Translations under genes and position numbers: made by a program
The notes under the pieces: model-generated
What the model was told of the DNA's origin: nothing
Databases searched by the model: none
The model's input: only the letters and a program-made list of their open reading frames with translations
Source: Candidatus Moraniibacteriota bacterium
Lineage (GTDB): Bacteria > Patescibacteriota > Minisyncoccia > Moranbacterales > UBA1568
Length of the DNA stretch: 64,000 nt
Direction of reading: 5' to 3'
Assembly (NCBI GenBank): GCA_013334245.1
Contig: JAAXXZ010000003.1
Span: 2 to 64,001 of the forward strand
Shown here: piece by piece, positions 1-64,000 of the stretch
How positions within the stretch are numbered: the first letter of the stretch is position 1
Layout: each line of letters starts with the position of its first letter

Positions 1-71
1 GACGGTCATCGACTCTCCTTTTTCCAACCCGAGGCTGATCTCCTCGCGCTCAGCATCGGACAGGCGCGTAT

Positions 72-752
72 ATGATGTTTGCATACGGACAGGGTATCCG
101 TTGCGTTAGATTCTGGAAACCGCCAAATAAACAGTCATACAGTTATCGTTGCGCCCGCCATGAAGGCGGCCTGCTCGTGAGAGTGCTTGAAGGGCTCGGT
201 ATAAACGTTATTCGGAGCGGTTCCGAATGCGCGCTGAATTTCGATTTCCTCCCTGCGGAGCAGCGAATAGGGTCGTTTGCCGAACATCATGCCTTGTCCG
301 CGTCGCGCTGTGCTCAGAAAACATGTTTCAGTCGCGTGGTATGCGGATTCCATTCCGGCGCGATATTCAACGACTGCCTGTTGGGCGGTCCGCGGAACCA
401 AGCGGACCTTATCCACCTGCTGAAACTTTTGCGGAGAAAATCATACCGTTTCTTCGCGGTCGTCCATCTCAAGGTCTACGGATATCAGGGCGTATTACAA
501 ACGGAATGTTCCGAGACGATCGAAATCAATCCGTTCGTGCGGGACTTGAGTGATTCGGAGATTGCCGAGAGTGTCGCCGGAATACCTGAAAACCTTGTAT
601 GGTTGTACGATCCGGGTGTCCGCGCTTTGCCTGATTTCGAACACTCGTTCCGTCGGTATCTTTCCGAGGGAAGTGGTGACCGGAACGAATATGTCAGCCG
701 ACTCAAGCTGTTCTTGAGGACGGAGCTTACGAAAGCCGGAAAACTGAAGTGA
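72..752 (+). CDS. hypothetical protein. Long ORF, Cys/Arg-rich N-terminus, more protein-like C-terminal half.
   Basis: 681 nt open frame with no better alternative on either strand. No recognisable motif and no clear RBS. Confidence 0.25.
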   Translation: MMFAYGQGIRCVRFWKPPNKQSYSYRCARHEGGLLVRVLEGLGINVIRSGSECALNFDFLPAEQRIGSFAEHHALSASRCAQKTCFSRVVCGFHSGAIFNDCLLGGPRNQADLIHLLKLLRRKSYRFFAVVHLKVYGYQGVLQTECSETIEINPFVRDLSDSEIAESVAGIPENLVWLYDPGVRALPDFEHSFRRYLSEGSGDRNEYVSRLKLFLRTELTKAGKLK

Positions 753-823
753 CACCAGTCATGTGTCATGCAAAAAAGCCCAAGGGTAATCCCGGGCTTT
801 TTTCGCATCCTGGCGGATATTTC

Positions 824-1732
824 CTAGAACCACTTTTTCACCTTGAAGATGAAGACCGTGACAAAGGCGACGATCAGCATGACGACGGAATGTATCCAGA
901 ACGCGTTCGGGTTATCCGTGAGCGGAATCCGGGCGCTCATCGCCATGACGTTCGAATACAGGGTGATCGGGAGCAGTACGGCGCTGAAAATCGTGAGGAC
1001 TTTCATCGTCATGTCGAGCTTGTTCGAGAGCAGCGAGTTGTTCGTGTCCTCGAGCGCCTCTATGGTCTCCTTGGTGCTTTCCAGGATGTTCCAGATACGG
1101 ATATTCGTGCCGATCAGGTCCTGGAAATAGATCTTCAGTTCGTCCGGGATGAACGGGTGGTCCTTCTGCGAGAGCGAGTCGAGGATGGAGCGCTGCGGCT
1201 TGAGCGTCCGCCGGAAGTTGAGGATGTCGCGTTTCACGACGGATATCTCGAGCACCATTTCCTTCTCGTGGTCCGAGAAGACCTGTGTCTCGATGTAGTC
1301 CAGGTTCTCGGAGATGTGATGCAGTTTCGGGAAGCAGGAATTGAGCAGGATGTCGAGGATGTGGTACAGGAGGTGTGCCGGAGTCTTCGCAAAATAGGTC
1401 CGCTGGCTTCCCTTGCTCTTGCTCAGCTTGTCGAAAAAATCGCGGATCTGATAGATGTCGTGCTTGTGCGAGGTGATCAGGTAGTCCTTGGTCAGGATGA
1501 TGTCGAGCTCGCCCGGAAACGTGGTACGGAGCGCCGTATCGAAGAGCGGGGTGTGTACGGAAAGAAAGAGGCAGTTCTCGTACTGCACGGCCTTCGGCTG
1601 GTAGGTCGGGGTCATCAGCTCCTCGATCGCAAGGGGGTGGATGTTGAAGTTTTCCTGCAGGTACGTGATGTCGCTCTGCTGAGGATCAAGAAAGTCTATC
1701 CACGTAAACTTCCCGGATTTGATGATATTCAT
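824..1732 (-). CDS. CorA-like Mg2+/Co2+ transporter with a degenerate GMN motif
   Basis: 302 aa. The C-terminus has two TM helices with LLPITLYSNVMAMS...NPNAFW and a final KVKKWF, matching CorA TM1 architecture (FLPLT.I.G.YGMNF) except GMN is replaced by SNV. Long soluble N-terminal domain. Confidence 0.6.
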   Translation of the reverse strand: MNIIKSGKFTWIDFLDPQQSDITYLQENFNIHPLAIEELMTPTYQPKAVQYENCLFLSVHTPLFDTALRTTFPGELDIILTKDYLITSHKHDIYQIRDFFDKLSKSKGSQRTYFAKTPAHLLYHILDILLNSCFPKLHHISENLDYIETQVFSDHEKEMVLEISVVKRDILNFRRTLKPQRSILDSLSQKDHPFIPDELKIYFQDLIGTNIRIWNILESTKETIEALEDTNNSLLSNKLDMTMKVLTIFSAVLLPITLYSNVMAMSARIPLTDNPNAFWIHSVVMLIVAFVTVFIFKVKKWF

Positions 1733-1850
1733 AGTCCGTTTCGATGTTGCTTTTGTTTCAGTATATCAGATGGATCGTTTACAGCCAAAGTGATCGGGTG
1801 TACGATTGGTAAACTTCATATATAGGCTTTCAATCACATTAGAAAGTGGC

Positions 1851-1919
1851 GTCGCCCGCAATCGCGACCCTTTCTCCCTTTCAAAAAGGGAGTACCGATT
1901 CCGCGAGGGGAGGGATTTG
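1851..1919 (+). repeat. dispersed intergenic repeat family 1, copy A: hairpin CTCCCTTT-loop-AAAGGGAG + AGTACCG + GGGGAGGGATTTG
   Basis: gtcgcccgcaatcgcgac hairpin, then ctccctttcaaaaagggagtaccgattccgcgaggggagggatttg. Related copies at 5461-5510, 5531-5650 and 43111-43217. Coordinates approximate. Confidence 0.6.
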
Positions 1920-1944
1920 TTTGTAACAAGTACTCGATGATTGT

Positions 1945-2184
1945 ATGAAAAGATTGATCTTAATCATCATCCGGCTCTATCAGAAGACGCTTTCGCTCGA
2001 CCACGGACTGCTGGGGAAAATCATTCCCGGTGGCGCGTGCCGATTCCATCCGACCTGCTCCGAATATACCTACCAGGCGATCGACCGATTTGGCCTGTTT
2101 CGAGGCGGTTGGCTTGGACTTCAACGATTATCGCGCTGTCATCCCGGGAATCCCGGCGGGTACGATCCCGTGCCGAAGGAATAA
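1945..2184 (+). CDS. yidD: membrane protein insertion efficiency factor YidD
   Basis: 79 aa with the conserved [10 protein letters not shown] signature and RLSRCHP, typical of YidD. Confidence 0.85.
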
Positions 2185-2190
2185 CGCACA

Positions 2191-2226
2191 AAAAATCAAA
2201 GAGCCCTCATCGGAATGGGGCTCTTT
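2191..2226. terminator. bidirectional intrinsic terminator between yidD and the convergent minus-strand ORFs
   Basis: Stem agagccc/gggctct (2200-2206/2218-2224) with an 11-nt loop. T-rich on the minus-strand side (ctttgattttttg), weaker T-tract on the plus side. Confidence 0.5.
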
Positions 2227-2458
2227 CGTAACGAGCAAACAGAGTCACTGCTCTGGTTCGTCGATGTTGATGGTAGCGCCCGTGTTGCCGCCGGCGAATA
2301 TCGGTCTTTCGGGCGTGGTCGGTGGCGTGCCTCCGAAGTTGAACGGGCGTTCACAATGTGAGGTCTCGGGTTTAGATTCCCGTGAGTCGGCACCGTTTCC
2401 GGAGCCGTCGATAGGCTTCTGCTGCTGTGGCATGTGCTTTTGGTTTTGGTTATTCGGC

Positions 2459-2650
2459 CTATAACATCGTTTGGGTCGCTTCCGCGATATCTGCGGGAGT
2501 GACCGTGCGCTTTTTGGTGCTCGGATTTGCGTTACATCCGGGTGAAACGGTCGGGTGTGCACCGGCGCCAAAAGGCTCTGCGGGGATGGTGTGCGGATAC
2601 TCGTTCGCTTTCTGTGGGCGTTCGTGAGTATTTTTTGTCTGGTCTGCCAT
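2459..2650 (-). CDS. small Pro-rich hypothetical protein (63 aa)
   Basis: ATG preceded by AGGAGA at the proper spacing (ccaggagacctcATGgcagac). Protein MADQTKNTHERPQKANEYPHTIPAEPFGAGAHP... A second small frame continues to 2245. Tentative. Confidence 0.3.
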   Translation of the reverse strand: MADQTKNTHERPQKANEYPHTIPAEPFGAGAHPTVSPGCNANPSTKKRTVTPADIAEATQTML

Positions 2651-2868
2651 GAGGTCTCCTGGATAGAATTGGCGAAGGCTTCTTTGTAAATAGCAAGTAT
2701 CACGATTATGGAAATGGAGCGGGATATTGTCAAGGAGATACGACCTATTGCAAGTCATCGATAAGTCGGGATCGGAGTCGGTCTGCATGATGTAAAAATG
2801 TCCATAAAATGCAAATGACCCCGTATCCTTAGATAGGGGGTCATTGCGGGCGTTGCCGTTGCCGTCGG

Positions 2869-3459
2869 TTACCTTTTTACGCGAAATCCAGGCATACGTG
2901 CGAGGAAATCAAGAATGTTTCCACTGCCTGAGACTCCAACCACTTCGACTCCTTCGATTCCTGCGAATGTTTGGCTGAGCTCGCGTTTGAGCTGGCAGCT
3001 GATGCATTGGCATTCCTCTTTTACTTTGATCAGGTTGTATTGCGATAAAATCATGATGCTACCGAGACTCTTCAATGAATCCGATGCACCAGAATTTTCG
3101 CCAACAGAAACGTTCGGGGCGGATGCGCTTTCTACCAGACAGCCGATGAACAACTGCTTTTTGATCTGGTCAGCGACTGTTGATGTCTCCGTCTTGCTCT
3201 GTAACTCCATGAGTTCAACGAGAGCCCGTTCGAAAGGTGTCATTGGCCGCATGCCCTTGATGTCCAGGCGAGAAGTAAGCTCTTCATCTATCGGCTTGCT
3301 TTCTTTGCCGACGAATGTGGCAGCCGAGCGAAGAATGCTGCCGAGCTCTCTTCCCTCGAGACCAAGTTCGTTAACAACGGTGTTGATGGCCTGCTCGAGG
3401 ACGGTATTTGTTGATTCAGGTGAAGTTGAATCTGCTTTGGATGTGTCGTGTTTAGGCAT
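2869..3459 (-). CDS. hypothetical protein (196 aa) in a locally AT-richer segment
   Basis: Clean ORF ending at a hairpin terminator (tgacccc...ggggtca + T-tract on the minus side at about 2800-2840). No recognisable domain. Confidence 0.5.
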   Translation of the reverse strand: MPKHDTSKADSTSPESTNTVLEQAINTVVNELGLEGRELGSILRSAATFVGKESKPIDEELTSRLDIKGMRPMTPFERALVELMELQSKTETSTVADQIKKQLFIGCLVESASAPNVSVGENSGASDSLKSLGSIMILSQYNLIKVKEECQCISCQLKRELSQTFAGIEGVEVVGVSGSGNILDFLARMPGFRVKR

Positions 3460-3593
3460 GGATATCTGAATCTTGTTGTTAATTGAAATACTATTACTCC
3501 AGAAAGTCTGGAGATGTCACAGTAGCATAATGAGGCAAAACTGTCAAATATAAGACAGTGGCCAGGATAAGGGTAAAAGTGACCGATTTTCGA

Positions 3594-3620
3594 TTAGCAC
3601 TCAGACTTGACGAGTGCTAA
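3594..3620 (+). promoter_or_regulatory. CIRCE operator (HrcA binding site) upstream of hrcA
   Basis: Perfect consensus TTAGCACTC-N9-GAGTGCTAA (ttagcactc agacttgac gagtgctaa). Confidence 0.92.
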
Positions 3621-3635
3621 TCAAGCATTTATACT
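3607..3635 (+). promoter_or_regulatory. sigma70-type promoter overlapping CIRCE (-35 TTGACG, 17-nt spacer, -10 TATACT)
   Basis: ttgacg at 3607-3612 (inside the CIRCE right half), 17 nt, tatact at 3630-3635. Same architecture as the dnaK promoter at 6071-6099. Confidence 0.7.
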
Positions 3636-3755
3636 GTATCTGATGAAGCTGCGTAAGCTGCTAAAGCCTCTTTAGCTTCAGAAGCTTCCCTGATCCCACT
3701 CCCGTCTAACACCTTTTGAAGCTCATGCAGCTTCTGAAGCTCTCGAAGCTCCCAT

Positions 3756-4490
3756 ATGAATGAACGACAGAAACAAGTACTCGCCGCGATCGTCGAGGAA
3801 TATAGCAAGACCGCCGTACCGGTCGGGTCCCAGCTCCTGTTGGAGCAGTACGGATTCGAGGTGTCTTCGGCGACCCTGCGCAACGATATGCTCGCGCTCG
3901 AAAAAGCCGGGATGCTCTATCAGCCGCATACCTCGGCCGGGCGCATCCCGACCGACAAAGGGTATCGGTTTTTCGTCGAGGAGATCATGCCGGACGAGTC
4001 GCTCTCGCTTTCCGAACAGAAGTCGATGCAGAAGGAGTTGTTGACGCTTCGCGCCAAACATACCCGTCTGGGTCGCAGCACCGCAAAACTCCTGTCCGCG
4101 CTTTCGGGGAACCTGGCCGTCGCCGGTCTCGGTGATAACGAAGGATTGTATGATTTCGGCATGAAGGAACTGCTGGAGAACCCGGAGTTCCGCGAACTCG
4201 ACGAGCTCTGCCGGTTGGTGGAGGCTCTCGATTCGCTCGATGAGAAGTTCGATACGATCCTGGCGGAACTTTCCCAGGGCGAGACGAAGATCTTCATCGG
4301 TAAGGAAAATCCGATCGCCGAGATATCGAACTGTTCCATGATGGTCGCGCCGTACGAGAACGAGGAAGGTCGGGGAATCCTGGCGATCATCGGTCCGAAG
4401 CGGATGCAGTATGCCAAGAACAAGTCCCTGCTGGAACACATGCGCAAACTCCTGTCCGCCTCGCTCGTCCTGATCATATTCATACGATAA
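3756..4490 (+). CDS. hrcA: heat-inducible transcription repressor HrcA
   Basis: 244 aa. The N-terminus MNERQKQVLAAIVEEYSKTAVPVGSQLL...SSATLRNDM is the HrcA winged-helix signature. Preceded by CIRCE. Confidence 0.9.
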   Translation: MNERQKQVLAAIVEEYSKTAVPVGSQLLLEQYGFEVSSATLRNDMLALEKAGMLYQPHTSAGRIPTDKGYRFFVEEIMPDESLSLSEQKSMQKELLTLRAKHTRLGRSTAKLLSALSGNLAVAGLGDNEGLYDFGMKELLENPEFRELDELCRLVEALDSLDEKFDTILAELSQGETKIFIGKENPIAEISNCSMMVAPYENEEGRGILAIIGPKRMQYAKNKSLLEHMRKLLSASLVLIIFIR

Positions 4491-4518
4491 TTCAGACCGT
4501 AACACGCACGAAAAAGTT

Positions 4519-5415
4519 ATGCCGAAACACAAGGAGACAACGGAGGAGCCGAATTTCCGGTTCGAACTGTCTGCGAAGGCGGTCGTCGTCGGACCCGACG
4601 GGAAAGTCCTGATTCTGACCCGCTCCAAGCATGAGACGAGCGCGCAGGGGAAACGGGATTTGCCCGGAGGGAGCGTGGATTCGGGGGAAACGGTGGAGGA
4701 GGCGGTCCGGCGAGAAATCATGGAGGAAGCCGGTCTTTCCGTGACGGGCATCGCTCCGCTTCCGGTCTATCGACATACGAAGACGGGTGAAAGCGAACTG
4801 CAGCGGGTTCGGTTCGTAGCGTTCTCCGATTCGAACGATGTGACGCTTGATCCGATGGAGCATTCCGAGTTCGAATGGCTCACCCCCGACGAGGCGATTG
4901 CCAAGCTGTCTGACAAGGGATTCGAAGCGGATAAGCGAGAGTCGGTCATGCGGGCCAAGGAGTATATGGAGCTGCAGGATTCCCTTGGGGGATGGAAGCG
5001 GTGCCTGGCGGACTTTGATAACTACAAGAAGCGGCAGGAGGCTTCGCAGAAAGAGATGGGGCAGTATCTGGTGGAGCGGCTCCTGAACGACCTGGTTCCG
5101 GTACTCGACAATTTCCATGCGGCGGCGTCCCATGTTCCGGAAGAATCGAAAGACAATCCCTGGGTCGTTGGTATCGGGTATATCGAAAAGCAGCTCGAGG
5201 ATACGCTTGCCCAGCACGGGGTTCGCGTCATCGAGGTGAAAGAGGGTGATGCGTTCGATCCGAGCCGGCACGAGGCTTTGAGCGACAGCTCGACAGAGGC
5301 GGAAGAAGGGGAGGAAGGGGACGAACCGAAGGGGCACGTGATCGCCAAAGTCCTGCAAAACGGATACATGATAGGAGATAAAGTCGTCCGGGCGGCGAAG
5401 GTAGCCGTAAAGTAG
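4519..5415 (+). CDS. grpE: GrpE nucleotide exchange factor with an N-terminal Nudix hydrolase domain (Nudix-GrpE fusion)
   Basis: 298 aa. Residues about 1-150 carry a full Nudix box GSVDSGETVEEAVRREIMEEAGL (G-x5-E-x7-REU-x-EE-x-GU). Residues about 150-298 are canonical GrpE (ADFDNYKKR, VLDNFHAAA, DPSRHEAL, GYMIGDKVVRAAKVAV). Single uninterrupted frame. Confidence 0.85.
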   Translation: MPKHKETTEEPNFRFELSAKAVVVGPDGKVLILTRSKHETSAQGKRDLPGGSVDSGETVEEAVRREIMEEAGLSVTGIAPLPVYRHTKTGESELQRVRFVAFSDSNDVTLDPMEHSEFEWLTPDEAIAKLSDKGFEADKRESVMRAKEYMELQDSLGGWKRCLADFDNYKKRQEASQKEMGQYLVERLLNDLVPVLDNFHAAASHVPEESKDNPWVVGIGYIEKQLEDTLAQHGVRVIEVKEGDAFDPSRHEALSDSSTEAEEGEEGDEPKGHVIAKVLQNGYMIGDKVVRAAKVAVK

Positions 5416-5460
5416 TCAGAAGTCTATAAAGTCGAAAGTTGAAAGTCGGTTAAGTCGGAT

Positions 5461-5510
5461 TTCTCCCTTTCGGAAAAGGGAGTACCCGGTAGTCCTGGGG
5501 GAGGGATTTG
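5461..5510 (+). repeat. repeat family 1, copy B
   Basis: ttctccctttcggaaaagggagtacccggtagtcctgggggagggatttg. Confidence 0.6.
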
Positions 5511-5530
5511 AATCGTCAGAAAATCCCCCT

Positions 5531-5650
5531 GTCCCATCTTGATATGGGACGTCCCCCTTTTTCAAAGGTGGAAATCGGTGGTCGTCGACGTTTACGGTGC
5601 ATCTCCCTTTTGTAAAGGAAATATACGGTAGTCCGGGGGAGAGATATGTA
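5531..5650 (+). repeat. repeat family 1, copy C (two hairpins, degenerate tail)
   Basis: gtcccatcttgatatgggac hairpin, ccccctttttcaaaggtgg hairpin, then ctcccttttgtaaaggaaatatacggtagtccgggggagagat. Confidence 0.5.
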
Positions 5651-5681
5651 TGAAGAGGTCAGGCGTTTATAAAACAAATAT

Positions 5682-6014
5682 ATGATCACCTACGAGGATT
5701 TCGAGAAGGTGGATATACGGATCGGGACGGTGACGGCCGCCGAGGAGTTTCCCGAGGCGCGGAAGCCTGCCTACAGGCTGACGATCGATTTCGGTCCGGA
5801 TGTTGGCATCAAGAGGTCATCCGTGCAGATTACGAAACGGTATGCGAAGGACGAGCTGGTTGGGAGGCAGGTGATGGGGGTCGTGAACTTCCCGCCGAAG
5901 CAGATAGGCCCGTTCATTTCCGAAGTGCTGACGCTGGGGTTTTCGGACGAGAACGGGGAAGTCGTGCTGGCCGTTCCGGACAAGCCGGTCCCGAACGGAA
6001 AGAACATGTTTTGA
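5682..6014 (+). CDS. csaA: CsaA-like protein (tRNA-binding/EMAP fold), putative export chaperone
   Basis: 110 aa, same size as B. subtilis CsaA. Motifs DFEKVDIRIGTV and GRQVMGVVNFPPKQIG are typical of the Trbp111/CsaA tRNA-binding domain. Sits inside the chaperone operon. Confidence 0.65.
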   Translation: MITYEDFEKVDIRIGTVTAAEEFPEARKPAYRLTIDFGPDVGIKRSSVQITKRYAKDELVGRQVMGVVNFPPKQIGPFISEVLTLGFSDENGEVVLAVPDKPVPNGKNMF

Positions 6015-6057
6015 ACGCGGCGTTGATATGAAGTGTTTACAAAGCCTTATCACGTGA

Positions 6058-6084
6058 TTAGCACTCTCACTTGACGAGTGCTAA
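6058..6084 (+). promoter_or_regulatory. second CIRCE operator, upstream of dnaK
   Basis: ttagcactc tcacttgac gagtgctaa, a perfect TTAGCACTC-N9-GAGTGCTAA. Confidence 0.92.
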
Positions 6085-6099
6085 GACAAAATCTATAAT
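6071..6099 (+). promoter_or_regulatory. sigma70-type promoter for dnaK (-35 TTGACG, 17 nt, -10 TATAAT)
   Basis: ttgacg 6071-6076, 17-nt spacer, tataat 6094-6099. The -35 lies inside the CIRCE right half. Confidence 0.75.
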
Positions 6100-6113
6100 G
6101 AATTCGTACGTAC

Positions 6114-6420
6114 GGTATGGCTCCCCGCAAAGCTTCCGAAGTTGGTCGGAGAATATACTCCGCCACTGTCACGGAAACGCCTGCGGCTTAGCCGGAAGAT
6201 AAAGAGTAATCGATAATAAGAAGCTCGCGGGGTGCTCATATTTGTAGCATTTCGCGGACTCAGGAAGAAAGGTATGGCTCCCCGCAAAGCTTCCGAACTC
6301 GGTGAGAGAATATACTTCACCATTGTCACGGAAGCGCCTACGGCTTAGCCGGAAGATAAAGAGTAATCGATAATAAGAAGCTCGCGGGGTGCTCATATTC
6401 GTAGCATTTCGCGGACTCAA
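6114..6420 (+). repeat. tandem duplication (2 x about 157 bp) forming the dnaK 5-prime leader. Each unit carries a 24-codon uORF.
   Basis: Unit 1 6114-6270 and unit 2 6271-about 6419 are about 90% identical. The uORFs are atg 6117..tag 6191 and atg 6274..tag 6348 (MAPRKASE...). Copy 2 is preceded by aggaagaaagg. Confidence 0.8.
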
Positions 6421-8354
6421 TGACGAATATGGCAAAGATACTCGGAATTGATCTCGGGACGACGAACTCGGCGATGGCTATCGTCGAAGGCGGAAGCCCG
6501 TCGATCGTGGAAAACAAGGAAGGCAACCGGACGACCCCGTCCATGGTGGCCATTTCCAAGACGGGCGAACGCCTGGTCGGACTCCTGGCCAAGCGGCAGG
6601 CGGTCACGAACCCGGGCGACACGCTCTTCTCGATCAAACGGCTCATCGGACGCCACTTCAATGACGAGGAAGTGCAGCGTGACCTGAAGACCCTGCCGTA
6701 CAAGATCATCCAGGCGGGTGAGGGGACGAAGATCGTCATGGGCGGCAAGGAATACACCCCGCAGGAAATCTCGGGAATGATTCTCGGCAAGCTCAAGGCC
6801 GATGCGGAAGAGAAGCTCGGCGAGAAGATCACCGAAGCGGTCATCACCGTTCCGGCATACTTCGACGATTCCCAGCGCAAGGCGACGATGGAGGCCGGCG
6901 AGATCGCGGGCCTCAATGTGCGCCGCATCATCAATGAGCCGACGGCGGCCGCGCTCGCGTACGGGTTCAACAAGAAGAAGGACGAGAAGATCGCGGTCTA
7001 TGACCTCGGTGGCGGTACGTTCGACATCTCGATCCTCGAGGTGGCCGAAGACACCGTCGAGGTGAAGTCCACCAACGGCGACACGCACTTGGGAGGTGAC
7101 GACTTCGACCAGCGCATCATGCACTGGATCCTCGACGAGTTCAAGAAGCAGGAAGCCATCGACCTCAGTAAAGACCCGCTCGCGCTCCAGCGTATCAAGG
7201 AAGCGGCCGAAAAGGCGAAGATCGAACTCTCGACCGCGCAGGAGTCCGAAATCAATCAGCCGTTCATCACGAGCGGTGCCGACGGACCGAAGCACCTCGT
7301 CATGAAGCTCACCCGGGCCAAGCTCGAAGAGATCGTGCATGACCTCGTGGAAGCGACCCTCGTGCCGGTCAAGAAGGCACTTGCCGATGCGAAGCTCGAT
7401 GCCAAGGATATCAACGAGGTGGTGCTCGTCGGCGGTATGACGCGCATGCCGCTCGTGTTGGCGACCGTGGAGAAATTCTTCGGCAAGAAACCGAATATCT
7501 CGGTCAATCCGGACGAGGTTGTCGCGATGGGTGCGGCGATCCAGGGCGGCGTGCTCGAAGGGTCGGTCAAGGACGTCTTGCTCCTCGATGTCACCCCGCT
7601 CACGCTCGGTATCGAGACCATGGGCGGCGTGCGCACCGCGCTCATCGAACGCAATACGACCATCCCGGCGTCCAAGTCGCAGACCTTCTCGACCGCGGCG
7701 GACAATCAGCCATCCGTCGAGATCCACGTCTTGCAGGGCGAGCGCGAGATGGCCGCGGACAACAAGTCCCTCGGACGGTTTATCCTCGACGGCATCCCGC
7801 CGGCGCCGCGCGGCATCCCGCAGGTCGAAGTGACCTTCGATATCGACGCCTCGGGCATTCTCTCCGTCACGGCCAAGGACAAGGCGACCAACAAGAGCCA
7901 GTCCATCCGTATCGAGGCCTCTACCGGTCTCAAGGACGAGGAGATCGAGCGCATGAAGAAGGATGCCGAACTCCATGCCGAGGAGGACAAGCACAAGAAG
8001 GAACTCGTCGAGGCGCGCAATATCGCCGACACGCTCTCCTACACGACGGCCAAGGCGATAAAGGATGCGGGCGACAAACTGACCGAGGACGAGAAGAAGC
8101 CGGTCGAAGAAGCCATCGCCGAGCTCGATAAGGTCAAGAACGGCGACGACCTTGAGGCCATCAAGAAGGCGAGCGAAACCCTCTCCGAAGCGGCACAGAA
8201 GATCGGCGAGAAACTCTATGCTGCGGCTCAGGCTGCCAACGAACAACCGACAACTGACAACTCACAACAGGGAAGCGGAACATCGGATTCGGAAGGAGCG
8301 AAGGACGCCGAAGTGGACGATAGCGCCCCGGCAGGTGAGGAGGAAAAGAAGTAG
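6420..8354 (+). CDS. dnaK: molecular chaperone DnaK (Hsp70)
   Basis: 644 aa with [21 protein letters not shown] and other canonical Hsp70 motifs. Acidic C-terminal tail ending EEKK. Confidence 0.97.
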
Positions 8355-8363
8355 GCGTGTACT

Positions 8364-8408
8364 AAGAGCGAGGATTCATTTCCTCGCTCTTATAATTAAT
8401 TGTTTTTT
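8364..8408 (+). terminator. intrinsic terminator after dnaK
   Basis: Perfect 11-bp stem aagagcgagga/tcctcgctctt (8364-8374/8381-8391), loop ttcatt, then an AT/T-rich tract (ttgtttttt). No dnaJ follows. Confidence 0.8.
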
Positions 8409-8410
8409 GT

Positions 8411-9475
8411 ATGGCATTCGCACCAGTTCCAAGAGAGTCAAAAGAACAGATAAATAAGGCTGGAGCATCTCTTGTGAGTAATCCCAATGATAAAGTGGCG
8501 CTTGACTTAGCAAATAGATGGAGGGCATGTCACGCTTATCCTATCAACACTTTTAATGCAACATTAAGAATTAAATCTAAGGCTTTTAATGAATCAGTGA
8601 TTGTTGCGCAACGTTTGAAGCGCATGCCAACGATTGTTGACAAATTGAAAAGATATCCATCCATGAAACTTGCCCGGATGCAAGATATCGGCGGATTGAG
8701 AGCTGTTTTGACTTCAACAAAGTGCGTGTATGAATTGGCGTCATCATACAAAGATACTCGATTTAGGCATGAACTTGTAAACGAAAAGGATTATATTAAA
8801 GAACCGCGAGATGAAGATGGATATAGAAGTATACATTTGATTTTTAAATATAAGGGAGCAAATAGTATTGCTAACAAGTACGATGGACTATTATTGGAAC
8901 TACAGATTCGAACTAAGTTACAACATATTTGGGCGACTGCAGTCGAAACCATGGGAACCTTTCTTGGCCAGGCTTTAAAAGCACGTCTTGGCGATAAAGA
9001 GTGGCAAGATTTTTTTGCTCTTGTATCGTCAGCGTTTGCTATTTCTGAAAGAATGCCCGTTCTTCCACGGCATCGGGAGTTGTCTAAAGAAGATATATAC
9101 AGAGCAATTCAAAAGGCTAATGAGGAACTCGGCGTGTTGGAAAGAATAAAGGGATATGCAGTAGCTGTTGAGGTTATTAGCAATAGACCAGACTCTTCAA
9201 GGAGAGGACATTCATATCATCTGGTGGTTCTGAATTCGGATGCAAGGAGCGTGCAAGTTAAGTCATATAAAAAGGGAGCTGTAAAACAAGCACTGGAGGA
9301 TTATTCTAATATCGAAAATCGAGCTTTAAATGGAGAAAAGATTGAAGCGGTTTTGGTTTCTGCTGGCGGGCCGCTAGCAGTGCTTCGACAAGCTTACCCA
9401 AACTTCTTCCTAGATATTAAAGATTTCGTCGGAAAAATCGAGGATATTGTTAGAAAGGCAAAAAACTTAAAATAA
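8411..9475 (+). CDS. RelA/SpoT-domain nucleotidyltransferase (small alarmone synthetase-like, toxSAS/CapRel-like) with about 150-aa C-terminal extension
   Basis: 354 aa. Synthetase-domain motifs RMQDIGGLRAV (D-x-G-x-R), DGYRSIHLIF (GY-S-H) and ELQIRTKLQHIWA (E-QIRT). The gene sits in an AT-rich island (about 8395-9650) immediately after the dnaK terminator. Confidence 0.8.
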   Translation: MAFAPVPRESKEQINKAGASLVSNPNDKVALDLANRWRACHAYPINTFNATLRIKSKAFNESVIVAQRLKRMPTIVDKLKRYPSMKLARMQDIGGLRAVLTSTKCVYELASSYKDTRFRHELVNEKDYIKEPRDEDGYRSIHLIFKYKGANSIANKYDGLLLELQIRTKLQHIWATAVETMGTFLGQALKARLGDKEWQDFFALVSSAFAISERMPVLPRHRELSKEDIYRAIQKANEELGVLERIKGYAVAVEVISNRPDSSRRGHSYHLVVLNSDARSVQVKSYKKGAVKQALEDYSNIENRALNGEKIEAVLVSAGGPLAVLRQAYPNFFLDIKDFVGKIEDIVRKAKNLK

Positions 9476-9483
9476 AGAAGTGG

Positions 9484-9606
9484 GTCAGGTAGCTTTTTCA
9501 AAATACTACATATAGAATCTTACCGATACGAATGAAACGAGGTAGGGGAACGCGCTTGATGTTATTCTTTCTAGGCTGAAGAACGACCGCGACAAGGGAT
9601 ATGTTT
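9484..9606 (+). repeat. repeat family 4, copy 1: conserved about 120-bp element at the 3-prime end of an AT-rich cassette
   Basis: gtcaggtagctttttcaaaatactacatatagaatcttaccgatacgaatgaaacgaggtaggggaacgcgcttgatgttattctttctaggctgaagaacgaccgcgacaagggatatg. About 88% identical to 16707-16828. Confidence 0.8.
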
Positions 9607-9651
9607 TTTTGAGATTTTGCATACAATCGGCTTAGGTCGTAAGATGAACGC

Positions 9652-10458
9652 ATGGATATTCAGACCGTCTTCGATAAGGGTATAAAGCCAGTGAACGAGG
9701 ATTCGCTCTTGGTAGCGGATCCGATTTTTGGCGTGTTCGACGGCGTTTCCGTACTGGAACCTGGGGCGCCGCGAGAGGACGGGCTGACCGGAGCGGCTAT
9801 CGCTTCAAGAATCGCGAAGAATGTCTTCTCATCTAGGGATGGTGCCCTGGTCGAGTCGGCTCTTCAAGCGAATGACGCTATCCGAAAGGCGATGGAGGAG
9901 AATGGCATTGATTGGAAAAGAAAGACGGCACAATGGGCGACGACGGCGTCGGTTATCCGTATCGGGAACGGTTCGTTCGACTGGCTCCATATCGGGGACA
10001 GCGTCGTGATGGTGGTTATGAATGACGGATCCTGCAGGGTTCTTGGAAGCGGGCATGGGCAGGACCGGGAAATCTTGATCGAATGGAAAAAGCTTGCCGA
10101 TCAGGGGATTGAGAATATACGTGAGGCACTGTCGGACTCGATGTCCGCGGCGCGCAACGGTGAAGCTAATTATGGTGACCTGGACGGCGATCCTAATATA
10201 GAACGCTATCTGGAACATGGGACGGAGTCACTTGAAAATGTGCGTCACATTCTTCTCTTTACGGACGGACTCGTGATGCCGAAAGAAGATCCCGCATCAG
10301 ACGACGATTTACATCGCTTCGTCGATATGTTCGAGAAGGATACATTGGAAGGACTTCGTGACCATGTACGAACTCTCGAAGATGCCGATCCGAAATGCTG
10401 GAAGTACCCCCGATTCAAACAGCACGACGACATCGCTGCCGTCGCCATATCATTCTAA
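9652..10458 (+). CDS. PP2C-family (PPM) serine/threonine protein phosphatase
   Basis: 268 aa with FGVFDGVS, LHIGDSVV, LLFTDGLV and C-terminal DDIAAVAI, the conserved PPM metal-binding Asp motifs. Confidence 0.75.
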   Translation: MDIQTVFDKGIKPVNEDSLLVADPIFGVFDGVSVLEPGAPREDGLTGAAIASRIAKNVFSSRDGALVESALQANDAIRKAMEENGIDWKRKTAQWATTASVIRIGNGSFDWLHIGDSVVMVVMNDGSCRVLGSGHGQDREILIEWKKLADQGIENIREALSDSMSAARNGEANYGDLDGDPNIERYLEHGTESLENVRHILLFTDGLVMPKEDPASDDDLHRFVDMFEKDTLEGLRDHVRTLEDADPKCWKYPRFKQHDDIAAVAISF

Positions 10459-10589
10459 TCGGAAGGACCGCGCTAAAACTCGAATCGGATTTTTGGGAAA
10501 AAACAGGCCTCAACAATGTTCCTGACCCCTCTTCGGGACAGAATGGGGTTGTATACAATTATTTGCATAATTGATAATCTGAAGACAAT

Positions 10590-10988
10590 ATGAAACAACA
10601 AATCAATCCGGAAAATTTTACCGAGATCATGGGAGCGTATTCTCACGGTCTCCGAGTTGATATCGGGGATTCGGAAATGATTTTCGTTACCGGTCAGATC
10701 GCGATGGATAAACATGGCAATCCGGTTGCGCCCGACGATATCGTCAAGCAGACGGAGTTCGTGTTTCAGAATATCGTCAGGATATTGGAAGCGGGCGGTT
10801 CTTCCATCGATGACGTGGTCAAGGCCGTGATATATGTCACGAACATCTCCGACTTCAAGGAAATATCTACCGTGCGAAATAGGTATTTTGCGAACTGCAA
10901 GCCGGTCAGCACGCTAGTCGAGATCAATAAGACCGTGAAGGAAGGCTGTGATATTGAAGTGGAAGTGATAGCAATACGAAAAAAATAA
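10590..10988 (+). CDS. ridA: RidA/YjgF family reactive-intermediate deaminase
   Basis: 132 aa with IFVTGQIAMD, QTEFVFQNIVRILEAGGSSIDDVVKAVIYVT and CDIEVEVIAI, the chorismate-mutase-like RidA fold signature. Confidence 0.85.
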   Translation: MKQQINPENFTEIMGAYSHGLRVDIGDSEMIFVTGQIAMDKHGNPVAPDDIVKQTEFVFQNIVRILEAGGSSIDDVVKAVIYVTNISDFKEISTVRNRYFANCKPVSTLVEINKTVKEGCDIEVEVIAIRKK

Positions 10989-11048
10989 ACCCAGCCTGAA
11001 AAAGGTCAGGCATCTTTTCAAGAAGTAACGGCATAAAATCGAACTGAT

Positions 11049-12146
11049 ATGGATGAACCGAAGAAGGGGAATGCACTTGATAGCTTTCTTGCAGGACTGC
11101 GGAACGATATCACGACGAGGGATATGTCTGTCGCGACGGTTTTGAAGTGGGTGGTATTGCTTGTGGTGGCGTATGTCGTCTTGCCGCTTACAATCGTGGC
11201 GGCGCTGTGGTATATCTGGGCCAAGACATCGTGGTCGAAGTCGAAGCGGATACTGGCGACGTTGGCCGTCATTGTGGTCGCGATATGGATTGTTTCTCTT
11301 GGTGCCAACCGAAAGGCGGATGTGCCGGATACGGCGGGATCGCAGCAGCCGGCCACACAGACGCAATCAAATGTGGAGGCTCCGCAGGTTCAGGTTCCCG
11401 TAGTACAGGAAGAGGAAAAAGTGACGGAGCCCGTTTCGGAGGCTGATGACCTGTATAAGGTCGTTGGCGTGACGGACGGGGATACGATCAAGGTGGATAT
11501 CGGGGGGAATATCGAGACGATCAGACTCATCGGCATGGATACGCCGGAAACGGTGGACCCGCGCAAGCCGGTGCAGTGCTTCGGTAAGGAATCGTCCGAC
11601 AAGGCGCGCGAGATGCTCGGCGGGAAGAAGGTCCGTCTGGAAGCGGATCCGACCCAGGGCGAGCGGGACACGTACAATCGTCTGCTTCGATACGTCTATT
11701 TCGAGGACGGCACATCGTTCGACAAGTGGATGATCGCGGAAGGGTATGCCCACGAGTATACCTATCAGAGCAAGCCGTATAAATACCAGGCTGAATATCA
11801 GGCCGCCGAGAAGTCGGCACGCGAGGGGAAAAAAGGCCTGTGGGCCGACGATACCTGCAAAGGGGTTACGGTAACGGCTGCGGTGACCGCCGCCACGACA
11901 GCTGTCGTTGGGAATGCGCTTACCGCCGACACGTCAAAAACAACGTCCTCGGTATCGAATGGTTCCACGACCACGACTCCATCTGCCGGTTCAACGACAT
12001 CGACTTCCGGTGGTGTGGTCAAGAAAAGCTCGACCGGCATATGCCACGCTCCCGGAACGACCTACTACAACCAGACCAAAAGCTTCATAGCTTTCGACAC
12101 CCTCGACGCCTGCCTTGCGAGCGGGGGGCGGCTTCCGAAGAGATAA
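11049..12146 (+). CDS. membrane-anchored thermonuclease (SNase / micrococcal nuclease homologue) with Ser/Thr-rich linker and C-terminal Cys-containing domain
   Basis: 365 aa. N-terminal TM helix, then VTDGDTIKV...IRLIGMDTPE...CFGKES...YNRLLRYVY...WMIAEGYA (SNase OB-fold catalytic motifs). C-terminal TAAVTAATTAVV/STTTT tract and ICHAPGTTYY...LDACLASGGRLPK. Confidence 0.85.
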   Translation: MDEPKKGNALDSFLAGLRNDITTRDMSVATVLKWVVLLVVAYVVLPLTIVAALWYIWAKTSWSKSKRILATLAVIVVAIWIVSLGANRKADVPDTAGSQQPATQTQSNVEAPQVQVPVVQEEEKVTEPVSEADDLYKVVGVTDGDTIKVDIGGNIETIRLIGMDTPETVDPRKPVQCFGKESSDKAREMLGGKKVRLEADPTQGERDTYNRLLRYVYFEDGTSFDKWMIAEGYAHEYTYQSKPYKYQAEYQAAEKSAREGKKGLWADDTCKGVTVTAAVTAATTAVVGNALTADTSKTTSSVSNGSTTTTPSAGSTTSTSGGVVKKSSTGICHAPGTTYYNQTKSFIAFDTLDACLASGGRLPKR

Positions 12147-12299
12147 ACATATAAATATAGAGTCGCAAAAAAGGACCCGGTACGTTTTTGACTCTCAATG
12201 ATATGATGATCGAGTGAGCACTTCGTAGTCAATTCGAAACGTTGCACGTATATTGTCGTATGCGGAAATGCGTGATGGTCAATTTTTTTAGTCAAAGAT

Positions 12300-12851
12300 A
12301 TGAATATCTACATTTACGGTGTTCCGGGATCCGGGAAGACGACGCTTTCCAAGTTGCTGGGAGAGTCCTTGGGCAGGGCTTGTTATGAGGCTGATACGGT
12401 ACGCGCAGCAGCGCAGGCTGGAAAGACCTCCGACTCCGACCCATTCTATTTCCTGCCGACGACAGAAGCGTATAAGGCAATCGGAGAACGAACACCGGAA
12501 AACGTCATAAACGGACTGCTGGAAGTTCGAAGGGCGCTCGGCGATTTTGTGGAGCGTGAAGTATCTTTGCGGGAAGATGCAATCATTGAGGCTTCGTTTC
12601 TTGACCCGGTCAGGTTGATGTCGAGTGGCCGGATGTTATTATTGACCATCCCGTCCGAAAGCTTACATCGTGAACGGTTTTTGGTTCATCGCACCGAGAA
12701 GTCCTTCTTGCATGGTCAGTTTGAGAATGCGAGAATCATACAGGAATTTCTTATTGCGGAAGCTGATCGTCTCGCTATCGATGTCGTCGAAAATACGGGT
12801 GATTTGAATGACTTGATGGAGCGCACGCTAAAGTTATTATTCCGGCAATAA
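12300..12851 (+). CDS. P-loop NTPase, putative small nucleotide/nucleoside kinase
   Basis: 183 aa. The N-terminus is IYIYGVPGSGKTTLSKLL (Walker A). Size and layout resemble adenylate-kinase/AAA_33-type kinases. Specificity unknown. Confidence 0.6.
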   Translation: MNIYIYGVPGSGKTTLSKLLGESLGRACYEADTVRAAAQAGKTSDSDPFYFLPTTEAYKAIGERTPENVINGLLEVRRALGDFVEREVSLREDAIIEASFLDPVRLMSSGRMLLLTIPSESLHRERFLVHRTEKSFLHGQFENARIIQEFLIAEADRLAIDVVENTGDLNDLMERTLKLLFRQ

Positions 12852-13053
12852 AATAAGTACCATTTTTGAGAGTAAACTGATAAATCATCTCAAAAAGTGC
12901 AAATCGCGAGGCAACCTTCGGAGAAAAATGAGTGGATCATGCGAACGGTTTCCGCTCTCGACCTCGAATCGACCTTTAGGAAGAGGGGAAGACCCAAAAA
13001 AGGTACCTTACCTGCCCTGTAGAAATCATCTCTGCGTTTCAATTTTTCCGAAC

Positions 13054-13137
13054 CGTCATCCCGGGCTTGACCCGGGATCCAAGGCATAGATTTCAGCTCT
13101 TGCCCGGCGCATGCTCGGGCGGAGGCCGGAATGACAA
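13054..13137 (+). repeat. repeat family 2, copy 1 (MITE-like, imperfect terminal inverted repeats gtcatcccgg / ccggaatgac)
   Basis: gtcatcccgggcttgacccgggatcc...gcccggcgcatgctcgggcggaggccggaatgaca. Related copy at 21588-21696. Confidence 0.6.
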
Positions 13138-13196
13138 TCCCAGGACGGCACTTTTCTACGGAGCATACGAGACCACTTTTCTGGCTGGATGAGCGG

Positions 13197-14291
13197 TCAG
13201 GGAACCCGTTTCCGTCGCCAGACCTTGTGCGGATCGGCGACGAATTTTTCGGAATCGTTGGGTCCGTCTTCGAGTTCGTAGACGCGGAAGGAGTCCGGAT
13301 TCCTCTTTTTGACCAGCGATTCCCCGGCCTTCATCACGTTTTTGCTCCGTTCACGCTGCAATAGATTTTGTTCGATGAATTTGATGTGGGCGGTCCCGTA
13401 GATGAGCGTAATCTTCTTGTAGCCGGCATCGGCAAGGCGGTGAAGTGCGTCCGCGATATGTGCGTCCCTCAGGGCGTTCCATCGCATCTCCTCCGAAATC
13501 GATTCCGGAGTCGGTCCGTCGTCCGTCCGTTCGGAACGTTTGGGCGTTTCCGTCAGCTTCGGGGTGACACCGAATATGAGTCCGGCACCGGCAAGAAGGC
13601 CGAGGCGGAGAAAATTCCGCCGAGACATGTTCGATGCGGCTTCCGTCTTCTTTCCCATGCCGAGGGCGGTAGCTCCTGCTGCCGCGGCTGCGCCGTAAAG
13701 TCCGAGCCGTTTCAGTTTGGCGGACTCGGCGGCGTCCTCTTCGACGGCCTGCTGGTCCATCTCGCTTTCTTTCAGATATTCCTCTGGATCCATTGAATAA
13801 TTCAGGTCGGCACAGGCGAGATCCTTGCCGTATTTGGCGGCCAGCAGCTCGAGCTCATGATGAAAGATGCCGATGTTCCATTCCCGTTCGTGGCCGATGG
13901 CGGTCTGCCGGACCTGTTCGAGATTGTATGCGGGATTGGACGGAGACGGAATGGCTGAGAGGTGCGACGCCGTATCTCGATCGTACATTCCTTGGGCCTC
14001 GGGCGCGTATTCGACGACGACGATATCGCTTTCGCGAATCGCGGATTCGATCTCGCTTCGGAATTCCAGGAACGTTTCGGGAACGTGCATCGTTCCGATG
14101 GCGTTGATGTCGGATGCCCCGATCTTCCAATGCCGCGTCTCCATGTTCGAGCGGATCTGTTCCGATGGGAATTTCCGTTTTGACTCCGACTCACGATCAA
14201 ATTCGCGCGAATGGCCGGTGACGCGCTCGGATGTCGTGGGGATATGCTCGATGCTCGGGAAAGGGAATCGTTCCATAGTCACAGTATACAC
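13197..14291 (-). CDS. TraB/GumN/Tiki-family protein with internal Ala/Gly-rich hydrophobic insertion
   Basis: 364 aa. An N-proximal IGTMHV and DIVVVEYAPE, then LIYGTAHIKF near the C-terminus, match the two GT-H / G-AH motifs of the TraB/PrgY/Tiki fold. Between them lies LGLYGAAAAAGATALG...SRRNFLRLGLLAGAGLIFG, a Tat-signal-like motif but internal. The start codon is uncertain. Confidence 0.45.
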   Translation of the reverse strand: MYTVTMERFPFPSIEHIPTTSERVTGHSREFDRESESKRKFPSEQIRSNMETRHWKIGASDINAIGTMHVPETFLEFRSEIESAIRESDIVVVEYAPEAQGMYDRDTASHLSAIPSPSNPAYNLEQVRQTAIGHEREWNIGIFHHELELLAAKYGKDLACADLNYSMDPEEYLKESEMDQQAVEEDAAESAKLKRLGLYGAAAAAGATALGMGKKTEAASNMSRRNFLRLGLLAGAGLIFGVTPKLTETPKRSERTDDGPTPESISEEMRWNALRDAHIADALHRLADAGYKKITLIYGTAHIKFIEQNLLQRERSKNVMKAGESLVKKRNPDSFRVYELEDGPNDSEKFVADPHKVWRRKRVP

Positions 14292-14432
14292 CGGTATGGG
14301 AACGTTTTCAGCCTTCCGAGGGCATCCCCGGCGATCGGGCGACGGCCTAACGTGATGCGTCGAATGACTGGCGGCGATATTGGTGCGTATATGACAAAGC
14401 CTCGAACATTGCGGTCGAGGCTGTATTGTCTC

Positions 14433-14876
14433 TTAAGCGGATACATTGTTGCGGGCAGGAAAGACGGCGCGGTTCAGTGCTTCCAGCACGTTTCCGATGC
14501 TCTCGATCAGCAGGCAGGTAAACGAGCCCGTTGCGGCGACTGAGAGGTCGAACCACGGAAAACGGCTTTCCGAAAGGACGGTCACGTCCCGACACGCGCT
14601 TCCGTATGAGTATCGGAAGATGCCACCGAGACGAGCGTCGGGAGCCGACGCGCCGGTTATGCTTCCGTACGCCCAGCCGTTCGGTTTCACGTGCACCGTC
14701 GCTTTCGCGGAATAGTCGTTCCGGTCGTGGTATGAAGCATGAAACGTGATACCGTCGCAGGTGCGAAGCGATATCGCCTTACGGTCGATTCCGGCATATC
14801 CGTGAAACTGCGATGAGAGCAGTTTTTCGAAGTTTGCCCGTGCGCGCGGCCAGTTATTCGGATCGATATGGATCAT
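14433..14876 (-). CDS. hypothetical protein
   Basis: ORF with ATG at 14876 (MIHIDPNNW...). The upstream M of the track ORF is TTG-encoded. No recognised domain. Confidence 0.4.
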   Translation of the reverse strand: MIHIDPNNWPRARANFEKLLSSQFHGYAGIDRKAISLRTCDGITFHASYHDRNDYSAKATVHVKPNGWAYGSITGASAPDARLGGIFRYSYGSACRDVTVLSESRFPWFDLSVAATGSFTCLLIESIGNVLEALNRAVFPARNNVSA

Positions 14877-15216
14877 GGTGGTCTTGGGTTGCGGTTTTTG
14901 AGGAACGAGTGCCGGGTACAAGCTAACAGTATCGCCTCTTTCGTGTCAATGCCACGGTTTCGCGCTCCGAATGTCCGATCGGAACCAACCAGAAGGCATG
15001 AGACCAAGGAAAACGTCCTTTCGGTTCAATACCGGGATTCGGATAACGGGCCCTCGCGTCATCTGCCCTCGACTCGCGCCAGAATGCGCCATGACGGGAA
15101 GGGACGCGGTATTCAGGTTCGGTTCTTGTGTATTCGCTGCAAAATGCTATGATTTCAGCGTAAATGTGATGGTCATAACCAGTACTGCCATTTCCAAAAC
15201 ACGTTCCCGATGAGTC

Positions 15217-15350
15217 CGTCTTTGCGAGGACGTATTCGTCCGTGGCAATCCAGGGCTCAAGAATCGGGCATGGACCGCCACGGCCCGCCCTTTGCGAAGG
15301 GCAGGACTCGCGGAGACGGATGGAACGGATCCATGGAAATGGTATAAGAG
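15217..15350 (+). repeat. repeat family 3, copy 1 (candidate structured element: GTCTTTGCGAG ... GGCAATCCA ... CTGGACCGCCACG-hairpin-GACTCGCGGAGAC ... GAAATGGTAT)
   Basis: The central hairpin is gcccgccctttgcgaagggcaggac. The copies at 21378-21512 and 30345-30470 have different hairpin sequences with complementarity preserved. Confidence 0.6.
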
Positions 15351-15356
15351 AAGCAT

Positions 15357-16064
15357 ATGCAAACGGCAAATGTGGAGCTCATGCGGTCAGCTCGGGAGTC
15401 ATTGAAGGGAAAGTGGGGATTGGCTATCGGGGTCACTATCGTCTATTGCATCATCACCGGGGGCCTGCAAAGCATCAAGCAGGTCGGCCCGCTCGTAGCT
15501 ATGCTTGTGTCCGGTCCGCTCGCCGGGGGAATGGCGATATTCACATTGGCACTCGTACGGAATCAGGAGGCGAAGTTCGAGCAGCTCTTTGACGGCTTCA
15601 AATCGTTCGCGACGTATTTCGTCGCCTATCTCCTGATGCTCGTCTTCATACTTCTCTGGTCGCTTCTGCTTATCGTCCCGGGAATCATCGCGGCGATTTC
15701 GTATTCGATGACCTATTTCATCATCGCGGACAATCCGACGGTTTCGCCTTCCGACGCGCTCAAGCGGAGCAAAGAAATGATGCAGGGCAACAAGGGGAAG
15801 TTCTTCGGTCTCCAGTTACGATTCCTTGGTTGGGCGATCCTGTGCGTTTTGACCGCGGGTATCGGTTTTATCTGGCTTATCCCGTATATTCAGGTCAGCG
15901 TCGCCAAGTTCTATGAGGATTTGAAAGGAACCACCGCCGCGCCAAGTGCCCCAGCTGAGCCGGTCGCCGCGTCGCCGACGGCACCCGTATCTGATGCGCC
16001 GGTAACACAAGTGAAGGACGCCAAAGTGGACGACGGTACTCCGGTGAGTGAGGAAAAGAAGTAA
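15357..16064 (+). CDS. integral membrane protein, DUF975-like
   Basis: 235 aa. N-terminal MRSARESLKGKWGLAIGVTIVY followed by several TM segments matches the DUF975 pattern from memory. C-terminal Ala/Pro-rich tail ending EEKK. Confidence 0.65.
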   Translation: MQTANVELMRSARESLKGKWGLAIGVTIVYCIITGGLQSIKQVGPLVAMLVSGPLAGGMAIFTLALVRNQEAKFEQLFDGFKSFATYFVAYLLMLVFILLWSLLLIVPGIIAAISYSMTYFIIADNPTVSPSDALKRSKEMMQGNKGKFFGLQLRFLGWAILCVLTAGIGFIWLIPYIQVSVAKFYEDLKGTTAAPSAPAEPVAASPTAPVSDAPVTQVKDAKVDDGTPVSEEKK

Positions 16065-16072
16065 GGAACGAA

Positions 16073-16100
16073 GGGCGGAGGGATTTACCCTCCGCCTTTG
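16073..16100 (+). terminator. intrinsic terminator after the DUF975 gene
   Basis: Stem ggcggaggg/ccctccgcc (16074-16082/16088-16096), loop attta, then tttg. Confidence 0.6.
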
Positions 16101-16176
16101 CTAATCGGGAACAAGAGCCAGAAAAATAAATAATATGTAATTATCGTATTGAAGCAGAAATGAATATTTCAAATTT

Positions 16177-16695
16177 ATGGAAAAAAAATTAGCGAAAAAG
16201 GAAACACTCGTAATAAGCGCGTGGATTTGTGCAGGAAAATCATATTTGACGAAGAAATATACGAATATAATTGAGCTACCGAGCGGCGACTACAAGTATA
16301 TTTTGACGGACGAACAAAAGGCCGTTGTGAACAAGGAAAGCCTGAAATCGACAAAAAGGGAAATTAATCCCGCTTGGCCAAGAAATTATTATGATGCGAT
16401 TCTTACAGAAGTAAAAAACGGAAAATATGACATTATTCTTATCGCACCATGTATGCCTTTCTCAGAGATGCGGGACTATGGCATAAAATTCGTATTGGCG
16501 TATCCGGATCCGACGTGCAAGGAAGAGTATATTCAACGGGCAAGAAAGAGAGGTGCGAATGAAGAATTTGTAAAAAGAATCGAGACAAACATTCAGAGCG
16601 ATTTCGAAGATTTCGTAAACCAGCCGAACGAAAAGCTCATCATGCAACCGGGAGAATACTTAGAAGACGCCCTCATCAGAGCCGGTATATTATAG
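16177..16695 (+). CDS. small P-loop protein (putative kinase/NTPase) in an AT-rich cassette
   Basis: 172 aa with Walker-A-like SAWICAGKSY near the N-terminus and hydrophobic-Asp DIILIAP (Walker-B-like). The AT-rich island is about 16105-17100. Function unknown. Confidence 0.5.
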   Translation: MEKKLAKKETLVISAWICAGKSYLTKKYTNIIELPSGDYKYILTDEQKAVVNKESLKSTKREINPAWPRNYYDAILTEVKNGKYDIILIAPCMPFSEMRDYGIKFVLAYPDPTCKEEYIQRARKRGANEEFVKRIETNIQSDFEDFVNQPNEKLIMQPGEYLEDALIRAGIL

Positions 16696-16706
16696 CCGGT
16701 AAAGGT

Positions 16707-16828
16707 GTCAGGTACCTTTTTTCAAAATACTGCATAGAGAATCTCACCGATACGAATGAATCGAAGCGGGGAATGCGCTTGATGTTATTCTTTCCGGCTA
16801 GAAGAACGACCGCGACGAGGGATATGTC
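16707..16828 (+). repeat. repeat family 4, copy 2 (starts with terminator-like hairpin aaaggt-gtcagg-tacctttttt)
   Basis: gtcaggtaccttttttcaaaatactgcatagagaatctcaccgatacgaatgaatcgaagcggggaatgcgcttgatgttattctttccggctagaagaacgaccgcgacgagggatatg, followed by a tandem ccctttcgattgga x2. Confidence 0.8.
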
Positions 16829-17110
16829 CCTTTCGATTGGACCCTTTCGATTGGAAATGCTATCGAAAAAACGTAACATAATAATGCGGTCGTCAGTTGG
16901 TGTTACAATATATGCACCGGGTGACGCGAAGTGACGGCCGTCCGCTCATGTCACCTGAAAAAGAGCAGAGCCAAAAGCCGGATACATTTATTGAACATTT
17001 TTTTACGAAGACTCACGAAAAAATGTCGAAAAAGATTTAATACAAAGCTGCTCGACTCCGCCCTCTGGTCTTTGGGTGAAATCATCAGACCATAACGCTG
17101 TCTATCTATT

Positions 17111-17536
17111 ATGACCGAAGAAACCGGGATGCTTTCCGATTGTTTCTATAGGACGAGTGCCAAGGCTATGATTCTCGATGAAGGGGGGCGGTTCTTGCTC
17201 ATGCTCGAAAAGAAAGGTGTGTGGGAACTTCCTGGAGGAGGCTTGGATTTCGGCGAGAGTCCGCAGCAGTGTCTTGCCCGTGAGATACAAGAAGAAATGG
17301 GGCTCGAGGTGGTCCACATCGCCGAGAGGCCGAAGTATTTTCTGACGGCCCCGCGGAGGGACGGCCAAGGCTGGATCGCGAACATCATCTACGAGGTACG
17401 GGTCGCGAATCTGGATTTCGTACCGTCGGACGAATGCGTGGAAATTCGGTTTTTCACGGCGGTAGAGGCGTCGAAGGAGAACCTCCTCCCGCACGTGAGG
17501 GAGTTCGTGAAACTGTTTAATCCGACGCGGGAGTGA
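17111..17536 (+). CDS. Nudix hydrolase
   Basis: 141 aa. The Nudix box is GGGLDFGESPQQCLAREIQEEMGLEV. Confidence 0.85.
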   Translation: MTEETGMLSDCFYRTSAKAMILDEGGRFLLMLEKKGVWELPGGGLDFGESPQQCLAREIQEEMGLEVVHIAERPKYFLTAPRRDGQGWIANIIYEVRVANLDFVPSDECVEIRFFTAVEASKENLLPHVREFVKLFNPTRE

Positions 17537-17552
17537 TAATCTGCTATTTACT

Positions 17553-18092
17553 ATGAAACAAACTATCACCATCATCGGTACGCTTCATGCGGGGTTCACA
17601 CCGGAGGCGGAACTTCGTGCGATCATCGAGCGATATCATCCGGATTTGGTACTGGTGGAGATGGCGCAGGAAGACATGGAAAGTGGAAATATCGCCGGCT
17701 ATCCTCCGGAGATGGTCTTCGCATGCCGTTGGGCGGTCGAAAACGGTGTTTCCGTGAAGGGATTCGATTCGAAAATAGACACGTTCCGTGGTGGATTCTC
17801 GAAGGAGAGGAACGACGAGATAGTGCGAAAGCAGGGCGAGATAATCGCGAAGCATGACTGGAAGGATTTCAATCGTCCGGAGATCGATAGGTTGCTCGAT
17901 ATCCCGGAGCTTTCCAATTCGATCGACCCCGAACTGGAGGCGGAGCGTGAGGCGTTGATGCTCAAAAAAATCAGGGATTCGATCGGAGACGCCTCCGCCG
18001 TGCTTGTTCTTACGGGATGCGGACATCTGGATTTCTTGGAAAAAGCTATGCCGGATGCGGTACTGCCGCTTCGCTGCGGCACGAAGGAATAA
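17553..18092 (+). CDS. mini TraB/GumN/Tiki-family protein
   Basis: 179 aa with IIGTLHAG (motif 1), DLVLVEM and VLVLTGCGHLDFL (motif 2). Confidence 0.5.
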   Translation: MKQTITIIGTLHAGFTPEAELRAIIERYHPDLVLVEMAQEDMESGNIAGYPPEMVFACRWAVENGVSVKGFDSKIDTFRGGFSKERNDEIVRKQGEIIAKHDWKDFNRPEIDRLLDIPELSNSIDPELEAEREALMLKKIRDSIGDASAVLVLTGCGHLDFLEKAMPDAVLPLRCGTKE

Positions 18093-18122
18093 CCGATTGC
18101 TTATAAAGTATGAGACAGAAAA

Positions 18123-18803
18123 ATGGCTGCTGTTAAGAATATACATCAGTGCCTAGAAATTGATGCTAAACCATATATGACCCAGGAACTTCCGACAATT
18201 GCCGATGAGATCAGGGCGGGGAAATGGTCGGGTTTGATTCCCGAAGTGTATGCGCTGAAGGAGGTCGTCGAGAACAGCCGCCGTTGGCATAAGAACGATT
18301 CGGTATTCGACCACACCCTGCGGGCGATGGACGGTCTGGACGATGTCTTGGAGAAGGCCGGAGAAACGGTACATACATACCTCGGTCAGGTGGTCGGTCG
18401 TTATTCCCGAAAAGACCTGCTGTATCTGGCATTGCTGTTCCACGATCTGGGCAAGAAGGATACGCTTTGTGTCGTGGACGGCTTCACGAATGCCCCCGAT
18501 CATGAATCGGTGGGTGCAAAACAGGCGGTGCCGATCCTCGCCCGGCTGGGTCTTACGGAAGATGAACGCGACCATGTGGTCGCGCTCATCCAAAATCACG
18601 GAGCGACGTTCTCCATCGTAGACCCTGGGAACGACCGGTTGGAGGAGCAAATTGCGGAAATCAGGGAGCAATACGGGGATGTGTTCGTGGAAATCATCCT
18701 GTTGTCGATGGCGGATGCGCTCGGTTCGCAGATCGGTGAAACGGATCCCGCGGAATTCGCTTTCCGAATGCGTACGTACGAAGGTATTCTTGGTCGGATC
18801 TGA
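18123..18803 (+). CDS. HD-domain phosphohydrolase
   Basis: 226 aa with H...LALLFHDLGK...D, the HD motif. Resembles HD domains attached to nucleotidyltransferases. Confidence 0.7.
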   Translation: MAAVKNIHQCLEIDAKPYMTQELPTIADEIRAGKWSGLIPEVYALKEVVENSRRWHKNDSVFDHTLRAMDGLDDVLEKAGETVHTYLGQVVGRYSRKDLLYLALLFHDLGKKDTLCVVDGFTNAPDHESVGAKQAVPILARLGLTEDERDHVVALIQNHGATFSIVDPGNDRLEEQIAEIREQYGDVFVEIILLSMADALGSQIGETDPAEFAFRMRTYEGILGRI

Positions 18804-18964
18804 TAGAGAGACATTTCTTGATAGGATCGGACTGGTTATCGAAAATGTCATCGACGCGTGTCGCGAAGGCGTGTGTGCCTAGAACACCGAAATAAAAATT
18901 CATTAGACATGTCCTTTTTGAGCCAAAAATGATACTATCGTGTTACGAAAAATGGGGTCGCAAT

Positions 18965-19318
18965 ATGCGTATCTGGGACGTAGAGCCGAAATATCTGTGC
19001 CGGAAGCATCTCCTGGCCGAACATAGGGAGTTGCACGGACTTTGGAATATCCTGACCGTTCATGGCGGAACGGGCGGGTATTCGCGACACCCTGAGACAC
19101 TTCGATGGGTCGGAAAAACGAAAGCGCTGTATGCCCGACACGAGGAGCTGGTTCGTGAGTTCGCTCGGCGGGGCTACGATCACCGGACGCCGCTTGATGA
19201 GCGCCTGGCTTTCGGTTCCGAAATGCAGGACGTCTTTCGGGACACTCCCGAGGAACAGATACGGATGCTGAAAGAAAAGCAGTGCGATTGTCGAGCGCGT
19301 GGAAGCGACGTATGTTAG
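18965..19318 (+). CDS. pyrimidine-dimer DNA glycosylase (T4 endonuclease V / DenV-like)
   Basis: Starts MRIWDVEPKYLCRKHLLAEHRELHGLW, which aligns to T4 endoV [28 protein letters not shown] with the catalytic N-terminus and Glu. ATG at 18965 chosen over the track start at 18929. Confidence 0.7.
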   Translation: MRIWDVEPKYLCRKHLLAEHRELHGLWNILTVHGGTGGYSRHPETLRWVGKTKALYARHEELVREFARRGYDHRTPLDERLAFGSEMQDVFRDTPEEQIRMLKEKQCDCRARGSDVC

Positions 19319-19632
19319 GTATGTTTGTTCACGACGTGACGGGGTACGAGGACGGTGCTGTCCCAGAACCGTTCGTCACATATACGCAGCTGGAGGCCGG
19401 TTCGTATCCGGCCGGAAAAAGATGGGTCAGGTCGCAAAGCGATTTCCGTTCACATTTTCGAAAGGTTTAATAGCGTTCCATCGGCGTTTGGAGTGGACAT
19501 TATGCCCTATTTATGGGCTATTTTCGTTTTGACTTCGAAGCGGAAATCGGCTATAAGGAAGATGACGAACAGCGGACAGGATACGGATGTCGTCCGCACG
19601 CTTTCAGAAACTTAACAACAATGGAGTGAACC

Positions 19633-20139
19633 ATGATTAAAAAGATGGTTGCAGTGTGCTTTGCGATATCCGTCGTTCTTTTCGGAAATATCGCAGTAAA
19701 TGCCGAGAACAACAACGAAGCGTATCTCGGGAATATGGCCTACCGGCCCATCGAGTGGAATACGCGATCACAGCTGGGCCGGAAGTACTGCCAGCTGCGA
19801 GGCGGGGAGTATGCAAGCGATGCGGGCATATACGCCGAGACCCTGAAGATGACGGGCCACGTCGTGGGGGACCTGAACGGGGACGGAATTCCCGATGCCA
19901 TCGTCGTACTGGTGCATTCTTTCGGAGGATCGGGGTCTGTCTTGCAGATGGCGGCGGTGATAGGGTATCCCGGCAGGAGACTCGAACACGTGGCATCGAT
20001 TAACCTTGGCAAGGGGGTCCACGTGATCTATGTCGACATCGGACGTGGAGGGAAAATCGAAGTGAAATTGACGACGGACGACAATCTGATTTCGTGTCGT
20101 ACGTATCACTTCAGAGGAAACCGGATCACCAAAGGTTGA
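19633..20139 (+). CDS. secreted hypothetical protein (signal peptide)
   Basis: 168 aa. N-terminal MIKKMVAVCFAISVVLFGNIAVNA signal peptide. DLNGDGIPD is a calcium-binding-like loop. Confidence 0.5.
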   Translation: MIKKMVAVCFAISVVLFGNIAVNAENNNEAYLGNMAYRPIEWNTRSQLGRKYCQLRGGEYASDAGIYAETLKMTGHVVGDLNGDGIPDAIVVLVHSFGGSGSVLQMAAVIGYPGRRLEHVASINLGKGVHVIYVDIGRGGKIEVKLTTDDNLISCRTYHFRGNRITKG

Positions 20140-20325
20140 TCCGGGTATAGGGGGAGCTGTCTACCAGACGCTCCCTCTATATATTTTCCAACATGGCAGC
20201 ACGGGCTTGCCGTTCGGATCGCATGTGAACAGGATAACGAAAGTCGTGTCTGACAGACTTTTTTAGTGCGGATATTTGATATACTGGAAACAAGAAACGA
20301 AGCCTGATTTTTTTGAAGGAGACCT

Positions 20326-21342
20326 ATGAGCATGGAATCGCCGGATAATCATCAGAATGTTCCGGCTAGGACCCCCGAATCGGAGCGGGCGCTGGAGCTG
20401 CTTCGCGTTTGGCGGGAACGGACGCCGGTAATCCTGAAGTCGTCCTCGCCGATACGCAAGAACGGACTGATCGAAAAGGCCGGCTTCAATCCGGACAATA
20501 TACGGGTGATGGTTTCTCCCGATTTGGTCGAGGAGAACGTGTTTGAAACGACGTCCGCCGATTCACGACTCGCGGAAGCATGTGCGGTCGCCAAAGGCGC
20601 GTCGCCGGAAACCATCCCTCCTGAAGCGATCGTCTTCGCGTTCGATACGTTGGTCGTCTGGTATCCCGAGTGTACGGACCCGGCGCATCCGGAGAACGTC
20701 GAATCGTGGCCCGGAGCAAGTATCCGGAAACCGAAGAATATTACAGAGGCGAAAGAGACGACGAAACGACTTTTTCTAGGTGTGCTTGCGAACCACGCGA
20801 ATTTCCGAGTGCACGCGAAGATGTCGGGAGTGCCGGAAGGGGACAATGCAGACAAGCGTGAAGAAAATTCGAAAAAGGATTTCGCGTCCGGCATACACGC
20901 GGTTACGAGCCTCGATGTCCGCTTTCCGAATTCCGAATCCTCGGAAAATTATCGCGACAGGATTATCGCGCGACCGCAACGACTTTATGGACTGATCGAG
21001 GGGATGGATATCGATACCGATCGCATTACGACCGAAACCGTGACGTCGTGGAAATGCGGCGACGGTGGTTCTGTCGATGAGGCGCTTGATGAAATCATCG
21101 AAAAAATGTTCAAACGCATGAAGGACGTCGGCATAGATCCGTTGAAGATCTGCGGGGGAGTGGCGTACAGTGATGACGGAGTTCGGGAACTGCTCGGCAT
21201 CACCGAGATCGCGGACGTGTGTCCAGACGGTCTGAAGTCGGATATTCCGGATCGAAGCATCTATTCCGGTTATCCCGAAACGCTGGTCAATAACGTTTTG
21301 AATCGCAGGGCGTTCGAAATCGCGACGGGCAAGAAGAGCTGA
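20326..21342 (+). CDS. Maf-like nucleoside-triphosphate pyrophosphatase, unusually long with insertions
   Basis: 338 aa. VILKSSSPIRKNGLIEKAGF corresponds to Maf LILAS-SPRR..LL..G.F, and IVFAFDTLVV to Maf GADTVV. The C-terminal GIDPLKICGGVAYSDDG resembles Maf GEPLDKAGAYGIQG. About 120 extra residues relative to a typical Maf. Confidence 0.5.
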   Translation: MSMESPDNHQNVPARTPESERALELLRVWRERTPVILKSSSPIRKNGLIEKAGFNPDNIRVMVSPDLVEENVFETTSADSRLAEACAVAKGASPETIPPEAIVFAFDTLVVWYPECTDPAHPENVESWPGASIRKPKNITEAKETTKRLFLGVLANHANFRVHAKMSGVPEGDNADKREENSKKDFASGIHAVTSLDVRFPNSESSENYRDRIIARPQRLYGLIEGMDIDTDRITTETVTSWKCGDGGSVDEALDEIIEKMFKRMKDVGIDPLKICGGVAYSDDGVRELLGITEIADVCPDGLKSDIPDRSIYSGYPETLVNNVLNRRAFEIATGKKS

Positions 21343-21377
21343 CGTCTCAATGCCATTTCAGGCGGATCCGGGGCAAT

Positions 21378-21512
21378 CGGTCTTTGCGAGACATACATAT
21401 GTTCATAGGTGTGTCGTGGCAATCCATTCGTATCCATTAGGAATCGGATACGGGGGCATATTTCTGGACCGCCACGCCCCGCGCTTTGCAAAGAGCGGGA
21501 CTCGCGGAGACA
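21378..21512 (+). repeat. repeat family 3, copy 2
   Basis: ggtctttgcgagac...gtcgtggcaatccattcg...ctggaccgccacgccccgcgctttgcaaagagcgggactcgcggagac. Confidence 0.6.
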
Positions 21513-21587
21513 GAGTAGTGTTGCGATGATACGCATGTTCGGATGAATTAGAGCCTATCTCAAAAATACGACAAGCACGGTTTTGTT

Positions 21588-21696
21588 ATCCCGGTCTCCT
21601 GACCAGCGTATACTGGTTGACCCGGGATCTAGGAAATATGCCGTTTTGGATTCCGGCACTTGTTCCGCGAATGCCGGGCGGAGGCTGGAATGACAG
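21588..21696 (+). repeat. repeat family 2, copy 2 (with a 23-bp internal insertion)
   Basis: tatcccggtctcctgaccagcgtatactggttgacccgggatct...gaatgccgggcggaggctggaatgacaggg. Confidence 0.6.
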
Positions 21697-21784
21697 GGAA
21701 AAGAATCTTGAGAAATGCTCAAGTAATATGTGAAGAACGAACAAACCCGGAGCTTCATGAAGAAGATCCGGGTTGTTTTGTCGA

Positions 21785-22234
21785 TCAATGATGCTTCATT
21801 GTTTCGACGGTGCTGTAAACCAGTGGGCCGGCCAGTACTTTGTCGTTGTACGTTGACCGTTCGATGATACTTTCTGCCAAGCGACCTGCGCTGCGGTTTG
21901 AACATACATATGACGCCCGCATGTCTGGTCCTACGAAAATAACGTAGTAGCCAATCCTTTTGCCGGCGTTACCCGTCTTGAGCTGGCAATATATTTTTTC
22001 GTATTCTAATGGCGCGAGCTTGCGATCGGATAAAATAATCGCGAATCCGTAGCTTGTAGACCTCTTATTCATTTTTTCAAGGACGAGGTCGTTCCTCATC
22101 ACCTGAAACGACGACATTTCGTTATACAGCCGCGCTTTCGGGTCTGCATGGAAGTACTCGGTCGCCGCTGCTGTGAGCGAAAATGATACGGAAATGAAGA
22201 GCGCAAGAAGCGCGGCAAGAAAAGTTCTTTTCAT
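21785..22234 (-). CDS. secreted hypothetical protein
   Basis: ATG at 22234 preceded by GAGG. The signal peptide is MKRTFLAALLALFISVSFSLTAAA. No recognised domain. Confidence 0.5.
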   Translation of the reverse strand: MKRTFLAALLALFISVSFSLTAAATEYFHADPKARLYNEMSSFQVMRNDLVLEKMNKRSTSYGFAIILSDRKLAPLEYEKIYCQLKTGNAGKRIGYYVIFVGPDMRASYVCSNRSAGRLAESIIERSTYNDKVLAGPLVYSTVETMKHH

Positions 22235-22458
22235 GATATGCCTCATGGATGGCGGGCAGATGCCCTGGTTTGAATTGTTAATTAAATACAAATGCTATTA
22301 TAGCACTATTAACGACTGATGTCAATCATCGTCGGAATATGGCTGAGAAAAGGCGCAAATCGATATCGAGATTTTGTGGCATAGATTTTTTGCAGAACCG
22401 TATTTTGGCAGGTATCAAGGGGGAGTATACTTGTAATGAAGTACTTCGAAGTAAAAGT

Positions 22459-22932
22459 ATGACGCAAAACGATCTGATATCGCTTGTTCAGGAAATCGTA
22501 AAAGACGCCGTACGGCTGAAGGACGCGTACACCGATCTGCGGGACGTGACGGTCGGGTACGCGTGTGTTTTCGCGCACGGAGATGCGGAGTATGCCGAGT
22601 TGAGGAAAGCCGCCGAGTCGATGGGTCAGGAAATCAAGTCGACGCCGACTGGATCCGTATTTTTGGTACAGCCGATGCCGACCGTGGCAGGATCGCTTCG
22701 GGTCCTGAAAATCCGGATTCCGGACGAGACCCGTACCGAACGTGGCGATGCCGACTTCAATGTTCCGGATTATCAGAAGTTCAGAATAGCTGTCATGGGT
22801 ACGCCCGGATTCACGATTATCCCGCGGGCCGATTGCGAGATGATCGAACTTATGGAATCTGGCGCCGACGTCCGCGTCTATTTTTCCGATCCGCCGGTCG
22901 AGAAACAGCTTGGTTTGGCCACGTTGGAATGA
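22459..22932 (+). CDS. hypothetical protein
   Basis: The plus-strand frame (MTQNDLISLVQEIVKDAVRLKD...YACVFAHGDAEYAELRKAAESMG) is more protein-like than the overlapping Arg/His-rich minus-strand ORF 22309-22956. Confidence 0.35.
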   Translation: MTQNDLISLVQEIVKDAVRLKDAYTDLRDVTVGYACVFAHGDAEYAELRKAAESMGQEIKSTPTGSVFLVQPMPTVAGSLRVLKIRIPDETRTERGDADFNVPDYQKFRIAVMGTPGFTIIPRADCEMIELMESGADVRVYFSDPPVEKQLGLATLE

Positions 22933-23015
22933 ATCAGAATTGGAGACACTCTTCACATGAAAAGGCGAAAAGCGTACACTTTGATTGACATCCGTAATGT
23001 TTCAAATGCTTTCGT

Positions 23016-23915
23016 ATGAAATTCCTTCAGACGGTGCGTGGCAGCGTCTATAACCCGGCCTTTTACAGGCTGGTGCTTTCGGGTGCCGGACCGTCCGCGA
23101 TGCGATACTTTTCGAGTGTCGTAGCGCTCGTAGCCATCGTGGTGACGATCATGTCGGCGGCGTCGTTCTTTCCGTGGCTGTCGTCGACAGGCGGTATCGA
23201 GAAGCTCCGCACGACCGTGCTTTCGGCGTACCCCGACGAGCTTGCGCTCCAGTATCGGGACGGACATGTGACGTCCAATGTCGAAGAGCCGTATTTCATT
23301 CCGATGCCGGCCGCGTCTGGAGCGTCCTCGTCCGACGATCGGACACCGCAGAATCTTCTGGTCATCGATACGACCCATACGGTGGTTCCGCAGGATCTCG
23401 ATCGGTATCATGCGGCGGCGATACTTGCCAGGGACGCCATATGGACGAAGGATTCGAAAGGAATCCAGGTGCATACGTTCGAGGATTGGAAGAGGGATCC
23501 GTTTACGCTCGATGCGGCGGCGGTGACCGGTTTTGTCGATCGGATCGCGGAGATGCTGATGCCGATGATCATCATAGGATTCGCATTGCTTCCGTTGGTG
23601 CTGTTCGTGGCGTTTTCCATCGGGTATCTCGCATACATGCTCTTCGGCACACTGGTTATCATGATCGTCGGCAAGGTGCGGAAGATCGATCTGTCGTACT
23701 CCGTCTCGTATCGGCTGGGATTGTTCCTCATCACGCTTCCGGTAGCATACGGCCTGCTTCGGTCGGCATTTCCGATTCTCAATGTCCCGTTCCTGTTCAC
23801 GATCATCCTGGCGATCGCCGCCTACGCGAATATGGGGCCCGCCGAAGCCAGACCCGTCACCGATGAGAAGATGGACCTGTGGGGAACGGAGCCGGAGAAG
23901 ACCCCATCGGTATGA
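23016..23915 (+). CDS. polytopic membrane protein, DUF1189-like (tentative)
   Basis: 299 aa. N-terminal MKFLQTVRGSVYNPAFYRLV followed by TM helices matches the DUF1189 pattern from memory. Confidence 0.5.
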   Translation: MKFLQTVRGSVYNPAFYRLVLSGAGPSAMRYFSSVVALVAIVVTIMSAASFFPWLSSTGGIEKLRTTVLSAYPDELALQYRDGHVTSNVEEPYFIPMPAASGASSSDDRTPQNLLVIDTTHTVVPQDLDRYHAAAILARDAIWTKDSKGIQVHTFEDWKRDPFTLDAAAVTGFVDRIAEMLMPMIIIGFALLPLVLFVAFSIGYLAYMLFGTLVIMIVGKVRKIDLSYSVSYRLGLFLITLPVAYGLLRSAFPILNVPFLFTIILAIAAYANMGPAEARPVTDEKMDLWGTEPEKTPSV

Positions 23916-24115
23916 AAAGGGATATCCGGGTCGAAGTTCGGCGGTGTTCCGAAGGCCTCCGACCGTAGGCCTGTTTCAAGTGTCCGTCAGGAAGCGCTTG
24001 TGAGGCGTTGTTCGCGGATACGACATGCTGCCGTCGCATATCTGCGTTCGGTTGTTGCATGATATAATCCTGCCAGGCCGCTTTGGCTATCCATACGTAT
24101 TCGTTTTCATTTCCT

Positions 24116-25228
24116 ATGAAGAAGATCATCCTGATGGTGGTCGGATGGCTGTTCGTGGTCAACCTGTTCGGGTATGCCGCGCTGAACCGGTTCAATCTGA
24201 CCCCGGATACGTCGTACAAGTGGATCTTGCCGGAAAATTTTCGGGTACCGACGTCGTCCGATCTCGTGGACATGCATAACCGATGGGATTCGTATTGGTA
24301 TCTCGATATCGTTCACAACGGGTATTACCTGAAGACGGATAACACCTTGGCGAACGTCGTTTTCTTTCCGATGTACCCCGCGCTCATTCTCGTCGTCGGC
24401 ACCGTCCTTTTCGGGAACTACGTCCTTGCCGGATGGCTGTTGAGCATGGCTTTTCTTGTCGCGTCGTGTGTCTATCTGTACCGGTACGTGAAGGAGTTCC
24501 ATCCGGATATCGATCCGGAACTGCCGATCGTGCTGATGCTCGTTTTCCCGACGGCGTTCTTCTTCAACGTGATCTATACCGAGTCGATCTTCCTGTTCAT
24601 GACGATCACGGCCTTCTATTACGCATTCAGAAAGGAGTATCGGCTTGCGGGACTGTTCGCGTTCCTCGGGGCGCTGACGCACAGCAACGGTGTGTTTCTG
24701 GCATTGCCGATCCTGTGGAAGATCGTCGAGGAAAACGGATGGAAGAATATGCTGGCTCCGAAGACGTGGTGGAAACTGTACCCGGTCGTTTTCGCGCCGA
24801 TCGGCAGCTTCCTGTTCCTCGGGTATGACTATTGGAAGTTCGGCGACCCGCTTCTGTTCTTCAAGATCCAAAGCAATTGGGGCCGCTCGTTTTCGATCAA
24901 CTGGGAACACTTCTCGACGTTTTCACATCCGTCGATCACGAACATGTGTATCGATATCTTCCTCGCCGTATTCATCATCTCGGCCGTCGTCGCGGTATGG
25001 CGGAAGCTTTCACCCCTCTACGCGATTTTCATGTCGACCACGCTTATCGCTGCATTCACGTCGGGGACGCTTATGAGCGTAGGGCGATACAGTCTCGTGA
25101 TGTTCCCGCTGTTCATCCTGCTTGCGGGCGTGAAAGACCGATACGCGAGAATGGGATGGATCCTCGCATCGACGCTGTTCCTCGCCCTGGATATCATCCT
25201 GTTCGTCAACAATTATTGGGCGGGATAG
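24116..25228 (+). CDS. GT-C family glycosyltransferase, PIG-V / mannosyltransferase-like
   Basis: About 370 aa, about 10 TM segments, with RWDSYWYLDIVHNGYYL...VVFFPMYP matching the PIG-V/GT-C WDS..Y..IA..GY...FFPLYP signature. Confidence 0.6.
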   Translation: MKKIILMVVGWLFVVNLFGYAALNRFNLTPDTSYKWILPENFRVPTSSDLVDMHNRWDSYWYLDIVHNGYYLKTDNTLANVVFFPMYPALILVVGTVLFGNYVLAGWLLSMAFLVASCVYLYRYVKEFHPDIDPELPIVLMLVFPTAFFFNVIYTESIFLFMTITAFYYAFRKEYRLAGLFAFLGALTHSNGVFLALPILWKIVEENGWKNMLAPKTWWKLYPVVFAPIGSFLFLGYDYWKFGDPLLFFKIQSNWGRSFSINWEHFSTFSHPSITNMCIDIFLAVFIISAVVAVWRKLSPLYAIFMSTTLIAAFTSGTLMSVGRYSLVMFPLFILLAGVKDRYARMGWILASTLFLALDIILFVNNYWAG

Positions 25229-25290
25229 CTGCAGGGGATGATTTTTCGCGGCTTAACCGGACATTTGACGAAAAGTGTGCAGAAAGTTCA

Positions 25291-25330
25291 AAAGCGGTCA
25301 GATGTTGTGTCTGTCCGCTTTTGATTTTGC
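25291..25330. terminator. bidirectional intrinsic terminator
   Basis: Stem aagcggtcaga/tctgtccgctt with loop tgttgtg, flanked by tttgattttg on the plus side and T-rich on the minus side. Confidence 0.6.
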
Positions 25331-25347
25331 TCGATAGGAGCCGCAGG

Positions 25348-25722
25348 TTACATGCCGTAACACCCGAATGACGGGATCTCGATCCCGAGAAGCACGAAGA
25401 CGAATTCGAATGCTTCTGCGGCCGCATCGCCGATCGTGTCGGCGAGGATGTCCGGAATCCATTCCAGACATGCGTCGAGGGCGGACTCCATCGTCTCGAC
25501 GACCTTTTCAAGAACATTTCCGGCTGCACTGATGACCGCTGTTTCAGCGATCTGGATGCCGTGGCCGACGAGGCTGAGCGTATCAGCCACGCCTTCGACG
25601 ATACCCATGCCGAATTCGATTGGTGCGAACAGGATGTTTTTGAGATGCGTTATTACTGTGCCAAGCCAGTTGGTAGGCTCGGAAATGGTTTGCGGGCAAG
25701 CCGCGTCTGCAGGTGTGCTCAT
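25348..25722 (-). CDS. hypothetical protein
   Basis: ATG at 25722 preceded by AGGAAC (aggaacatagcaATG). Protein MSTPADAACPQTISEPTNW..., amphipathic with no recognised domain. Confidence 0.45.
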   Translation of the reverse strand: MSTPADAACPQTISEPTNWLGTVITHLKNILFAPIEFGMGIVEGVADTLSLVGHGIQIAETAVISAAGNVLEKVVETMESALDACLEWIPDILADTIGDAAAEAFEFVFVLLGIEIPSFGCYGM

Positions 25723-25785
25723 TGCTATGTTCCTGGATAATATTGTGAAAGGCTTTCGCTGAACTAAAGCCACGGTCTGTCAAGA

Positions 25786-25816
25786 TTTCTCAGAAGGATA
25801 TTGCACAGCAATCCTT
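25786..25816 (+). promoter_or_regulatory. near-perfect inverted repeat (operator-like) upstream of the DUF3467 / peptidase S51 / CYTH / methyltransferase gene cluster
   Basis: CAGAAGGATATTGC-aca-GCAATCCTTTCTG, arms of 13-14 bp. Confidence 0.4.
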
Positions 25817-25887
25817 TCTGAAAGAGTATCCGATTTAGTTGCGTTTCGTGATAGTATGTACGGGGTGAAATCGATAGGACACGAAAT

Positions 25888-26184
25888 ATGACCATGAACC
25901 AACCCTCGCCGCAGCAGATCCAGATCAAAGCAAGCGACGAAAGGCTGAAGGGGGAATATGCGAACACGATGCAGGTCATGCATACGAAAGAGGAGTTTGT
26001 GATCGACTTCCTGAACGTCTTTCCTCCCTCGGGCACGTTGAATGCCAGAATCATCGTGAGTCCGGGACATTTCAAGCGCATTCTTCTTGCCATGCAGGAG
26101 AACCTGAAAAAGTACGAGTCCGGTTTCGGCGAGGTTTCGCCGTCTGATGCTCCGAAGACTCGGATCGGTTTCGGTGAGGAATAA
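25888..26184 (+). CDS. DUF3467-family small protein
   Basis: 98 aa. YANTMQVMHTKEEFVIDFLNVFP...RIIVSPGHFKRILLAMQENLKKYESGFGE matches the DUF3467 pattern (Y.N...i.ht.eEfviDF......a.v.sRiimsP.hakrll.al.eni.kyE..fGei). Confidence 0.6.
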   Translation: MTMNQPSPQQIQIKASDERLKGEYANTMQVMHTKEEFVIDFLNVFPPSGTLNARIIVSPGHFKRILLAMQENLKKYESGFGEVSPSDAPKTRIGFGEE

Positions 26185-26205
26185 GGACGAAAGACAAACG
26201 GTACT

Positions 26206-26865
26206 ATGAAACTGTTGCTCACATCCGGTGGAATCACGAACGAGTCGATCGAACAGGCTTTGCTCGGATTGGTCGGAAAGCCGGCCGATGAGACGTCACT
26301 CGTGTTCGTTCCCACCGCCTCGAACGTCGAACCCGGGGATAAGAGTTGGCTCATCGACGATCTGGTGAGGCTGAAGAGGATCGGCTTCAAGATCATCGAC
26401 ATCGCCGACATATCGGCAATCGACAAGGATGTGTGGCTTCCGAGGGTGGAAGCGGCGGATATCCTGTATTTCGAAGGAGGTGATACGTACCATCTCCTGA
26501 AGTGGGTGCGTCAATCCGGCCTGGGCGCCGAACTGTCGGGGCTGCTCACGAACAAGGTATATGTCGGAGTCAGTGCGGGAAGCATGATAACGAACACGTC
26601 GTTGAATCTTCGGGTAAGCCACGAGATTTACGCGGAAGGGTTCGATCAGACTGCGGACATACCCGCACTCGGATTTGTAGACCTGCAGTTCCTTCCGCAT
26701 TTGAACGCATCTTTCTTTCCGACCGCGACGGAAGAACAAATACGCGAGGTGGTAAGCGGGGTGGCAGGGGTGACGTACGCAGTGGATGATGCGTGCGCCC
26801 TGCGAATCGTCGACGGGGACGTTTCCGTCGTCGGTGAAGGGAAGTGGTTAACGATAAACGGTTGA
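26206..26865 (+). CDS. peptidase S51 family (dipeptidase E / cyanophycinase-like)
   Basis: 219 aa with MKLLLTSGG...YFEGGDTYHLL...VYVGVSAGS, containing the S51 catalytic Ser context. Confidence 0.75.
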   Translation: MKLLLTSGGITNESIEQALLGLVGKPADETSLVFVPTASNVEPGDKSWLIDDLVRLKRIGFKIIDIADISAIDKDVWLPRVEAADILYFEGGDTYHLLKWVRQSGLGAELSGLLTNKVYVGVSAGSMITNTSLNLRVSHEIYAEGFDQTADIPALGFVDLQFLPHLNASFFPTATEEQIREVVSGVAGVTYAVDDACALRIVDGDVSVVGEGKWLTING

Positions 26866-26875
26866 TCGCACCGAT

Positions 26876-27487
26876 ATGAGTACCGTGAACAACGAGGAGA
26901 TAGAAGTGGTGTTTCTCGAGATCGACCAAGACGACATTGAGCGTCGGTTGGCGGGAATCGGGGCGGAGAAGGTGGGCGATATCCTGTATCGTCATACCGC
27001 TTTCGATTATCCCGATTATCGGCTGAACAGCGACAATGCGTGGATACGTCTTCGTGACGAAGGGGACGAGATAGTCCTGGCATACAAGAAGCGTCTTGGG
27101 GTCACCTCTCAGGATGGCAGTACGAACGACGAGGGAATGGAAGAGATCGAATTGGTCGTGGACGATTACTATATGACGAAGGCATTTCTTGCCAAGATAG
27201 GACTCATCGAGAAACACGAGGGAGAGAAGAAAAGGACACGATGGCGGAAAGGGGAGACCGAGTTCGATATCGATACGTGGCCGGGGATACCGACCATGCT
27301 CGAGATCGAAGCGCCGTCGTGGGACGACATCGATATCGCGACGGAGGCTTTGGGACTCCGAAAGGAAGACCGGAAGATCTGTTCGGTGAACCAGGTGTAT
27401 CAGCTGTACGGCATGAACGTGAATGATTATCGGAAGATCGCTTTCGATGGACTGGTGCGGAAGGACGGGTTATCGGTCGATGTGTAA
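26876..27487 (+). CDS. CYTH-domain protein (triphosphate tunnel metalloenzyme / CyaB-like)
   Basis: 203 aa. N-terminal EIEVVFLEID (E-x-E-x-K-like start of the CYTH tunnel), acidic residues throughout and EIELVVDD. Confidence 0.65.
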   Translation: MSTVNNEEIEVVFLEIDQDDIERRLAGIGAEKVGDILYRHTAFDYPDYRLNSDNAWIRLRDEGDEIVLAYKKRLGVTSQDGSTNDEGMEEIELVVDDYYMTKAFLAKIGLIEKHEGEKKRTRWRKGETEFDIDTWPGIPTMLEIEAPSWDDIDIATEALGLRKEDRKICSVNQVYQLYGMNVNDYRKIAFDGLVRKDGLSVDV

Positions 27488-27502
27488 CGACATGCAAACG
27501 CT

Positions 27503-27925
27503 ATGCTGTGGCTATTGTTCGTGTTTCTGACTATCCTGACGTGGGGGAGTTACAACGTGCTGTTGAAATTGGCCGAGCCACACATCAGCCAGTCATGGGC
27601 GTTGTTCCTGATCGGTGTCGTACAGGTGGTCGTAGGAGTGTTCTTCATATGGTATCAGAGAGCGAACGATGAGGCGCTGCTTACGATAAAGGGCGCGATG
27701 ATAGCGGTCATTGCAGGCCTTGTGTTCGTCATGGGCATGATTTTTTTCCTGTACGCCTTCAAATTCAAAGCTCCGGCATCCGTCGCCATCGCGCTGTATA
27801 CCGTAGGCGCCCTACTGATCGGCGTGATTTCCGGCCCGCTCGTTTTCCATGAAGTACTGACGTCGAGAATCCTGACGGGTATAGGGTTTGCACTGGTCAG
27901 TATCGCTATCCTGACGCTCAAATAA
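27503..27925 (+). CDS. small 4-TM membrane protein (EamA/SMR-like)
   Basis: 140 aa with four hydrophobic helices. Resembles half of a DMT transporter. Confidence 0.5.
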   Translation: MLWLLFVFLTILTWGSYNVLLKLAEPHISQSWALFLIGVVQVVVGVFFIWYQRANDEALLTIKGAMIAVIAGLVFVMGMIFFLYAFKFKAPASVAIALYTVGALLIGVISGPLVFHEVLTSRILTGIGFALVSIAILTLK

Positions 27926-27927
27926 AT

Positions 27928-28623
27928 ATGCAAAACCTACCGACCGCGGAAGTGTACGAGAAGGAGTTCAGGTATATGCCTTGGGGCATCCTTATTCACG
28001 AGATCATGGATCGTATCGCGGAGGATGTTCCGCAGGAAGGAAAGGTGTTGGATTTATTGTGCGGTACCGGATATCTTCTTTCTGAACTAAAGAAGAGGCG
28101 TCCGGATATCTCGTTCGTCGGCGTCGATATGGAATCCGAATTCATCGATTTCGCGATGGAACGGTATGACAGTATCGAGTTCAAGGCGGCGGATGTCCTG
28201 AAGTGGACGGATGATCGCCGATTCGACGCCGTTCTCTGTACCGCCGGCCTGCATCATCTGCCGTATGAAATGCAGGACGCGTTCGTCGGGAAGGTCGCCG
28301 GCTTCGTGGGGGAGGGCGGATTCGCGATCATCGCCGACCCGTATATCGACGATTATGCGGACGAGATCGAACGAAAACTGGCGTCGGCGAAACTCGGATA
28401 TGAGTACCTGGCGGCGACCATCAGAAACGGCGGCACCGATGACGTGATCGATGCGGCCCTGACTCTGATCGGCAATGATATATATACCGTAGAGTTCAAG
28501 ACCTCGGTTGCGAAGAATCGGCCCGTTTTCAGCCGATATTTTGGGAAGGTCGAGGAACATAAAACATGGCCGGAAACCGACGGAGGAGGGTATGGTGATT
28601 ATTATTTCATTCTCAGACGTTAA
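27928..28623 (+). CDS. class I SAM-dependent methyltransferase
   Basis: 231 aa. Motif I is VLDLLCGTGYL. Acidic post-I FVGVDME and DAVLCTAGLHH. Confidence 0.75.
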   Translation: MQNLPTAEVYEKEFRYMPWGILIHEIMDRIAEDVPQEGKVLDLLCGTGYLLSELKKRRPDISFVGVDMESEFIDFAMERYDSIEFKAADVLKWTDDRRFDAVLCTAGLHHLPYEMQDAFVGKVAGFVGEGGFAIIADPYIDDYADEIERKLASAKLGYEYLAATIRNGGTDDVIDAALTLIGNDIYTVEFKTSVAKNRPVFSRYFGKVEEHKTWPETDGGGYGDYYFILRR

Positions 28624-28707
28624 CAGGGTTTCTAGAGAGAGGGATTCTTCATTTTACGGTCTTCTGATATACTGGACGGGTCGGAAATAACAACGTAAGA
28701 AAAAAAT

Positions 28708-29694
28708 GTGAAAAAGGGTATACTTATCGGCGCGCTCGTCGTGCTTTTGTTGTCGGGAGCGGCGTTCGTCGCCATTTCCCGTACCGGCTTAGTACGGTTG
28801 ACCCCCGGGAAATCCGTCATCGGGGCCGAGGCCGCGAAAGCGAAAATGGAAGCGTTCGTCCGTGACGGCCTCGGTGTTCCCGCGACGGCCGAAGTGATGG
28901 TCTCCGCAGCTACCGAGGAAGCGGGAGTCTACAAGGCGACCGTGACCATTCAGAAGAAGGATTACCCGATGTACCTTTCACTCGATGGAAAGAAGTTCTT
29001 TCCGAACGGGATGGACACCGAGGTGAAGTCGGCCGAAGCGGCTGCTGCCAAGGCGCAGCCCCAGGATATTCCGAAGTCGGCTAAGCCCACGGTGCAGCTG
29101 TTCGTCATGAGTTATTGCCCGTATGGAACGCAGATCGAGAAGGGGATTCTGCCCGTTCTTGAGACACTCGGCGACAAGATAGACTACACGTTGGAGTTCG
29201 TCTCGTACGCGATGCATGACAAGAAGGAGCTCGACGAGAACCTTCGTCAGTACTGCATCCGGATTGAAGAGCCCTCGAGACTCAATGCATATCTAGGCTG
29301 TTTCCTGAAGAAGGGGCAGGGAACCGAGGCGGCATGCCTGAAGACGGCCGGCGTAAATGTCGCGAAGAACGCCGCGTGCATGAAGGCGACGGACACGAAG
29401 TTCGACATCACGAAGAACTTCAACGACAAGAGTACCTATTCCGGCTCGTTTCCCCCGTTTAACGTCGACAAGGCGGACAACGACAAGTATGCGGTGGCCG
29501 GATCCCCGACGCTCGTAATCAACGGCGTCTCGGCCGATTCGCAGCGCGATCCGGCATCGCTCCTGAAGACGATCTGTTCCGGATTCGACAACGCGCCCGC
29601 GGAATGTTCGAAGACGCTTTCGACGACCGCGCCGGCTGCAGGATTCGGTGAAGGTGCGGGGAGCGGCGCGTCGAACGCCAATTGCGGAAGTTAG
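28708..29694 (+). CDS. exported DsbA-like thioredoxin-fold protein with monothiol active site (CPYG)
   Basis: 328 aa. N-terminal anchor/signal. The thioredoxin-like core is VQLFVMSYCPYGTQIE (DsbA-like position, second Cys replaced by Gly). Further Cys pairs downstream. Confidence 0.55.
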   Translation: MKKGILIGALVVLLLSGAAFVAISRTGLVRLTPGKSVIGAEAAKAKMEAFVRDGLGVPATAEVMVSAATEEAGVYKATVTIQKKDYPMYLSLDGKKFFPNGMDTEVKSAEAAAAKAQPQDIPKSAKPTVQLFVMSYCPYGTQIEKGILPVLETLGDKIDYTLEFVSYAMHDKKELDENLRQYCIRIEEPSRLNAYLGCFLKKGQGTEAACLKTAGVNVAKNAACMKATDTKFDITKNFNDKSTYSGSFPPFNVDKADNDKYAVAGSPTLVINGVSADSQRDPASLLKTICSGFDNAPAECSKTLSTTAPAAGFGEGAGSGASNANCGS

Positions 29695-29720
29695 TCAAAA
29701 AATCTGGTATAGAAAGACTG

Positions 29721-29749
29721 AAAGCCGTCCTTATGGGCGGCTTTCTTTT
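29721..29749 (+). terminator. intrinsic terminator
   Basis: aaagccgtcc-ttat-gggcggcttt followed by cttttg. Confidence 0.6.
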
Positions 29750-29760
29750 GCGAAGCGTTT

Positions 29761-30162
29761 TCATGACGTGAGGGCGAGCAGCTGCTTCGCGGTTACGCAT
29801 GCGGACCTGAACAAGTTCAGGCTTGTGCAGATACATTCGCCCAGGAGCCAGACGAACGCGTCCGGAATGGGATTCGGTGACAGTTCCCAATCCTTGAACT
29901 CCAGGACTTCGAACCGGAATCCGAGTTCCTTTTCTCCATCCGATTCACGAACCGGTTCCACGAAGACCAGCCCAACCAGGCACAGGCCATGTCGCGGATA
30001 CGGGTAGAAGTATCCTTCGACGATGAGCTTGCCGGTAGCGTCGCGGTATTTGTAGGGTCGCGTGTGGACGGAACCCGGGTTATCGCCATTCAGCAACCCC
30101 GTGAGTTGTAGCGCCTTAATAAAGGCACGTCTGGATTTTTCATCCTGGTATTCCTGATTCAT
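29761..30162 (-). CDS. hypothetical protein
   Basis: ATG at 30162 with strong GGAGGAGGA RBS (agaggaggaggaacggcaATG). 133 aa, no recognised domain. Confidence 0.55.
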   Translation of the reverse strand: MNQEYQDEKSRRAFIKALQLTGLLNGDNPGSVHTRPYKYRDATGKLIVEGYFYPYPRHGLCLVGLVFVEPVRESDGEKELGFRFEVLEFKDWELSPNPIPDAFVWLLGECICTSLNLFRSACVTAKQLLALTS

Positions 30163-30344
30163 TGCCGTTCCTCCTCCTCTTGCGCATTGTTAATTTTAGG
30201 CCAAAAACGAACCCTTTTGCTTGTGGTCGGCATCATAGGGAATCAAGGGGAATCCGTCAATCGTATCGTGGACCGACGAGCGTAAAATAATACCATTTCT
30301 AAATAATACATTCCCTCTATAGCTGTCGTTCGAGTCCGTACTCG

Positions 30345-30470
30345 GGCGGTCTGTCCCGTGTATGCCGGAGTAGCAATCCAGTATTTATAGCACAGACCTG
30401 GACCGCCACGGATTTCCGAAGACGCAAATCCTTGCGGAGACAGGAAGGCGGTTTCTTAGAAATGGTATGA
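30345..30470 (+). repeat. repeat family 3, copy 3
   Basis: ggtctgtcccg...gtagcaatccag...ctggaccgccacggatttccgaagacgcaaatccttgcggagac...agaaatggtatgac. Confidence 0.6.
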
Positions 30471-30525
30471 CTCCCACTTTCCCTTCCCGCTTCGGCGTGC
30501 TATACAAGGGAAAGACTCTTACTCT

Positions 30526-31104
30526 ATGGAAATACGGGAGGTGAAATTCTTACGGGGGGTGACGGGATCCGAGGGGCTTCCCGAGGTCGACCGGCCGACG
30601 GTCGCCTTTTTCGGTCGCTCGAACGTGGGAAAGTCGAGTGTCATCAACGCGCTTGTCCGTCGAAAGGATATGGCCCGTTCCAGTTCGCGTCCCGGTCGCA
30701 CGACCGAGGTGAACTACTTTTCCGTCGACGATTCCTGGTACCTTGCGGACACTCCCGGATACGGATATGCTCGGCTGTCGAAGGTGTTCATGGAAAAGAT
30801 TGCAAAGCACCTCTCCTGGTTTGCGGGCGCTCCCGAGGTCACGCTTCGCCTTGCGGTCGTAGTGATCGATGCGGCGATCGGTTTGCAGGAAGCGGACAAG
30901 GAAACGATTTCCGTCCTGCAAGACGCCGGTCGCACGGTGCTGATTCTCGGGAATAAAAGTGACAAGGGACGTCGGAACGATATTTCGAACCATATACGGG
31001 AAGCGGAGCGCGAGTTCCCGGATTGCCGCGTCATCCGGTATTCGGCAAAGACCGGTGAAGGTAGGGCGGACCTGCTGGGCGCCATTTCCGATGTCATCGG
31101 ATAA
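30526..31104 (+). CDS. engB: ribosome biogenesis GTP-binding protein EngB/YihA/YsxC
   Basis: 192 aa with VAFFGRSNVGKSSVINAL (G1), DTPGYGYA (G3) and NKSD (G4). Confidence 0.9.
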   Translation: MEIREVKFLRGVTGSEGLPEVDRPTVAFFGRSNVGKSSVINALVRRKDMARSSSRPGRTTEVNYFSVDDSWYLADTPGYGYARLSKVFMEKIAKHLSWFAGAPEVTLRLAVVVIDAAIGLQEADKETISVLQDAGRTVLILGNKSDKGRRNDISNHIREAEREFPDCRVIRYSAKTGEGRADLLGAISDVIG

Positions 31105-31116
31105 AGCGGATAGCGG

Positions 31117-31156
31117 AACGGACTGCGAGGGTTGACCTGCAGTCCGTTTGCTTTTG
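31117..31156 (+). terminator. intrinsic terminator after engB
   Basis: 10-bp stem aacggactgc/gcagtccgtt with 12-nt loop, then tgcttttg. Confidence 0.7.
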
Positions 31157-31163
31157 CCGTTCG

Positions 31164-31625
31164 TTACTCCGAGTGTATCGGAGGCGAAAGCCTTTTCCTG
31201 TCTAAAATGGAAAAAATAGTTCCCACCATCTGAGCGCTGTGCCTCAGAGCGATTCGTGCCAGTTGCATCTGGATGCCAACGAAGGACCCTATCGATTGGC
31301 CGACCGCGTGCAAGAAGTACTTCCCGGCGATGACTTCAGCAACAAATTCTTCGAATGACTTTCCGCTTTCCTGGAACAGTCGGAACAGCGTGTCGCCCGT
31401 ACACGGTGCCATCTCGAGGAATCGAACCGTCATCTCCTTACTCTCCATTTCGGAGTATTGTTTGCCTCCGAAGAGGTAAAAATGTGCCACTAATTTCGTA
31501 AGATCATAGTGGCCGTTCGTGATGTGTCTCGCGTGCTGCAAGGGCAGCGGAAGCTGCGGATTTTTCATGGCTGGTTCGGTTTTTTGGTTGATGTAAAGGT
31601 AGAAATTGACTTTCGAAACTATCAT
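31164..31625 (-). CDS. hypothetical protein (start uncertain)
   Basis: 153-aa ORF. No SD at either candidate ATG (31625 or 31568). Confidence 0.35.
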   Translation of the reverse strand: MIVSKVNFYLYINQKTEPAMKNPQLPLPLQHARHITNGHYDLTKLVAHFYLFGGKQYSEMESKEMTVRFLEMAPCTGDTLFRLFQESGKSFEEFVAEVIAGKYFLHAVGQSIGSFVGIQMQLARIALRHSAQMVGTIFSILDRKRLSPPIHSE

Positions 31626-31747
31626 AGCATGCCTATTCCGTCAAGGGTAGCGCACGGGAGAGAGCCTTCCCAGAAGTCCATATTTGAATAATTATGCGAA
31701 AAGGAACACAATGAGCGCAACAACGGGGGACTCGGTTTCATAAGAAC

Positions 31748-32323
31748 ATGAAAGCACTACGGATTATCATCGTCACATCTTTTTTCGCTCTCGTATCGCT
31801 TCCGGGATATGTTTTTGCAGAAAATGAAACGCAATCGTCAGGAGCGATCCACGCAAAGAATGAGAACGAGCTTTCCGCTGGTTTTTATTATTTCATCGGC
31901 GATCTGGCTGGGTGGAACATCGGAGAAGACGGCAAGTCTGCCTCGGAACAGTGTCATGAGTCCGGCAGCGTACGTGGCGAAGAAACGGAAACGGGTACCG
32001 GGGAGCCGAATGAGGTATCAGGCAAGATCGAAAAACCTGTTTCAGAAATTCCGTCAGGCGTACCTGAACAGGAGGTACAAAAAAGAACGATTCCGGTTCC
32101 ATTCAAGCCCGCAACGGTTGTCCGACATGTAATTTCCGCGCCATATCCGAACTCGTATAAGAAGGTGAACGGACGACTCGTATGTGCGAAGAAAAACGAT
32201 CATCCGGAAAAGAGCAAAAAAAATAAAAAGAAACACATGGATATGGAGTGTTGTCTTGATCCTGACGAGATTCCGAATCCGCACTGTTACTATCCGCCGG
32301 AAAAGTACGGAAAGTATCTTTAG
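31748..32323 (+). CDS. secreted hypothetical protein
   Basis: Signal peptide MKALRIIIVTSFFALVSLPGYVFA. Lys-rich and Cys-containing C-terminus (HMDMECCLDPDEIPNPHCYY). Confidence 0.5.
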   Translation: MKALRIIIVTSFFALVSLPGYVFAENETQSSGAIHAKNENELSAGFYYFIGDLAGWNIGEDGKSASEQCHESGSVRGEETETGTGEPNEVSGKIEKPVSEIPSGVPEQEVQKRTIPVPFKPATVVRHVISAPYPNSYKKVNGRLVCAKKNDHPEKSKKNKKKHMDMECCLDPDEIPNPHCYYPPEKYGKYL

Positions 32324-32697
32324 CGGCTGAAATGGAGAAAGACAGGCCGTTAGGTCTGTCTTTCGTTTGTTGACGTTTGGCAGGCGTTACGCAGTGACTG
32401 CCTGTCCGTCAGAGGTTTCTGCTGCCTGAGGCTTTAACGGAGTGCCGTCTGATACTTCTGACGATCCGCAGCCTTGTCCAGAGGACAGAGCGCATCCTGG
32501 GCATTTTGGGCCACCGAAGTTGGGGCAGCCTGGCTTATTGCAGGTTTCGATTTCTGGCATTCACGTTCTCCGTTAGTGTTCTAGAAGTTAAGACAACAAT
32601 AATTTTTGATTATAGACGAAAACCCTCGTTTTGTCAATTGTTGCCGAAGAACGGGACGTGGTATGATACAGGGCCGAAACAAGTAATTCATGACGCT

Positions 32698-33066
32698 ATG
32701 ACTGGAAACGCGAAAGAGATACTCGCGAAGCTCCGAGCGAAGGCGGAACCCATCGCGCAGGATTCGCTTGGAAAAGTGAAGGCGTCGGTCTGTTCAGCGC
32801 GCGGGTACGCGTGTTCGATCGTCGGTAGAATGACGGTGAAGGAACGTCTGTTGGTATTGTTCGCTGTCGGAGTCGTCCTCGGCTTCGGCGTGAAGACTGC
32901 CGCCGGTGGATTCATGACGATCGGCTACCAGGATTATTCCGTGAAGGGTAAAGGGGGAGCATACGACCTGAACCTTTTGCAACGGAAGGTCGCGGAGAAG
33001 AACGCGTCCATGACGTCGGATCAGGCGGATGCGACGGCGGTGCCGGCTGGTGGACAATGTCAGTAG
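32698..33066 (+). CDS. small membrane protein (start uncertain)
   Basis: MTGNAKEIL... with one TM (LLVLFAVGVVLGFGV). The upstream 190 nt of the track ORF look non-coding. Confidence 0.35.
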   Translation: MTGNAKEILAKLRAKAEPIAQDSLGKVKASVCSARGYACSIVGRMTVKERLLVLFAVGVVLGFGVKTAAGGFMTIGYQDYSVKGKGGAYDLNLLQRKVAEKNASMTSDQADATAVPAGGQCQ

Positions 33067-33118
33067 ACGGACGCAGACATCCGGGAGGAAGGAGGGGATA
33101 AGTAACGAATGGAACGAT

Positions 33119-34195
33119 ATGTACGGAAATGACATCGAATCGGGAGAGATCGTGACGGGCGGAGCGGGAATCGTTCCGATCCGTGACGAGAAGGAGATGA
33201 AGATCCAGAATTTGACCGCGATACTCATATTGATCGTCGGTCTGTTCGTGGGAAGCCTTTTCGTTGACATCGGACAGCTGGTGACTCGTGAGGGATATTC
33301 TCCGCGTGCGGTCCGGGAGAACAACATCCTCGAAGCGGCCGGTAAGACCTGGGTCGCCTACACGGATCCGAAGGTGGACGTCACGGTCATTACCGACGAG
33401 GCCTGCGAGAAATGTTCGCCGGACGAGGCGTTGGTATGGTTCCGTCGGATTCTCCCTACCATGGAGGCAGAGCCGGTGGAGGCGTCCTCGGAGCAAGGGG
33501 AAGTGCTGGTTGAACGGTATGGTATTCGGACGCTTCCCGCTTTCATATTTTCCGATGCGGTAGCTGGAACCGATTTCTATAACGCGGCCGCCGAGATTTT
33601 CACAGTGAAGGACGGTTCCTTCGTACTTGATACGGCCCGCCTCGGTCTCGCACCCGGGAAATACCTTTCGACTCCCGAGGTCGGGGATGGTGCCATCGTT
33701 GTCGGGTCAAAGGATGCGAAGGTTCGTGTCATCGAATATTCTGATTTCCAGTGTCCCTATTCAAAGGCGTTTCATCCTTCGGTGAAGAAGATGCTTGCCG
33801 AATATGGCGACAGAATCGAGTTCGTGTACAAGCAGCTTCCGCTCGCGTTTCATGCGCAGGCCGAAAACGCGTCGCTTGCGAGCGAGTGCGCGAACGAGCA
33901 GGGCAAGTTCCAGGCATATTCCGACGTGCTGTTCGCCAAACAGGCCGAATGGGGAGCGACGCAGGGGGTGCAGAAATTCAAGGACTATGCGCGGGTACTT
34001 GGAATCAAGGCCGCCGATTTCAACGCCTGTCTCGATTCGAAGAAGTTCTCCGACAAGATAGCGGCGGATTCCGCGGAGGCGGCATCCTTCGGCGTGGACG
34101 GAACGCCGGGCATCTTCGTGAATGACGAGTTCTTCGCGGGCGCCGTCCCGTACGAGAGCCTGAAGGCCTCCATCGATGCGAAACTGGCGGAGTAG
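33119..34195 (+). CDS. membrane-anchored tandem thioredoxin-fold / DsbA-family protein with CxxS motif
   Basis: ATG 33119 preceded by GGAGGAAGGAGGGG. TM anchor ILILIVGLFVGSLFV. First domain with DEACEKCSPDE. The second is DsbA-like with VIEYSDFQCPYSKAFHP (CPYS instead of CPHC/CPYC) and FGVDGTPGIFVN. Confidence 0.7.
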   Translation: MYGNDIESGEIVTGGAGIVPIRDEKEMKIQNLTAILILIVGLFVGSLFVDIGQLVTREGYSPRAVRENNILEAAGKTWVAYTDPKVDVTVITDEACEKCSPDEALVWFRRILPTMEAEPVEASSEQGEVLVERYGIRTLPAFIFSDAVAGTDFYNAAAEIFTVKDGSFVLDTARLGLAPGKYLSTPEVGDGAIVVGSKDAKVRVIEYSDFQCPYSKAFHPSVKKMLAEYGDRIEFVYKQLPLAFHAQAENASLASECANEQGKFQAYSDVLFAKQAEWGATQGVQKFKDYARVLGIKAADFNACLDSKKFSDKIAADSAEAASFGVDGTPGIFVNDEFFAGAVPYESLKASIDAKLAE

Positions 34196-34220
34196 CGTTC
34201 ATTTTTGGCGACGCACAAAA

Positions 34221-34246
34221 AAACGCCCCCGCGTGGGGCGTTTTTT
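34221..34246 (+). terminator. intrinsic terminator
   Basis: aaacgcccc-cgcgt-ggggcgtttttt. Confidence 0.8.
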
Positions 34247-34316
34247 GATAGCCGTATTCATTCCAGACTTCCGACCGTTACCCGTCTCGTTCACCGTTCT
34301 CTGTTATCTGACACTG

Positions 34317-34389
34317 AGCCGATGGCCGGATTTGAACCGGCGACCTACGCGTTACGAGTGCGTTGCTCTACCAACTGAGCTACATCGGC
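34317..34389 (-). tRNA. tRNA-Thr (anticodon CGU)
   Basis: Minus-strand sequence GCCGATGTAGCTCAGTTGGTAGAGCAACGCACTCGTAACGCGTAGGTCGCCGGTTCAAATCCGGCCATCGGCT. 7-bp acceptor, D-arm GCTC/GAGC, T-arm GCCGG-TTCAAAT-CCGGC, anticodon loop CTCGTAA. One A-C mismatch in the anticodon stem. Confidence 0.85.
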
Positions 34390-34518
34390 AAACCCTTCGA
34401 TTGAAAGCCCGATCGGGTTCTAGGAACCAGAGTACCGGAATATTGCGAACTTGGCAACCGGAACGTCGGTGCGGATTACGCTTTCATTTTCTTCAAAAAA
34501 TGGTATACTGAAAGCGTT

Positions 34519-35617
34519 ATGGAAGCACTGAAAGAGACTATCGAGGCGTTACGCGAGAAACTCCCGCATCTGCGGGAATATCTTTGACGTGCCGACGAAG
34601 GAACGGAGGCGGCAGGAGCTGAGGGCGGAGAGTTCGAGGGCGGATCTCTGGAACGACCCGGCTGAGGCGGGGAAAATGCTCCGAGAACTCGAGTCACTCG
34701 ATCGGGAGCTTGGTTCTTTGGAAAGGATCGAAACGGAACTGCGCGATCTCGATGAGTTGTCGCGACTGGGGGACCTTGGTGCGGATGAGGAGAAGGATAT
34801 TTCCCGTCAGGTCGACGTGCTCGAGAAGGAAATGGGGGAATGGGAATTCCGTCTGCTGTTTTCGGGGGCGCATGATCGAGGCGACGCGCTGGTGTCCATC
34901 CATGCGGGAGCGGGAGGCGTCGACGCGCAGGACTGGGCAGAGATGCTTCTGCGGATGTATCTGCGATATGCCGAACAGAGCGGCTTCAAGGCTCACGTCA
35001 TCGACGAATCCCGGGGCGGGGAGGCGGGAATCAAGAGCGTCACGATAGAAGTATCCGGGGAATACGCGTACGGATATCTCAGGACGGAGGCAGGGGTGCA
35101 TCGGTTGGTGCGGTTGTCGCCGTTCAATGCCAATCAGCTTCGTCAGACTTCGTTCGCGCTTGTCGAGGTACTGCCGGTGCTTGAGGATACCGCGGAAGTC
35201 GCCGTAAAGCCGGACGAGTTGCGGATCGATACGTACCGGGCATCCGGAGCCGGCGGGCAGCATGTGAACAAGACCGACAGCGCCGTGCGTATAACACACC
35301 TCGCGACCGGCATAGTGGCCAGCTCGCAGAGCGAGCGTTCCCAACTCCAGAACCGGGAGCAGGCCATGAAGCTCCTGATCGGAAAACTCTACAAACGTCA
35401 GCTCGAAGAGCGTGAGCAGGAGACGAAGGCCCTCAAGGGCGAACACAAGAGTGCCGAGTGGGGGAATCAGATACGTTCCTACGTGCTTCACCCGTACAAT
35501 CTCGTAAAGGATCATCGGACCAAAGTGGAGACGGCGGATACGACGAAAGTGCTCGATGGGGGGATAGGTCCGTTCATAGAAGCGGCACTCAAATCCGGAA
35601 TCGTTTCAAAAGGATAA
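34519..35617 (+). CDS. prfB: peptide chain release factor 2, with programmed +1 ribosomal frameshift
   Basis: Frame 0 runs MEALKETIEALREKLPHLREYL then TGA at 34585-34587 within CTT TGA C (34582-34588). The +1 frame continues DVPTKERRRQEL... to 35617. Contains SPF (RF2 tripeptide) and GGQHVNKTDSAVRITH. Product about 365 aa. Confidence 0.9.
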
Positions 35618-35632
35618 ACAAGGAATACGAAT

Positions 35633-36466
35633 ATGGACATCGCAAAGGCCACCAAAAAGAAAGTCGTGCCCACGATCGACCCGATGCGCGAGGAGGACGT
35701 GACTGATTTCGAAGTGTCGTATTCCGAGGAACTGCAGGAAGAGTCCGCCGTGCCTATCATCCGTTTCGATTCCGTTTCAAAAGCGTATTCCAACGGAGAT
35801 CCGGCTCTCGAGAATATCAACCTGTCGATCTTGCCCGGTGAGTTCGTGTCGCTCGTCGGCGCGAGCGGAGCCGGAAAGTCGACACTATTGAAGCTGATTT
35901 ATTCCGAAGAGGTGCCGACCACCGGAGCCGTATACTTCAATGGGCGGGACCTCGCGGCAATCAAGCGCAAACACCTTCCGTATTACCGACGCAACATCGG
36001 GACCGTTTTCCAGGATTTCAAGCTGTTGCCCCAGAAGACCGCGTTCGAAAACATTGCCTATGCCCTCGAGGTGTATGGGAAGCCTACCGAGGAAATACTC
36101 GACGAAGTGCCGCAAATACTCGAGATCGTGGAGCTTGAACACAAGGCAAACAATCTGCCCAAGCAGCTTTCCGGAGGTGAACAGCAGCGTGTAGCCATCG
36201 CACGGGCACTCATTCTGCAGCCGAAGATGATCATCGCGGACGAACCGACCGGTAATCTTGATCCGGTATCCGCCGAAGGGATCATCGACCTTCTGCTCGA
36301 AATCAACCAACTTGGGACGACGGTCATACTGGCGACGCACAACCAGGCACTGGTGAACAAGATCGGCCGTCGGGTGATAGCCCTCAACGACGGGAAGATC
36401 GTAAGCGACGTCATGGAGGGACAATATGTGTTCGCCGATCGGAAACACTCCACGAAAACCGTCTGA
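35633..36466 (+). CDS. ftsE: cell division ATP-binding protein FtsE (with about 40-aa N-terminal extension)
   Basis: Walker A GASGAGKST, signature LSGGEQQRVAIARAL, Walker B MIIADEPT, H-loop LATHN. Confidence 0.85.
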   Translation: MDIAKATKKKVVPTIDPMREEDVTDFEVSYSEELQEESAVPIIRFDSVSKAYSNGDPALENINLSILPGEFVSLVGASGAGKSTLLKLIYSEEVPTTGAVYFNGRDLAAIKRKHLPYYRRNIGTVFQDFKLLPQKTAFENIAYALEVYGKPTEEILDEVPQILEIVELEHKANNLPKQLSGGEQQRVAIARALILQPKMIIADEPTGNLDPVSAEGIIDLLLEINQLGTTVILATHNQALVNKIGRRVIALNDGKIVSDVMEGQYVFADRKHSTKTV

Positions 36467-36478
36467 ACCAAACAAGCT

Positions 36479-37396
36479 ATGAAAACGATCAAACTCTGGC
36501 GGACATTCCGTGAAGGTGTGGACAATTTCCGCAGGAACGGATGGCTGACGTTCGCGACGGTGAGCGTGTTGGCGCTTTCACTGTTCGTCATCGGCCTGAC
36601 GGCGCTCATCGGTTTCGCCGGCGGGCTCGCGGTGCGCAACCTGGAGGAAAAGATCAGTATCAGCGTCTCGTTCCGTCCGGACGTTTCCGAGGACAGGATC
36701 ATCGCGATCCGTGACGAGCTCACGAAGTACCGTGAAATCTCATCGGTCGTCTATGTTTCCAAGGAGGCCGCCCTCGAAGAGTTCATGCGCGACGGCAACC
36801 CCGTGATTTCCGACGCCGTGGAGGAAATCGGAGAGAATCCGCTGCTGTCTTCCCTCATCATCCGTGCCGGTAACCCCAAGGATTACGACCTGATCGCCAC
36901 CCAGCTTCGAAGCTCGACCTACAAGGATGACATCGAGCAGGTGAACTACGAACGGAACCGCAAACGGATCGAGGGCCTGAACGACCTGACGACCCGTGCC
37001 CGGGCGATCGGTCTCGCGCTCGGCATTGCCTTTACCCTCATCGGGGTCCTTATCACGTTCAATACCATCCGCCTGACGATCTATTCGCACCGGCAGGAGT
37101 TCGAGGTGATGCGGCTTGTGGGCGCTTCCAACCTCTATATCCGCATGCCGCTTTTCTTCGAAGGCGTCTTTTACGGATTGACCGCCGCCGCCGTCACCAT
37201 CCTGTTCCTGACGCTCACGGCATACGCGTTCTCACAGAACGCCGGTCCGCTTCTGGCCGAGATCCTGGGCGGGAAGACCTTCTTTCATGTATATCTCTCC
37301 TTCTTCTGGATTTTCGCCCCGGGAACGATCATCACAGGCATCGTGCTCGGCGTGGTTTCCAGCCTTATCGCCATCAGGCGATACTTGCGGATCTGA
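36479..37396 (+). CDS. ftsX: cell division permease FtsX
   Basis: 305 aa. N-terminal TM, large periplasmic domain and three C-terminal TM helices. Immediately downstream of ftsE. Confidence 0.8.
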   Translation: MKTIKLWRTFREGVDNFRRNGWLTFATVSVLALSLFVIGLTALIGFAGGLAVRNLEEKISISVSFRPDVSEDRIIAIRDELTKYREISSVVYVSKEAALEEFMRDGNPVISDAVEEIGENPLLSSLIIRAGNPKDYDLIATQLRSSTYKDDIEQVNYERNRKRIEGLNDLTTRARAIGLALGIAFTLIGVLITFNTIRLTIYSHRQEFEVMRLVGASNLYIRMPLFFEGVFYGLTAAAVTILFLTLTAYAFSQNAGPLLAEILGGKTFFHVYLSFFWIFAPGTIITGIVLGVVSSLIAIRRYLRI

Positions 37397-37536
37397 AGAC
37401 TCGTCGGAAAAGGAGTTGATAGGGGTCCTGAGTATACGGGGCCACTTCGTCGCATATGCGAAGCCTTTCCAAGCCTTGATTTTTTCCGGACCGGATGATA
37501 TCGTATCCGAGGACTACGGAGTCCCGATTTTAACTT

Positions 37537-37611
37537 TGGGGAGTAGCCAAGCGGTAAGGCAGCGGGTTCTGGTCCCGCCATGCGTAGGTTCGATCCCTAC
37601 CTCCCCAGCCA
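37537..37611 (+). tRNA. tRNA-Gln (anticodon CUG), CCA encoded
   Basis: TGGGGAGTAGCCAAGCGGTAAGGCAGCGGGTTCTGGTCCCGCCATGCGTAGGTTCGATCCCTACCTCCCCAGCCA. U1-A72, 3-bp D-stem and D-loop AAGCGGTAA are typical of bacterial tRNA-Gln. Anticodon loop TTCTGGT. Confidence 0.85.
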
Positions 37612-37629
37612 CGTCGTTCGCGAACGACG

Positions 37630-38007
37630 TTGCCAGCCATCAAAAATATGCCAAATTCCGCCGTTGAACGATGGTTCTTGTCTCTGAAGAATATTTGGAT
37701 CAACAAGGACATCGAGAATATCGGGACCTTGCTGTCCTCGGAATTTCGGTACTACGAGGATCCTTTCGGGCCGCCTCTCGTTACTTTGGATGAGGTGAAG
37801 AATGCATGGAAAGGGGTGTCCGACCAGGATATACTCAAACTTGAAATTCGCACGCTCATAGAGCATGAGAACGAGGGGAGTGCGACGTACGAATTTTCCT
37901 ACAAAGATGTGCAGGGCAACACGCATGACTCAAAAGGAGCCTACTTCGTTATGCTGGACGGTCGGGGCAGGGCGATCGAGTTCCGGCAATGGTGGGTTGG
38001 CAGATAG
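37630..38007 (+). CDS. NTF2-like / SnoaL-like small protein, paralogue of 42049-42420
   Basis: 125 aa. ERWFLSLKNIWINKDIENIGTLLSSEFRYYEDPFGPP...AWKGVSDQDILKLEI versus DRWFAGLKRVWIEKDIEGVRELLSTDFEYYENPFGLP...AWQGVRDQDISKLEI in the paralogue (about 45% identity). Confidence 0.55.
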   Translation: MPAIKNMPNSAVERWFLSLKNIWINKDIENIGTLLSSEFRYYEDPFGPPLVTLDEVKNAWKGVSDQDILKLEIRTLIEHENEGSATYEFSYKDVQGNTHDSKGAYFVMLDGRGRAIEFRQWWVGR

Positions 38008-38120
38008 GTTTTCATTGTCCTCTTTTTACGATCCATTCGGATAATCACCATAGCCCCTTGTGGGCGTGGTGATTTTCTCTTATCCTAGGAAGAACGGTAC
38101 TAACATGCGAATAAACAAAG

Positions 38121-39125
38121 ATGGATAATCAGACACACGGCAAGGGATCGGTGACCGCGGCGCTCTTGGGTAATACGTTCGTGACGGTGATGAAAGCGGC
38201 GGTCTTTTTCGCGACCGGTTCGGCGAGCATGTTCGCGGAGGCGACTCATAGTTTCGCGGACACGCTCAACCAGTCCCTTTTGCTGATCGGGATCAAACGT
38301 TCGAAAAAGCCGGCCGATGACGTCCACGGATACGGGTATGGTATCGAGCGGTTCTTCTGGTCGCTCGTATCGGCTTGTGGGATTCTTTTCATCGGTTCCG
38401 GTATCACCATCTATCACTCCGTCGATTCCCTGATGACGAGACATGTGACGCATGCCTCGTTCAATATGGTGAGCATCGTGATACTGATGGTGGCGTTCGT
38501 CATCGAGGGCGCGACCCTGCTTATGGCATTGAAGGAGATGCAGAAAGGCAAGGCATTGTCGAAGAGGATGTTCCGGGATGCCGACCCGGTGCTCCTCGCG
38601 GTCATCTATGAGGACGGGGCGGCGGTACTCGGCGTCTTTATCGCCATCATCGCCCAATGGATGGCATATATCACGGGCGATGTCGGCTATGACGCGGCGG
38701 GCGGGATCGTCGTCGGCCTGATACTCGGCATCCTGGCGATCGTGTTGATAATGAAGAACCATCAGTACATAATCGGAAAACCGCTCAACAGGGAGGTTAC
38801 GCAGAAGATCATAAAGAGCCTGCTGAAGGATCCATGCATCGAACAGGTACTTGAGTTCAAATCCGTCGCAATCGACATCGGAAAATACCGCATATTCACG
38901 ACGGTGGAATGGAATGGGTCGCCCTTGTACGAGGAGATATACGAGGCCGGCGACCTGCAACGGGAGTACGACGCGATACGGGACGACTTCGGGGAATTCG
39001 CGCGACTGATGTTCCGGACGACGGATCGGATCCCGCGATTGGTCGGCAACCACATCGACAAGGTGGAGAAGAAGATCGTCGAGAAGTTCCCGCAGGTCGT
39101 CTATGTCGACATCGAGATCAATTGA
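38121..39125 (+). CDS. cation diffusion facilitator (CDF) family transporter (CzcD/FieF-like)
   Basis: 334 aa. Six TM helices with HSFADTLNQ on TM2 and DAAGGIVVG on TM5, plus a C-terminal cytoplasmic domain. Confidence 0.85.
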   Translation: MDNQTHGKGSVTAALLGNTFVTVMKAAVFFATGSASMFAEATHSFADTLNQSLLLIGIKRSKKPADDVHGYGYGIERFFWSLVSACGILFIGSGITIYHSVDSLMTRHVTHASFNMVSIVILMVAFVIEGATLLMALKEMQKGKALSKRMFRDADPVLLAVIYEDGAAVLGVFIAIIAQWMAYITGDVGYDAAGGIVVGLILGILAIVLIMKNHQYIIGKPLNREVTQKIIKSLLKDPCIEQVLEFKSVAIDIGKYRIFTTVEWNGSPLYEEIYEAGDLQREYDAIRDDFGEFARLMFRTTDRIPRLVGNHIDKVEKKIVEKFPQVVYVDIEIN

Positions 39126-39142
39126 TATGAGCATGAAAAGGA

Positions 39143-39760
39143 TTGCTCCTTTTGCCTATTCCGTCCATCTGCGTGATAATGGATGACATACGGAAGAACC
39201 GAAAAAAAAGTATGCGTTTTGGAGAATGGAGGCCGACACTGAAAACTGAGGAGGAGGGCGATTCTTTAAAGTTGGAAGCATTCGGTGACGGTTCACCGGA
39301 ATTGGAGCATCCCCAAAGCGATGAGGTCGCCGCGACGCGACGGATGTTGGAGCGTGTTGACGGACTGAGTGAGGAACTTGATCAGAAGGTTTCCAAAAAA
39401 TTCGGGAAGGAATTCCTCCCGTTTCTTCTTGAAAAGGGAGATGCAACCGTCGAGTATTTGTTCGTCAAGATAGCGGATGCGGTAGATTGGGGGGATTCGA
39501 AGGGGCTCAAGGTCAGCGAGGGCGCGAAGGTCGTCATGTCTTCGGCCGACAGGCTGCTCACGAAGATGGAAGACATGGGCATTCCGATCCCGAAAAAGCC
39601 TGTCGGCATTCGCGTGGTATCTTCCGCGCTCGGCATCGCTGGTTGCGTGCCATGTTGTGGCGTGCTCTGGGGATTGTCGGCGCTGCTCCTCAAAAGGGAC
39701 CCGGCCGTTCAGGCGTACTTCGAATCGAAACGATCGAAATTACGGAAATCATATGAATAG
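39143..39760 (+). CDS. hypothetical protein (start uncertain)
   Basis: 205-aa ORF. Acidic middle, C-terminal hydrophobic/Cys-rich GCVPCCGVLWGLSALLL. Confidence 0.4.
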   Translation: MLLLPIPSICVIMDDIRKNRKKSMRFGEWRPTLKTEEEGDSLKLEAFGDGSPELEHPQSDEVAATRRMLERVDGLSEELDQKVSKKFGKEFLPFLLEKGDATVEYLFVKIADAVDWGDSKGLKVSEGAKVVMSSADRLLTKMEDMGIPIPKKPVGIRVVSSALGIAGCVPCCGVLWGLSALLLKRDPAVQAYFESKRSKLRKSYE

Positions 39761-40061
39761 TTCCGACATCTTCAACTTCGGCCTCTTGATCGGCGGATCG
39801 GATCGGATTGTAGCCCTCCTGGGAATCGAGTCGCTTCCCGAGGAGGAACAGCTGGTTCTGGCCGGTCGTTTTTCGGACATCGTGCTGAAGCGGATCCTGC
39901 TACGGGTTCCGGATGAAAACGTCGAGGACGTGAAGCGGGCGCTCCTGTCGGACGGCGGAAATCTGGAGGCGTTCATAACGGCTTTAGAGGCTTCCATCCC
40001 GGACTTCGATCGTTGTTTTGAGGAAGAACTGGAAAAGACAGTGGCGGACTTTCTCGCGTGA
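39753..40061 (+). CDS. hypothetical small protein
   Basis: ATG at 39753 overlaps the stop of the previous gene (ATGAATAG). MNSSDIFNFGLLIGGSDRIVALLG... Confidence 0.35.
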   Translation: MNSSDIFNFGLLIGGSDRIVALLGIESLPEEEQLVLAGRFSDIVLKRILLRVPDENVEDVKRALLSDGGNLEAFITALEASIPDFDRCFEEELEKTVADFLA

Positions 40062-40092
40062 AGCGGGCCCGATTAACGATGTGCATGAACGT

Positions 40093-40644
40093 ATGAAACC
40101 ATTCACCGTCATTTCGGAAACGGAGGACTATCGTTTCAGGGACCGGCTGTCGGTGCTGCGCGCGCGACTCGGCACTCCGGATGGAAAGGAAACCGAGTGG
40201 GCCTACGTGAAACAAAACGATGTCGTCGCGGTGATCGCGTTCGATGATGATAAGTGCATCCGTATCAAGCGTGAATGGCGATTGAACCGCAAGGACTTCG
40301 TATGGGAACTTCCGAGCGGGTTCGTCGAGGTATCCGATCCGACCGAGCAGGACATCCTGGACACGGCGAACCGGGAATTGCAGGAAGAGGTCGGTGTGAA
40401 AGCGGATCACCTGACACTGCTCCGCACGTTTTATCCGAGCAATCATATCTCGAGCCGTTACCATGTCGTACTCGCCACCGGCCTTACGGAGTCGAAACTG
40501 CCGTATGACGAATTCGAATTCGTGGAAGCTCAAAAGGTTCCGTTCGGCGAGGCGTCGGAGAAACTGCTCGAAGGGCAGATCCCGACGGGTCTTGTCATCG
40601 TCGCGCTTGAATGTGCGAAGGAGTATCTGAATGGCAAAGAATGA
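40093..40644 (+). CDS. Nudix hydrolase (ADP-ribose pyrophosphatase-like)
   Basis: The Nudix box is ELPSGFVEVSDPTEQDILDTANRELQEEVGV, with a C-terminal extension. ATG at 40093. Confidence 0.8.
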   Translation: MKPFTVISETEDYRFRDRLSVLRARLGTPDGKETEWAYVKQNDVVAVIAFDDDKCIRIKREWRLNRKDFVWELPSGFVEVSDPTEQDILDTANRELQEEVGVKADHLTLLRTFYPSNHISSRYHVVLATGLTESKLPYDEFEFVEAQKVPFGEASEKLLEGQIPTGLVIVALECAKEYLNGKE

Positions 40645-40671
40645 CAGATTTCGAAGGGAAAGCGACCGTTT

Positions 40672-41925
40672 TCAGCATGACGTTTTTCCAGCTGCCGAAG
40701 AACCGGCGACGAAGCCGGTGGTCCAGCAAAGCTGGAGACTGTATCCGCCGGACGGCCGGTCGATATCAAGGATATCCCCGGCGAGATAGAGATTCGGATG
40801 GAGGCGGGAACGCATATGCTTAAAATCGACTTCCTTGGGCGTTACTCCGCCACTGGTCACGATGGCCTTATCCGCGTCCAAAAGGCCTTCTACGTTCATT
40901 TGGAGGCCTTTCAGGGCCTTTGCGATGGATTGTCGCTCTTCCCGGGTTACATCATGGACCGGTTTCTCCGCCCTGATGCCGGAAAGCTCCAAAATGACCC
41001 CGATACAGGAATAGGGGACGATTCCTTCGAGCCCGTTCAAGACCGACTTGTTTTTACTGAGATCGAACCGTGTTCGCAGCTTCAGATCGAGTTCGGAAAC
41101 GTCGATGGCGGGTAAGAGATCGATGGAGAGCGTGACGGGTCCGTTTTTCAACAGTTCACCGATGGTTTTGCTCGTATTGAGCACGAGGGGGCCACTCAGT
41201 CCGAAGTGCGTGAAGAGTACTTTCCCTTTTGCGACGGACAGCTTCTTTCCATCTTGAAGGACCGTCAGTTTCGCATCCGAAAAGCTGAGGCCCGAGAGAG
41301 ACCCGACCCACGATTCGCGGATGCGGACCGGAACGAGGGATGGGCGTGGTTCGAGTATCGTGTGGCCGAGCTCCTGCAGCCATTTGAATCCGTCACCGGT
41401 CGATCCGGTCTGCGGATGTGATTTTCCACCGGTCGTCACTACATACGAGTGGGCGTGTACGATATTCCCATCCTTGAGGCGTATGCCACATATGGCGCCG
41501 TCGGTTGTTTCGAATCCGTCGACTTCCGCGTCGGTTCTGACAGTGACGTCTCCGTCCGCCATGTAGCGCCGGAGCGCCTCGAGGACCGATTCGGCCCTAT
41601 CGCTTTTCGGGAACACCCGATTTTCTTCTTCGGTCTTTGTCGGGACACCGAGATCCGCGAAAAAATCCAGCGTGTCCTGGATGCCGAACGTCGAAAGCGG
41701 GGAGTGAAGGAATTTCGACGCGCCGTGAAATTTCGAAAGGAAGACGTTCCGATCGAAGGTCGCGTTCGTCAGATTGCATCTGCCCCCACCGGTGAGGAGC
41801 AGTTTTTTTCCGAGCACCCCGTTCTTTTCGAGCAGAATCACGCGGGCGCCGCACTCTGCCGCCCGACCCGCAGCCATCATGCCTGCCGGTCCTCCGCCGA
41901 TCACCGCAACGTCGTAATTGGTCAT
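40672..41925 (-). CDS. HI0933-family FAD-dependent oxidoreductase (BaiN-like)
   Basis: 417 aa. The N-terminus is YDVAVIGGGPAGMMAAGRAAECGARVILLEKN...LLLTGGGRCNLTN, the diagnostic GGGRCN(V/L)TN of the HI0933 family. Confidence 0.85.
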   Translation of the reverse strand: MTNYDVAVIGGGPAGMMAAGRAAECGARVILLEKNGVLGKKLLLTGGGRCNLTNATFDRNVFLSKFHGASKFLHSPLSTFGIQDTLDFFADLGVPTKTEEENRVFPKSDRAESVLEALRRYMADGDVTVRTDAEVDGFETTDGAICGIRLKDGNIVHAHSYVVTTGGKSHPQTGSTGDGFKWLQELGHTILEPRPSLVPVRIRESWVGSLSGLSFSDAKLTVLQDGKKLSVAKGKVLFTHFGLSGPLVLNTSKTIGELLKNGPVTLSIDLLPAIDVSELDLKLRTRFDLSKNKSVLNGLEGIVPYSCIGVILELSGIRAEKPVHDVTREERQSIAKALKGLQMNVEGLLDADKAIVTSGGVTPKEVDFKHMRSRLHPNLYLAGDILDIDRPSGGYSLQLCWTTGFVAGSSAAGKTSC

Positions 41926-42048
41926 TTCTCGTACCTAAGAATCCATATACCATAGGATATTCGTCGAAATATGGCAATATTCACGATTGCCCGGAGGACC
42001 AAATTCTTCTACTATGGGAACAAACGGGGATTCTTGAACGGCAACGAT

Positions 42049-42420
42049 ATGGATGACAACGATATGGAAAAAAACACCGACCGATGGTTTGCCGGACTGA
42101 AACGGGTCTGGATCGAAAAGGACATCGAGGGCGTAAGGGAATTATTGTCGACGGATTTCGAGTATTACGAAAATCCGTTCGGCCTCCCGTTGACGACATG
42201 GGAATCGGTGCGGAATGCTTGGCAGGGTGTCCGTGATCAGGACATATCGAAACTGGAAATACTCCCGCTCATTTCCGGTGATACGGAAGGCATGGCGATG
42301 TATGAGCTCGCATTCCGGGACAGACAGGGGAATGATCGTGAGGTGAGGGGCGCGTATTATGTGAAGCTTGACTCCGAAGGGTGTGCGATCCGATTCAGAC
42401 GATGGCGGGTCGCCGCGTGA
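42049..42420 (+). CDS. NTF2-like / SnoaL-like small protein, paralogue of 37630-38007
   Basis: See 37630-38007. ATG 42049 chosen because the upstream part of the track ORF lies in the divergent promoter region. Confidence 0.5.
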   Translation: MDDNDMEKNTDRWFAGLKRVWIEKDIEGVRELLSTDFEYYENPFGLPLTTWESVRNAWQGVRDQDISKLEILPLISGDTEGMAMYELAFRDRQGNDREVRGAYYVKLDSEGCAIRFRRWRVAA

Positions 42421-42441
42421 CACGCTTCGTATGTTCGTAAT

Positions 42442-43029
42442 GTGACCGTTGTGACCTACGAGGATACCATTTTTTCGGAAGAGGAATCCGACGGACGGCA
42501 GTTTACGGATTGTCGGTTCGTGCGATGTTCTTTTCCGGGAGCCAAATTCCGATTCACGGTCTTTCGGCATTGTGTTTTCGAGTCATGCGATTTTTCGACG
42601 GTCGTATTCGAGGGTACGAATTTTACCGGTTGCTCCTTTCCGGAAAGCAAGCTTTCCGACCTGAACCTCTACCAGGTGACGTTTAGGGAGTGCAATTTTT
42701 CCGGTGCGGTCATGCGTAATTGCGTCTTCCAGCGGCTTGAGGGCCCGCGGAGCCCGTCATCGAAGAAATTCGATCTGCGTACCGGTTCGTTTCGTGAGAC
42801 GGACCTGACCGGGAGCGTGTTTATGAATTGCGATCTGACAGGAACGGATTTCAGCTCGGCACTATTGGAACGCGTGGCATTCGACCGGTGCGCGGTGAAA
42901 CGCACGGATTTTACGGGGGCGACGATGGGCGGTGTACGGTTTTCGGATTGTCGGATCGAGAAAGCGAAACTGGATATGCCAGGATTTATCTCGGTCGGGC
43001 AATCGATCGGGTTCGAATTGGGAGGATGA
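42442..43029 (+). CDS. pentapeptide-repeat protein (Qnr/MfpA-like beta-helix)
   Basis: 195 aa of contiguous A(D/N)LxF-type pentapeptides (CRFVRCSFPGAKFRFTVFRHCVFESCDFSTVVFEGTNFTGCSF...). GTG start. Confidence 0.8.
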   Translation: MTVVTYEDTIFSEEESDGRQFTDCRFVRCSFPGAKFRFTVFRHCVFESCDFSTVVFEGTNFTGCSFPESKLSDLNLYQVTFRECNFSGAVMRNCVFQRLEGPRSPSSKKFDLRTGSFRETDLTGSVFMNCDLTGTDFSSALLERVAFDRCAVKRTDFTGATMGGVRFSDCRIEKAKLDMPGFISVGQSIGFELGG

Positions 43030-43110
43030 AGCTGGCATATCATCGGTTTCCTTCTTCGGGAAAACGATCGAGTCCGAAAGTGGAAATATGTAGACATCAG
43101 AAAATTCCCC

Positions 43111-43217
43111 GTCATGTCCGTCGCCGGACATGACACCCCCTTTTTCAAAGGGGGAAACCTGATAGGCCGCTTTCCTACTCTGGGAAAGGGAGTACCGAGT
43201 CAAAGAGGGGAGGGATT
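43111..43217 (+). repeat. repeat family 1, copy D
   Basis: gtccgtcgccggac hairpin, ccccctttttcaaaggggg hairpin, then ctttcctactctgggaaagggagtaccgagtcaaagaggggagggatttg. Confidence 0.6.
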
Positions 43218-43242
43218 TGAAATGATCATGTAACCGTCAATC

Positions 43243-43803
43243 ATGAAATATATGCGTGAAACGATAGTAACCCTTTTCGAAGCCATAGCTCCGTTCGATG
43301 AACTCGAACGGGAGCATCGAAATGACACGCTCGAGTGGATACGGAGCGGCGCGGAGATATTCCGCATCGCCAAGCCGGATACCCCGCCGAAACATCTGAT
43401 TTCGTATTTTGTCGTAGTGGATCCGCGAAACGAGTCGATTTTGCTGGTGGACCATATCAACGCCGAAAAGTGGCTTCCGACCGGCGGGCATGTCGAGCTC
43501 GGCGAGAACCCGAAAAGAACCGTGGAGCGCGAATCGATCGAAGAGCTCGGAATGAAAGCCGAATTCCTGTTCGATCATCCGATATTCGTTTCACAGATGG
43601 TGACGGTCGGAAAGGCTGCCGGTCACAGGGATGTCTGTCTGTGGTACGTTATCAGGGGAGACGTCGACGATACGATCACCTATGAGAAACGGGAATTCAA
43701 CGGGGTCAGGTGGTTTACGTTCGATGAGGTGCTGGAGACCGACGTCGCCGAGCTCGACGAACATCTCCATCGGTTCGTGTCGAAACTGAAAACGTTATTA
43801 TGA
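43243..43803 (+). CDS. Nudix hydrolase
   Basis: 186 aa. The Nudix box is GGHVELGENPKRTVERESIEELGM. Confidence 0.8.
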   Translation: MKYMRETIVTLFEAIAPFDELEREHRNDTLEWIRSGAEIFRIAKPDTPPKHLISYFVVVDPRNESILLVDHINAEKWLPTGGHVELGENPKRTVERESIEELGMKAEFLFDHPIFVSQMVTVGKAAGHRDVCLWYVIRGDVDDTITYEKREFNGVRWFTFDEVLETDVAELDEHLHRFVSKLKTLL

Positions 43804-43970
43804 GCAAAAAGTTCATCTACCTGTTTCTCTTCATCGGGTCGACTATCGGCGGGTATGTCCCGCTTCTCTGGGGCGGGAGCGTCTTCTCCATGTCTTCGAT
43901 CATTCTGAGCGGTGTGGGTGGACTGATCGGTATCTATGTGGGATATCGGCTAGGGGAGAGTCTCGGCTGA
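43800..43970 (+). CDS. small membrane protein (56 aa), translationally coupled (ATGA overlap)
   Basis: MSKKFIYLFLFIGSTIGGYVPLLWGGSVFSMSSIILSGVGGLIGIYVGYRLGESLG, two hydrophobic helices. Below the 60-aa cut-off of the ORF track. Confidence 0.4.
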   Translation: MSKKFIYLFLFIGSTIGGYVPLLWGGSVFSMSSIILSGVGGLIGIYVGYRLGESLG

Positions 43971-44034
43971 TTCCTTCGCGGTATGTTGCAGGGAAAGAAG
44001 CATCGTAAGCACCATAAGCACTAAGTGAAACCGT

Positions 44035-44940
44035 ATGCGTCATGTCATCGAGTCCCAACAGTTCGATAGGAAGTCGATCGATGGGTTGTTTGCGGTCGCC
44101 GATGCGTTGGAAAAAAAGAAAGACGCTTCCATGAAGGGAAAGATCATGGCGTCGCTTTTTTATGAACCGAGTACGCGTACCCGGTTCTCGTTCGAATCGG
44201 CCATGCTCAGGCTCGGCGGGAATGTCATCACGACGGAAAACGCAAAGGAATTCTCCTCGGTATCCAAGGGTGAAACGCTCGAGGATTCGATCCGGGTCGT
44301 GAACGGCTACGTCGACGTCATCGTGCTGCGTCACGACGAGGAGGGTTCGTCGAAGCGTGCCTCACTCGTTTCGGACGTCCCGGTCATCAATGCCGGCGAC
44401 GGGTCCGGACAGCATCCGACACAGGCACTTCTTGACCTGTATACGATCCGGAGGGAGCTCGGGAAGATCGACGGGCTGCGAATCGCGTTCGTCGGCGATC
44501 TGAAACATGGCCGGACGATCCGTTCGTTGTCGTATCTCCTGGGAAAGTATCGGAACATCACGATATGGTTCGTGTCCCCGAAAGGGTTGCGGGTCGGGGA
44601 GGACATCAAGGAATACCTCGGGAGGCACGGCGTCTCGTATTCGGAAACGGAAGACCTGGACGCAGTCGTTCCGGAAGTCGACGTGGTGTATCAGACGCGG
44701 ATCCAGAAGGAGCGCTTCAAGAACGCGAAGGAGTATTCGAGATTCAAAGGATGCTACAAAATCGATATGGCCGTCGTGAAGCGGATGAAGCGGAAGTCCA
44801 TCATCATGCACCCGTTGCCCCGCGTGGACGAGATCGCGACCGAAGTGGATGCGTCACCGAAGGCGGTCTATTTCAAGCAGGCGCGCTATGGGCTTCTTGT
44901 CCGTATGGCGCTGTTGAAGCTCGTCGTGGGGAAGAAATAG
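44035..44940 (+). CDS. pyrB: aspartate carbamoyltransferase catalytic subunit
   Basis: 301 aa with STRTR (carbamoyl-phosphate binding), HPTQ and HPLPRVDEI (ATCase-type; OTCase has HCLP). Confidence 0.8.
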   Translation: MRHVIESQQFDRKSIDGLFAVADALEKKKDASMKGKIMASLFYEPSTRTRFSFESAMLRLGGNVITTENAKEFSSVSKGETLEDSIRVVNGYVDVIVLRHDEEGSSKRASLVSDVPVINAGDGSGQHPTQALLDLYTIRRELGKIDGLRIAFVGDLKHGRTIRSLSYLLGKYRNITIWFVSPKGLRVGEDIKEYLGRHGVSYSETEDLDAVVPEVDVVYQTRIQKERFKNAKEYSRFKGCYKIDMAVVKRMKRKSIIMHPLPRVDEIATEVDASPKAVYFKQARYGLLVRMALLKLVVGKK

Positions 44941-45033
44941 CGTTCATTCAGTCATTTTTGTCTTCCGCAGACAATTTATCCCGATATATAACCATATTTA
45001 AAGCATATTTCCGGAATGTGCGGCTATTGATGG

Positions 45034-45062
45034 TTGACAAATAAGCAAATAAAGGGTATTCT
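45034..45062 (+). promoter_or_regulatory. consensus-like sigma70 promoter (TTGACA-17-TATTCT)
   Basis: ttgaca 45034-45039, 17-nt spacer, tattct 45057-45062. Upstream of a lower-GC segment. Confidence 0.4.
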
Positions 45063-45192
45063 GTACATTATTCCGATTTCTCGGAAGCGAGGAACGGAAT
45101 CAGTTCATTAACAGCGGGGTGACCGGAACGGATAGCGCAGCGGATGTCTCTTACGAGGTCTCTGATGCGCTCTCCGATTTCCGGAGGGTGTA

Positions 45193-45750
45193 ATGTCAAA
45201 ACCCCAACAGCACATGCAAGCGTTTAAGAAAGGCTTGATCCTTCCCGATGTTAAACGGAAGTGGTTGTATAATAGCGAGAAGATGGTGATTGACCTTCTT
45301 GGTACTGCGGGCGCTCCGATCTTTCGACTGAACGTCATCGATCGAAGGAGCTTACTCGTGAAAGAGAGAGGATGCGATGAAATGCCGATCCTTCTCGACT
45401 TACAGATATTATTCCGAAGTTCTGAAAGTCGTGTTCTCGATGGGCTTCCGGGATTCACGGTCGATAGGAGAGCCGGTTCGGGTGGATTACTGTTTATGTA
45501 TTGCGATCCTGGGATAAAGGTTCGCTTTCCGAGAAAATCAAACCCTGTCATGGCAATCGACATGGAAACGAAAACTGTCAATACCACTCCTTTTGTAGGA
45601 ACGGACGGTTATTGCTGGTTTGAACATCCAACAGAGCTCGTGGTCGCTTTGGATCAGGGTGGACGAGTCGAAAGTGCTCGCGATTTCAGAGAAAAGAGCA
45701 AGGTTAGATGTGTCCGTTTTTCGTGTAAGGACTTTATTTTGCTGTACTAA
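45193..45750 (+). CDS. hypothetical protein in a lower-GC segment
   Basis: 185-aa ORF. More protein-like than the antisense ORF 45108-45587. No recognised domain. Confidence 0.3.
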   Translation: MSKPQQHMQAFKKGLILPDVKRKWLYNSEKMVIDLLGTAGAPIFRLNVIDRRSLLVKERGCDEMPILLDLQILFRSSESRVLDGLPGFTVDRRAGSGGLLFMYCDPGIKVRFPRKSNPVMAIDMETKTVNTTPFVGTDGYCWFEHPTELVVALDQGGRVESARDFREKSKVRCVRFSCKDFILLY

Positions 45751-45840
45751 ACAACGCAATGCGGCTAAAATCTCCCGGAGTTAATCGAAGGGAGATTTTG
45801 CATATATGATATAATTCACATCATTCATAGTAATTACTGT

Positions 45841-47244
45841 ATGGCACTCATGATCAGCGTGTCGGGAATCCGGGGGATAATCGGGGAGGATCTGACACCG
45901 AAAAATCTGGTTTCGTATACGCAGGCATTCGCCGCATGGGTCACGAAGGGGCGCGTAGGGGAGGGGAGGCCGAAGATCGTTATCGGTCGAGACACGCGTC
46001 CATCCGGCGTTCAGATAGTGCCGCTCGTCGCCGAAACACTCGCCTTGTCCGGTATCGAGGTAGTCGATCTCGGTGTCGCGACGACGCCGACGGTCGAGCT
46101 TGTTGTTACGGAAAACGGGGCCGATGCGGGCATCATCGTGACCGCCTCGCACAATCCGATAGAATGGAACGCGCTGAAGCTACTGAACCGATCGGGTGAA
46201 TTTCTTGGTCCGGACGAACTCGCGGATTTTTTGTCGATCGCGGAAACGGAGTCGTTCACTCCCGCCCGGTGGGATGAGATAGGATCGACCGTCTCGGACA
46301 AAACGGCGGACGAGATGCATCTCGGAAAGATACTCTCGTTGCCGTTCGTGGATACGGATATGATCGATAGGGCGGGACTGAGCGTACTGATCGATGCTGT
46401 CGAGGGGGCGGGATCGGCGGTGGTTCCGGAGTTGTGTTCGCGATTGGGAATCGGACGGGTGGAGACGTTCGCGTGCGGAGGAACGGGCATTTTCCCGCGC
46501 AATCCCGAGCCGATCGCGGACAATCTCTCGGAAACGGTTTCACGAATGAAGGAAAGCGGATGCGATTTCGGTATCATCGTCGATCCGGATGTCGATCGGG
46601 TGGCGCTCATCCAAGAAGACGGGGAACTGTTCGGTGAGGAATACACGTTGGTCGCTTGTGCCGATTATTACTTGAAAAAGTTTCCGGGGACGGTGGTGAA
46701 CAATCTTTCCAGCAGTCGGGCTCTCCGGGATATTGCACAGCGGTATGGCCAGAAATGCGTGAGTGCGAAAGTGGGAGAGGCGAATGTCGTCACGATCATG
46801 AAGGAAGAACGCGCGACGATAGGAGGGGAGGGGAACGGCGGTATCATCCTGCCGTCGCTCCATTACGGACGGGACGCGCTTATCGGCATAGCGATTTTCG
46901 TGACCGCGTTCGCGGAGTGGCGAGCCGGCAGGTCGGATGCCGAGGAAAAAACGCTTTCGGCGTTCCGGAAAACGTTTCCCGCATATTTCATGGCCAAGAA
47001 GAAACTGGAGGTCTCGATACCGAAGGAGGAACTTGCCGGATTGTTCGCGAAGATCGCCGGGTCGCATCCTGATGCGGTCGCGGATACGCGCGACGGTCTC
47101 AAACTCGATTTCCCGGAGTATTGGGTGCATTTGCGCGCCTCGAATACTGAACCGATCATCCGTATCTATACCGAGGCGAAGACGGCCGAGGATGCCGATC
47201 GAGTGGCGGATGCGTTCATGCGGGAAATCTCATCCGTTCGTTAG
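45841..47244 (+). CDS. alpha-D-phosphohexomutase (phosphoglucomutase/phosphomannomutase/GlmM family)
   Basis: 467 aa with SGIRG near the N-terminus and active-site loop TASHNPIEWNALK (phospho-Ser). Mg-binding DPDVDR. Confidence 0.85.
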   Translation: MALMISVSGIRGIIGEDLTPKNLVSYTQAFAAWVTKGRVGEGRPKIVIGRDTRPSGVQIVPLVAETLALSGIEVVDLGVATTPTVELVVTENGADAGIIVTASHNPIEWNALKLLNRSGEFLGPDELADFLSIAETESFTPARWDEIGSTVSDKTADEMHLGKILSLPFVDTDMIDRAGLSVLIDAVEGAGSAVVPELCSRLGIGRVETFACGGTGIFPRNPEPIADNLSETVSRMKESGCDFGIIVDPDVDRVALIQEDGELFGEEYTLVACADYYLKKFPGTVVNNLSSSRALRDIAQRYGQKCVSAKVGEANVVTIMKEERATIGGEGNGGIILPSLHYGRDALIGIAIFVTAFAEWRAGRSDAEEKTLSAFRKTFPAYFMAKKKLEVSIPKEELAGLFAKIAGSHPDAVADTRDGLKLDFPEYWVHLRASNTEPIIRIYTEAKTAEDADRVADAFMREISSVR

Positions 47245-47444
47245 CGCCGGTACCGTTGACAGGGAACGGGTCTTGTGCGACCATCATGGCAAATGAGGCT
47301 TCGTTCTTTCTTTTTCGTGCCGGAGTGATTCCTCAGCCTCGATAACGTTCCGGAGAATTCTCGACGAGGGGGTGATCGGATATGTCCAGTGGGCCGCTAC
47401 CGTGAGTGCGTAGCGGTCCACTATTATATTCAAAACGCTCAAAC

Positions 47445-47475
47445 AAAAAGCATGACCACGAAGGTCATGCTTTTT
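47445..47475. terminator. bidirectional intrinsic terminator between convergent genes
   Basis: aaaaagcatgacc-acgaa-ggtcatgcttttt. Confidence 0.8.
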
Positions 47476-47496
47476 GCGTATATATCACTCTTGATA

Positions 47497-48966
47497 TCAG
47501 CGGACGTGATCCCGAAGGTCGATGACTTCGTCTATCCGGATGCGTGCGACAAAGTCGGGAACGTGAGAGACGAAAATCATCGCGCCCTTATAGGCGTCGA
47601 GTGCGTCCGCGATCACGGGTATGTGCCGGAAATTGATATGGTTCGTGGGTTCGTCGAGGATGAGGAGGTTCGGCTGACGCAGGAAGAGCTGCGCGAACAT
47701 GAGCAGGCCCTTCTGTCCTTCGGACAGGGACGCTACCGGGAGCTGTAACAGTTCCGCGGGAATGAGGAATCGCGCCGCCGCCTTGAATACGTCTTCCTTC
47801 GTGCCGATGTCCATCGCGGATTCAAGTTCCTCGAACGCGGTCTTGTCGAAGTCGAGCGTAGAGAAATCCTGGCGATAGTATCCGATCTTCGCGCCCGGAG
47901 CGATATCGACGAGGTCGGAATTCCCGGAGACCAATGCCTCGAGCAGGGTGCTTTTTCCGATGCCGTTCGGTCCGGAAATCAGCAGGTGGGTATCCTTCTT
48001 GAGAACAAGATTCACGGGTGATATCTTTGGTCCGTCCGGCGTCATGACGGAGACGGACTTGATCGTGATGATGGGTCCGACGGATTCGGTCGCCGGAATC
48101 TCGAACGGAGGAAGCGTCTTGTCTTCCCGTTTGACGTCCACCTTGTTGTCCTCGAGTTCCTGCGCCATGTCCCGCATGCGCTTCGCGACGGATCGGAGTT
48201 TGCCTCCCTTGTTCGCGAAGACGTTCGCCTGGTCCTTCTTTTCCTTGATGGTGTGCTCGAGCCGGGCATTCTCGCGCTGTTCCTTCTCGATGCGACGGGA
48301 AATCTCCTCGACCACGTCGTAATAGTTTCCGGAATACTGTTCCATCTTATGCGTATGAACGTCGAGGTAGAGGACTCCGTCCGTGAACGCGTTCAGGAAG
48401 TCGGCGTCGTGGGAAATGACAATAAGCGTCTTGTGATAGGCCATCAGAAAGGCGGTCAGGTGCGCGATGCCTTCGTCGTCAAGGTTGTTCGTCGGTTCGT
48501 CGAGCAGCAGTATGTCGGGATCCTTGATGAGTGCCGAAGCGAGAAGTATCCGTGCCTGCTGGCCGCCGGAAAATTCACGGAGTTTCTTTTCAAGCGGGGG
48601 GACGGGCAGGTTCACGACTTCGAGCACTTCCTTGATCTTGACCGGAAGCTCCCATTCCTTCCCTGGGAAACCGTCGGCGAAGAAGTCGTGTATGGTCTCG
48701 TCGAGACGATCGCGTGGAATGACTTGCCTGCCGATGGCGACGGTCGAATTCGGATCGATGGATATCCGTCCACTCTCAGGTTTGCGCTCGTCCATGATGA
48801 GGCTGAACAGCGAGCTTTTCCCGGCACCGTTCTGACCCATGAGGGCTATCTTGGTGCCTCCGCGCACCGAAAAATTGACCGCGTCGAGGACGGGTTTGCG
48901 GTGCCGATATTCGAATGAGACCTCGCTGAACCGGAGGACGATGTTGTCTTTGGCCATCGTGTACAA
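47497..48966 (-). CDS. ABC-F family ATPase (two ABC domains, no TMD; EttA/Uup-like)
   Basis: 489 aa with two Walker A sites GQNGAGKSS and GPNGIGKST, two LSGG signatures and an inter-domain linker. Confidence 0.85.
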   Translation of the reverse strand: MYTMAKDNIVLRFSEVSFEYRHRKPVLDAVNFSVRGGTKIALMGQNGAGKSSLFSLIMDERKPESGRISIDPNSTVAIGRQVIPRDRLDETIHDFFADGFPGKEWELPVKIKEVLEVVNLPVPPLEKKLREFSGGQQARILLASALIKDPDILLLDEPTNNLDDEGIAHLTAFLMAYHKTLIVISHDADFLNAFTDGVLYLDVHTHKMEQYSGNYYDVVEEISRRIEKEQRENARLEHTIKEKKDQANVFANKGGKLRSVAKRMRDMAQELEDNKVDVKREDKTLPPFEIPATESVGPIITIKSVSVMTPDGPKISPVNLVLKKDTHLLISGPNGIGKSTLLEALVSGNSDLVDIAPGAKIGYYRQDFSTLDFDKTAFEELESAMDIGTKEDVFKAAARFLIPAELLQLPVASLSEGQKGLLMFAQLFLRQPNLLILDEPTNHINFRHIPVIADALDAYKGAMIFVSHVPDFVARIRIDEVIDLRDHVR

Positions 48967-49048
48967 AAAAATGCCGTTCTGCTTACGGATCCGGCTTCAT
49001 GACCAGTATAGGCCGAAAGAGGGGAATTGTCGAGCGCTGGGATGCGGT

Positions 49049-49798
49049 TCAAAGACCGAGCGAGGAAAGAAACTCGTCCTTTTCCGCTCCCTTGAGGTCT
49101 CGGTAGGCGCCGGGGGCGAGACTGCCGAGCGTGATGTTCATGATACGGACGCGCTTGAGCGCGATGACGGTTCCGCCGACGGCCGAAAGCATGCGTCGTA
49201 TCTGGTGTTTGCGACCTTCCGTGATGGTCATGGAGATCATACTCGGGCCTTTCTTGACGATGCGGCAGGGCTTCGTCGGACCGTCTTCGATGACGATGCC
49301 GCGTTCCATCGCCTCGATCATTTCATTTTTCAGGTGTTCCTGAACGGTGACCAGATACTCTTTTTCATGATTGAAGCGAGGAGAGAGAAGCCGCTCCGTT
49401 ATGCGACCGTCGTCCGTCAGGATGATGAGGCCTTCGGACTCCTTGTCGAGGCGGCCGATCGGGTAGACGCCGGAAACGGGGAATATATCCGCGATCGACC
49501 GATCATGATGCCCCTTTTCGGAATGCGTAAGGATGCCCCGCTTCTTGTTGTAGACGATATACCGATACGACCTCGGTTTGTACCCCTTCACGACGACCTC
49601 GTCGCCTTGGAGCACGCGATCGGTCAGGACGGCGACGCGGTTGTTGATGGTCACCTTGCCTTTCACGATGAGTTCCTCGGCTCCGCGGCGCGTCGAAACG
49701 CCGGTCAACGCGAGGTATCGGTTGATGCGGACGGGATAGGGGATATCGTCCTTCTTTTTTGTCGGATAGGTCTTTGCGGGAGTAGTCGGTGCGGGCAT
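49049..49798 (-). CDS. RsuA/RluB-family pseudouridine synthase with S4 domain
   Basis: S4 RINRYLALTGVSTRRGAEELIVKGKVTIN. Catalytic GRLDKESEGLIILTDDG (Asp in RLD). ATG at 49798 preferred to avoid overlap with the next gene. Confidence 0.85.
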   Translation of the reverse strand: MPAPTTPAKTYPTKKKDDIPYPVRINRYLALTGVSTRRGAEELIVKGKVTINNRVAVLTDRVLQGDEVVVKGYKPRSYRYIVYNKKRGILTHSEKGHHDRSIADIFPVSGVYPIGRLDKESEGLIILTDDGRITERLLSPRFNHEKEYLVTVQEHLKNEMIEAMERGIVIEDGPTKPCRIVKKGPSMISMTITEGRKHQIRRMLSAVGGTVIALKRVRIMNITLGSLAPGAYRDLKGAEKDEFLSSLGL

Positions 49799-49811
49799 GT
49801 CTGTGGCGTGA

Positions 49812-50975
49812 TTATGAGACGACCGAGTCGTCGAATTCCTCGATGTCACGTGATTTCTTTATCGAGAGCGAGACGGATTCCTTGTCCGGAATCTTCGCCG
49901 CCTCGACCGCCTTTCGTGCGGAGACGGGGAGTACGGGGAGAATCCCCCGTAACGCTGTCCCATCAATCTTCCTTATTTCATCCCATTTGTCAAGGGGTAC
50001 GAGGACCTCTCGGAGCTTGTCTTCGTCGTATTTCCAGGTCCTTCGGATCGATTTTCCGACTATTCCGGAAGATCCGAATACCCGGTCGACCTGTTTCCCT
50101 TCCATGTATCGGAGAAGCGTTTCCTGGAGCGCGGCGAAGCGCGTCTTGTCGCTCTTCATCCTGTCGCGGAGCGCGAGGATCTCTTCGATCGAGGTCTGCG
50201 CCTCTTCGTCTTCGACGGCCGTTTCTTCCTGGAACTTATGTTTCCAGAACGGACACAGTCGCTGAAATCCGCAGTAGTCGCAGAGTGGGGAGAGTATGGG
50301 ATCGAATTTTCCATCCTCGATGTTCCGTATCGTTTCGAGGAACTGGCGATCGAGATCTTCGAGCTGTTCCCTGGTCCGCGTCGAAGACAGTTTCACTCCG
50401 TGGCGAAGGTAGTAGAGGCTTACCGTGATGCGGTCAAGATGCGCGGTCTCCTTCGGATATCGGTCAAGAAATGCGCGGAGATAAATGGAGAGCTGGAGGT
50501 CGTTGTCGACCTTCTCCTGTGAGGGCATCTTGCGTGCCGTCTTATAGTCGATAATCTCGAAGCCGTCCGGAGTCGCATCAATACGGTCGATGATCCCGGC
50601 GATGACATGTTTGCCGTTTTCCTGGTCTCCGATCTCGATCGCGAAGCGGCTTTCCAGGTCGACGATGGTGAAATCGGCGGGGTTGTTCTTCGCGTAGTAG
50701 TCCGAAATGATCTTGACACCCTGCGTGAACGCGGCGCGTTCCTCGGTCTCGTCCGCGTAGGCGTCCCCGTTCCACGACTGCGAAAACTGGTTGAGCGCGG
50801 CATCGAGCGACGGCTGCATGGGTGCCGGCGTGTGAATGTATCGCAGTACGGAGTGCACAATGGTACCGAAGATCTGTTCCTTGGACTTTGGTTCCTTTAT
50901 CTTGTCGATCGCTTGGAAGCGATACTTCAGCGGACAATTCTTGTAGGCCTCGAGTCCCGAGTAGGATATTCTCAT
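49812..50975 (-). CDS. PD-(D/E)XK nuclease superfamily protein (RecB/Cas4-like) with C-terminal Cys cluster
   Basis: 387 aa. The N-terminus YKNCPLKYRF and IIDYKT (nuclease motif III-like), then C..CGFQRLC (4-Cys arrangement typical of Fe-S RecB-family nuclease domains). Confidence 0.6.
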   Translation of the reverse strand: MRISYSGLEAYKNCPLKYRFQAIDKIKEPKSKEQIFGTIVHSVLRYIHTPAPMQPSLDAALNQFSQSWNGDAYADETEERAAFTQGVKIISDYYAKNNPADFTIVDLESRFAIEIGDQENGKHVIAGIIDRIDATPDGFEIIDYKTARKMPSQEKVDNDLQLSIYLRAFLDRYPKETAHLDRITVSLYYLRHGVKLSSTRTREQLEDLDRQFLETIRNIEDGKFDPILSPLCDYCGFQRLCPFWKHKFQEETAVEDEEAQTSIEEILALRDRMKSDKTRFAALQETLLRYMEGKQVDRVFGSSGIVGKSIRRTWKYDEDKLREVLVPLDKWDEIRKIDGTALRGILPVLPVSARKAVEAAKIPDKESVSLSIKKSRDIEEFDDSVVS

Positions 50976-51071
50976 AGTCGTTCTTTAAAAATGGCAGTTT
51001 AGACCTGATTATATCATGAAAGCAAATTCTTCACTGCGGAGCCATTACGGTATACACTTTGATCATAAATA

Positions 51072-51722
51072 ATGTGTTGGACATGTATGAAGAGTGGAAA
51101 ATGGACCGTGGATAATGTCGAAGATGGTTTAAATAGGTACTTTAAGGAGTTCGGTCGTTTTCCTACTGCACAGGAGATTGATAAAGTTAGTTACCTGCCC
51201 TCGTCACGACAGATTCAGCGGCGCTGGGGCGGGTTAGAGGAGCTAAGACGCCTACTCGGTCACAAGGATATTAATTTTGGTAAAGGTGTCCATAGAAGTA
51301 GGATTGCTCATGAATCCAATGTCAAGGGGAGGAGCGGGGAAGGATCCGTAAGGAAACTATTATGTGAGAGATTTCACGAAGAATTTGTTCATATCGAACG
51401 ACCGATAGATAAAAACAGAAAATTACGTGCAGATTTTTACGTGTACAGTCCCGAGGGAAATTTCTGCGTCGACGTATTTTCTACGGATACATTTCATGAC
51501 CTAGTCACACATATAGGCATAAAGTCCAGAAAATATGCCCATTATAGCGAGAAACTATTTTTTCTCTTAATTTCAGATCAGCTTTCCCAATGTGATATTG
51601 ACCTTTTGATTCAGAGAAAGAAAGTCCCTTTGTCTTCAAATGTATCGCTGGTAACGTTAGAATCGTTCAAGCAAATAATAAGAATTATGCCAAGTTATGA
51701 TTTCGTAGAGCAAAAATTGTAA
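51072..51722 (+). CDS. hypothetical protein in an AT-rich island, possibly a nuclease-fold protein
   Basis: 216 aa in a region of markedly lower GC (about 51000-52150). ERFHEEFVHIERPIDKNRKLRADFYVYSPEGNFCVDV loosely resembles E...D/E-x-K restriction-endonuclease-like cores. Speculative. Confidence 0.35.
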   Translation: MCWTCMKSGKWTVDNVEDGLNRYFKEFGRFPTAQEIDKVSYLPSSRQIQRRWGGLEELRRLLGHKDINFGKGVHRSRIAHESNVKGRSGEGSVRKLLCERFHEEFVHIERPIDKNRKLRADFYVYSPEGNFCVDVFSTDTFHDLVTHIGIKSRKYAHYSEKLFFLLISDQLSQCDIDLLIQRKKVPLSSNVSLVTLESFKQIIRIMPSYDFVEQKL

Positions 51723-52179
51723 ATGCGGGAGGGGAGTGGTACTTATGAGTAAAAGATAGGAATAGAAATAATTTCGCTATTCAATCGTATGACAATGACG
51801 GTAGATAGTGTCAGGCGAGCTAGAGTCTACCGACTGCGGGCGCGATGGCATCTCATTTATTCTATTATAAAATTGATATTCATAAATAATATTGCTTGTG
51901 CCGTATTTATTCATGACATGTCGTACTATGTAACTTATGCGACATGCTAAAAGAAAATTTTATACGGCACCAGGCCGCTTCGTTGTCCGACTCTTTGTGT
52001 TTTAAGATTCCTGGGTGTACGATAGCACATGAAAAGTAACCCTGCAAGATTATGTCAAGAGGTCGATATAGAAGCATGGAACCCTGGCGCTGGTCCTTCG
52101 GTGAAGTTGTCGCCTATATAGTGATGGCCGGCGCGTTCTTCGCTTGGGTTTTCTTACATCAAATCTGACATCGAAACAA

Positions 52180-52674
52180 TCAAGCGTTGACCGTAGCAGA
52201 AACAGCCAGTCGATAGGCTCTCACGATCTGACCCGCTCGTTGCGCACTGATACCAAACACCCGGGCAATCTCCGTCGGCCCGGTTTTCTTTTGGATCAAT
52301 TGTTCCAAGCGCGCGACTCCTCCCTGCGCCTGGTATCGCCGGTCGAAAAAATCGCGATTAAATGCTTTCACGTCCAGGCCAGTATATGCTTCCTGAAATA
52401 TGCTCATTCTTTCGTCTAAAATCGTCCTCTCGGCCTCAATTTCAGTCGGACCCCATGAAAGAACCAACCGGGGGAGTCTGACGCGCTGACGGAGGTATTG
52501 GACGGCCTTACGGCGAAATGAAACAGAGGGTAACGCGGCGACCATCTCCGTCATCTCATACTCCCCTTCAAGATAGATCGATTCGCCGCAGTGCGGACAA
52601 TATTTCACAAAATATCCAAAGCCTCCCTTTTGTGCGCCGATCCAATACGCCTTTCCGATAGTTTTGCTCGCCAT
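52180..52674 (-). CDS. putative DNA-binding protein (zinc ribbon + C-terminal HTH) at the edge of the phage-like module
   Basis: CPHCGESIYLEGEY zinc-ribbon-like and a C-terminal TGPTEIARVFGISAQRAGQIVRA HTH. ATG 52674 chosen because a hairpin lies in the upstream extension. Confidence 0.4.
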   Translation of the reverse strand: MASKTIGKAYWIGAQKGGFGYFVKYCPHCGESIYLEGEYEMTEMVAALPSVSFRRKAVQYLRQRVRLPRLVLSWGPTEIEAERTILDERMSIFQEAYTGLDVKAFNRDFFDRRYQAQGGVARLEQLIQKKTGPTEIARVFGISAQRAGQIVRAYRLAVSATVNA

Positions 52675-52782
52675 ACGCTGAACACAAAGCCACGCGGGCG
52701 AGCGCGTGGCTGTGCGAATTATAGCACATCTCGCCATGCGCCGGAATTCTTTTTCTGTTTATGTTTGTGTTTGTGTTTGTCT

Positions 52783-52955
52783 CTACGCTCCGGACCGGGC
52801 GCCGATATAGTATCCGGCGGCGGCCGTCGCGAGCGATTCGAGCAGCGCGGGCACCTCAATCTTGAGAATGACCGCGACGCAAACCGTCGCAATCACCGAC
52901 AAGGCGAGTATGGCCCGCACACTCCCCTTCGGGAGCCCGAGCGGTTCGTCCGTCA
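52783..52955 (-). CDS. small TM protein (holin/spanin-like)
   Basis: MTDEPLGLPKGSVRAILALSVIATVCVAVILKIEVPALLESLATAAAGYYIGARSGA, adjacent to the endolysin. Confidence 0.35.
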
Positions 52956-52979
52956 TGGCGTTATTCTTAATGCTTAAAC

Positions 52980-53798
52980 TTATTTGATAATGATCGTAAG
53001 CACCATCCCCGCCATAATCAGGCTTGGGTTGGTAACGATCATTTTGTTGGTCTCGTATATCTCGAGCCAACGGGCGGCGCTGCCCAAATATCGTTGTGCG
53101 ATACTTGAGAGCGTTTCGCCTCTCGCAACGGTGTGTTTCACCGTTTCCGGTTCAACCGTATCAGTCTTCAACACGTCCGGAATCCGTAATTCCTGCCCGA
53201 CACGAATCGTACCGGGTTCCTTCAAAATGTCAGCGTTCGCAGCAAATATCTCAGGCCAGCGCGCAGAACTTCCCAGATACGCGCGCGCAAGTCCTGAAAG
53301 CGTATCGCCGGAAACCACCCTATGGCGCGTCGGTCGAATGGTTACCCCTTCCGCTTCGCGAAACAGCGCGGGCTGATTCAAAAACATCTGCGGATCCATC
53401 AACGCACCATCCTTCCATACGGAAAGATGCAAATGCGCCCCCGTAGATTGTCCGCTGTTTCCGGACTTGCCGATCTTCTGCCCAAGACTGACGTTGTCGC
53501 CAGGCTTCAATCGATCATCGATTTCGCTCATATGGCCGTATAATGCTTCGTATCGTCCATCGGCCGATCGTATGACAACCATCCGGCCGTAGCCGGTCAG
53601 TTGCCAGCGCTCAATACGCGAGACCCATCCGTCGAATATCGCTAAAAGCGGCGTGCCAGTCGGCACGGCAAAATCGGTGCCATTGTGATGGCCTCCATTT
53701 GTCTTATACATTTGCGGCCAATAGTTCCAGAATTTCTGCGAAACAGGGTATTCCCCTTCAAACGCTTTCGGCTTAATGTCTGTGCTCATAATCGTCAT
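52980..53798 (-). CDS. phage endolysin: M23 (LytM) peptidase domain + two LysM domains
   Basis: HNGTDFAVPTGTPL...GNSGQSTGAHLHLSV is the M23 H-x3-D / H-x-H metallopeptidase pattern. Two LysM repeats follow (HRVVSGDTLSGLARAYLG... and HTVARGETLSSIAQRYLG...). Confidence 0.85.
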   Translation of the reverse strand: MTIMSTDIKPKAFEGEYPVSQKFWNYWPQMYKTNGGHHNGTDFAVPTGTPLLAIFDGWVSRIERWQLTGYGRMVVIRSADGRYEALYGHMSEIDDRLKPGDNVSLGQKIGKSGNSGQSTGAHLHLSVWKDGALMDPQMFLNQPALFREAEGVTIRPTRHRVVSGDTLSGLARAYLGSSARWPEIFAANADILKEPGTIRVGQELRIPDVLKTDTVEPETVKHTVARGETLSSIAQRYLGSAARWLEIYETNKMIVTNPSLIMAGMVLTIIIK

Positions 53799-54020
53799 TT
53801 AATGATTTATCCTACAAGCTTTTATATCGTTCACGCTGTCGCGTATCCACTTGATGTCAGTCTGAATCGCAGAAATTGCGGCATCAAGCTTGTCATGCGC
53901 CTCTACACGTTTCTCAAGCGTTGAAACGCGCTTTTCATTCGATCTCCAAATGACAGCGATCAACGCGATCGAAACGGTCCACGCAAGCGCAAAAATCGGA
54001 AATGGTACTTGGTCGGGCAT
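53799..54020 (-). CDS. holin-like small membrane protein
   Basis: 73 aa with an N-terminal TM (FPIFALAWTVSIALIAVIW) and a charged coiled C-terminus. The stop overlaps the endolysin start (TAAATG). Confidence 0.4.
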   Translation of the reverse strand: MPDQVPFPIFALAWTVSIALIAVIWRSNEKRVSTLEKRVEAHDKLDAAISAIQTDIKWIRDSVNDIKACRINH

Positions 54021-54021
54021 A

Positions 54022-54519
54022 TTACGAAACCTTAAAGACGCTTAATCGCGGAGTATAAACCACACGCGCCGCTCCTGAGTCTTGATAAATTTGCGCCTCA
54101 ATATAATCGCCCGGTACAAAATTAAAACAATCCGACAATGATCCAGCGTATCGTCCGGGTGCATCTTTTGAAAAAAAACAATCAGCAAGTTGGCTTCCAT
54201 TTTTTGCAATCGCAAACGCTCTTCCGGAACCACTGGTCGATGCTTCTATAGATGCACCAAAATTCACAAAATATACGCCGGCTTGATTGATAACAATCCG
54301 TTTATTCGTAGTATCGACCGTAATGTCGCCCGTTTGCGAGTCCACAGTCGCCGTGGAAGTCACTTTAGAAAAAACGCCAGAGGGACTCGAAAAATTGGCA
54401 AAGGCCAACTTCCCCTGTATCGGCGCTTTCGTGGTTGCAATAGTCAATGCCCGGATAGCATCCGCAATAGCCTTTAACGCCAAAATAATTCCTGAAAAAG
54501 AAATCTTTTCCATATTCAT
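54022..54519 (-). CDS. phage structural protein, fibre-tip-like (beta-rich)
   Basis: 165 aa, Ser/Thr/Gly-rich beta-type sequence. Position between large fibre-like gene and holin. Confidence 0.35.
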   Translation of the reverse strand: MNMEKISFSGIILALKAIADAIRALTIATTKAPIQGKLAFANFSSPSGVFSKVTSTATVDSQTGDITVDTTNKRIVINQAGVYFVNFGASIEASTSGSGRAFAIAKNGSQLADCFFSKDAPGRYAGSLSDCFNFVPGDYIEAQIYQDSGAARVVYTPRLSVFKVS

Positions 54520-55889
54520 TTCATTAATGTCATCGGCAAATAAATATATTCAAGATCAACACCGCCAGGCGTCGTTGCCGTATCGGTCGTCTGCAGCTCG
54601 ATCTTAAATTCGACAAACTCATATGGTCCGCTGCCCGGCGGCCAATCATACATCGCAACGACCGCGCCATCCGTTTCACTCGTCAAAATAAGCCCGTAAG
54701 CTGTAGCACGATTAAATCGGACATAGACTTTGACCGTGTGACCAGCAAGCAGCGGATTGTGCCGCAAAACAATGCGGCGCGGTGAATGTGTAGCGCAATC
54801 GATCTCCCCTGTTTCAAGAACAGCGGCTGAAAGGCTATAATTGCTCGTTTTCGAAACTCTCAATTTAGACGCCGTAATAGGGCCTCCGGAATAGGCTTCA
54901 CATACGTATAGGCGTTCCCCTAAGAAAGGCATCGGATCATAGTCGTGCGAAGCTCCGCTTGTAACAGTAGGATATGATTCGACGAAAAAAACGCTCCCGG
55001 AATCAATATCAATCGCATACAATTTCCGAGTCGTATCATCTGACACAAAAAATCCAAAACCATCACAAATATACAGCGCGCGAACAGTAGGTGCAGACCA
55101 TGGTAAGCGTCGCAACAGCTTCAATTCACCGTCATAAAGATAAACGTCAAGGTACCCGGTCGCCGTAAGCGCATAAAACAAAGCCACATCATCTCCAAAA
55201 GACGTTCCAAAGTAAAAATGAAACGGTATAGAGTCCAACGCCTGATCGCGGACAAATTCGTCAGACTCCGTTTTCCGATAGATTTTATCATCATGCCGAA
55301 CAAACAATGTTGATCCGACAGTGAAAAAATATGTGTCACTACCCACTCCGAACTCATGAACCAGTTCATATGTGACAAAATCCTTCGTGCGCAATATGTT
55401 CAACTCACCTTCGCCCAAGTATATATATTCGTCAAAAAAACAAATATCCGTCACGTTTCCGATAGCCGGCGCAGTCTCCGTCCACGAATCACCGCCATCA
55501 AAAGAATACGTGAGGTGGGGCAAATCAGAATCAAACACAACGACCAAATCAGTCCCCTTTTTCGCAAAAATACTTTGGGCTGACGCGAATGTATAAGAGC
55601 ACGTTTTCTTTTTTGTCCACGTCAATCCATCAAGCGTCCTCCAAATCTCGACTAAAAGCGTCGCAGGATTCGTAAGAACCATAAACGCGCCGCGCGAATT
55701 TGACGCAAACCGAGTATCACCACTCGTAGTAGCCGCAATTTCTGAAGACACAGCAACAGACCGTGGCAAAACCAGGTCACCGCTGTCAGTCACGTTAAGC
55801 GTAGCCGATCGAAACCCGTCCGGCTCAAACGTCTTGTATCCGAGTCCCTTCCGAAACCCCTTGATCAACTTAGATTTTTCAGTGCTCAT
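54516..55889 (-). CDS. phage structural protein, putative receptor-binding/tail-fibre (beta-propeller-like repeats)
   Basis: 457 aa with repeated hydrophobic-aromatic blocks (YIYLGEG, YFFTVGSTLFV, FYALTATGYLDVYLY, LYAIDIDSGSVFFV) suggesting a propeller fold. Confidence 0.4.
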   Translation of the reverse strand: MSTEKSKLIKGFRKGLGYKTFEPDGFRSATLNVTDSGDLVLPRSVAVSSEIAATTSGDTRFASNSRGAFMVLTNPATLLVEIWRTLDGLTWTKKKTCSYTFASAQSIFAKKGTDLVVVFDSDLPHLTYSFDGGDSWTETAPAIGNVTDICFFDEYIYLGEGELNILRTKDFVTYELVHEFGVGSDTYFFTVGSTLFVRHDDKIYRKTESDEFVRDQALDSIPFHFYFGTSFGDDVALFYALTATGYLDVYLYDGELKLLRRLPWSAPTVRALYICDGFGFFVSDDTTRKLYAIDIDSGSVFFVESYPTVTSGASHDYDPMPFLGERLYVCEAYSGGPITASKLRVSKTSNYSLSAAVLETGEIDCATHSPRRIVLRHNPLLAGHTVKVYVRFNRATAYGLILTSETDGAVVAMYDWPPGSGPYEFVEFKIELQTTDTATTPGGVDLEYIYLPMTLMK

Positions 55890-56476
55890 ACGTTTGCTTG
55901 TTTGATTCGCTTTATCTCCTGATCCACTTCGTCACTCACCTCCTTCAAAACACGCCGTATTTCGTTTACATCGACATCAGGCATAAATTGTTTCGTCGTC
56001 GCCGTAAGCAAAACCAGTCGCCGAAGGTATCGAGAAACTCCCAAAAGCGCGGCGACAGGTAGATACCGTTCCGGAATATCAAGCGTGGTTCCGTCCGCAG
56101 TTGGGACCGTAAATGCGACGCGTCGATGAATCGTAATGGTTTTACCGCTTCCCGGTGCAAGCAGAAAAATTATCTCAGTCGCGGTCTGATAAAAGCGGTT
56201 CTGTCCGCCGTCTCGACAAACATCAATACGCTCGCGCTCATCAAGCGCGATCTCCTCGTATTCCTCGTCGCCGACCAAAATTCCATAGATACCAATCGTT
56301 CCGGAAGGCTTCGAAAAAATAGCGGTCGATCCATTGCCGGTCAGACTCGTGTCCTCGTCGTCAAGCCAAAAGAAATTCGACAAATGCCGAATCGCGTCGG
56401 CAGCCGCGATCGTAACGTCGGCCGAAGAATCGGCGACATAATTCTTGATAACCGTCTTAAATTCTGCGTACGTCAT
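55886..56476 (-). CDS. phage hypothetical protein (possible head-tail adaptor)
   Basis: ATG at 56476 (MTYAEFKTVIKNY...). Positioned between capsid and fibre genes. Confidence 0.35.
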   Translation of the reverse strand: MTYAEFKTVIKNYVADSSADVTIAAADAIRHLSNFFWLDDEDTSLTGNGSTAIFSKPSGTIGIYGILVGDEEYEEIALDERERIDVCRDGGQNRFYQTATEIIFLLAPGSGKTITIHRRVAFTVPTADGTTLDIPERYLPVAALLGVSRYLRRLVLLTATTKQFMPDVDVNEIRRVLKEVSDEVDQEIKRIKQANV

Positions 56477-56651
56477 ACATGGTATGTTAGTGATTCCTCC
56501 GAAAAGCCCTGTTGGCGGGAAACTTCTGCTTGCGTCCGGACGACGGAACGACACGCCGCTACCGGAACCATCAGAGCTATTCGGAAGGATCAACAATTGT
56601 TGACCTTCCGGAATGTCGACATTGGCCGGCCGGCCATAGTCGACATTCCTT

Positions 56652-56885
56652 TCATTTCTTGTCTCCGTCTCCTTCGGGTTCCTTGTCCCCTTCCGGAACA
56701 GTCGGCTCCTCCGGTACTTCCTCAACTGCCTCAAGCGCATCATCCTCACTCAACTTTTTTATGAGCGCCTTGTTGTCCGTCTCGAACGGATCCCGATCCG
56801 TCAACGTGACCTTCTCGCCGCCGTAGAATCCAACATGGATCCCAGCGCGAAGGTTTATTCGTCTAAATTTCGCCATAATCGTCAT
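56652..56885 (-). CDS. small phage protein with acidic C-terminal tail
   Basis: MTIMAKFRRINLRAGIHVGFYGGEKVTL...EEVPEEPTVPEGDKEPEGDGDKK, immediately after the capsid gene. Confidence 0.3.
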   Translation of the reverse strand: MTIMAKFRRINLRAGIHVGFYGGEKVTLTDRDPFETDNKALIKKLSEDDALEAVEEVPEEPTVPEGDKEPEGDGDKK

Positions 56886-56945
56886 TTGTCGGATTAAATC
56901 CCCGAAGAGAGGATCCGGCCGGCCATCCGGCCGGATCCGCTGCAA

Positions 56946-58094
56946 TCAGGAGATGCCGTAGCAGCGGGTGCCGGCCCCGTTCCGGAAGTCTCCGGTATAG
57001 AGTCCAAGAACCTGCTTCGCCTTCTTCTTCCCGTTGGCAGGGAGATCGTAGGTCGCGAGCGCTCCGGAAACCTGTCCGTTTTCCATCGCACCATACGCGA
57101 TCCGCTCATCATCGACGATCAACATCTCGGAAGAAAGCATGTCACGGTCAGCTCGCAGTTCGAGATCAAACCCGAGAGCCGTAATAACCGCAACCGAAAG
57201 ACCGGCGCGACGCTCGTCACTCTTCATCTGCAGCTTGCCAGTGTAGAGCTGTTCGAGGGCAGCGATGGCATGAATCGAACCATGTATCGCCGTCGGTACC
57301 AGTCCAGCCGCAAGATGCGTCTCAAGCGCCGAATACAGCTTAGCCTCCGTAAGAGACCCACCGACGTTCGACGTGTTCGAAATGAACTGCCGAAGTCCGC
57401 CCATGGTCGCGACCTTGTTGGTCGTGTCATTGTTGCGGAGTCCGTAGATCAACGCGCGGTTCAGCAGCCGTAAGGTCTCCTTCGTCTTCACCGCAACCGC
57501 CATATCAAGCGCATCACCGAAGTCTGCTCCGGAAGCGATCGCCAGCTGCAGCGATTCATCGGCAACGTCCTCAAACTCCTGGACATAGTTGTAGTCCTCC
57601 GTAAAGCCCTGAAAGTTGGCCGTCATCGCATCCCCGCCTTCGACCTGCGCGTTACCGATGATCGTGACCGTAAACGCTGTGGTCGGCTGCGCCGTTGCCG
57701 TCGAGCCCCCATGTCCGCGCCCGTATACGTCAATCGTATTCGATCCGGTCGTCACCGTTTTAACGACAACCTGTTCACTGCCGTTCGGCAAAAGCAGAAC
57801 ATCGCCAACGCGGATCTTGGTTATATCACCCGAGGCAATCGGAAGGCTCGCCGTAACACCTGTCGAGTTCCACAGCACTCCTGCTCCGGATGTTCCAGAA
57901 GTAACTGTGACCACCCGCGCCGCAAGATTCCGCCACTCGTGCTTCGTCTTCGTAACCATCGCACCAAACCGACTCTTAATCGGCCGCAGGTGCCGGACAA
58001 ACGACAGATACCGCATATCGTTATCCGTCAGGAACAGGGTATCAATCACTGGGGAAAGATCCTCCCTGGTCCGAATATCTCCTATCAACATCAC
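56946..58094 (-). CDS. phage major capsid protein (HK97-fold likely)
   Basis: 382 aa, follows the scaffold gene. Gly/Ala/Thr-rich beta/alpha pattern typical of MCPs. No sequence motif is diagnostic. Confidence 0.55.
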   Translation of the reverse strand: MMLIGDIRTREDLSPVIDTLFLTDNDMRYLSFVRHLRPIKSRFGAMVTKTKHEWRNLAARVVTVTSGTSGAGVLWNSTGVTASLPIASGDITKIRVGDVLLLPNGSEQVVVKTVTTGSNTIDVYGRGHGGSTATAQPTTAFTVTIIGNAQVEGGDAMTANFQGFTEDYNYVQEFEDVADESLQLAIASGADFGDALDMAVAVKTKETLRLLNRALIYGLRNNDTTNKVATMGGLRQFISNTSNVGGSLTEAKLYSALETHLAAGLVPTAIHGSIHAIAALEQLYTGKLQMKSDERRAGLSVAVITALGFDLELRADRDMLSSEMLIVDDERIAYGAMENGQVSGALATYDLPANGKKKAKQVLGLYTGDFRNGAGTRCYGIS

Positions 58095-58168
58095 TTTGAA
58101 AGAACGACCGCCACCTCGCTACACCTCATCGCACACCTCGTCATCCCGTACTATCGAATTAAAACCGC

Positions 58169-58879
58169 TTACTGACTAAGACCATTCCGGACTCGCGTGA
58201 GTCGCATCACCTCGACGGATTTCTGGACACCGCTCATATTCTGGTCCTTCTGGACCTTCTCAATCGCTGCATCCACATCCGCCGCTGTGCCATAGGCAGG
58301 AGCCGCAAAATACCGACTATCGCCGTATATCTGCTTATTCCTCGCCCGCTGCGCCTCGACGATCTTTTCGATCGCCGCGTCGTCCTTGTCGATAAGCAGT
58401 TCCGGAAGAATATCCGGATACTTCTCGGCAAGAATCTTCTCGCGCTTTTCCCTCTGAACCGTCGCCAGTTCATCGGTAAGCCGTTTGACCTCCTCGCGCA
58501 TCGATTCGACAATCTGAGACAAAGCCGAACCATCCGCGCCCTTCATGCGCTCAAGTTCGGCCTGCGCCGCCTTAAGCTGCTTATCCCGCTCCGTCAGTTT
58601 GGCGTGGAGGGCCTGGATATTCGGATCCAAGTTACCGCCGTCGCCAGGTTTGCCGCCGCCGGCATCCGGATTGCCGTTCCCTTTCGGGTCAGGGTCCTTA
58701 TTGCCGTCGCCGGGACCTTTTTCACCCTCCGACTTCGTCTCTCCGATCATGAAGATCCCCAGCGGCAAAACCGCCGGACCCGCGACCATCGCCACAAGAG
58801 CGACGACCGCAGCAAAGAAAATCCGCCTTCGGTTGAAAACAATAGAATCCATCACCTCCTGTATCATGCTCCGCATCAT
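58169..58879 (-). CDS. phage scaffolding-like protein (N-terminal TM, Gly/Pro/Asp-rich linker, coiled coil)
   Basis: KLTERDKQLKAAQAELERMKGADG...EEVKRLTDELATVQREKREKILAEK, a heptad-rich helical segment. Sits between portal-proximal genes and capsid. Confidence 0.45.
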   Translation of the reverse strand: MMRSMIQEVMDSIVFNRRRIFFAAVVALVAMVAGPAVLPLGIFMIGETKSEGEKGPGDGNKDPDPKGNGNPDAGGGKPGDGGNLDPNIQALHAKLTERDKQLKAAQAELERMKGADGSALSQIVESMREEVKRLTDELATVQREKREKILAEKYPDILPELLIDKDDAAIEKIVEAQRARNKQIYGDSRYFAAPAYGTAADVDAAIEKVQKDQNMSGVQKSVEVMRLTRVRNGLSQ

Positions 58880-58963
58880 ATGTTTGTCATCGTTCGTTTT
58901 TTGATAATCCGCCGCCGCTCCTTCTCGATCTTCCGCCGATATTCCCGATTCCCGACATCCGGC

Positions 58964-59359
58964 TCAAGTTTCGCTATCCCCTGCCGGAGGCTCCTCCGCG
59001 CCTTCCGATATTTCGACCGCCACCGATGCCTCAATATCAAGAATGAGGCAGAGAGGATCATCCGGAAACGGCACCAAACTCCGTGTTTCATACGGTTTTT
59101 TCCTTAGTCGATTTATAAATGCCTTTGTAGGGCCAATTTGAAGCGGCGCGTCATTGCAGACGTACACCAAAGACCCCTCTTCAACCCCAGCCGCCTTAAA
59201 CGCGGGCGACAAATGCGGCGAAGTGGCATACGTCCTCGTTACTATTTCTCCATCCTTCACGACATCAAACCACACCTTTACATCGTTCATGTAAGGCGGA
59301 ATCTGTACAAAATCTCGTAAAATATGCACTTCCATATGTTTATGCCGTTCGTTTAACAC
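58964..59359 (-). CDS. phage hypothetical protein
   Basis: 131-aa ORF, no motif. Confidence 0.3.
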   Translation of the reverse strand: MLNERHKHMEVHILRDFVQIPPYMNDVKVWFDVVKDGEIVTRTYATSPHLSPAFKAAGVEEGSLVYVCNDAPLQIGPTKAFINRLRKKPYETRSLVPFPDDPLCLILDIEASVAVEISEGAEEPPAGDSET

Positions 59360-60209
59360 CTGCGGCCAAAATCCGCAGATCTGTTATCGCTGCCGACAAT
59401 TGTGCGGTCCAATTTTCATTCGCAACCGGCTGCAGCATCGGGACATCAGAAAAATCAATTCGCACCGTCTCGCCGGCCGGCACATTGACCGATAGTAACA
59501 CTGTGCCAGCAGTCGCCGCTCGAATATCGACACGCACCGCGCTCGCGCTTGTGTTCGTAAACATCATCCAGGAAGGATCAACATATACGCCCGCCCCTGC
59601 GGCCGCAAGCAGCGTCGTCTCGGTCGTTGTCGTCAAGATAAGAGGCATTTGCACCATCTGCGCACGCACTCCCAGCGCGACCATAACCTGCTTACCCAGC
59701 AAATCAAACATTGCGTCCACTCGATCAGCATTCGCAACAGCCGCCCTATCAGCACTTCCAGCTCGCCCACCTACTTTCACCGGATTGGATGAATCGACTG
59801 CATCATGACCCGCGTTGCCGTTAATGGAAGCAGAAACAGTATTCAGTAATCCTACAATCGGTTGTGTGGACAATAACACCGTCGCGGTACGCGTACCGGA
59901 CGTATATGCCGATACTCGAATCCGGAAATAGACGGTCGGAACCATGCCATACCATTGTCCCGCAGAGGTAGCGCTCGTTGTTGCAGATCCTCCAGCAACC
60001 GGTACCAACGCACAGGAGCTCCAATTTATACCGTCATTAGAACACTCAAAAATTACCGTACCAACAAACGTACCTGATAGTTGCACGACGACCGAATCAA
60101 ACAGATCCATCAAAATCGGCGATCCGTCAGATGTCAAAATATTGTTAGTCAAAGCAGCCGCAGAACCCTGCATCAACTCTGTGTGTGAATTTGGTACGAC
60201 TCTGCTCAT
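59340..60209 (-). CDS. phage hypothetical structural protein (Ala/Thr/Ser/Val-rich)
   Basis: 289 aa, between the portal and scaffold genes, so a minor head protein or protease slot. No protease motif seen. Confidence 0.35.
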   Translation of the reverse strand: MSRVVPNSHTELMQGSAAALTNNILTSDGSPILMDLFDSVVVQLSGTFVGTVIFECSNDGINWSSCALVPVAGGSATTSATSAGQWYGMVPTVYFRIRVSAYTSGTRTATVLLSTQPIVGLLNTVSASINGNAGHDAVDSSNPVKVGGRAGSADRAAVANADRVDAMFDLLGKQVMVALGVRAQMVQMPLILTTTTETTLLAAAGAGVYVDPSWMMFTNTSASAVRVDIRAATAGTVLLSVNVPAGETVRIDFSDVPMLQPVANENWTAQLSAAITDLRILAAGVKRTA

Positions 60210-61570
60210 AGCCCTTTCTTGTTCTTTTCAACTTCATCACTGGGCTTAAAAAACTCGCGCTCTTTCAGAATCTCTGCGAGCTTCAAGTCAGCGTCTTCAC
60301 CGCCCCGCAACTCCTCGATCGCGTCTCGACGAGAAATCAAACTGGCATCAACCATCATCGTCATTTCCTCGACCTTCGCCTTCGTATCCTGCGGCAGTGC
60401 CGGATGATAAACGGGATCTGTATGATAGTCGCCATCGGTCGCACCGAAACGATACGTAAGGATCGCCCGATTCAGTGCGCGGAATCCCTCATCCCAGAAA
60501 ACGCGCATATAGGCGACCGCATCAAGCATGTCGTTGTATTGGTAGGCCAAAGAAACGCCGGAAACCGCGCTCTTGATCGTACCAGCGGAATCAACCAAAC
60601 ACAGCTTGGTCTTGATTTGTTCGCGGATATCCGACACATACGCCGCGATATCCTCAGCGTCCGGAACCGTCAGATATTTAGCGTCAGCGCCCTTTTCAAG
60701 ACGCGTAACCTTCTTCCGCCCTCGCTTGACCGCCGACTCGTCCTTTACCAAGTCGGACATAAAAACCAGATGCGGATCGGTATTGTCGCCGACTCGCTTT
60801 GACCAATCGCTCGTGCGTCGATTCAGATCCTCTTCAAGGCTTCGGACGGAGCGCAATTTCGGCCGACCGTTCATGCTGTGCGGCTTCGGACGGTTGGGCA
60901 TAAAAGAATACGGCACAACATGCGAAACATTATCGCCCTGCGCCTTTACGGCATCGTCCTCGATGACGACATACGCGTCGCGAGTCCAATACGTAACCCG
61001 CTTCGTCAGCGTCATGTGCGCATTGTAAAACTCCTCCGTATGTGCGGCAGCGGCAAGCCCATCGGCGTCAAACAGAAACGAGCATCGCGTCGGGTCAACG
61101 GATCGAATCATGGCCCGCTTCGTCGTCGGATCTTGCGGATAATACAGAACCGCCGATCCACCGACCAGAAAGTTTTGCCCCTGCTCGAGCAAAATCGCCG
61201 ACAGGTTTGACCGCTTGTACACGTCGATGATCTCCTGTTCATACTTCGAGCGCTTGGCCTTGTCCTGCTCGTAAGTCTTCACGCCGATTTCAAGCACCTG
61301 CGTCCGCGGATTGATCGGAAACAATTTGCCGAGATATTTGTCCGTATAATCTTCGGAAAGATTCAGCGTCAAAACGGGCGCGTCCTCGCGCTCGAGTTTC
61401 TCGGCCGCATCCCACTGGTTACCATCAAAAACAAAGGAAAATGCCTTTGCGAACTCCGATTCGCGCTCGCGTCGTCCCTTCTCCGTCGCGGAGATGAAAT
61501 CACTCGCCGCGCGCACGAGCGCCGCATTCGTCGGACTCACTGCCGTCTTGATTTTATTGAAAATACCCAT
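60206..61570 (-). CDS. phage portal protein (putative)
   Basis: 454 aa, immediately downstream of the large terminase in transcription order. Size and charge pattern are typical of portals. Confidence 0.5.
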   Translation of the reverse strand: MGIFNKIKTAVSPTNAALVRAASDFISATEKGRRERESEFAKAFSFVFDGNQWDAAEKLEREDAPVLTLNLSEDYTDKYLGKLFPINPRTQVLEIGVKTYEQDKAKRSKYEQEIIDVYKRSNLSAILLEQGQNFLVGGSAVLYYPQDPTTKRAMIRSVDPTRCSFLFDADGLAAAAHTEEFYNAHMTLTKRVTYWTRDAYVVIEDDAVKAQGDNVSHVVPYSFMPNRPKPHSMNGRPKLRSVRSLEEDLNRRTSDWSKRVGDNTDPHLVFMSDLVKDESAVKRGRKKVTRLEKGADAKYLTVPDAEDIAAYVSDIREQIKTKLCLVDSAGTIKSAVSGVSLAYQYNDMLDAVAYMRVFWDEGFRALNRAILTYRFGATDGDYHTDPVYHPALPQDTKAKVEEMTMMVDASLISRRDAIEELRGGEDADLKLAEILKEREFFKPSDEVEKNKKGL

Positions 61571-61580
61571 ACATCGTATC

Positions 61581-61787
61581 TTATTTGAAACACTCCTCCT
61601 TCATCTTCAACCAGATATCCACTCCGCATTCCGGACACGTCGCCGCCTTCGTTGCCTTTCCCTGCTCGCTGTTGTCATGTATCAAACCGATCATCTTCTG
61701 CTTATCATTCCATCCGACCGTCGTCGCCGGGATCATGCATATCGGACACATGAACCGACTTGCGTATAGCTCATCCGAGATCTCCAT
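61581..61787 (-). CDS. small zinc-ribbon protein
   Basis: CPIC...CPEC, two CxxC pairs in 68 aa. Confidence 0.4.
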   Translation of the reverse strand: MEISDELYASRFMCPICMIPATTVGWNDKQKMIGLIHDNSEQGKATKAATCPECGVDIWLKMKEECFK

Positions 61788-63138
61788 ACTTCACCGTCTC
61801 AATGGTTATGCCCGATGCCGCGATGGCAAGCGCCATCAGCCAGTCGGTATCGAGATTGACATCGCTTCTCTGATAGACGGTCATCTCGTCGGCCAATGCC
61901 GGAATGAACGGCGCCACCAGCAGCCCGGCATCAATCACCGCCTGCAAATGATCAAGCAGCTCGTCCTTGCGCCCGCCGCGGAAGTCAACGGGATCAGCGA
62001 TATCCATCAAAATGCCGTACAGCGTATCACCGACACCGGTCGAGTCGAGCCGCACATCCTCGCGTGTCTCATAGTGCGAAGCGCGGATCTCCCGTTCGAT
62101 GGATGATTGCTCAATGACTCGTCCCTCGGCCGCGTTGATGTTCTCGCGCTCCTTCTCGGTCCATGGCAGCTGGAAGTTCCACGTCTTCACCACGCGCGCC
62201 GGCCGCTCGGTTACGTCCAGCCGTATCCCTACAGTCTGGTCCGACTGGCTCCCCTTGCGGCCTCGTGCGAGATCCCATCCCGACAGGTATTTCCGGCCGA
62301 CCTGTGGCTCTTCAAAGGTCAGGTCGTCGCGGAACAATACCGGCACACGGGAAGCAAACATCATCGTACCCGTGTCGATGGACTTGCCGTAGATCGTCTG
62401 CTGCACGCGGGCCTCACTCCACGAGCTCGTGATATACCGGAGCAAGTCATGATCGATCCACGGATTTTCAAAAGAACTCCCACCGCGGACATACCCGCCG
62501 GCCCGCCCTATCTTCTCGACGACGCGCCAGTAGGCGTTCTTCCCCTTCGGCGTTGCGAAGAAGTCCAACTGACTATCCGGGTATTTGCGAGTGCGAGGAA
62601 GGAGAATGGATTCGCGGATGAACTCAAGATATGGCTCAAGCGCGATTTCGTCCGCACTGATATAGCCGTACTCCTTACCTTCAACCGATTCCGCCTTCTT
62701 CTTCGTCGTCTTGAACTCCGTCTCGGACCCGAAACGATATCGAATCCGAGGAACCGGAGAACTGACAATCCCATTTTTCGGAATCAATCCGAGTCGTGAA
62801 AGAACTGGACTCTCCTGCGCGTACCTCACGATCCGCGCTTGAACCATCTCCGCCTGCTCGATAGTAATCGCTATATTCAGCGTTCGATATGCAGGATCGA
62901 AGAGATGGCTCAAGATGAACCGCAAATGCTTAATGGCGATAACCTCCGTCTTTCCAAAACCGTTCCCAGGATGAAGCGCGTTTTCCTTAAACTGCGCTTT
63001 CGATAGGAATTCCGACTGTCCATCATGCAACTTCCCTTTCAAAACGCACTCGACAAACGGCTGCCAATCCCCCTCATTCTGAATCTTCGCAAGCGACCAA
63101 GTGATCAAATCTATCAACTTCGCATCAATGTCAGTCAT
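61771..63138 (-). CDS. phage terminase large subunit
   Basis: The ATPase N-domain has HDGQSEFL and HPGNGFGKT (Walker A-like). The C-terminal nuclease has DVRLDSTGVGD and DWLMALAIAA. ATG 63138 chosen because the first codon of the track ORF is TTG. Confidence 0.8.
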   Translation of the reverse strand: MTDIDAKLIDLITWSLAKIQNEGDWQPFVECVLKGKLHDGQSEFLSKAQFKENALHPGNGFGKTEVIAIKHLRFILSHLFDPAYRTLNIAITIEQAEMVQARIVRYAQESPVLSRLGLIPKNGIVSSPVPRIRYRFGSETEFKTTKKKAESVEGKEYGYISADEIALEPYLEFIRESILLPRTRKYPDSQLDFFATPKGKNAYWRVVEKIGRAGGYVRGGSSFENPWIDHDLLRYITSSWSEARVQQTIYGKSIDTGTMMFASRVPVLFRDDLTFEEPQVGRKYLSGWDLARGRKGSQSDQTVGIRLDVTERPARVVKTWNFQLPWTEKERENINAAEGRVIEQSSIEREIRASHYETREDVRLDSTGVGDTLYGILMDIADPVDFRGGRKDELLDHLQAVIDAGLLVAPFIPALADEMTVYQRSDVNLDTDWLMALAIAASGITIETVKYGDLG

Positions 63139-63690
63139 ACGCCATTTCGAATCACATCCGATTTGATATCGCCCATTCCAACGCACCACCCCTTCGAACC
63201 ACAAAGCCCCTACTGCTTGGCCGTCCCCCTACTGAATCGATCGCGGGCCTCGTACTGCTTCGGTGTGTGTCGTCGCGAATACTGCTGGGCGTGTCATTCG
63301 TGGCCCCTACCTTCGAACCGTATCCGTGGTGGCTTGCACGAAAGGTGGTCGTCTGCACCAAGCGCAACCGCGTGGCAAGCTCCCCGTAGCAGAGTGGCAC
63401 GTTCCTACTCGACACCCGGCTGGCCTCGTCCCGCCTATCCGGCCCCTACCAAACCCGATTCGGCCAGATGTGCTTCGGAGTACGTCTACGCTCCTTCGCG
63501 CTGGTACCTTATGGCCTCAAAAGGATGGGGACTATTCCGATTCGCGCGCTACGGGCTCACCGTCGTCCGAGGGGCCCCCGCCCCACGGCCTAGGCGATCC
63601 CGTTCCGAAGCAGGTCAGGGCACCCCGCCGTCCCCTCTACCCCCCCGGACCCCCCGTACTCTCCCGGCATCCCCGATATTGACGGGGGCC

Positions 63691-63954
63691 TCATTGGTTC
63701 GGGGGGGAGAGGAGCACTCTTGGGGGCCCTTCGGAAAGGCATTCCCCCGAGGGCGACTGATACCGGCCCGACCGTCGTGTCCGCACCGCGGCCCCGCCGT
63801 ATGTCGGACCGGCAAGGTTTCGCCCTCCTCCCCTGCCTTTCCGCCCTGCTTTCGGACGCGCGCCCAACCGTTTCCGATTCTTCTTCTTCGCCTCTTTCCC
63901 GCCCCTGCCCTTGGGTGGTTTCTGCTTCGTTGGATCTGGCTTGCGCTCGGGCAT
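63691..63954 (-). CDS. small highly basic protein upstream of terL (possible small terminase / DNA-binding). Very tentative.
   Basis: MPERKPDPTKQKPPKGRGGKEAKKKNRKRLGARPKAGRKGRGG... Lies in an extremely GC-rich stretch and could be non-coding. Confidence 0.2.
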   Translation of the reverse strand: MPERKPDPTKQKPPKGRGGKEAKKKNRKRLGARPKAGRKGRGGGRNLAGPTYGGAAVRTRRSGRYQSPSGECLSEGPPRVLLSPPNQ

Positions 63955-64000
63955 CGTCCGTCCGGCGGGTCCCTGGCCCGCTCGGCCGGCCGACTTGCCC

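Follow-up and report, generated by a model that had tools for sequence, protein, structure and literature searches.

The grpE slot between hrcA and dnaK in the window (the whole 64,000-nucleotide stretch of Candidatus Moraniibacteriota DNA analysed here) holds a gene that reads as a Nudix hydrolase followed by GrpE, the nucleotide-exchange factor of DnaK. Is this fusion genuine, is its Nudix half an active enzyme, and is that half an integral part of the exchange factor or an accessory to it?

One reading frame, two domains

A first-pass annotation, made from the DNA letters alone, had described one uninterrupted frame of 298 codons with a complete Nudix box in its first 150 or so residues and strings typical of GrpE behind it. 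All three elements were recovered. The frame runs from ATG to TAG without interruption, its stop codon lying inside the coordinates of Table 1, and the box and the GrpE strings are present. The profile searches proposed at the time returned Pfam NUDIX (PF00293) at aa 17-131 with 71.3 bits (cutoff 21.1) and Pfam GrpE (PF01025) at aa 146-297 with 117.1 bits (cutoff 25.8; profile positions 24-163 of 165). The identical protein is deposited at NCBI for Candidatus Moranbacteria (NTW30715.1/NTW89519.1).

Table 1. Features of the nudix-grpE locus, in order along the window
Feature	Position	Strand	Evidence or remark
CIRCE operator 1, TTAGCACTC-N9-GAGTGCTAA, 0 mismatches	3594..3620	+	upstream of hrcA
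hrcA, heat-shock repressor, 244 aa	3756..4490	+	TIGR00331 216.6 bits vs cutoff 197.2; Pfam HrcA
nudix-grpE fusion ORF, 298 aa	4519..5415	+	identical to NCBI NTW30715.1
short N-terminal leader, aa 1-14	4519..4560	+	low pLDDT; L090 vs L089 upstream breakpoint
Nudix domain, aa 15-131, type A module	4561..4911	+	Pfam PF00293 E 1e-19; AF2; Foldseek
Nudix box GSVDSGETVEEAVRREIMEEAGL, aa 51-73, catalytic motif	4669..4737	+	exact consensus fit
single predicted helix, aa 134-204	4918..5130	+	AF2 DSSP; alignments
GrpE domain, aa 146-297: stalk, helical bundle, beta-wing	4954..5409	+	Pfam PF01025 E 8e-34
acidic insertion loop in beta-wing, aa ~257-273, STEAEEGEEGDEPKG	5287..5337	+	low-confidence; alignment-variable
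csaA-like tRNA-binding-fold chaperone gene	5682..6014	+	TIGR02222 155.4 bits vs cutoff 119.65
CIRCE operator 2, 0 mismatches	6058..6084	+	upstream of dnaK
dnaK, partner Hsp70, 644 aa	6420..8354	+	Pfam HSP70 843 bits

The AF2 model (overall pLDDT 87) predicts a compact Nudix fold seated on a helix that continues as the GrpE stalk; the C-terminal helix of the Nudix domain, the stalk and the first bundle helix are assigned by DSSP to one single helix. This is a monomer model with a pTM of 0.64, in which the orientation of the Nudix domain relative to GrpE is uncertain. Per block of ten residues, pLDDT is mostly 86-98 in the Nudix domain and, as block means, mostly 79-95 in the GrpE elements (helices 134-204 and 214-232, strands 235-297). 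It falls below 50 at aa 262-268, in an insertion loop that also varies in the alignment.

The C-terminal 150 aa hold the full set of GrpE elements. This half matches PDB sequences of GrpEs, among them ones solved bound to DnaK (4ani, E 3e-15; 3a6m; 1dkg), and G218, the aligned counterpart of E. coli G122, is invariant among homologs. The NCBIfam GrpE equivalogs were not reached (best 86.5 bits vs 137), which is unsurprising in a CPR protein this divergent. The disordered tail that precedes the stalk in other GrpEs is absent and the folded Nudix domain stands in its place, as had been proposed; in unfused sister GrpEs the tail comprises about 33 aa, 30% of them acidic. The earlier description of an N-terminally truncated GrpE is thus right for the tail but not for the stalk helix, which is as long as in the unfused sisters and continuous. 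An internal start at M149 for a free GrpE isoform was considered and rejected, since this Met is not conserved (mostly Leu in homologs) and the AAGGAG before it consists of the codons of a conserved Lys-Glu. No second GrpE was found within the 64-kb window.

The window is one metagenome-derived sequence, in which a frameshift, a missing stop or a chimeric assembly might have joined a Nudix gene to grpE. More than 140 related proteins show the same Nudix-GrpE architecture; they come from independent assemblies and pipelines and reach down to about 35% identity. Among the 120 clusters at 90% identity that were listed, 86 have the two-domain frame, and so do many representatives at 50% identity. 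The fused homologs were drawn from NCBI, JGI, ENA and Logan assemblies and include contigs of 0.35-1.2 Mb; across them M1 is invariant and the junction helix conserved. The dN/dS ratios, which are only rough because dS is saturated, are 0.15-0.28 for the Nudix and 0.05-0.09 for the GrpE part; values so far below 1 indicate purifying selection over the whole frame. Recovery of the same frame from so many independent sources shows that the fusion is not an assembly artefact. For practical purposes that explanation is refuted, its remaining probability being practically nil, and the early worry about a frameshift or lost stop is settled without read mapping.

A scan of a genome collection returned, among the matches listed, mostly ordinary GrpEs, with a Nudix part only in L001-L005; it gives no measure of prevalence or of second copies. 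A search with the Nudix domain alone yielded P0051 as its sole protein, from a contig of 900 bp; this is probably a truncated fused gene, so the search says nothing about stand-alone relatives.

The Nudix half and its heat-shock context

The gene order hrcA-[nudix-grpE]-(hsp20/csaA)-dnaK is conserved at 40-70% identity, and the order hrcA-X-(csaA)-dnaK is shared by L081, L082, L084, L090, L094 and L095. In the window, 28 nt separate the end of hrcA from the start of nudix-grpE. Each CIRCE operator overlaps a promoter, sigma70-like TTGACG-17-TATACT (3607-3635) for the first and TTGACG-17-TATAAT (6071-6099) for the second. Two sites at 0 mismatches compare with 0.00 expected by chance, and none of 100 shuffles matched. 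The csaA-like gene sits between grpE and dnaK, where other lineages have hsp20 or nothing. The first-pass annotation had placed the fusion inside an hrcA-grpE-dnaK operon; the grpE slot and the HrcA regulon stand, but because the csaA-like gene and the second CIRCE/promoter (6058-6099) intervene, hrcA-grpE and dnaK probably belong to two separate heat-shock transcription units. Lying in the grpE slot behind a perfect CIRCE and a sigma70-like promoter, nudix-grpE is predicted to be heat-inducible via HrcA. Rfam gave no match in the operon. In the window, dnaK is closely followed by a full-length candidate defence gene called by PADLOC (PDC-S33, RelA_SpoT); this neighbour is not conserved in the other fused loci looked at, and a link to (p)ppGpp through it was rejected on that ground.

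The Nudix box GSVDSGETVEEAVRREIMEEAGL fits the consensus GX5EX7REUXEEXGU exactly. In an alignment of 83 sequences, R65 and E69 are invariant, and E57, E66, E70 and G72 are conserved in at least 90%. The catalytic core [RK][ED]xxEE is kept in 143 of the 153 Nudix domains (93%) carried by 147 fused proteins, down to about 35% identity, and in tandem forms both Nudix domains have complete boxes. The alpha/beta/alpha Nudix fold is supported by AF2 and by Foldseek, where the best hit is 3grn (E 1.5e-11, TM(target) 0.77, 26% identity), followed by hundreds of Nudix structures. Judged from these features, the domain is apparently an active, catalytically competent MutT-like pyrophosphohydrolase.

A different role is conceivable, in which the Nudix fold would act as a structural cap, take part in dimerisation or thermosensing, or replace the pseudo-substrate tail by a folded element, its catalytic residues being historical leftovers. 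About five distant lineages keep the fold with a destroyed box (P0139, P0148, P0152, P0162 and P0163), P0232 has a Nudix-like N-terminus without a box, and P0001, a relative at 94% identity, carries E70K. Non-enzymatic Nudix sensor domains are known, NrtR being an example. For those lineages with the fold but lost catalytic residues, a structural or binding role would fit better than an enzymatic one. As a general account it is very improbable, given the wide conservation of the full catalytic core, the dN/dS values well below 1 and the intact boxes of both tandem domains.

No class of substrate, the Ap4A, NDP-X and (p)ppGpp-type alarmones of the first-pass annotation included, was singled out by NCBIfam equivalogs, by sequence and fold neighbours in the PDB or by motifs downstream of the box. 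None of the NCBIfam Nudix equivalogs scored above its cutoff. The best match was PRK08999 (53.8 bits vs cutoff 245); the MutT, NudG and NudI models stayed below theirs (TIGR00586 36 vs 97.9 bits, PRK10546 40.7 vs 156, NudI 30.9 vs 95), as did the RppH models (19.5-29.9 bits vs cutoffs of 116-241). With all scores far under the cutoffs, the Nudix half belongs to no characterised subfamily. NudC is among the best structural and sequence neighbours (E 1e-10), but the similarity is confined to the catalytic domain: its model PRK00241 reached 35.9 bits against a cutoff of 158, and on reading the 298 aa neither the zinc-binding N-domain nor the SQPWPFPxS motif was found. Ap4A hydrolases typically have a tyrosine 16-18 residues after the Nudix box. 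Here, counting from L73, K, T, G and E occupy positions +15 to +18, and the sole tyrosine in the vicinity stands at +11. The proline of the ADP-ribose type and the NADH motifs are likewise absent on reading of the sequence.

An exchangeable N-terminal module

Comparison of close relatives showed that GrpE cores 95-99% identical to one another can carry a tail, a Nudix domain of type A, one of type B, or two Nudix domains. The Nudix domains found on such near-identical cores are only 28-39% identical to one another. At the DNA level the swap has clean, in-frame breakpoints and mosaic flanks. The first 7 or so codons of the leader are homologous in DNA to the start of tail-bearing grpE alleles (L090 vs L089), and alignments place the downstream breakpoint near aa 150-158, immediately before GWKRCLADFDNYKKR. 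The in-frame indels measure 402 vs 114 bp, and the B module 447 bp. Identities of neighbouring genes are incongruent: the window and L001 share 95.6% in hrcA and 64.7% in Nudix, L001 and L095 80.4% and 96.8%. Fused and unfused alleles occur together in one metagenome (ERZ27283041), and N-terminal modules other than Nudix were also seen on GrpE, namely DUF3850, a Cys-rich module and an unassigned one. This optional, exchangeable nature had not been seen in the first-pass annotation.

These data indicate, at the level of sequence, that the N-terminal module of GrpE is optional and is swapped between very close relatives, which is new here. Fusion of adjacent genes is not supported as its origin: in unfused relatives (L006-L009, L024 and L085) a tail-bearing grpE comes straight after hrcA, with no independent Nudix gene in the gap. 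The module's optional and exchangeable character speaks against a mechanism in which it is tightly coupled and co-adapted to the exchange-factor core, and the tolerance of near-identical cores for a tail or for differing Nudix types points to a bolt-on addition that is not integrated allosterically into the exchange mechanism.

We therefore favour, with evenly balanced confidence, a reading in which nudix-grpE encodes an ordinary DnaK exchange factor, with an accessory Nudix hydrolase under heat-shock regulation joined in frame where the acidic tail would be. The GrpE stalk would dimerise the protein and display two Nudix domains at its tip, the position from which the tails of E. coli GrpE reach the substrate-binding domain of DnaK, on which they act (PMC12915176, PMC10803776). 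The core would swap ADP for ATP on DnaK as usual, and substrate release mediated by the tail would be lost or replaced. The Nudix module, a bolt-on outside the exchange mechanism, may hydrolyse a nucleoside-diphosphate-X compound important under stress; candidates are damaged or non-canonical NTPs and dinucleoside polyphosphates such as Ap4A. The gain from fusion could lie in obligatory co-expression with the heat-shock regulon, in the dimer scaffold and in closeness to DnaK. One observation fits this account less well: in every case seen, the Nudix domain is in frame and never a separate neighbour, which hints that tethering itself was selected, and a bolt-on accessory offers no reason for it.

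Tethering would suit a direct mechanistic coupling, with the Nudix domain working on a nucleotide by which the DnaK cycle is controlled. The domain could destroy Ap4A or other dinucleoside polyphosphates that bind DnaK in heat stress, hydrolyse the released ADP and so make exchange irreversible at low energy charge, or tune the stalk and thermosensor by nucleotide binding. The rigid continuous helix that joins the two halves, the conserved catalytic core and the predicted heat-shock control are consistent with it. The domain also occupies the place of the disordered tail, which in E. coli binds the substrate-binding site of DnaK (PMC12915176), and heat shock causes Ap4A, a ligand of DnaK, GroEL and ClpB, to accumulate (PMC7705103). 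We nevertheless consider such coupling unlikely. With 95-99% identical cores bearing a tail, Nudix A or Nudix B, no co-adaptation is visible, and Nudix types only 30% identical, together with tandem pairs, speak against one dedicated ligand. The Ap4A-hydrolase tyrosine and the ADP-ribose and NADH motifs are missing. In the solved GrpE-DnaK complexes (1DKG, 4ANI, 8GB3) the tip of the stalk lies a long way from the nucleotide cleft, which makes channelling of a small, freely diffusing nucleotide unlikely.

The mosaic pattern could also reflect conflict. The 5' end of grpE would then recombine under diversifying or balancing selection, imposed for example by phages or partner organisms that exploit DnaK-GrpE or nucleotide signals, and the Nudix domain would be an effector of defence or counter-defence carried by GrpE. 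The fused and unfused alleles of one metagenome, the incongruent identities, the several module types and the PDC-S33 candidate directly after dnaK are all in line with this idea. It is quite improbable, however: recombination is common among related co-occurring populations and needs no conflict, chimeric metagenome contigs could explain some of the mosaicism, the PDC-S33 neighbour is not kept elsewhere, the PADLOC match of the Nudix half itself (PDC-S07) is a generic Nudix match, and no phage link was seen.

A broader proposal, distinctly unlikely as it stands, is that the GrpE N-terminus in Moranbacteria-like CPR is a recombining cassette site. The tail would have been repeatedly swapped for nucleotide- or RNA-directed modules (Nudix A, B and tandem variants, DUF3850/ASCH, Cys-rich, unassigned), and DnaK-GrpE would be a delivery or scaffold platform for enzymes whose site of action is at or near DnaK and its clients, possibly under diversifying selection. 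If true, such a GrpE would be a bacterial counterpart of the eukaryotic multi-domain Hsp70 co-chaperones.

Comparison with known systems

A 2025 review presents GrpE as a disordered N-terminus, a stalk and a wing and makes no mention of enzyme fusions (PMC12987570), which agrees with the initial view that this is not a standard GrpE architecture; the fusion is real and conserved. In our literature search no paper was found on a Nudix-GrpE fusion or an enzyme-bearing bacterial GrpE. We know of no precedent for a bacterial GrpE with an enzyme attached. The widespread enzyme-for-tail variant departs from the architectural uniformity (tail, stalk, wing) ascribed to GrpE, and among bacterial Hsp70 exchange factors this protein would be the first one shown with a catalytic module. 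Sister species with a tail or a Nudix domain on near-identical cores provide a natural experiment on the function of the tail, and the fusion opens a concrete route back to the old question of a link between DnaK and stress nucleotides such as Ap4A. CPR bacteria with reduced genomes may, as this case illustrates, wire accessory enzymes into one of their few regulons through in-frame fusion.

With canonical GrpEs (E. coli 1DKG, G. kaustophilus 4ANI, T. thermophilus 3A6M and M. tuberculosis 8GB3) the fusion shares the stalk, the bundle, the beta-wing and the G122-equivalent residue, as well as the slot between hrcA and dnaK and CIRCE control. It differs in that the acidic tail is gone and a folded Nudix domain of 115 aa sits on a continuous helix instead. 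With small MutT-like Nudix proteins (M. mazei 3GRN, NudI, NudG/ORF135, NUDT15, the catalytic domain of NudC, BdRppH) it shares the fold and a complete box, but theirs are free-standing and this one is attached to a co-chaperone. Among eukaryotic Hsp70 co-chaperones, BAG proteins carry ubiquitin-like domains and CHIP a U-box ligase; they too combine an Hsp70-docking protein with a second module, although this is an analogy only, the folds and lineages being unrelated. Other Nudix fusions (NrtR, a Nudix-wHTH protein; NadM-Nudix; the MutT-TenI type, PRK08999) likewise use Nudix as a module on a different partner, and, unlike NrtR, Nudix-GrpE has an intact box.

Locus, regulation and recurrence of the fusion

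The Nudix-GrpE protein is encoded by one 298-codon frame without interruption, starting 28 nt past the hrcA stop codon. An identical protein is present in NCBI (NTW30715.1/NTW89519.1) as 'nucleotide exchange factor GrpE [Candidatus Moranbacteria bacterium]'. There were 196 relatives among 5.8 billion proteins searched. Among the 120 listed 90%-identity clusters (sources NCBI, JGI, ENA and Logan), 86 fall in the range 274-449 aa, and both Pfam domains are annotated in 85 of them, at identities down to about 34%. Dozens of two-domain full-length proteins were also found in the top 150 of a profile search against 50%-identity representatives. The order hrcA-[nudix-grpE]-(hsp20, csaA or nothing)-dnaK is kept in the related loci L081, L082 and L084 (contigs up to 1.18 Mb) and also in L090, L094, L095, L004 and L005. 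Recurrence in separate databases and conserved gene order rule out an assembly artefact as the source of the fusion. Thus the single frame read in the first-pass annotation holds, with the same fusion in at least 85 listed clusters, while its concern about a frameshift or missing stop can be dropped. The hrcA-grpE-dnaK setting is also correct, with a csaA-type gene intervening before dnaK.

Features of the Nudix-GrpE locus and other elements of the window
Feature	Position	Strand	Evidence or remark
CIRCE operator 1, before hrcA	3594-3620		perfect; overlaps sigma70-like -35/-10 pair
hrcA	3756-4490		above NCBIfam equivalog cutoff
nudix-grpE	4519-5415	+	298 aa
grpE-csaA gap	5416-5681		266 bp, non-coding
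AAAGTCG x3 repeat	5428-5448		within the gap
csaA-type chaperone gene	5682-6014		TIGR02222 above cutoff; between grpE and dnaK
CIRCE operator 2, before dnaK	6058-6084		perfect; overlaps sigma70-like -35/-10 pair
tandem duplication	6114-6419		157 bp, 1.9 copies, 93% identical
dnaK	6420-8354		Pfam
RelA_SpoT-domain protein	8411-9475	+	354 aa; directly after dnaK
PP2C-type phosphatase ORF	9652-10458	+	next after RelA_SpoT gene
stand-alone Nudix ORF	17111-17536	+	141 aa; 38% identical to fused Nudix domain over 73 aa
stand-alone Nudix ORF	43243-43803	+	186 aa

CIRCE matches did not arise by chance in shuffled sequence (0/100 shuffles). Because of the gene order and the two perfect operators with their promoters, the fusion gene is assigned to the HrcA heat-shock regulon. 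The transcription unit is probably hrcA-nudix-grpE-csaA, with dnaK on a separate CIRCE promoter. The grpE-dnaK slot, compared between the window and L081, L084, L085, L094, L004, L005 and L008, is variable: it holds csaA in the window and hsp20 in many relatives, and is empty in L082, L088 and L090. Small chaperone genes thus seem to use the operon as a general insertion site.

The tandem duplication fills the dnaK leader from CIRCE 2 and its promoter to the start codon and has no match in Rfam. The grpE-csaA gap also contains GC-rich palindromic stretches; no Rfam match was found in it and no terminator was called. The RelA_SpoT protein has a full-length match (E 8e-117) to PDC-S33, a phage-defence candidate in PADLOC, and its pairing with the PP2C gene is absent after dnaK in the other fused loci L081 and L082. 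Some taxonomic labels are unreliable: L001 (DATMYW010000001.1; HrcA 98% and DnaK 96.5% identical to the window) is filed as Candidatus Fimivivens (Oscillospiraceae), and L004-L006, L008 and L024 as Micavibrio or Bdellovibrionales, several loci so labelled having DnaK 76-85% identical to the window and the same CPR-like gene order. Judged by DnaK/HrcA identity and gene order, all six loci group with the Moranbacteria window.

Domain structure and replacement of the GrpE tail

Pfam NUDIX (aa 17-131, E 1.1e-19) and GrpE (aa 146-297, E 8.3e-34; profile positions 24-163 of 165) both matched, without overlap. The Nudix box GSVDSGETVEEAVRREIMEEAGL (aa 51-73), already recognized as complete, agrees with every defined position of GX5EX7REUXEEXGU. 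In 83 aligned sequences, M1 and 17 further positions are invariant, including G50, G51, R65 and E69 in the Nudix box and A164, F166, N168, P194, N198 and G218 in GrpE. AlphaFold2, run with this alignment (mean pLDDT 87.3), predicted a compact Nudix fold at residues 15-129 (block-mean pLDDT mostly 86-98), a single unbroken helix at 134-204, so that the terminal Nudix helix continues directly into the GrpE stalk, a second helix at 214-232 and a beta-wing at 235-297 with a low-confidence acidic loop (aa ~257-273).

The best Foldseek match of the N-terminal half in the PDB was the M. mazei MutT-related 3GRN (E 1.5e-11, TM 0.77), other top matches being the NudC/NUDT12 catalytic domain, BdRppH, NudI and NUDT15. 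By sequence, the C-terminal half resembles the solved GrpEs 4ANI, 3A6M, 1DKG and 8GB3 and mitochondrial GrpEL1. In an alignment with E. coli GrpE, whose range agrees with the 1dkg match, G218 lies opposite G122, the grpE280 site; the C-terminal GY..G...R.A.V strand aligns as well.

Unfused GrpEs of the same clade (175-200 aa) are 55-66% identical to the query across its GrpE half. Their N-termini form a tail of some 33 aa, 30% of it Asp+Glu. An acidic-hydrophobic-hydrophobic motif recalling E. coli EEIIM occurs in 14/50 of these tails. The GrpE half had been described as N-terminally truncated: the tail is indeed gone, but the helix immediately before ADFxNYKKR is alignable across fused and unfused forms, so the stalk is intact. 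By this alignment, the Nudix domain stands in place of the tail alone. E. coli GrpE tails dock at the canonical substrate site in the substrate-binding domain of DnaK and promote release of the substrate (PMC12915176); this domain is likewise under GrpE control in the M. tuberculosis complex (PMC10803776).

Exchange of the N-terminal module

Fused and unfused proteins are interleaved in the tree of the GrpE half. Six pairs, such as P0030/P0071, combine cores about 95-97% identical with a tail in one member and a Nudix domain in the other, the break point lying immediately before EYLxDLKR. Alignment distinguished type A (the query's module), type B (P0020, P0021), an A-B tandem with both boxes intact (P0004, P0015) and a further tandem form (P0121, P0023, P0138). 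GrpE and Nudix identities of fused proteins are weakly correlated (Spearman 0.25): they are 96% and 30% for P0010 vs P0021 and 99% and 39% for P0037 vs P0050, whereas the query and P0002 show the opposite trend (Nudix 90%, GrpE 71%).

The same was seen at the DNA level. L090 (fused) and L089 (unfused), from one metagenome (ERZ27283041), have flanks 87-92% identical, and 402 bp of Nudix are cleanly swapped for 114 bp of tail from about codon 7 up to the stalk start. L095 (A-B) differs from L001 (A) by one clean in-frame B module of 447 bp. Identities are 95.6% (hrcA), 95.8% (dnaK), 64.7% (Nudix) and 79% (GrpE) between the window and L001, and 80.4% (hrcA), 96.8% (Nudix) and 90.5% (GrpE) between L001 and L095. 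A threefold rate difference cannot yield 99% vs 39%; recombination or allelic replacement is required. Single short metagenome contigs could be chimeric; the pattern recurs over independent pairs and assemblies. No stand-alone Nudix gene was found between hrcA and grpE in the unfused relatives examined.

Other GrpEs scoring high against the family profile have the tail exchanged for different N-terminal modules: P0243 has a DUF3850/ASCH-like one, P0216, P0174 and P0182 have Cys-rich segments with CCG repeats, P0172 has an unassigned domain of ~140 aa, and P0232 has a box-less segment read as Nudix-like, with no Pfam match. That the GrpE N-terminus houses a conflict-driven cassette is improbable in our estimate.

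Catalytic competence and possible role

[RK][ED]xxEE is kept in 143/153 Nudix domains of 147 GrpE-fused proteins. Among the ten exceptions there are four single substitutions and one fragment (P0081), and the box is destroyed in about five distant lineages (P0139, P0148, P0152, P0162, P0163). Rough Nei-Gojobori dN/dS values, with dS saturated, lie between 0.15 and 0.28 in the Nudix part and between 0.05 and 0.09 in the GrpE part. The fused domain is probably active. A non-catalytic role, which would match just the few degenerate-box lineages, is improbable. The closest relative, P0001 (NTW30627.1, 94% identical), is one of the single substitutions: in its REx2EE core, Lys stands in for the second Glu (E70K). 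The change, which should impair catalysis, could be a true variant or a sequencing error.

All NCBIfam Nudix equivalogs scored far under cutoff for the query, the best partial matches being MutT-TenI type, NudG, NudB, NudC and MutT, and the sequence downstream of the box has no Ap4A-type tyrosine, ADP-ribose-type proline or NADH motif. Both stand-alone Nudix ORFs of the window have intact catalytic motifs, so the genome encodes Nudix enzymes beyond the fused one. P0253, a stand-alone relative of 377 aa, has two tandem Nudix domains and a C-terminal segment read as MazG-like (NTP pyrophosphatase type), for which Pfam gave no match; it hints that free-standing cousins of the family are house-cleaning NTPases.

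No second GrpE was found within the 64-kb window. These cells most likely use the fusion protein as their DnaK exchange factor, since its GrpE core is canonical and lies in the sole grpE slot seen. The Nudix module would be a conserved, probably catalytic and heat-shock regulated unit, rigidly placed at the stalk tip in the predicted model. We favour an accessory bolt-on enzyme, because near-identical cores accept a tail, a single Nudix domain of type A or B, or a pair of Nudix domains; such an enzyme would gain regulon membership, a dimer scaffold and closeness to DnaK. Integration of the module into the exchange mechanism ranks second and is rather unlikely: in solved GrpE-DnaK complexes the nucleotide cleft is far from the stalk tip, and the Ap4A-type signature is absent, although the arrangement is strictly in frame and Ap4A is known to bind DnaK (PMC7705103).

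Databases already hold Nudix-GrpE proteins, named plain 'GrpE' with both Pfam matches recorded; our full-text literature search found no paper describing or discussing one. A 2025 review divides GrpE into a disordered N-terminus, stalk, short helical domain and wing and leaves enzyme fusions unmentioned (PMC12987570), in line with the initial view of this architecture as non-standard. NUDIX and GrpE are textbook families; what is new is their combination, the placement of Nudix instead of the tail and the modular turnover.

Follow-up and report, generated by a model that had tools for sequence, protein, structure and literature searches.

A candidate CapRel-type fused toxin-antitoxin gene directly downstream of dnaK in a Moranbacteria genome

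A low-GC gene behind dnaK

A gene with the catalytic motifs of a (p)ppGpp synthetase lies directly 3' of dnaK in a Moranbacteria genome, in DNA much poorer in GC than its surroundings, and the question is what kind of system it is: a housekeeping alarmone synthetase, the cargo of a mobile cassette, or a toxin that carries its own antitoxin. The window, which is the whole 64,000-nt stretch of one contig analysed here, shows GC of 0.58-0.65 towards the 3' end of dnaK, 0.37-0.43 over 8350-9700, and again 0.51-0.57 in the gene 3' of the dip; the flanks taken overall lie at 0.55-0.65. According to the ORF listing, a single ORF of 354 aa occupies the dip (Table 1). Its GC3, 0.315, is the lowest of 73 greedy-called ORFs in the window (mean 0.605, z = -2.8), so that the dip does not reflect the genome at large. 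The sharp drop in composition that the original prediction had described behind dnaK is thus real, and so is the lack of a separate antitoxin gene that it had noted: there is no free antitoxin-like ORF in 8355-9650, where the other ORFs of at least 50 aa either overlap the gene or fall within a 121-nt element behind it. Our reading, to which we give a probability of about 0.7, is that the ORF encodes a CapRel-type fused toxin-antitoxin in a single polypeptide, tRNA-pyrophosphorylating and triggered by phage.

Table 1. Features of the locus and of the second AT-rich gene, with positions in the window
Feature	Position	Strand	Basis or remark
dnaK 3' tail	8297..8354	+	has a homologue (16010-16064, 39/52 identical) at the 3' end of DUF975, the gene ahead of the second AT-rich gene
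11-bp hairpin AAGAGCGAGGA-TTCATT-TCCTCGCTCTT	8364..8391	+	between dnaK stop and SAS start; read from the sequence
Candidate CapRel-type fused toxSAS gene	8411..9475	+	354 aa; ORF call, PADLOC/PHROG/PDB matches
Predicted toxSYNTH (toxin) domain, aa 1-200	8411..9010	+	Pfam RelA_SpoT, residue mapping to CapRelSJ46
Predicted helical linker or "anchor" region, aa 201-262	9011..9196	+	AF2 helices 195-212, 226-240, 242-257
Predicted pseudo-zinc-finger-like domain, aa 263-320	9197..9370	+	AF2 model; aligns to 7ZTB
Hinge Y329-P-N-F332	9395..9406	+	equivalent of the CapRelSJ46 autoinhibitory YXXY (Y352/Y355), by alignment
C-terminal helix, aa 337-351	9419-9463	+	directly after the hinge
121-nt element	9484..9604	+	~88% identical to 16707-16827; more distant copy at 11005-11125
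Second AT-rich gene, 172 aa	16177..16695	+	ORF call, profile match; Walker-A-like AWICAGKS, phrog_4182

The original prediction had also placed a dnaK terminator in front of the gene, and this part did not hold. The hairpin found there has no adjoining U-tract, and the terminator scan called no intrinsic terminator at it. It is kept 3' of dnaK in the related loci L078 and L083, where its arms change in pairs (GCGAGGA/TCCTCGC as compared to GCGGAGG/CCTCCGC). A TATAAT sequence is found at 8391-8396, 14 nt 5' of the ATG. No Shine-Dalgarno sequence is visible upstream of the gene, and together with the GC3 of 0.32 and the U-tract-less hairpin between dnaK and the gene, this makes it probable that the gene is expressed at a low level.

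Domain architecture and class of the protein

The N-terminal part was expected to show the RelA/SpoT catalytic signature, without hydrolase, TGS or ACT domains, and this is also what was found. RelA_SpoT is the only Pfam match in the 354 aa (5e-16 at aa 67-176, nt 8609-8938), no HD, TGS or ACT domain being matched, and DIGGLR (with R97), GYRSIH (with the G-loop Y138) and ELQIRT (162-168) can be read from the translation, as can R68. In an alignment of 252 sequences D92, G95, H142, E163, Q165 and R167 are invariant, as are Y138 and R68, and R97 is present in 251. Y138, R68 and R97 align to Y155, R79 and R116 of CapRelSJ46, the G-loop tyrosine and the two ATP-coordinating arginines, roles that are given to them in passages of PMC9712102. 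At the position of the acceptor-site residue R78 of CapRelSJ46 the protein has a glutamine, Q67, and so do 243 of the 252 family members.

The family varies most in the linker that follows, where the mean identity over the same 252 sequences is 0.37. Behind it the AF2 model (pLDDT 83, pTM 0.80 for the whole protein) predicts β267-275, β280-287, α288-306 and β311-317 and then the C-terminal helices, that is, a sheet of three strands whose second and third are joined by a helix. The translation has no cysteine after residue 105, so this pseudo-zinc-finger-like domain is without Cys ligands; the same topology is described for CapRelSJ46 in passages of PMC9712102. The pseudo-zinc-finger fold that had been suggested for the C-terminal part was recovered in this predicted topology and in a Foldseek match to 7ZTB over 354 columns. 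The domain is presumed to be both the antitoxin and the sensor of the trigger. Between the two closest relatives it shows no accelerated evolution (ω 0.07), which counts against a CapRel reading.

The hinge between this domain and the last helix keeps the first tyrosine of the CapRelSJ46 motif, Y329 corresponding to Y352, and has a phenylalanine, F332, in place of the second one, Y355, so that the literal YXXY does not occur. Of the 252 sequences, 141 have F and 106 have Y at this fourth position, which gives the family hinge YPN[F/Y]; it is therefore better seen as an aromatic Y/F site and the motif as YXX[YF]. The sequence AYPNFF is invariant in A1. Residues of the interface are identical to those of CapRelSJ46 at A66 (A77), V314 (V338), L315 (L339) and A328 (A351), and A341 of CapRelSJ46 corresponds to S317, where serine is the majority residue of the family. 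Y329, A66, V314, L315, A328 and position 317 are each at least 88% conserved in the family. The 28-29% identity to characterised CapRels, and the phenylalanine in place of the second YXXY tyrosine, are also observations that count against the CapRel reading.

Which class of small alarmone synthetase the protein belongs to can be judged from how far the homology extends. A phmmer search aligned aa 10-339 to residues 16-362 of 7ZTB/9ERV (E 5e-30, 28% identity), and a profile built from 32 sequences aligned 8-346 to 14-368 of 7ZTB (E 7.5e-49); in the PDB sequence searches the full-length relatives were CapRel chains only. The best Foldseek matches of the model were 7ztb_A/B and 9erv_A, with 354-359 columns, TM 0.66-0.69 and E ~1e-19 to 5e-20, as compared to E ~1e-8 and ~190-250 columns only for RelQ/RelP. 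The PADLOC model PDC-S33 covers aa 6-349 (model 5-343 of 349, 8.2e-117) and phrog_4773 aa 8-349 (3.1e-99). The best-matching phage record is that of Salmonella phage SJ46, and plasmid homologues form a continuum at 29-40% identity. The fused CapRel-type toxSAS that the original prediction proposed is thus supported by full-length homology to 7ZTB, by the AF2 and Foldseek results, by the retention of residues whose importance in CapRelSJ46 has been demonstrated by experiment and by the lack of a recurrent neighbour gene (see below).

The protein could instead be a housekeeping small alarmone synthetase, which makes (p)ppGpp for a reduced CPR genome, has a C-terminal domain of an ordinary regulatory kind and owes its vertically inherited place behind dnaK to a role in the stress response and not in defence. 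The intact catalytic motifs agree with this, and with the U-tract-less hairpin the gene may be co-transcribed with the CIRCE-controlled heat-shock dnaK. In the PDB searches, however, the alignment to RelQ/RelP was restricted to aa ~64-181, and the NCBIfam equivalog YjbM (NF053588) scored 53.8 bits, far short of its cutoff of 320, and matched aa 64-178 only; a full-length relation to housekeeping RelP/RelQ, which had been named as the finding that would speak against the prediction, is thus not what the alignments give. Instead of the single-domain architecture of ~210 aa of housekeeping enzymes the protein has 354 aa with two extra regions, and it has kept the autoinhibitory hinge and the interface residues of a toxin-antitoxin. 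We find a housekeeping enzyme unlikely.

On sequence alone the substrate may be tRNA, or ATP/GTP giving (pp)pApp or (p)ppGpp. A fused toxSAS that makes (pp)pApp and depletes ATP in the manner of FaRel and Tas1, rather than pyrophosphorylating tRNA, is conceivable, since toxSAS enzymes use either chemistry according to passages in PMC9712102 and PMC11782079, and Q67 in place of R78 in 243/252 sequences suggests that the acceptor pocket is somewhat different. The closest full-length characterised relatives are, on the other hand, tRNA pyrophosphokinases (the title of 7ZTB is "Salmonella tRNA pyrophosphokinase CapRel"), and no FaRel or Tas1 chain reached E <= 1 when the PDB sequences were searched, which makes this chemistry improbable here. 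By homology we infer that the protein pyrophosphorylates tRNA and is triggered by phage, and a toxic activity and a role in defence are likewise suggested by its relatives.

If the protein works as CapRelSJ46 and CapRelEbc do, the C-terminal pseudo-zinc-finger domain would in the resting state be folded onto the N-terminal toxSYNTH domain, and the Y329-P-N-F332 hinge would sit between R68 and R97 and block the ATP site. A phage protein made during infection would bind the C-terminal domain and cause the protein to open. [quoted passage not shown] In the Moranbacteria lineage this CapRel-type gene is an old resident directly 3' of dnaK.

Repeats around the gene and its age

The original prediction saw a compositionally foreign island, a cassette that ends in an element of about 120 bp shared with a second cassette. 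The shared element was confirmed, 9484-9604 and 16707-16827 being ~88% identical, and a 27-mer taken from it has 2 matches as compared to 0 expected. The second AT-rich gene is bracketed in the same manner by a homologous left tail and the right-hand copy of the element. On the left side, the 3'-terminal 52 nt of dnaK and those of the DUF975 gene agree in 39/52 positions, as compared to 29 for the next best in the window (z = 7.7). On the right side, the homology begins 9-12 nt past each stop codon, and in the two copies its end falls on the same base.

From these repeats one could picture a small mobile cassette that carries the gene as cargo, with the dnaK-like tail and hairpin as left end and the 121-nt element as right end or recombination site, and with other cargo at 16105-16830. 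Both AT-rich genes are bracketed (39/52 with z 7.7 to the left, 88% over 121 nt to the right) while the cargo is unrelated, and the positions where the right-hand homology starts and stops also speak for it. Against it, the dnaK tail is native to DnaK in the relatives L078 and L083, and behind dnaK in the relatives the gene is followed by differing sequence: L079 has no 121-nt element downstream of the SAS gene, and L083 retains only the first ~35 nt. The third copy of the element, 11005-11125, is 62% identical and consists of the promoter and the first ~25 codons of a normal gene, the SNase-domain gene 11049-12146. At 9484-9604 the element holds a stub, …GNALDVILSRLKNDRDKGYV, with an in-frame stop, and as a whole it resembles a promoter joined to the 5' start of a gene, in decayed form.

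Contrary to the view of it as a cassette end, nothing in the element points to a recombination site or to a structured RNA. It has no stable fold on either strand as compared to shuffled sequences (z +1.4, +0.35, +1.3 and -0.3), RNAalifold gave weak pairs only, and no inverted repeat in it was supported or reported. Rfam at E <= 1 over 5950-9800, which includes the copy at 9484-9604 only, gave no match, and the gathering scan of the whole window, which covered the other two copies, gave two tRNAs only. A structured RNA or riboswitch was rejected on these grounds. Nor is an integron-type gene cassette supported; there is no attC-like fold or repeat, and the low-GC ORFs that were scanned contain no recombinase domain. 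Minus-strand ORFs over the element (51 and 67 aa) were considered as a conserved protein and discarded, as the frame, judged by eye, is lost at a 1-nt indel. No further copy of the element turned up when a degenerate 25-mer was run against metagenomes; the one contig obtained, L084, is unrelated and high in GC. All in all, a mobile cassette is very unlikely.

A recently inserted mobile unit is not supported by the comparison with relatives either, as the gene is syntenic 3' of dnaK in two diverged relatives and under purifying selection. Relatives at 86% and 70% identity occupy the same place behind dnaK and have the same low GC, and across three syntenic lineages dS is above 1 (1.1-2.0) with dN/dS of 0.07-0.10. 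The CapRel-type gene is under strong purifying selection, and because of the synteny in diverged relatives, the dS, the dN/dS and the shared low GC we regard it as an old, selected resident. At this fixed housekeeping locus the GC has thus stayed low although synonymous divergence is saturated, and low GC is therefore an unreliable sign of recent transfer here. This synteny in three lineages, with its dS and dN/dS, and a sensor domain that is not hypervariable between close relatives, also speak for a housekeeping SAS. That one housekeeping locus has been kept over dS >1 is unusual for a defence gene and counts against the CapRel reading.

The position behind dnaK was tried as a feature of the whole family and rejected. 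Among 71 genome loci, dnaK is nearby only in L042, from Saccharibacteria, where a release-factor gene lies between dnaK and the homologue, and in L033, where dnaK is 5 kb away. The dnaK link is not general outside the Moranbacteria clade.

The wider family and known systems

The clade comprises 1335 clusters at 50% identity (E <= 1e-30), and ~60% identity is retained over bacterial phyla and archaea. This clade is known only as the PADLOC candidate PDC-S33, very large and uncharacterised; our literature search found no paper that mentions PDC-S33, and none on both CapRel and Patescibacteria. In 40 of 58 loci the GC of the gene is more than 5 points under that of its flanks, and this low-GC scatter over bacteria and archaea is the pattern of a horizontally moving gene, which again argues against a housekeeping SAS. 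A conserved partner or antitoxin gene was looked for by all-against-all clustering of neighbours over more than 20 phyla and rejected, as no neighbour family recurs in more than 5 of the 58 loci, the count of the commonest.

Some close homologues lie inside restriction-modification operons, three of type III with the order mod-X-res (L003, L005 and L007) and one of type I with the order hsdR-NYN-hsdM-X-hsdS (L009). Mod-X-Res was rejected as a rule, since it is seen at 3 distinct loci only, in addition to the type I locus. The neighbours matched 433 PADLOC models as compared to 15 for control ORFs, a crude comparison because redundant models and not genes were counted, which suggests a defence context. 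The homologues embedded in R-M operons, which speak against a housekeeping SAS, suggest a layered defence. Neither they nor the persistent low GC change the kind of system that is proposed here.

A more speculative and rather unlikely explanation is a domestication of the CapRel-type protein in this CPR lineage, at the 3' end of the dnaK transcription unit that is under CIRCE control. The gene would be transcribed by read-through of the conserved, U-tract-less hairpin, and its AT-rich codons would keep translation low. The protein would serve as a translation brake coupled to stress or to chaperones, or as a guard that responds when phage hijack DnaK/GrpE, and not as a freely exchanged sensor of phage capsids. 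In parallel, the closest relatives, those in type I and type III R-M operons, may be PrrC-like guards of restriction enzymes, and, if so, a second, independent example of a latent tRNA-targeting toxin wired to restriction-modification.

The gene of the anticodon nuclease PrrC lies within EcoprrI, an R-M locus of type Ic. The analogy covers only the R-M-embedded homologues (L003, L005, L007 and L009), which would share with it the arrangement of a latent tRNA-targeting toxin gene in an R-M operon; PrrC is of an unrelated protein family with unrelated chemistry, and the gene at 8411-9475 adjoins no R-M gene. With RelQ/RelP (YjbM/YwaC; 5DEC, 6EWZ) the protein shares the RelA_SpoT nucleotidyltransferase core, aa ~64-181, whereas nothing in these enzymes corresponds to aa 1-60 or aa 200-354.

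Closer to the proposed system are PhRel/ATphRel of mycobacteriophage Phrann (gp29/gp30) and actinobacterial CapRel/ATcapRel, which belong to the same lineage of toxSAS toxins (Jimmy et al. 2020, PMC7229694). They are encoded by two genes, in contrast to the single ORF without a conserved small neighbour found here, and the separate antitoxin of such bicistronic toxSAS and the C-terminal domain of fused ones are homologues (PMC7229694). CapRelEbc of Enterobacter chengduensis (PMC13423816) has the fused architecture and is likened to the protein by this architecture, not by sequence. It shows that CapRel homologues can respond to quite different triggers, one of them a phage protein complexed with host FtsZ (PMC13423816), and it would be relevant here only as a precedent for sensing that depends on a host factor.

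CapRelSJ46 of Salmonella phage SJ46 (7ZTB, 9ERV; Zhang et al. 2022, PMC9712102) is the closest of the known systems. Both are a single ORF of ~350-370 aa that aligns over its full length, with an N-terminal toxSYNTH domain that has the same G-loop tyrosine and both ATP-coordinating arginines, helical anchors, a three-stranded pseudo-zinc-finger domain without cysteines (predicted in our case) and a hinge AYPN[Y/F]F followed by a helix. They differ in that the identity is 28-29%, with YPNF here for YPNY, Ser for A341 and Gln for R78, and in that CapRelSJ46 is prophage-borne whereas the Moranbacteria gene is chromosomal and lies beside housekeeping genes. The sensor domain is also far more conserved within its own clade, with ~60% overall identity across phyla and about 42% for the pseudo-zinc-finger domain over 250 homologues; in enterobacterial CapRels this domain is hypervariable, unlike between the two closest relatives here (ω 0.07). 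With this candidate, the fused CapRel immune sensor would be extended to the Candidate Phyla Radiation.

Identity and predicted fold of the synthetase

The protein encoded after dnaK is a fused toxSAS of the CapRel type in a CPR bacterium, and it falls within a large, experimentally uncharacterised clade. A PDB sequence search matched it over its full length to CapRelSJ46 of Salmonella phage SJ46 (7ZTB and 9ERV, residues 10-339 against 16-362, E 5e-30), whereas RelQ and RelP matched only at residues ~64-181, about 1e-7 to 1e-10. With a profile of 32 homologues the CapRel match improved to 7.5e-49 (8-346 against 14-368), and RelQ was still matched in the core only, 4e-16. The NCBIfam model of the housekeeping enzyme YjbM gave 53.8 bits as compared to a cutoff of 320. 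A full-length alignment to a housekeeping SAS, which the original prediction had named as evidence against itself, was thus not found. The predicted (p)ppGpp-synthetase signature (DIGGLR, GYRSIH, ELQIRT) is read in the translation, and the C-terminal part has no hydrolase, TGS, or ACT domain, as had been claimed, RelA_SpoT (residues 67-176) being the only Pfam match and the last 180 residues having none. An identical protein is already deposited as 'RelA/SpoT domain-containing protein [Candidatus Moranbacteria bacterium]'. End-to-end matches were found to the PADLOC phage-defence candidate PDC-S33 (8e-117), which no paper found in our literature search mentions, and to phrog_4773 (3e-99).

The AlphaFold model, built on the alignment of the 32 homologues (pLDDT 83, pTM 0.80), has a synthetase core followed by three linker helices, β267-275, β280-287, α288-306, β311-317, short helices, and a terminal helix, 337-351. 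The C-terminal region is thereby predicted to share its topology with the antitoxin domain of CapRel, a pseudo-zinc-finger which has one helix between the strands of a three-stranded sheet, lacks cysteines, and is extended by helical structure at its C-terminus (PMC9712102). The proposed structure search thus pointed to an antitoxin-like fold. In Foldseek against the PDB the top ranks were 7ztb_A, 7ztb_B, and 9erv_A (E about 1e-19 to 5e-20, 354-359 columns, 27-28% identity, TM 0.66-0.69), with small alarmone synthetases about twelve orders of magnitude below. The rmsd at these TM values, ~9 Å, would be compatible with the two domains being placed differently in the model than in the open crystal form.

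The chain numbering of 7ZTB is that of the CapRelSJ46 paper, R116 being the Arg in DIGGCR and Y155 the Tyr in GYSGIH. The residues aligned comprise, in CapRelSJ46, the catalytic Tyr of the G-loop, both Arg that coordinate adenine, and positions giving constitutive toxicity when substituted (PMC9712102). Identical in the window protein (given second) are A77=A66, R79=R68, R116=R97, Y155=Y138, V338=V314, L339=L315, A351=A328, and Y352=Y329, and changed are A341 to S317 and Y355 to F332. When 250 full-length relatives were aligned with CapRelSJ46 and the window protein (n=252), the catalytic residues showed no or almost no variation (R97 present in 251), and Y329 was kept in 245. At the second aromatic hinge position 141 sequences have Phe and 106 have Tyr, and the hinge motif of the wider family is therefore YXX[Y/F], the window protein carrying the Phe form. 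The agreement with CapRelSJ46 in sequence, predicted fold, and key residues supports the core of the original prediction, a fused toxin-antitoxin.

Base composition and residence after dnaK

The GC content, 0.53 for the window, falls past the dnaK stop (8354) from 0.58-0.65 to 0.37-0.43 over ~8350-9700 and returns to 0.51-0.57; both the drop and the single gene in it had been described correctly. The GC3 of this gene, 0.315 as compared to 0.82 in dnaK, is the lowest among the 73 ORFs called in the window (mean 0.605, z = -2.8), which argues against a dip typical of the genome.

The claim that the gene forms a foreign cassette was not supported. Contigs with relatives of 86% (P0002; L078-L082) and 70% identity (P0003; L083) have the same order, a DnaK C-terminus (…KDAEVEDKPADEEKK*), an 11-bp hairpin, ~20 nt, and ATGGC…, and the hairpin is the same with paired changes in both arms. 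The DnaK C-termini are 78% and 71% identical, in parallel with the SAS. The dS values of the SAS gene, 1.1 and 2.0, are saturated, dN/dS is 0.07 and 0.10, and its GC is 0.38-0.40 as compared to 0.57-0.60 in the adjoining dnaK in all three lineages. From this synteny, the saturated dS, the low dN/dS, and the equally low GC it follows that the gene is an old, selected resident of the site. Its low GC has not ameliorated and does not count as evidence for a recent arrival. The variable portion of the locus lies downstream, with PP2C in the window and small membrane ORFs in L079. The pseudo-zinc-finger evolves somewhat faster than the core (ω is 0.07 with the closest relative and 0.20 with the more distant, as compared to 0.05 for the core), and ω by region with these two relatives gave no sign of positive selection on it.

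Upstream, the two CIRCE-like repeats (Table) suggest a putative heat-shock control of HrcA type. A tandem repeat without Rfam match at E ≤ 1 fills the dnaK leader from the CIRCE element to the start codon, and an unusual NUDIX-GrpE fusion was also observed. Elsewhere, the cumulative GC skew reaches a peak and turns in a region that may be an origin or terminus of replication, or may mark a switch in gene strand.

Table. Positions of features in the window and of homologous loci on other contigs
Feature	Position	Strand	Remarks
CapRel-type SAS gene	8411-9475	+	Sole ORF filling the GC dip, 354 aa
Second AT-rich gene	16177-16695	+	172 aa; Walker-A-like AWICAGKS; phrog_4182 (3e-24, function unknown)
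Homologous tails (~55 nt), dnaK / DUF975 gene	8297-8354 / 16010-16064		DUF975 protein tail …KDAKVDDGTPVSEEKK*
Shared element, close copies	9484-9604; 16707-16827		About 88% identical
Shared element, third copy	11005-11125		62%
SNase-domain membrane gene	11049-12146		
Motif GTCAGGTANNTTTTT	2864, 9484, 10512(-), 11005, 12997(-), 16707, 19314, 60064(-)		
CIRCE-like inverted repeats, TTAGCACTC-N9-GAGTGCTAA	3592-3639; 6056-6103		TATAAT-like box after each; second one upstream of dnaK
NUDIX-GrpE ORF	4519-5415		N-terminal NUDIX (1e-19), C-terminal GrpE domain (8e-34)
Small tRNA_bind-domain protein	5682-6014		Between NUDIX-GrpE ORF and dnaK
Tandem 149-nt repeat	6114-6262; 6271-6419		93% identical, 157-nt period
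50-nt dispersed repeat family	1870-1919; 5599-5648; 43170-43219		60-78% identity to reference copy
50-nt repeat pair	15271-15320; 21465-21514		88% identity, GC-rich, internal palindrome
GC-skew peak and reversal	~50800-52100		GC falls to 0.36-0.44
Unannotatable ORF in skew reversal region	51072-51722		216 aa
Type III Mod - CapRel-like - type III Res-like helicase	L003 6239-12927; L005 6331-11273; L007 2512-7437		Mod = PADLOC MTase_III, 1e-83
Type I hsdR - NYN - hsdM - CapRel-like - hsdS	L009 5559-12367		

Homologous flanks of two AT-rich genes

The predicted element of ~120 bp common to both AT-rich genes was found, its homology starting 9 and 12 nt past their stop codons. The third copy covers the start of the SNase-domain gene, from its upstream region through the first ~25 codons. 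Translated in the frame of that gene, the two close copies give …GNALDVILS(R/G)(L/*)KNDRD(K/E)GYV…, interrupted by a frameshift or an in-frame stop, and they resemble the decayed 5' remnants of a paralogue. On neither strand do the close copies fold more stably than shuffled sequence, Rfam gave no match to the copy at 9484-9604, and one metagenome scan, in the spirit of the search proposed, gave no further copy. The motif with which the element opens, GTCAGGTANNTTTTT, has 8 matches in the window (≤ 2 mismatches) as compared to 0.95 expected. Four of them (9484, 11005, 16707, 19314) coincide with a stop codon or are no more than about 20 nt away from one, and in L083 the motif likewise follows the SAS gene. 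It is probably an intergenic signal typical of the lineage, possibly a lineage-specific terminator or promoter.

On the left side, the last 52 nt of dnaK are identical to the DUF975 gene (16010-16061) at 39 positions, the next best in the window being 29 (z 7.7). Each tail is followed by a hairpin and an AT-rich gene unrelated to the other, the second without a match in Pfam, PADLOC, or NCBIfam. The pattern, two AT-rich genes that are unrelated but have homologous flanks, is real, and one of the loci may have served as template for the other. Such flanks on both sides could also mean that the SAS gene is cargo of a mobile cassette, but no recombinase was found among the low-GC ORFs scanned, nor anything else indicating mobility, and we regard this as very improbable.

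Family, proposed mechanism, and defence neighbourhoods

The family comprises 1335 clusters at 50% identity (E ≤ 1e-30). Proteins ~60% identical occur in Nitrospirales, Thermodesulfobacteriota, Planctomycetota, Chloroflexota, several Patescibacteria, Bacteroidota, and archaea, and homologues at 29-40% identity on 106 plasmids; among phages, the top match in the collection came from SJ46 itself, with its CapRel gene. In 58 loci the GC of the gene is on average 7 points lower than that of the flanks (>5 lower in 40, >5 higher in one). No neighbour family recurs in more than five of these loci. This would be expected of a fused system that is self-contained, and it agrees with the predicted lack of a separate antitoxin. 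In about seven of ~65 genome loci (L054, L058, L059, L065, L067, L068, L069) the gene is truncated or broken into two ORFs, which suggests frequent decay in some lineages.

The architecture equals that of CapRelSJ46 at fold and residue level, the gene is under purifying selection, and it has no recurrent partner. If the mechanism of characterised CapRels is carried over (PMC9712102, PMC13423816), the C-terminal domain would dock onto the ATP site by way of its hinge (Y329-P-N-F332), which would lie between R68 and R97, and a phage protein, by itself or together with a host factor, would bind this domain and open the enzyme. The toxSYNTH domain would then pyrophosphorylate tRNA 3' ends and translation would halt. 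The lack of a Shine-Dalgarno, the AT-rich codons, and the position behind a hairpin without U-tract lead us to speculate that expression is low.

Three observations merit recording as leads and do not amount to a new kind of system: the long residence after dnaK with lasting low GC, the homology between the flanks of two unrelated AT-rich genes, and the restriction-modification context of close relatives. Several of the closest homologues (61-64% identical) are embedded in restriction-modification operons (Table), DUF6119 coming next after the helicase in L003, and in L019, L029, and L043 the CapRel-like gene is also flanked by DNA methyltransferase or type IIG genes. This neighbourhood supports a defence role for the family, though only through association. 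PrrC sits inside EcoprrI, and the layout of the embedded CapRel-like homologues (L003, L005, L007, L009) recalls that arrangement.

Follow-up and report, generated by a model that had tools for sequence, protein, structure and literature searches.

Copies of the Repeat in the Window

The window (the whole 64-kb stretch of DNA analyzed here) contains three copies of a repeat of ~100 bases, all on the + strand, with cores at 15216–15319 (copy 1), 21378–21513 (copy 2), and 30323–30443 (copy 3). These had been put forward in the initial annotation as three look-alike stretches, and they are genuine copies of one family with ~100 homologous copies elsewhere. An exact 11-mer, GGACCGCCACG, occurs three times in the window, and a covariance model for which other genomes supplied most of the copies (a scan that the initial annotation had itself proposed) recovers exactly these three window sites. 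They score 85.5 bits (copy 1), 62.1 bits (copy 3), and 56 bits, and the next independent window match scores 13 bits. The conserved blocks described earlier, GCAATCCA, TGGACCGCCACG and GCGGAGAC, are present in all three copies, with the base preceding TGGACCGCCACG being A instead of C in copy 1. Likewise, the downstream block GAAATGGTAT is common to copies 1 and 3 (15336–15345 and 30459–30468), and the upstream block GTCTTTGCGAG to copies 1 and 2, as had been claimed. In place of the latter block, copy 3 carries a degenerate version, GTCGTTCGAG, at 30325–30334, and its 5′ limit therefore lies at ~30323, such that the copy itself is real but the start previously assigned to it (30345) is too late by ~20 nt.

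As a whole element, including its diverged outer inverted repeat TGCCATTTCC ... GGAAATGGTA, copy 1 spans positions 15186–15344 on the + strand and ends 12 nt before the ATG (15357) of a gene assigned to DUF975 by Pfam, for the product of which an exact-protein lookup returned no record. Its core, as supported by covariance model R1 (85.5 bits), the stability of its fold, the block positions, and the pairing model, comprises an outer stem GUCU/AGAC (15218–15221/15314–15317), a left arm UUGC/GCAA (15222–15225/15245–15248) around the hairpin GACGTATTCGTC, a central arm UCCAG/AUGGA (15249–15253/15270–15274), and a right arm CCGC/GCGG (15275–15278/15310–15313), which encloses the hairpin singled out in the initial annotation and carries the variable distal hairpin GGCCCGCCCTTTGCGAAGGGCAGGA (15282–15306).

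Copy 2 starts 35 nt past the stop codon of the ORF at 20326–21342, with convergent ORFs on both sides. Its blocks lie at 21380–21390, 21416–21427, 21464–21475, and 21501–21511, with long inserts in the left and central arms, and the variable distal hairpin of its right arm, GCCCCGCGCTTTGCAAAGAGCGGGA, lies at 21476–21500. A remnant of the left outer repeat, TGCCATTTC, is found at 21351–21359, and the right outer repeat is absent. Copy 3 is a 177-bp element at 30291–30467 on the + strand, with a perfect 12–13 bp terminal inverted repeat (TIR), TACCATTTCTAA/TTAGAAATGGTA, and TAA/TGA at its flanks. Its core (62.1 bits with model R1) has an extra insertion of ~20 nt ahead of the GTAGCAATCCAG block (30370–30381), followed by the blocks CTGGACCGCCAC (30398–30409) and CTTGCGGAGAC (30431–30441) and, between them, the distal hairpin GGATTTCCGAAGACGCAAATCC (30410–30431).

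Fold, Covariation, and Strand Symmetry

The hairpins between CCACG and GCGGAGAC were described as differing in sequence while keeping their pairing, and this holds in all three copies, with compensatory change upheld on 31 and on 102 sequences. The CCGC/GCGG helix suggested to close them is the best-supported pairing of the family (99.5% paired), and this right basal helix shows 15 double C-G to U-A changes (8 + 7). Compensatory change is present in every arm, including the central one, and the distal hairpins covary at 4/4 and 9/9 pairs (0/500 shuffles). The fold is also far more stable than that of shuffled controls, with z = −4.8 for copy 1 and z = −4.2 for copy 2. The intra-half fold is 96.5% paired, compared to 86.6% for an inter-half alternative, in which AA/CC is unpaired in ~89/98 copies and one pair is broken in 37/98. 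We note that our first covariance model used the minimum free energy (MFE) four-way junction, with an 11-bp P1 and a 12-bp P3 joining the two halves, and that the intra-half fold has the better support of the two.

The covariation in all arms and the stability of the fold both speak for an alternative in which the copies are multi-copy genes for structured small RNAs, or protein-binding RNA modules, with the four-arm fold as the functional product. Such genes would have multiplied through duplication or by travelling with a MITE. The core points in the same direction, as its sequence at the junction is conserved between genomes that differ greatly in G+C content, AT-rich ones included, while flanks and TIRs vary, and as orthologous copies are retained (copy 3 and L056 of Moranbacteria bin-649, a genome 91–93% identical to the window; L007, L037, L076, and L107). 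We nevertheless consider this alternative unlikely. Nearly all of the conserved nucleotides sit in helices rather than in loops or at the junction, and scans for promoters and terminators near copies 1 and 3 gave none that is conserved or associated with the element. Furthermore, copy 3 appears to have gained pair-breaking changes relative to L056 at the neutral rate of its flanks, element and flanks both being ~95% identical, and the family includes half-units and mosaic clusters, as described below.

Strand symmetry argues in the same sense. Two inverted half-units make the element a quasi-palindrome, the reverse strand of which also fits the covariance model (41.6 bits, compared to 85.5 bits). 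The MFE values of the two strands are approximately equal, with a mean difference of 1 kcal mol–1 and the + strand being the more stable in 13/38 copies, and some copies are fully symmetric (L158, L133:6997, and L162). The non-Watson–Crick pairs of the variable stems, searched for an RNA signature of the + strand, comprise 4 G·U against 11 A·C and thus show no preference for that strand. The inference that the conserved fold marks a functional RNA and not a DNA repeat is consequently not borne out, given also the TIRs, target duplications, and empty site in part of the family, and the lack of an Rfam match. At gathering score, Rfam 15 returned only two tRNAs across the whole 64-kb window, and at permissive settings copies 1 and 2 and the canonical copy L009 had only chance-level matches (DUF1874, CRISPR-DR35, and RAGATH-33). 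The DUF1874 RNA (RF02953) matches copy 1 at 13.9 bits, where the gathering score is 42 (E = 4.9, chance level), and copy 2 and L009 have no match to it at E ≤ 10.

Distribution and Genomic Context

The ~100 further copies come from genomes of Candidatus Moranbacteria and from metagenomes: ~35 lie in 11–12 metagenome-assembled genomes (MAGs) of Moranbacteria or uncultured bacteria, several per contig, and ~76 additional copies are metagenomic. The element is absent from the viral collection, where the single match to the TIR string falls in a coding region. Among 40 copies examined for orientation, ~12 lie antisense between co-directional genes and ~9 in the sense direction, with 8 between divergent and 5 between convergent genes, and the adjacent genes are functionally unrelated. 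Alongside the doublets there are lone half-units and mosaic tandem clusters (L035, L026, and L162). Copies more than 1 kb apart share their orientation with their neighbor 13 times, against 3, which we have counted against a mobile repeat.

Terminal Inverted Repeats, Target Duplications, and an Empty Site

One subfamily, to which window copies 1 and 3 belong, bears 12–13 bp TIRs and 3-bp TNA target duplications. The TIR of copy 3 recurs in L056, L135, L095, L051, and L013, and is diverged in copy 1, L003, and L007; element ends read either GTCT.../...AGAC or TACCATTTC.../...GAAATGGTA. A perfect 3-bp direct repeat flanks 4 of the 8 independent insertions with TIRs (TTA three times, and TCA/TGA), and at three more the repeat matches at 2/3 bases. 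The window also contains an empty site (745–770, + strand), where it reads gaagTGAC without an element, the junction being at 751/752. The filled counterpart (L013:2716–2894), in a ~91%-identical genome, is a 179-bp copy with TGA/TGA flanks located right after the stop codon of the ORF at 72–752. This is the only clean empty site found. An outer inverted repeat above chance is present in only ~11–14 of 93 copies, and a TIR/target-site duplication (TSD) mechanism therefore cannot account for the core-only majority.

We searched for a candidate mobilizing enzyme in several ways. All-against-all clustering of 380 ORFs from copy-bearing loci gave only syntenic orthologues, with no transposase or recombinase; no RAYT- or Y1_Tnp-like ORF family recurs in the 8-kb loci around the matches; and Pfam identified no transposase or recombinase among ~40 ORFs, including ~30 ORFs of the window. 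Finally, a search of 175 loci and the window for a parent insertion sequence (IS), as TIR pairs 0.1–4 kb apart, yielded only chance pairs, none of them enclosing a transposase.

Interpretation of the Repeat Family

Taking these data together, the repeat is probably a new family of non-coding intergenic repeats in Candidatus Moranbacteria (CPR/Patescibacteria), structured and mobile in the manner of REP/BIME elements or MITEs; the literature searched held nothing relevant on REP- or MITE-like repeats in Patescibacteria or Moranbacteria. The unit is a half-element of ~45 nt, a hairpin in which a 4-bp basal stem leads through a small, conserved internal loop to a distal stem-loop that varies freely. 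It is of either a T-type (UUGC...GCAA) or a C-type (CCGC...GCGG). Two such units, one of each type, inverted around a short central hairpin and closed by GUCU/AGAC, form a doublet that is predicted to fold into a four-arm junction on either strand, with the T/C difference likely keeping each half paired to itself and not to the other. We hypothesize that the conserved bases at the hairpin feet are the recognition site of a putative trans-acting protein, which would copy or move the element via a single-stranded or extruded form. The subfamily of copies 1 and 3 would additionally be packaged as a classical MITE, with its 12–13 bp TIRs and 3-bp TNA duplication. Co-transcribed copies may also have a role at the RNA level, but any such effect (as terminator, insulator, or stabilizer) would be incidental to that transcription and not a gene-specific switch, and the same would hold for an outward promoter at the TGGTAT end.

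The combination of a conserved core with varying TIRs is the opposite of what is typical of a DDE-type MITE, which suggests that selection acts on the core itself. A rather unlikely proposal is that the four-arm core is a functional module in its own right, with the MITE as its vehicle. It would be either a new class of structured RNA that binds a protein or a single-stranded DNA (ssDNA) site, similar to a Holliday junction, of an unrecognized CPR recombination or cassette-shuffling system. Its branch point would then be locked by the asymmetry between T-type and C-type halves.

Still less probable is that the repeat is an ssDNA recombination site, resembling attC or a Holliday junction, at the borders of gene cassettes, a role that has been proposed for the DUF1874 motif. 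Such a site would fit contig JAAXTX010000012.1 (L024 and L002), where the elements alternate with ORFs, everything lying on the same strand, and the ORFs are of accessory type (AAA_14/DUF4143 and unknowns), as well as L035, where AbiEii has a copy on either side. It would also fit an imperfect palindrome with fixed asymmetry, the neighboring copies of which mostly share their orientation. Against this, no integrase was seen among the ORFs neighboring the copies, and attC-type R″/R′ boxes (RYYYAAC ... GTTRRRY) are absent from the element ends. Moreover, four tandem copies are packed into 700 bp of L162 without intervening ORFs, many copies of the family are flanked by housekeeping genes to which they are antisense, and the TIR/TSD subfamily indicates transposition.

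A reading raised in the initial annotation, a cis-regulatory 5′-leader RNA or riboswitch for DUF975, engB, and other downstream genes, draws on the cores of copies 1 and 3 ending 37 and 82 nt upstream of same-strand start codons and on L001 and L048 lying 33 nt upstream of a polA-like gene, but is highly improbable and already contradicted by the orientation statistics, as copies occur in either orientation (~12 of them antisense to both neighbors, and window copy 2 between convergent genes), the downstream genes are unrelated in function, presence or absence relative to the sister genome is tied to no particular downstream gene, and the symmetric strands, half-units and mosaics, tandem arrays, TIR/TNA duplications, empty site at 751/752, and missing Rfam match all fit it poorly.

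CPR/Patescibacteria genomes are tiny and are usually called streamlined. A mobile repeat family of the REP/BIME or MITE kind would mean that, in some of them, an intergenic repeat is abundant, under structural constraint, and in part mobile. Such a repeat would explain recurrent “structured RNA-like” intergenic signals otherwise open to mis-annotation as riboswitches, and could serve as a marker for Moranbacteria genome dynamics and strain typing. It also calls for caution in covariation-based discovery of noncoding RNAs, because inverted-repeat DNA elements give the same compensatory pattern. If the core has its own function or a dedicated enzyme, this would point to an undescribed mobilization or recombination system in an uncultured phylum.

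Comparison with Known Systems

Integron attC sites are likewise imperfect palindromes with fixed asymmetries that are thought to be active as folded single strands, and one contig shows a cassette-like alternation of ORFs; however, the Moranbacteria repeat has neither the R/L box consensus nor a neighboring integrase, and its copies also occur in tandem without ORFs and between core genes. The DUF1874 RNA motif (RF02953), a multistem structure of consecutive intergenic regions, may be an unusual attC-like ssDNA site according to Weinberg et al. (2017, PMC5737381). It has a superficially similar GGC-AUCCA-GG stretch, and copy 1 matches the motif weakly, but it differs in the arrangement of its arms.

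The repeat also resembles bacterial MITEs (Correia of Neisseria, RUP/BOX of Streptococcus, ERIC) in that it is non-coding, 157–179 bp in length, and forms a stable fold-back, with 12–13 bp TIRs (in the subfamily only), a short TNA target duplication, a filled/empty polymorphism (one clean case), and insertions beside stop codons and promoters. It differs from them in that its internal core is conserved and covaries helix by helix across ~100 copies, that TIRs are variable or missing in most copies, and that the search of the 175 loci and the window gave no parent IS.

The REP/BIME/REPIN elements of Enterobacteria and Pseudomonas are mobilized by RAYT, a Y1 transposase of the IS200/IS605 type. 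Compared to these, the Moranbacteria units are longer and branched, with a four-arm doublet, their host is a CPR lineage, no RAYT was identified in the 8-kb loci around them, and the members of one subfamily bear TIRs and a 3-bp TSD, both of which are lacking in REPINs. They nevertheless share with REP/BIME/REPIN elements short imperfect-palindrome units, of two slightly different types paired in inverted orientation, that occur singly, as inverted doublets, or in mosaic tandem clusters, that are strictly intergenic in either orientation, that fold on both strands, and that combine vertically retained copies with turnover.

Copies of the Repeat and Their Distribution

The three copies in the window (15216–15319, 21378–21513, and 30323–30443) lie on the plus strand in the stretches initially annotated and share the blocks GCAATCCA, TGGACCGCCACG, and GCGGAGAC, with A replacing C just before TGGACCGCCACG in copy 1; GAAATGGTAT does follow copies 1 and 3. 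The block GTCTTTGCGAG was rightly placed upstream of copies 1 and 2, and copy 3 too has a degenerate form of it (GTCGTTCGAG, 30325–30334), followed by an extra insertion of ~20 nt. Because this degenerate block belongs to copy 3, the core limits must be those given here, and not the 30345–30470 first assigned. As described, the hairpin that lies between CCACG and GCGGAGAC has a different sequence in each of the three copies and is paired in every one; relative to shuffled sequences, the folds of copies 1 and 2 are much more stable (z = −4.8 and −4.2).

A covariance-model scan of the window, the check proposed in the initial annotation, was performed with a model built from 28 foreign and the three window copies, and recovered only copies 1–3 (85.5, 62.1, and 56 bits), the next independent match scoring 13 bits. 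Copy 3 and its flanks are each ~95% identical to their orthologous sequence, and the pair-breaking changes that it carries (GUAGC, CUUGCGG) are consistent with drift.

When one genome per species was scanned with a sequence pattern, 57 loci were recovered, of which ~35 are true copies; the other matches (Nitrospirales, Streptomyces, Desulfobaccales) are coding-sequence coincidences. Nearly all hosts are MAGs of Candidatus Moranbacteria/Moraniibacteriota or unclassified freshwater bins, and a single contig often carries several copies. A search of metagenomes with the outer blocks as anchors yielded 117 loci, in which the covariance model identified ~76 further copies. The window itself comes from a close relative of Moranbacteria bin-649, two loci of which align with 32502–37508 (L056, 93% identity) and 766–2229 (L013:2906–4369, 91%).

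At Rfam gathering thresholds, no family matches the repeat, the window's only matches being two tRNA genes (34317–34389, minus strand; 37537–37608, plus strand). The DUF1874 RNA was rejected as a candidate: copy 1 matches it weakly (13.9 bits against 42, E = 4.9), and copy 2 and a canonical copy do not match.

Half-Units and Alternative Folds

The element has a quasi-palindromic sequence; the covariance model matches it on the opposite strand as well (41.6 and 33.8 bits), and the folding energies of the two strands are nearly equal across 38 copies. It comprises two inverted half-units, the left reading GUCU-UUGC-GAG-[hairpin]-CGUG-GCAA-UCCAG and the right, on the other strand, differing by two transition pairs (CCGC/GCGG for UUGC/GCAA). 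Two folds compete, namely the minimum free energy fold, in which left pairs with right through 11-bp and 12-bp helices, and an intra-half fold, in which each half is self-paired, with an outer GUCU/AGAC stem and three arms.

In an alignment of 102 copies, 96.5% of cells are paired in the intra-half fold vs 86.6% in the inter-half fold, where the AA/CC positions are unpaired in ~89 of 98 copies and one pair is broken in 37 of 98. The suggestion that CCGC/GCGG can close the hairpin is borne out, since in the better-paired intra-half fold this is the best-supported helix, paired at 99.5% and with 8 and 7 double C-G to U-A substitutions. The central arm covaries at 3 of 5 pairs, and the distal hairpins (52 and 58 distinct sequences in 70 copies) covary strongly at 4/4 and 9/9 pairs, with none of 500 shuffles as high as observed. 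Quartet analysis places changes within one half, and the alleles GUGGC/GAAGC and GCCAC/GCUUC combine freely between halves.

We note that a GC-rich subfamily from soil and groundwater metagenomes (L067, L092, L156, L094) carries a left-arm insert GAGCGAAGCGAC and its complement GTCGCTTCGCTC in the right arm; the two halves of these copies could pair from end to end. The insert includes GCGAAGC, the sequence of a DNA mini-hairpin, d(GCGAAGC), of very high stability.

Gene Context

The initial reading of the repeat as a 5′-leader RNA does not hold. Orientation is mixed among 40 copies: ~12 run antisense to co-directional neighbors on both sides, ~9 are in the sense direction, and 8 and 5 are located between divergent and convergent genes, respectively. 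Window copy 2 begins 35 nt past a stop codon and faces a convergent ORF. The neighboring genes are unrelated (DUF975, engB, polA-like, AAA_14/DUF4143 ATPase, AbiEii, and unknowns), half-units are found singly as well as in tandem, interspersed with other short repeats (L035, L026, L162), and a scan around copies 1 and 3 found no promoter or terminator associated with the element. In the variable stems, non-Watson–Crick pairs on the plus strand number 4 G·U vs 11 A·C, giving no sign of plus-strand RNA as the selected form. Compensatory change had been taken as the hallmark of a functional RNA; inverted-repeat elements show it too, and the practical lesson is that in such an element it is not sufficient on its own to identify an RNA gene.

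Many copies are immediately preceded on the 5′ side by short tandem oligonucleotide repeats (L024:~1000–1080 and ~5020–5085; L002:~7150–7195; upstream flanks of L042/L040 and L029), giving BIME-like mosaics; the AATTTCGA, CTGACAA/ACAACT, and CTTGTGA types each occur in a different genome. At L035:290–400 (ELA496 Moraniibacteriota, minus strand), an apparent ABC-transporter ATPase gene contains three in-frame repeats of a 36-nt GCCCGCCCGAAACGCTTGGCGTATCGCTGCGGACGG-like unit, located between the parts encoding the N-terminus and the Walker A region; tandem arrays of related GGCGGGCCTGCCCGAAATGC units occupy intergenic DNA at ~2880–3080.

In the window, ORFs 72–752, 2245–5358, 17102–18851, 19633–20139, 22309–22956, 24083–25228, and 28708–29694 have no Pfam match, and 20326–21342 has only a sub-threshold Maf-like one; many such ORFs are typical of CPR genomes. 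Predicted genes shift from mostly plus (~30–47 kb) to mostly minus (~52–63 kb), and the switch at ~47000–52000 may be a replication-related landmark.

Signs of Mobility in a Subfamily

The subfamily that includes copies 1 and 3 bears an outer inverted repeat, TACCATTTCTAA ... TTAGAAATGGTA. In the ~91%-identical sister genome, a 179-bp copy lies immediately 3′ of a stop codon (gaagTGA[TACC...GGTA]TGAC), whereas the window at 751/752 reads gaagTGAC, without the element; the two genomes present the filled and empty states of one site, with a duplication of 3 bp. Perfect 3-bp direct repeats flank 4 of 8 independent insertions bearing terminal inverted repeats (three TTA, one TCA); in 3 others, the flanks agree at two of three positions. 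Such TNA duplications are reminiscent of IS5/Harbinger-type elements; a search of the loci and the window found no parent IS. As only 11–14 of 93 copies exceed chance for the outer repeat, the MITE form is a subfamily, most copies having the core only.

At a second sister-genome copy (L013:4370–4590), synteny does not take the form of a clean indel: in place of the repeat, the window carries unrelated sequence of ~240 nt (2232–2470), so that the difference is a replacement of the region and not a simple insertion or deletion. The right terminal repeat (15333–15357; equivalents in L135 and L095) has TGGTA at its end; combined with a TTA/TAA target, the sequence becomes TGGTATTAT/TGGTATAAG, which resembles an outward-facing extended −10 promoter and in the window lies 12 nt 5′ of the start codon of DUF975. 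A consensus promoter scanner did not call it.

Interpretation and Comparison with Known Elements

The repeat is best described as an intergenic element that is structured, interspersed, and mobile at least in part. A trans-acting protein would recognize the conserved bases at each hairpin foot, with single-stranded or extruded DNA as its probable substrate; among the ORFs of copy-bearing loci, no recurrent protein was seen next to the copies. A plain selfish MITE fits less well, in that the conserved part is the core and not the terminal repeat across genomes differing in G+C content, the T/C asymmetry is retained in ~90% of copies, and neighboring copies >1 kb apart share orientation in 13 cases vs 3. 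Because of this misfit, we assign a modest probability to a functional RNA or single-stranded DNA module and likewise to an attC-like cassette boundary, with which the alternation of ORFs and elements on L024 and L002 agrees.

The best fit is a REP/BIME/REPIN-like family with a MITE-packaged subfamily. No comparable repeat is present in Rfam or in the searchable Patescibacteria literature; the repeat adds a new family to a known class of elements, and its host phylum is one for which repeats of this class have not been described.
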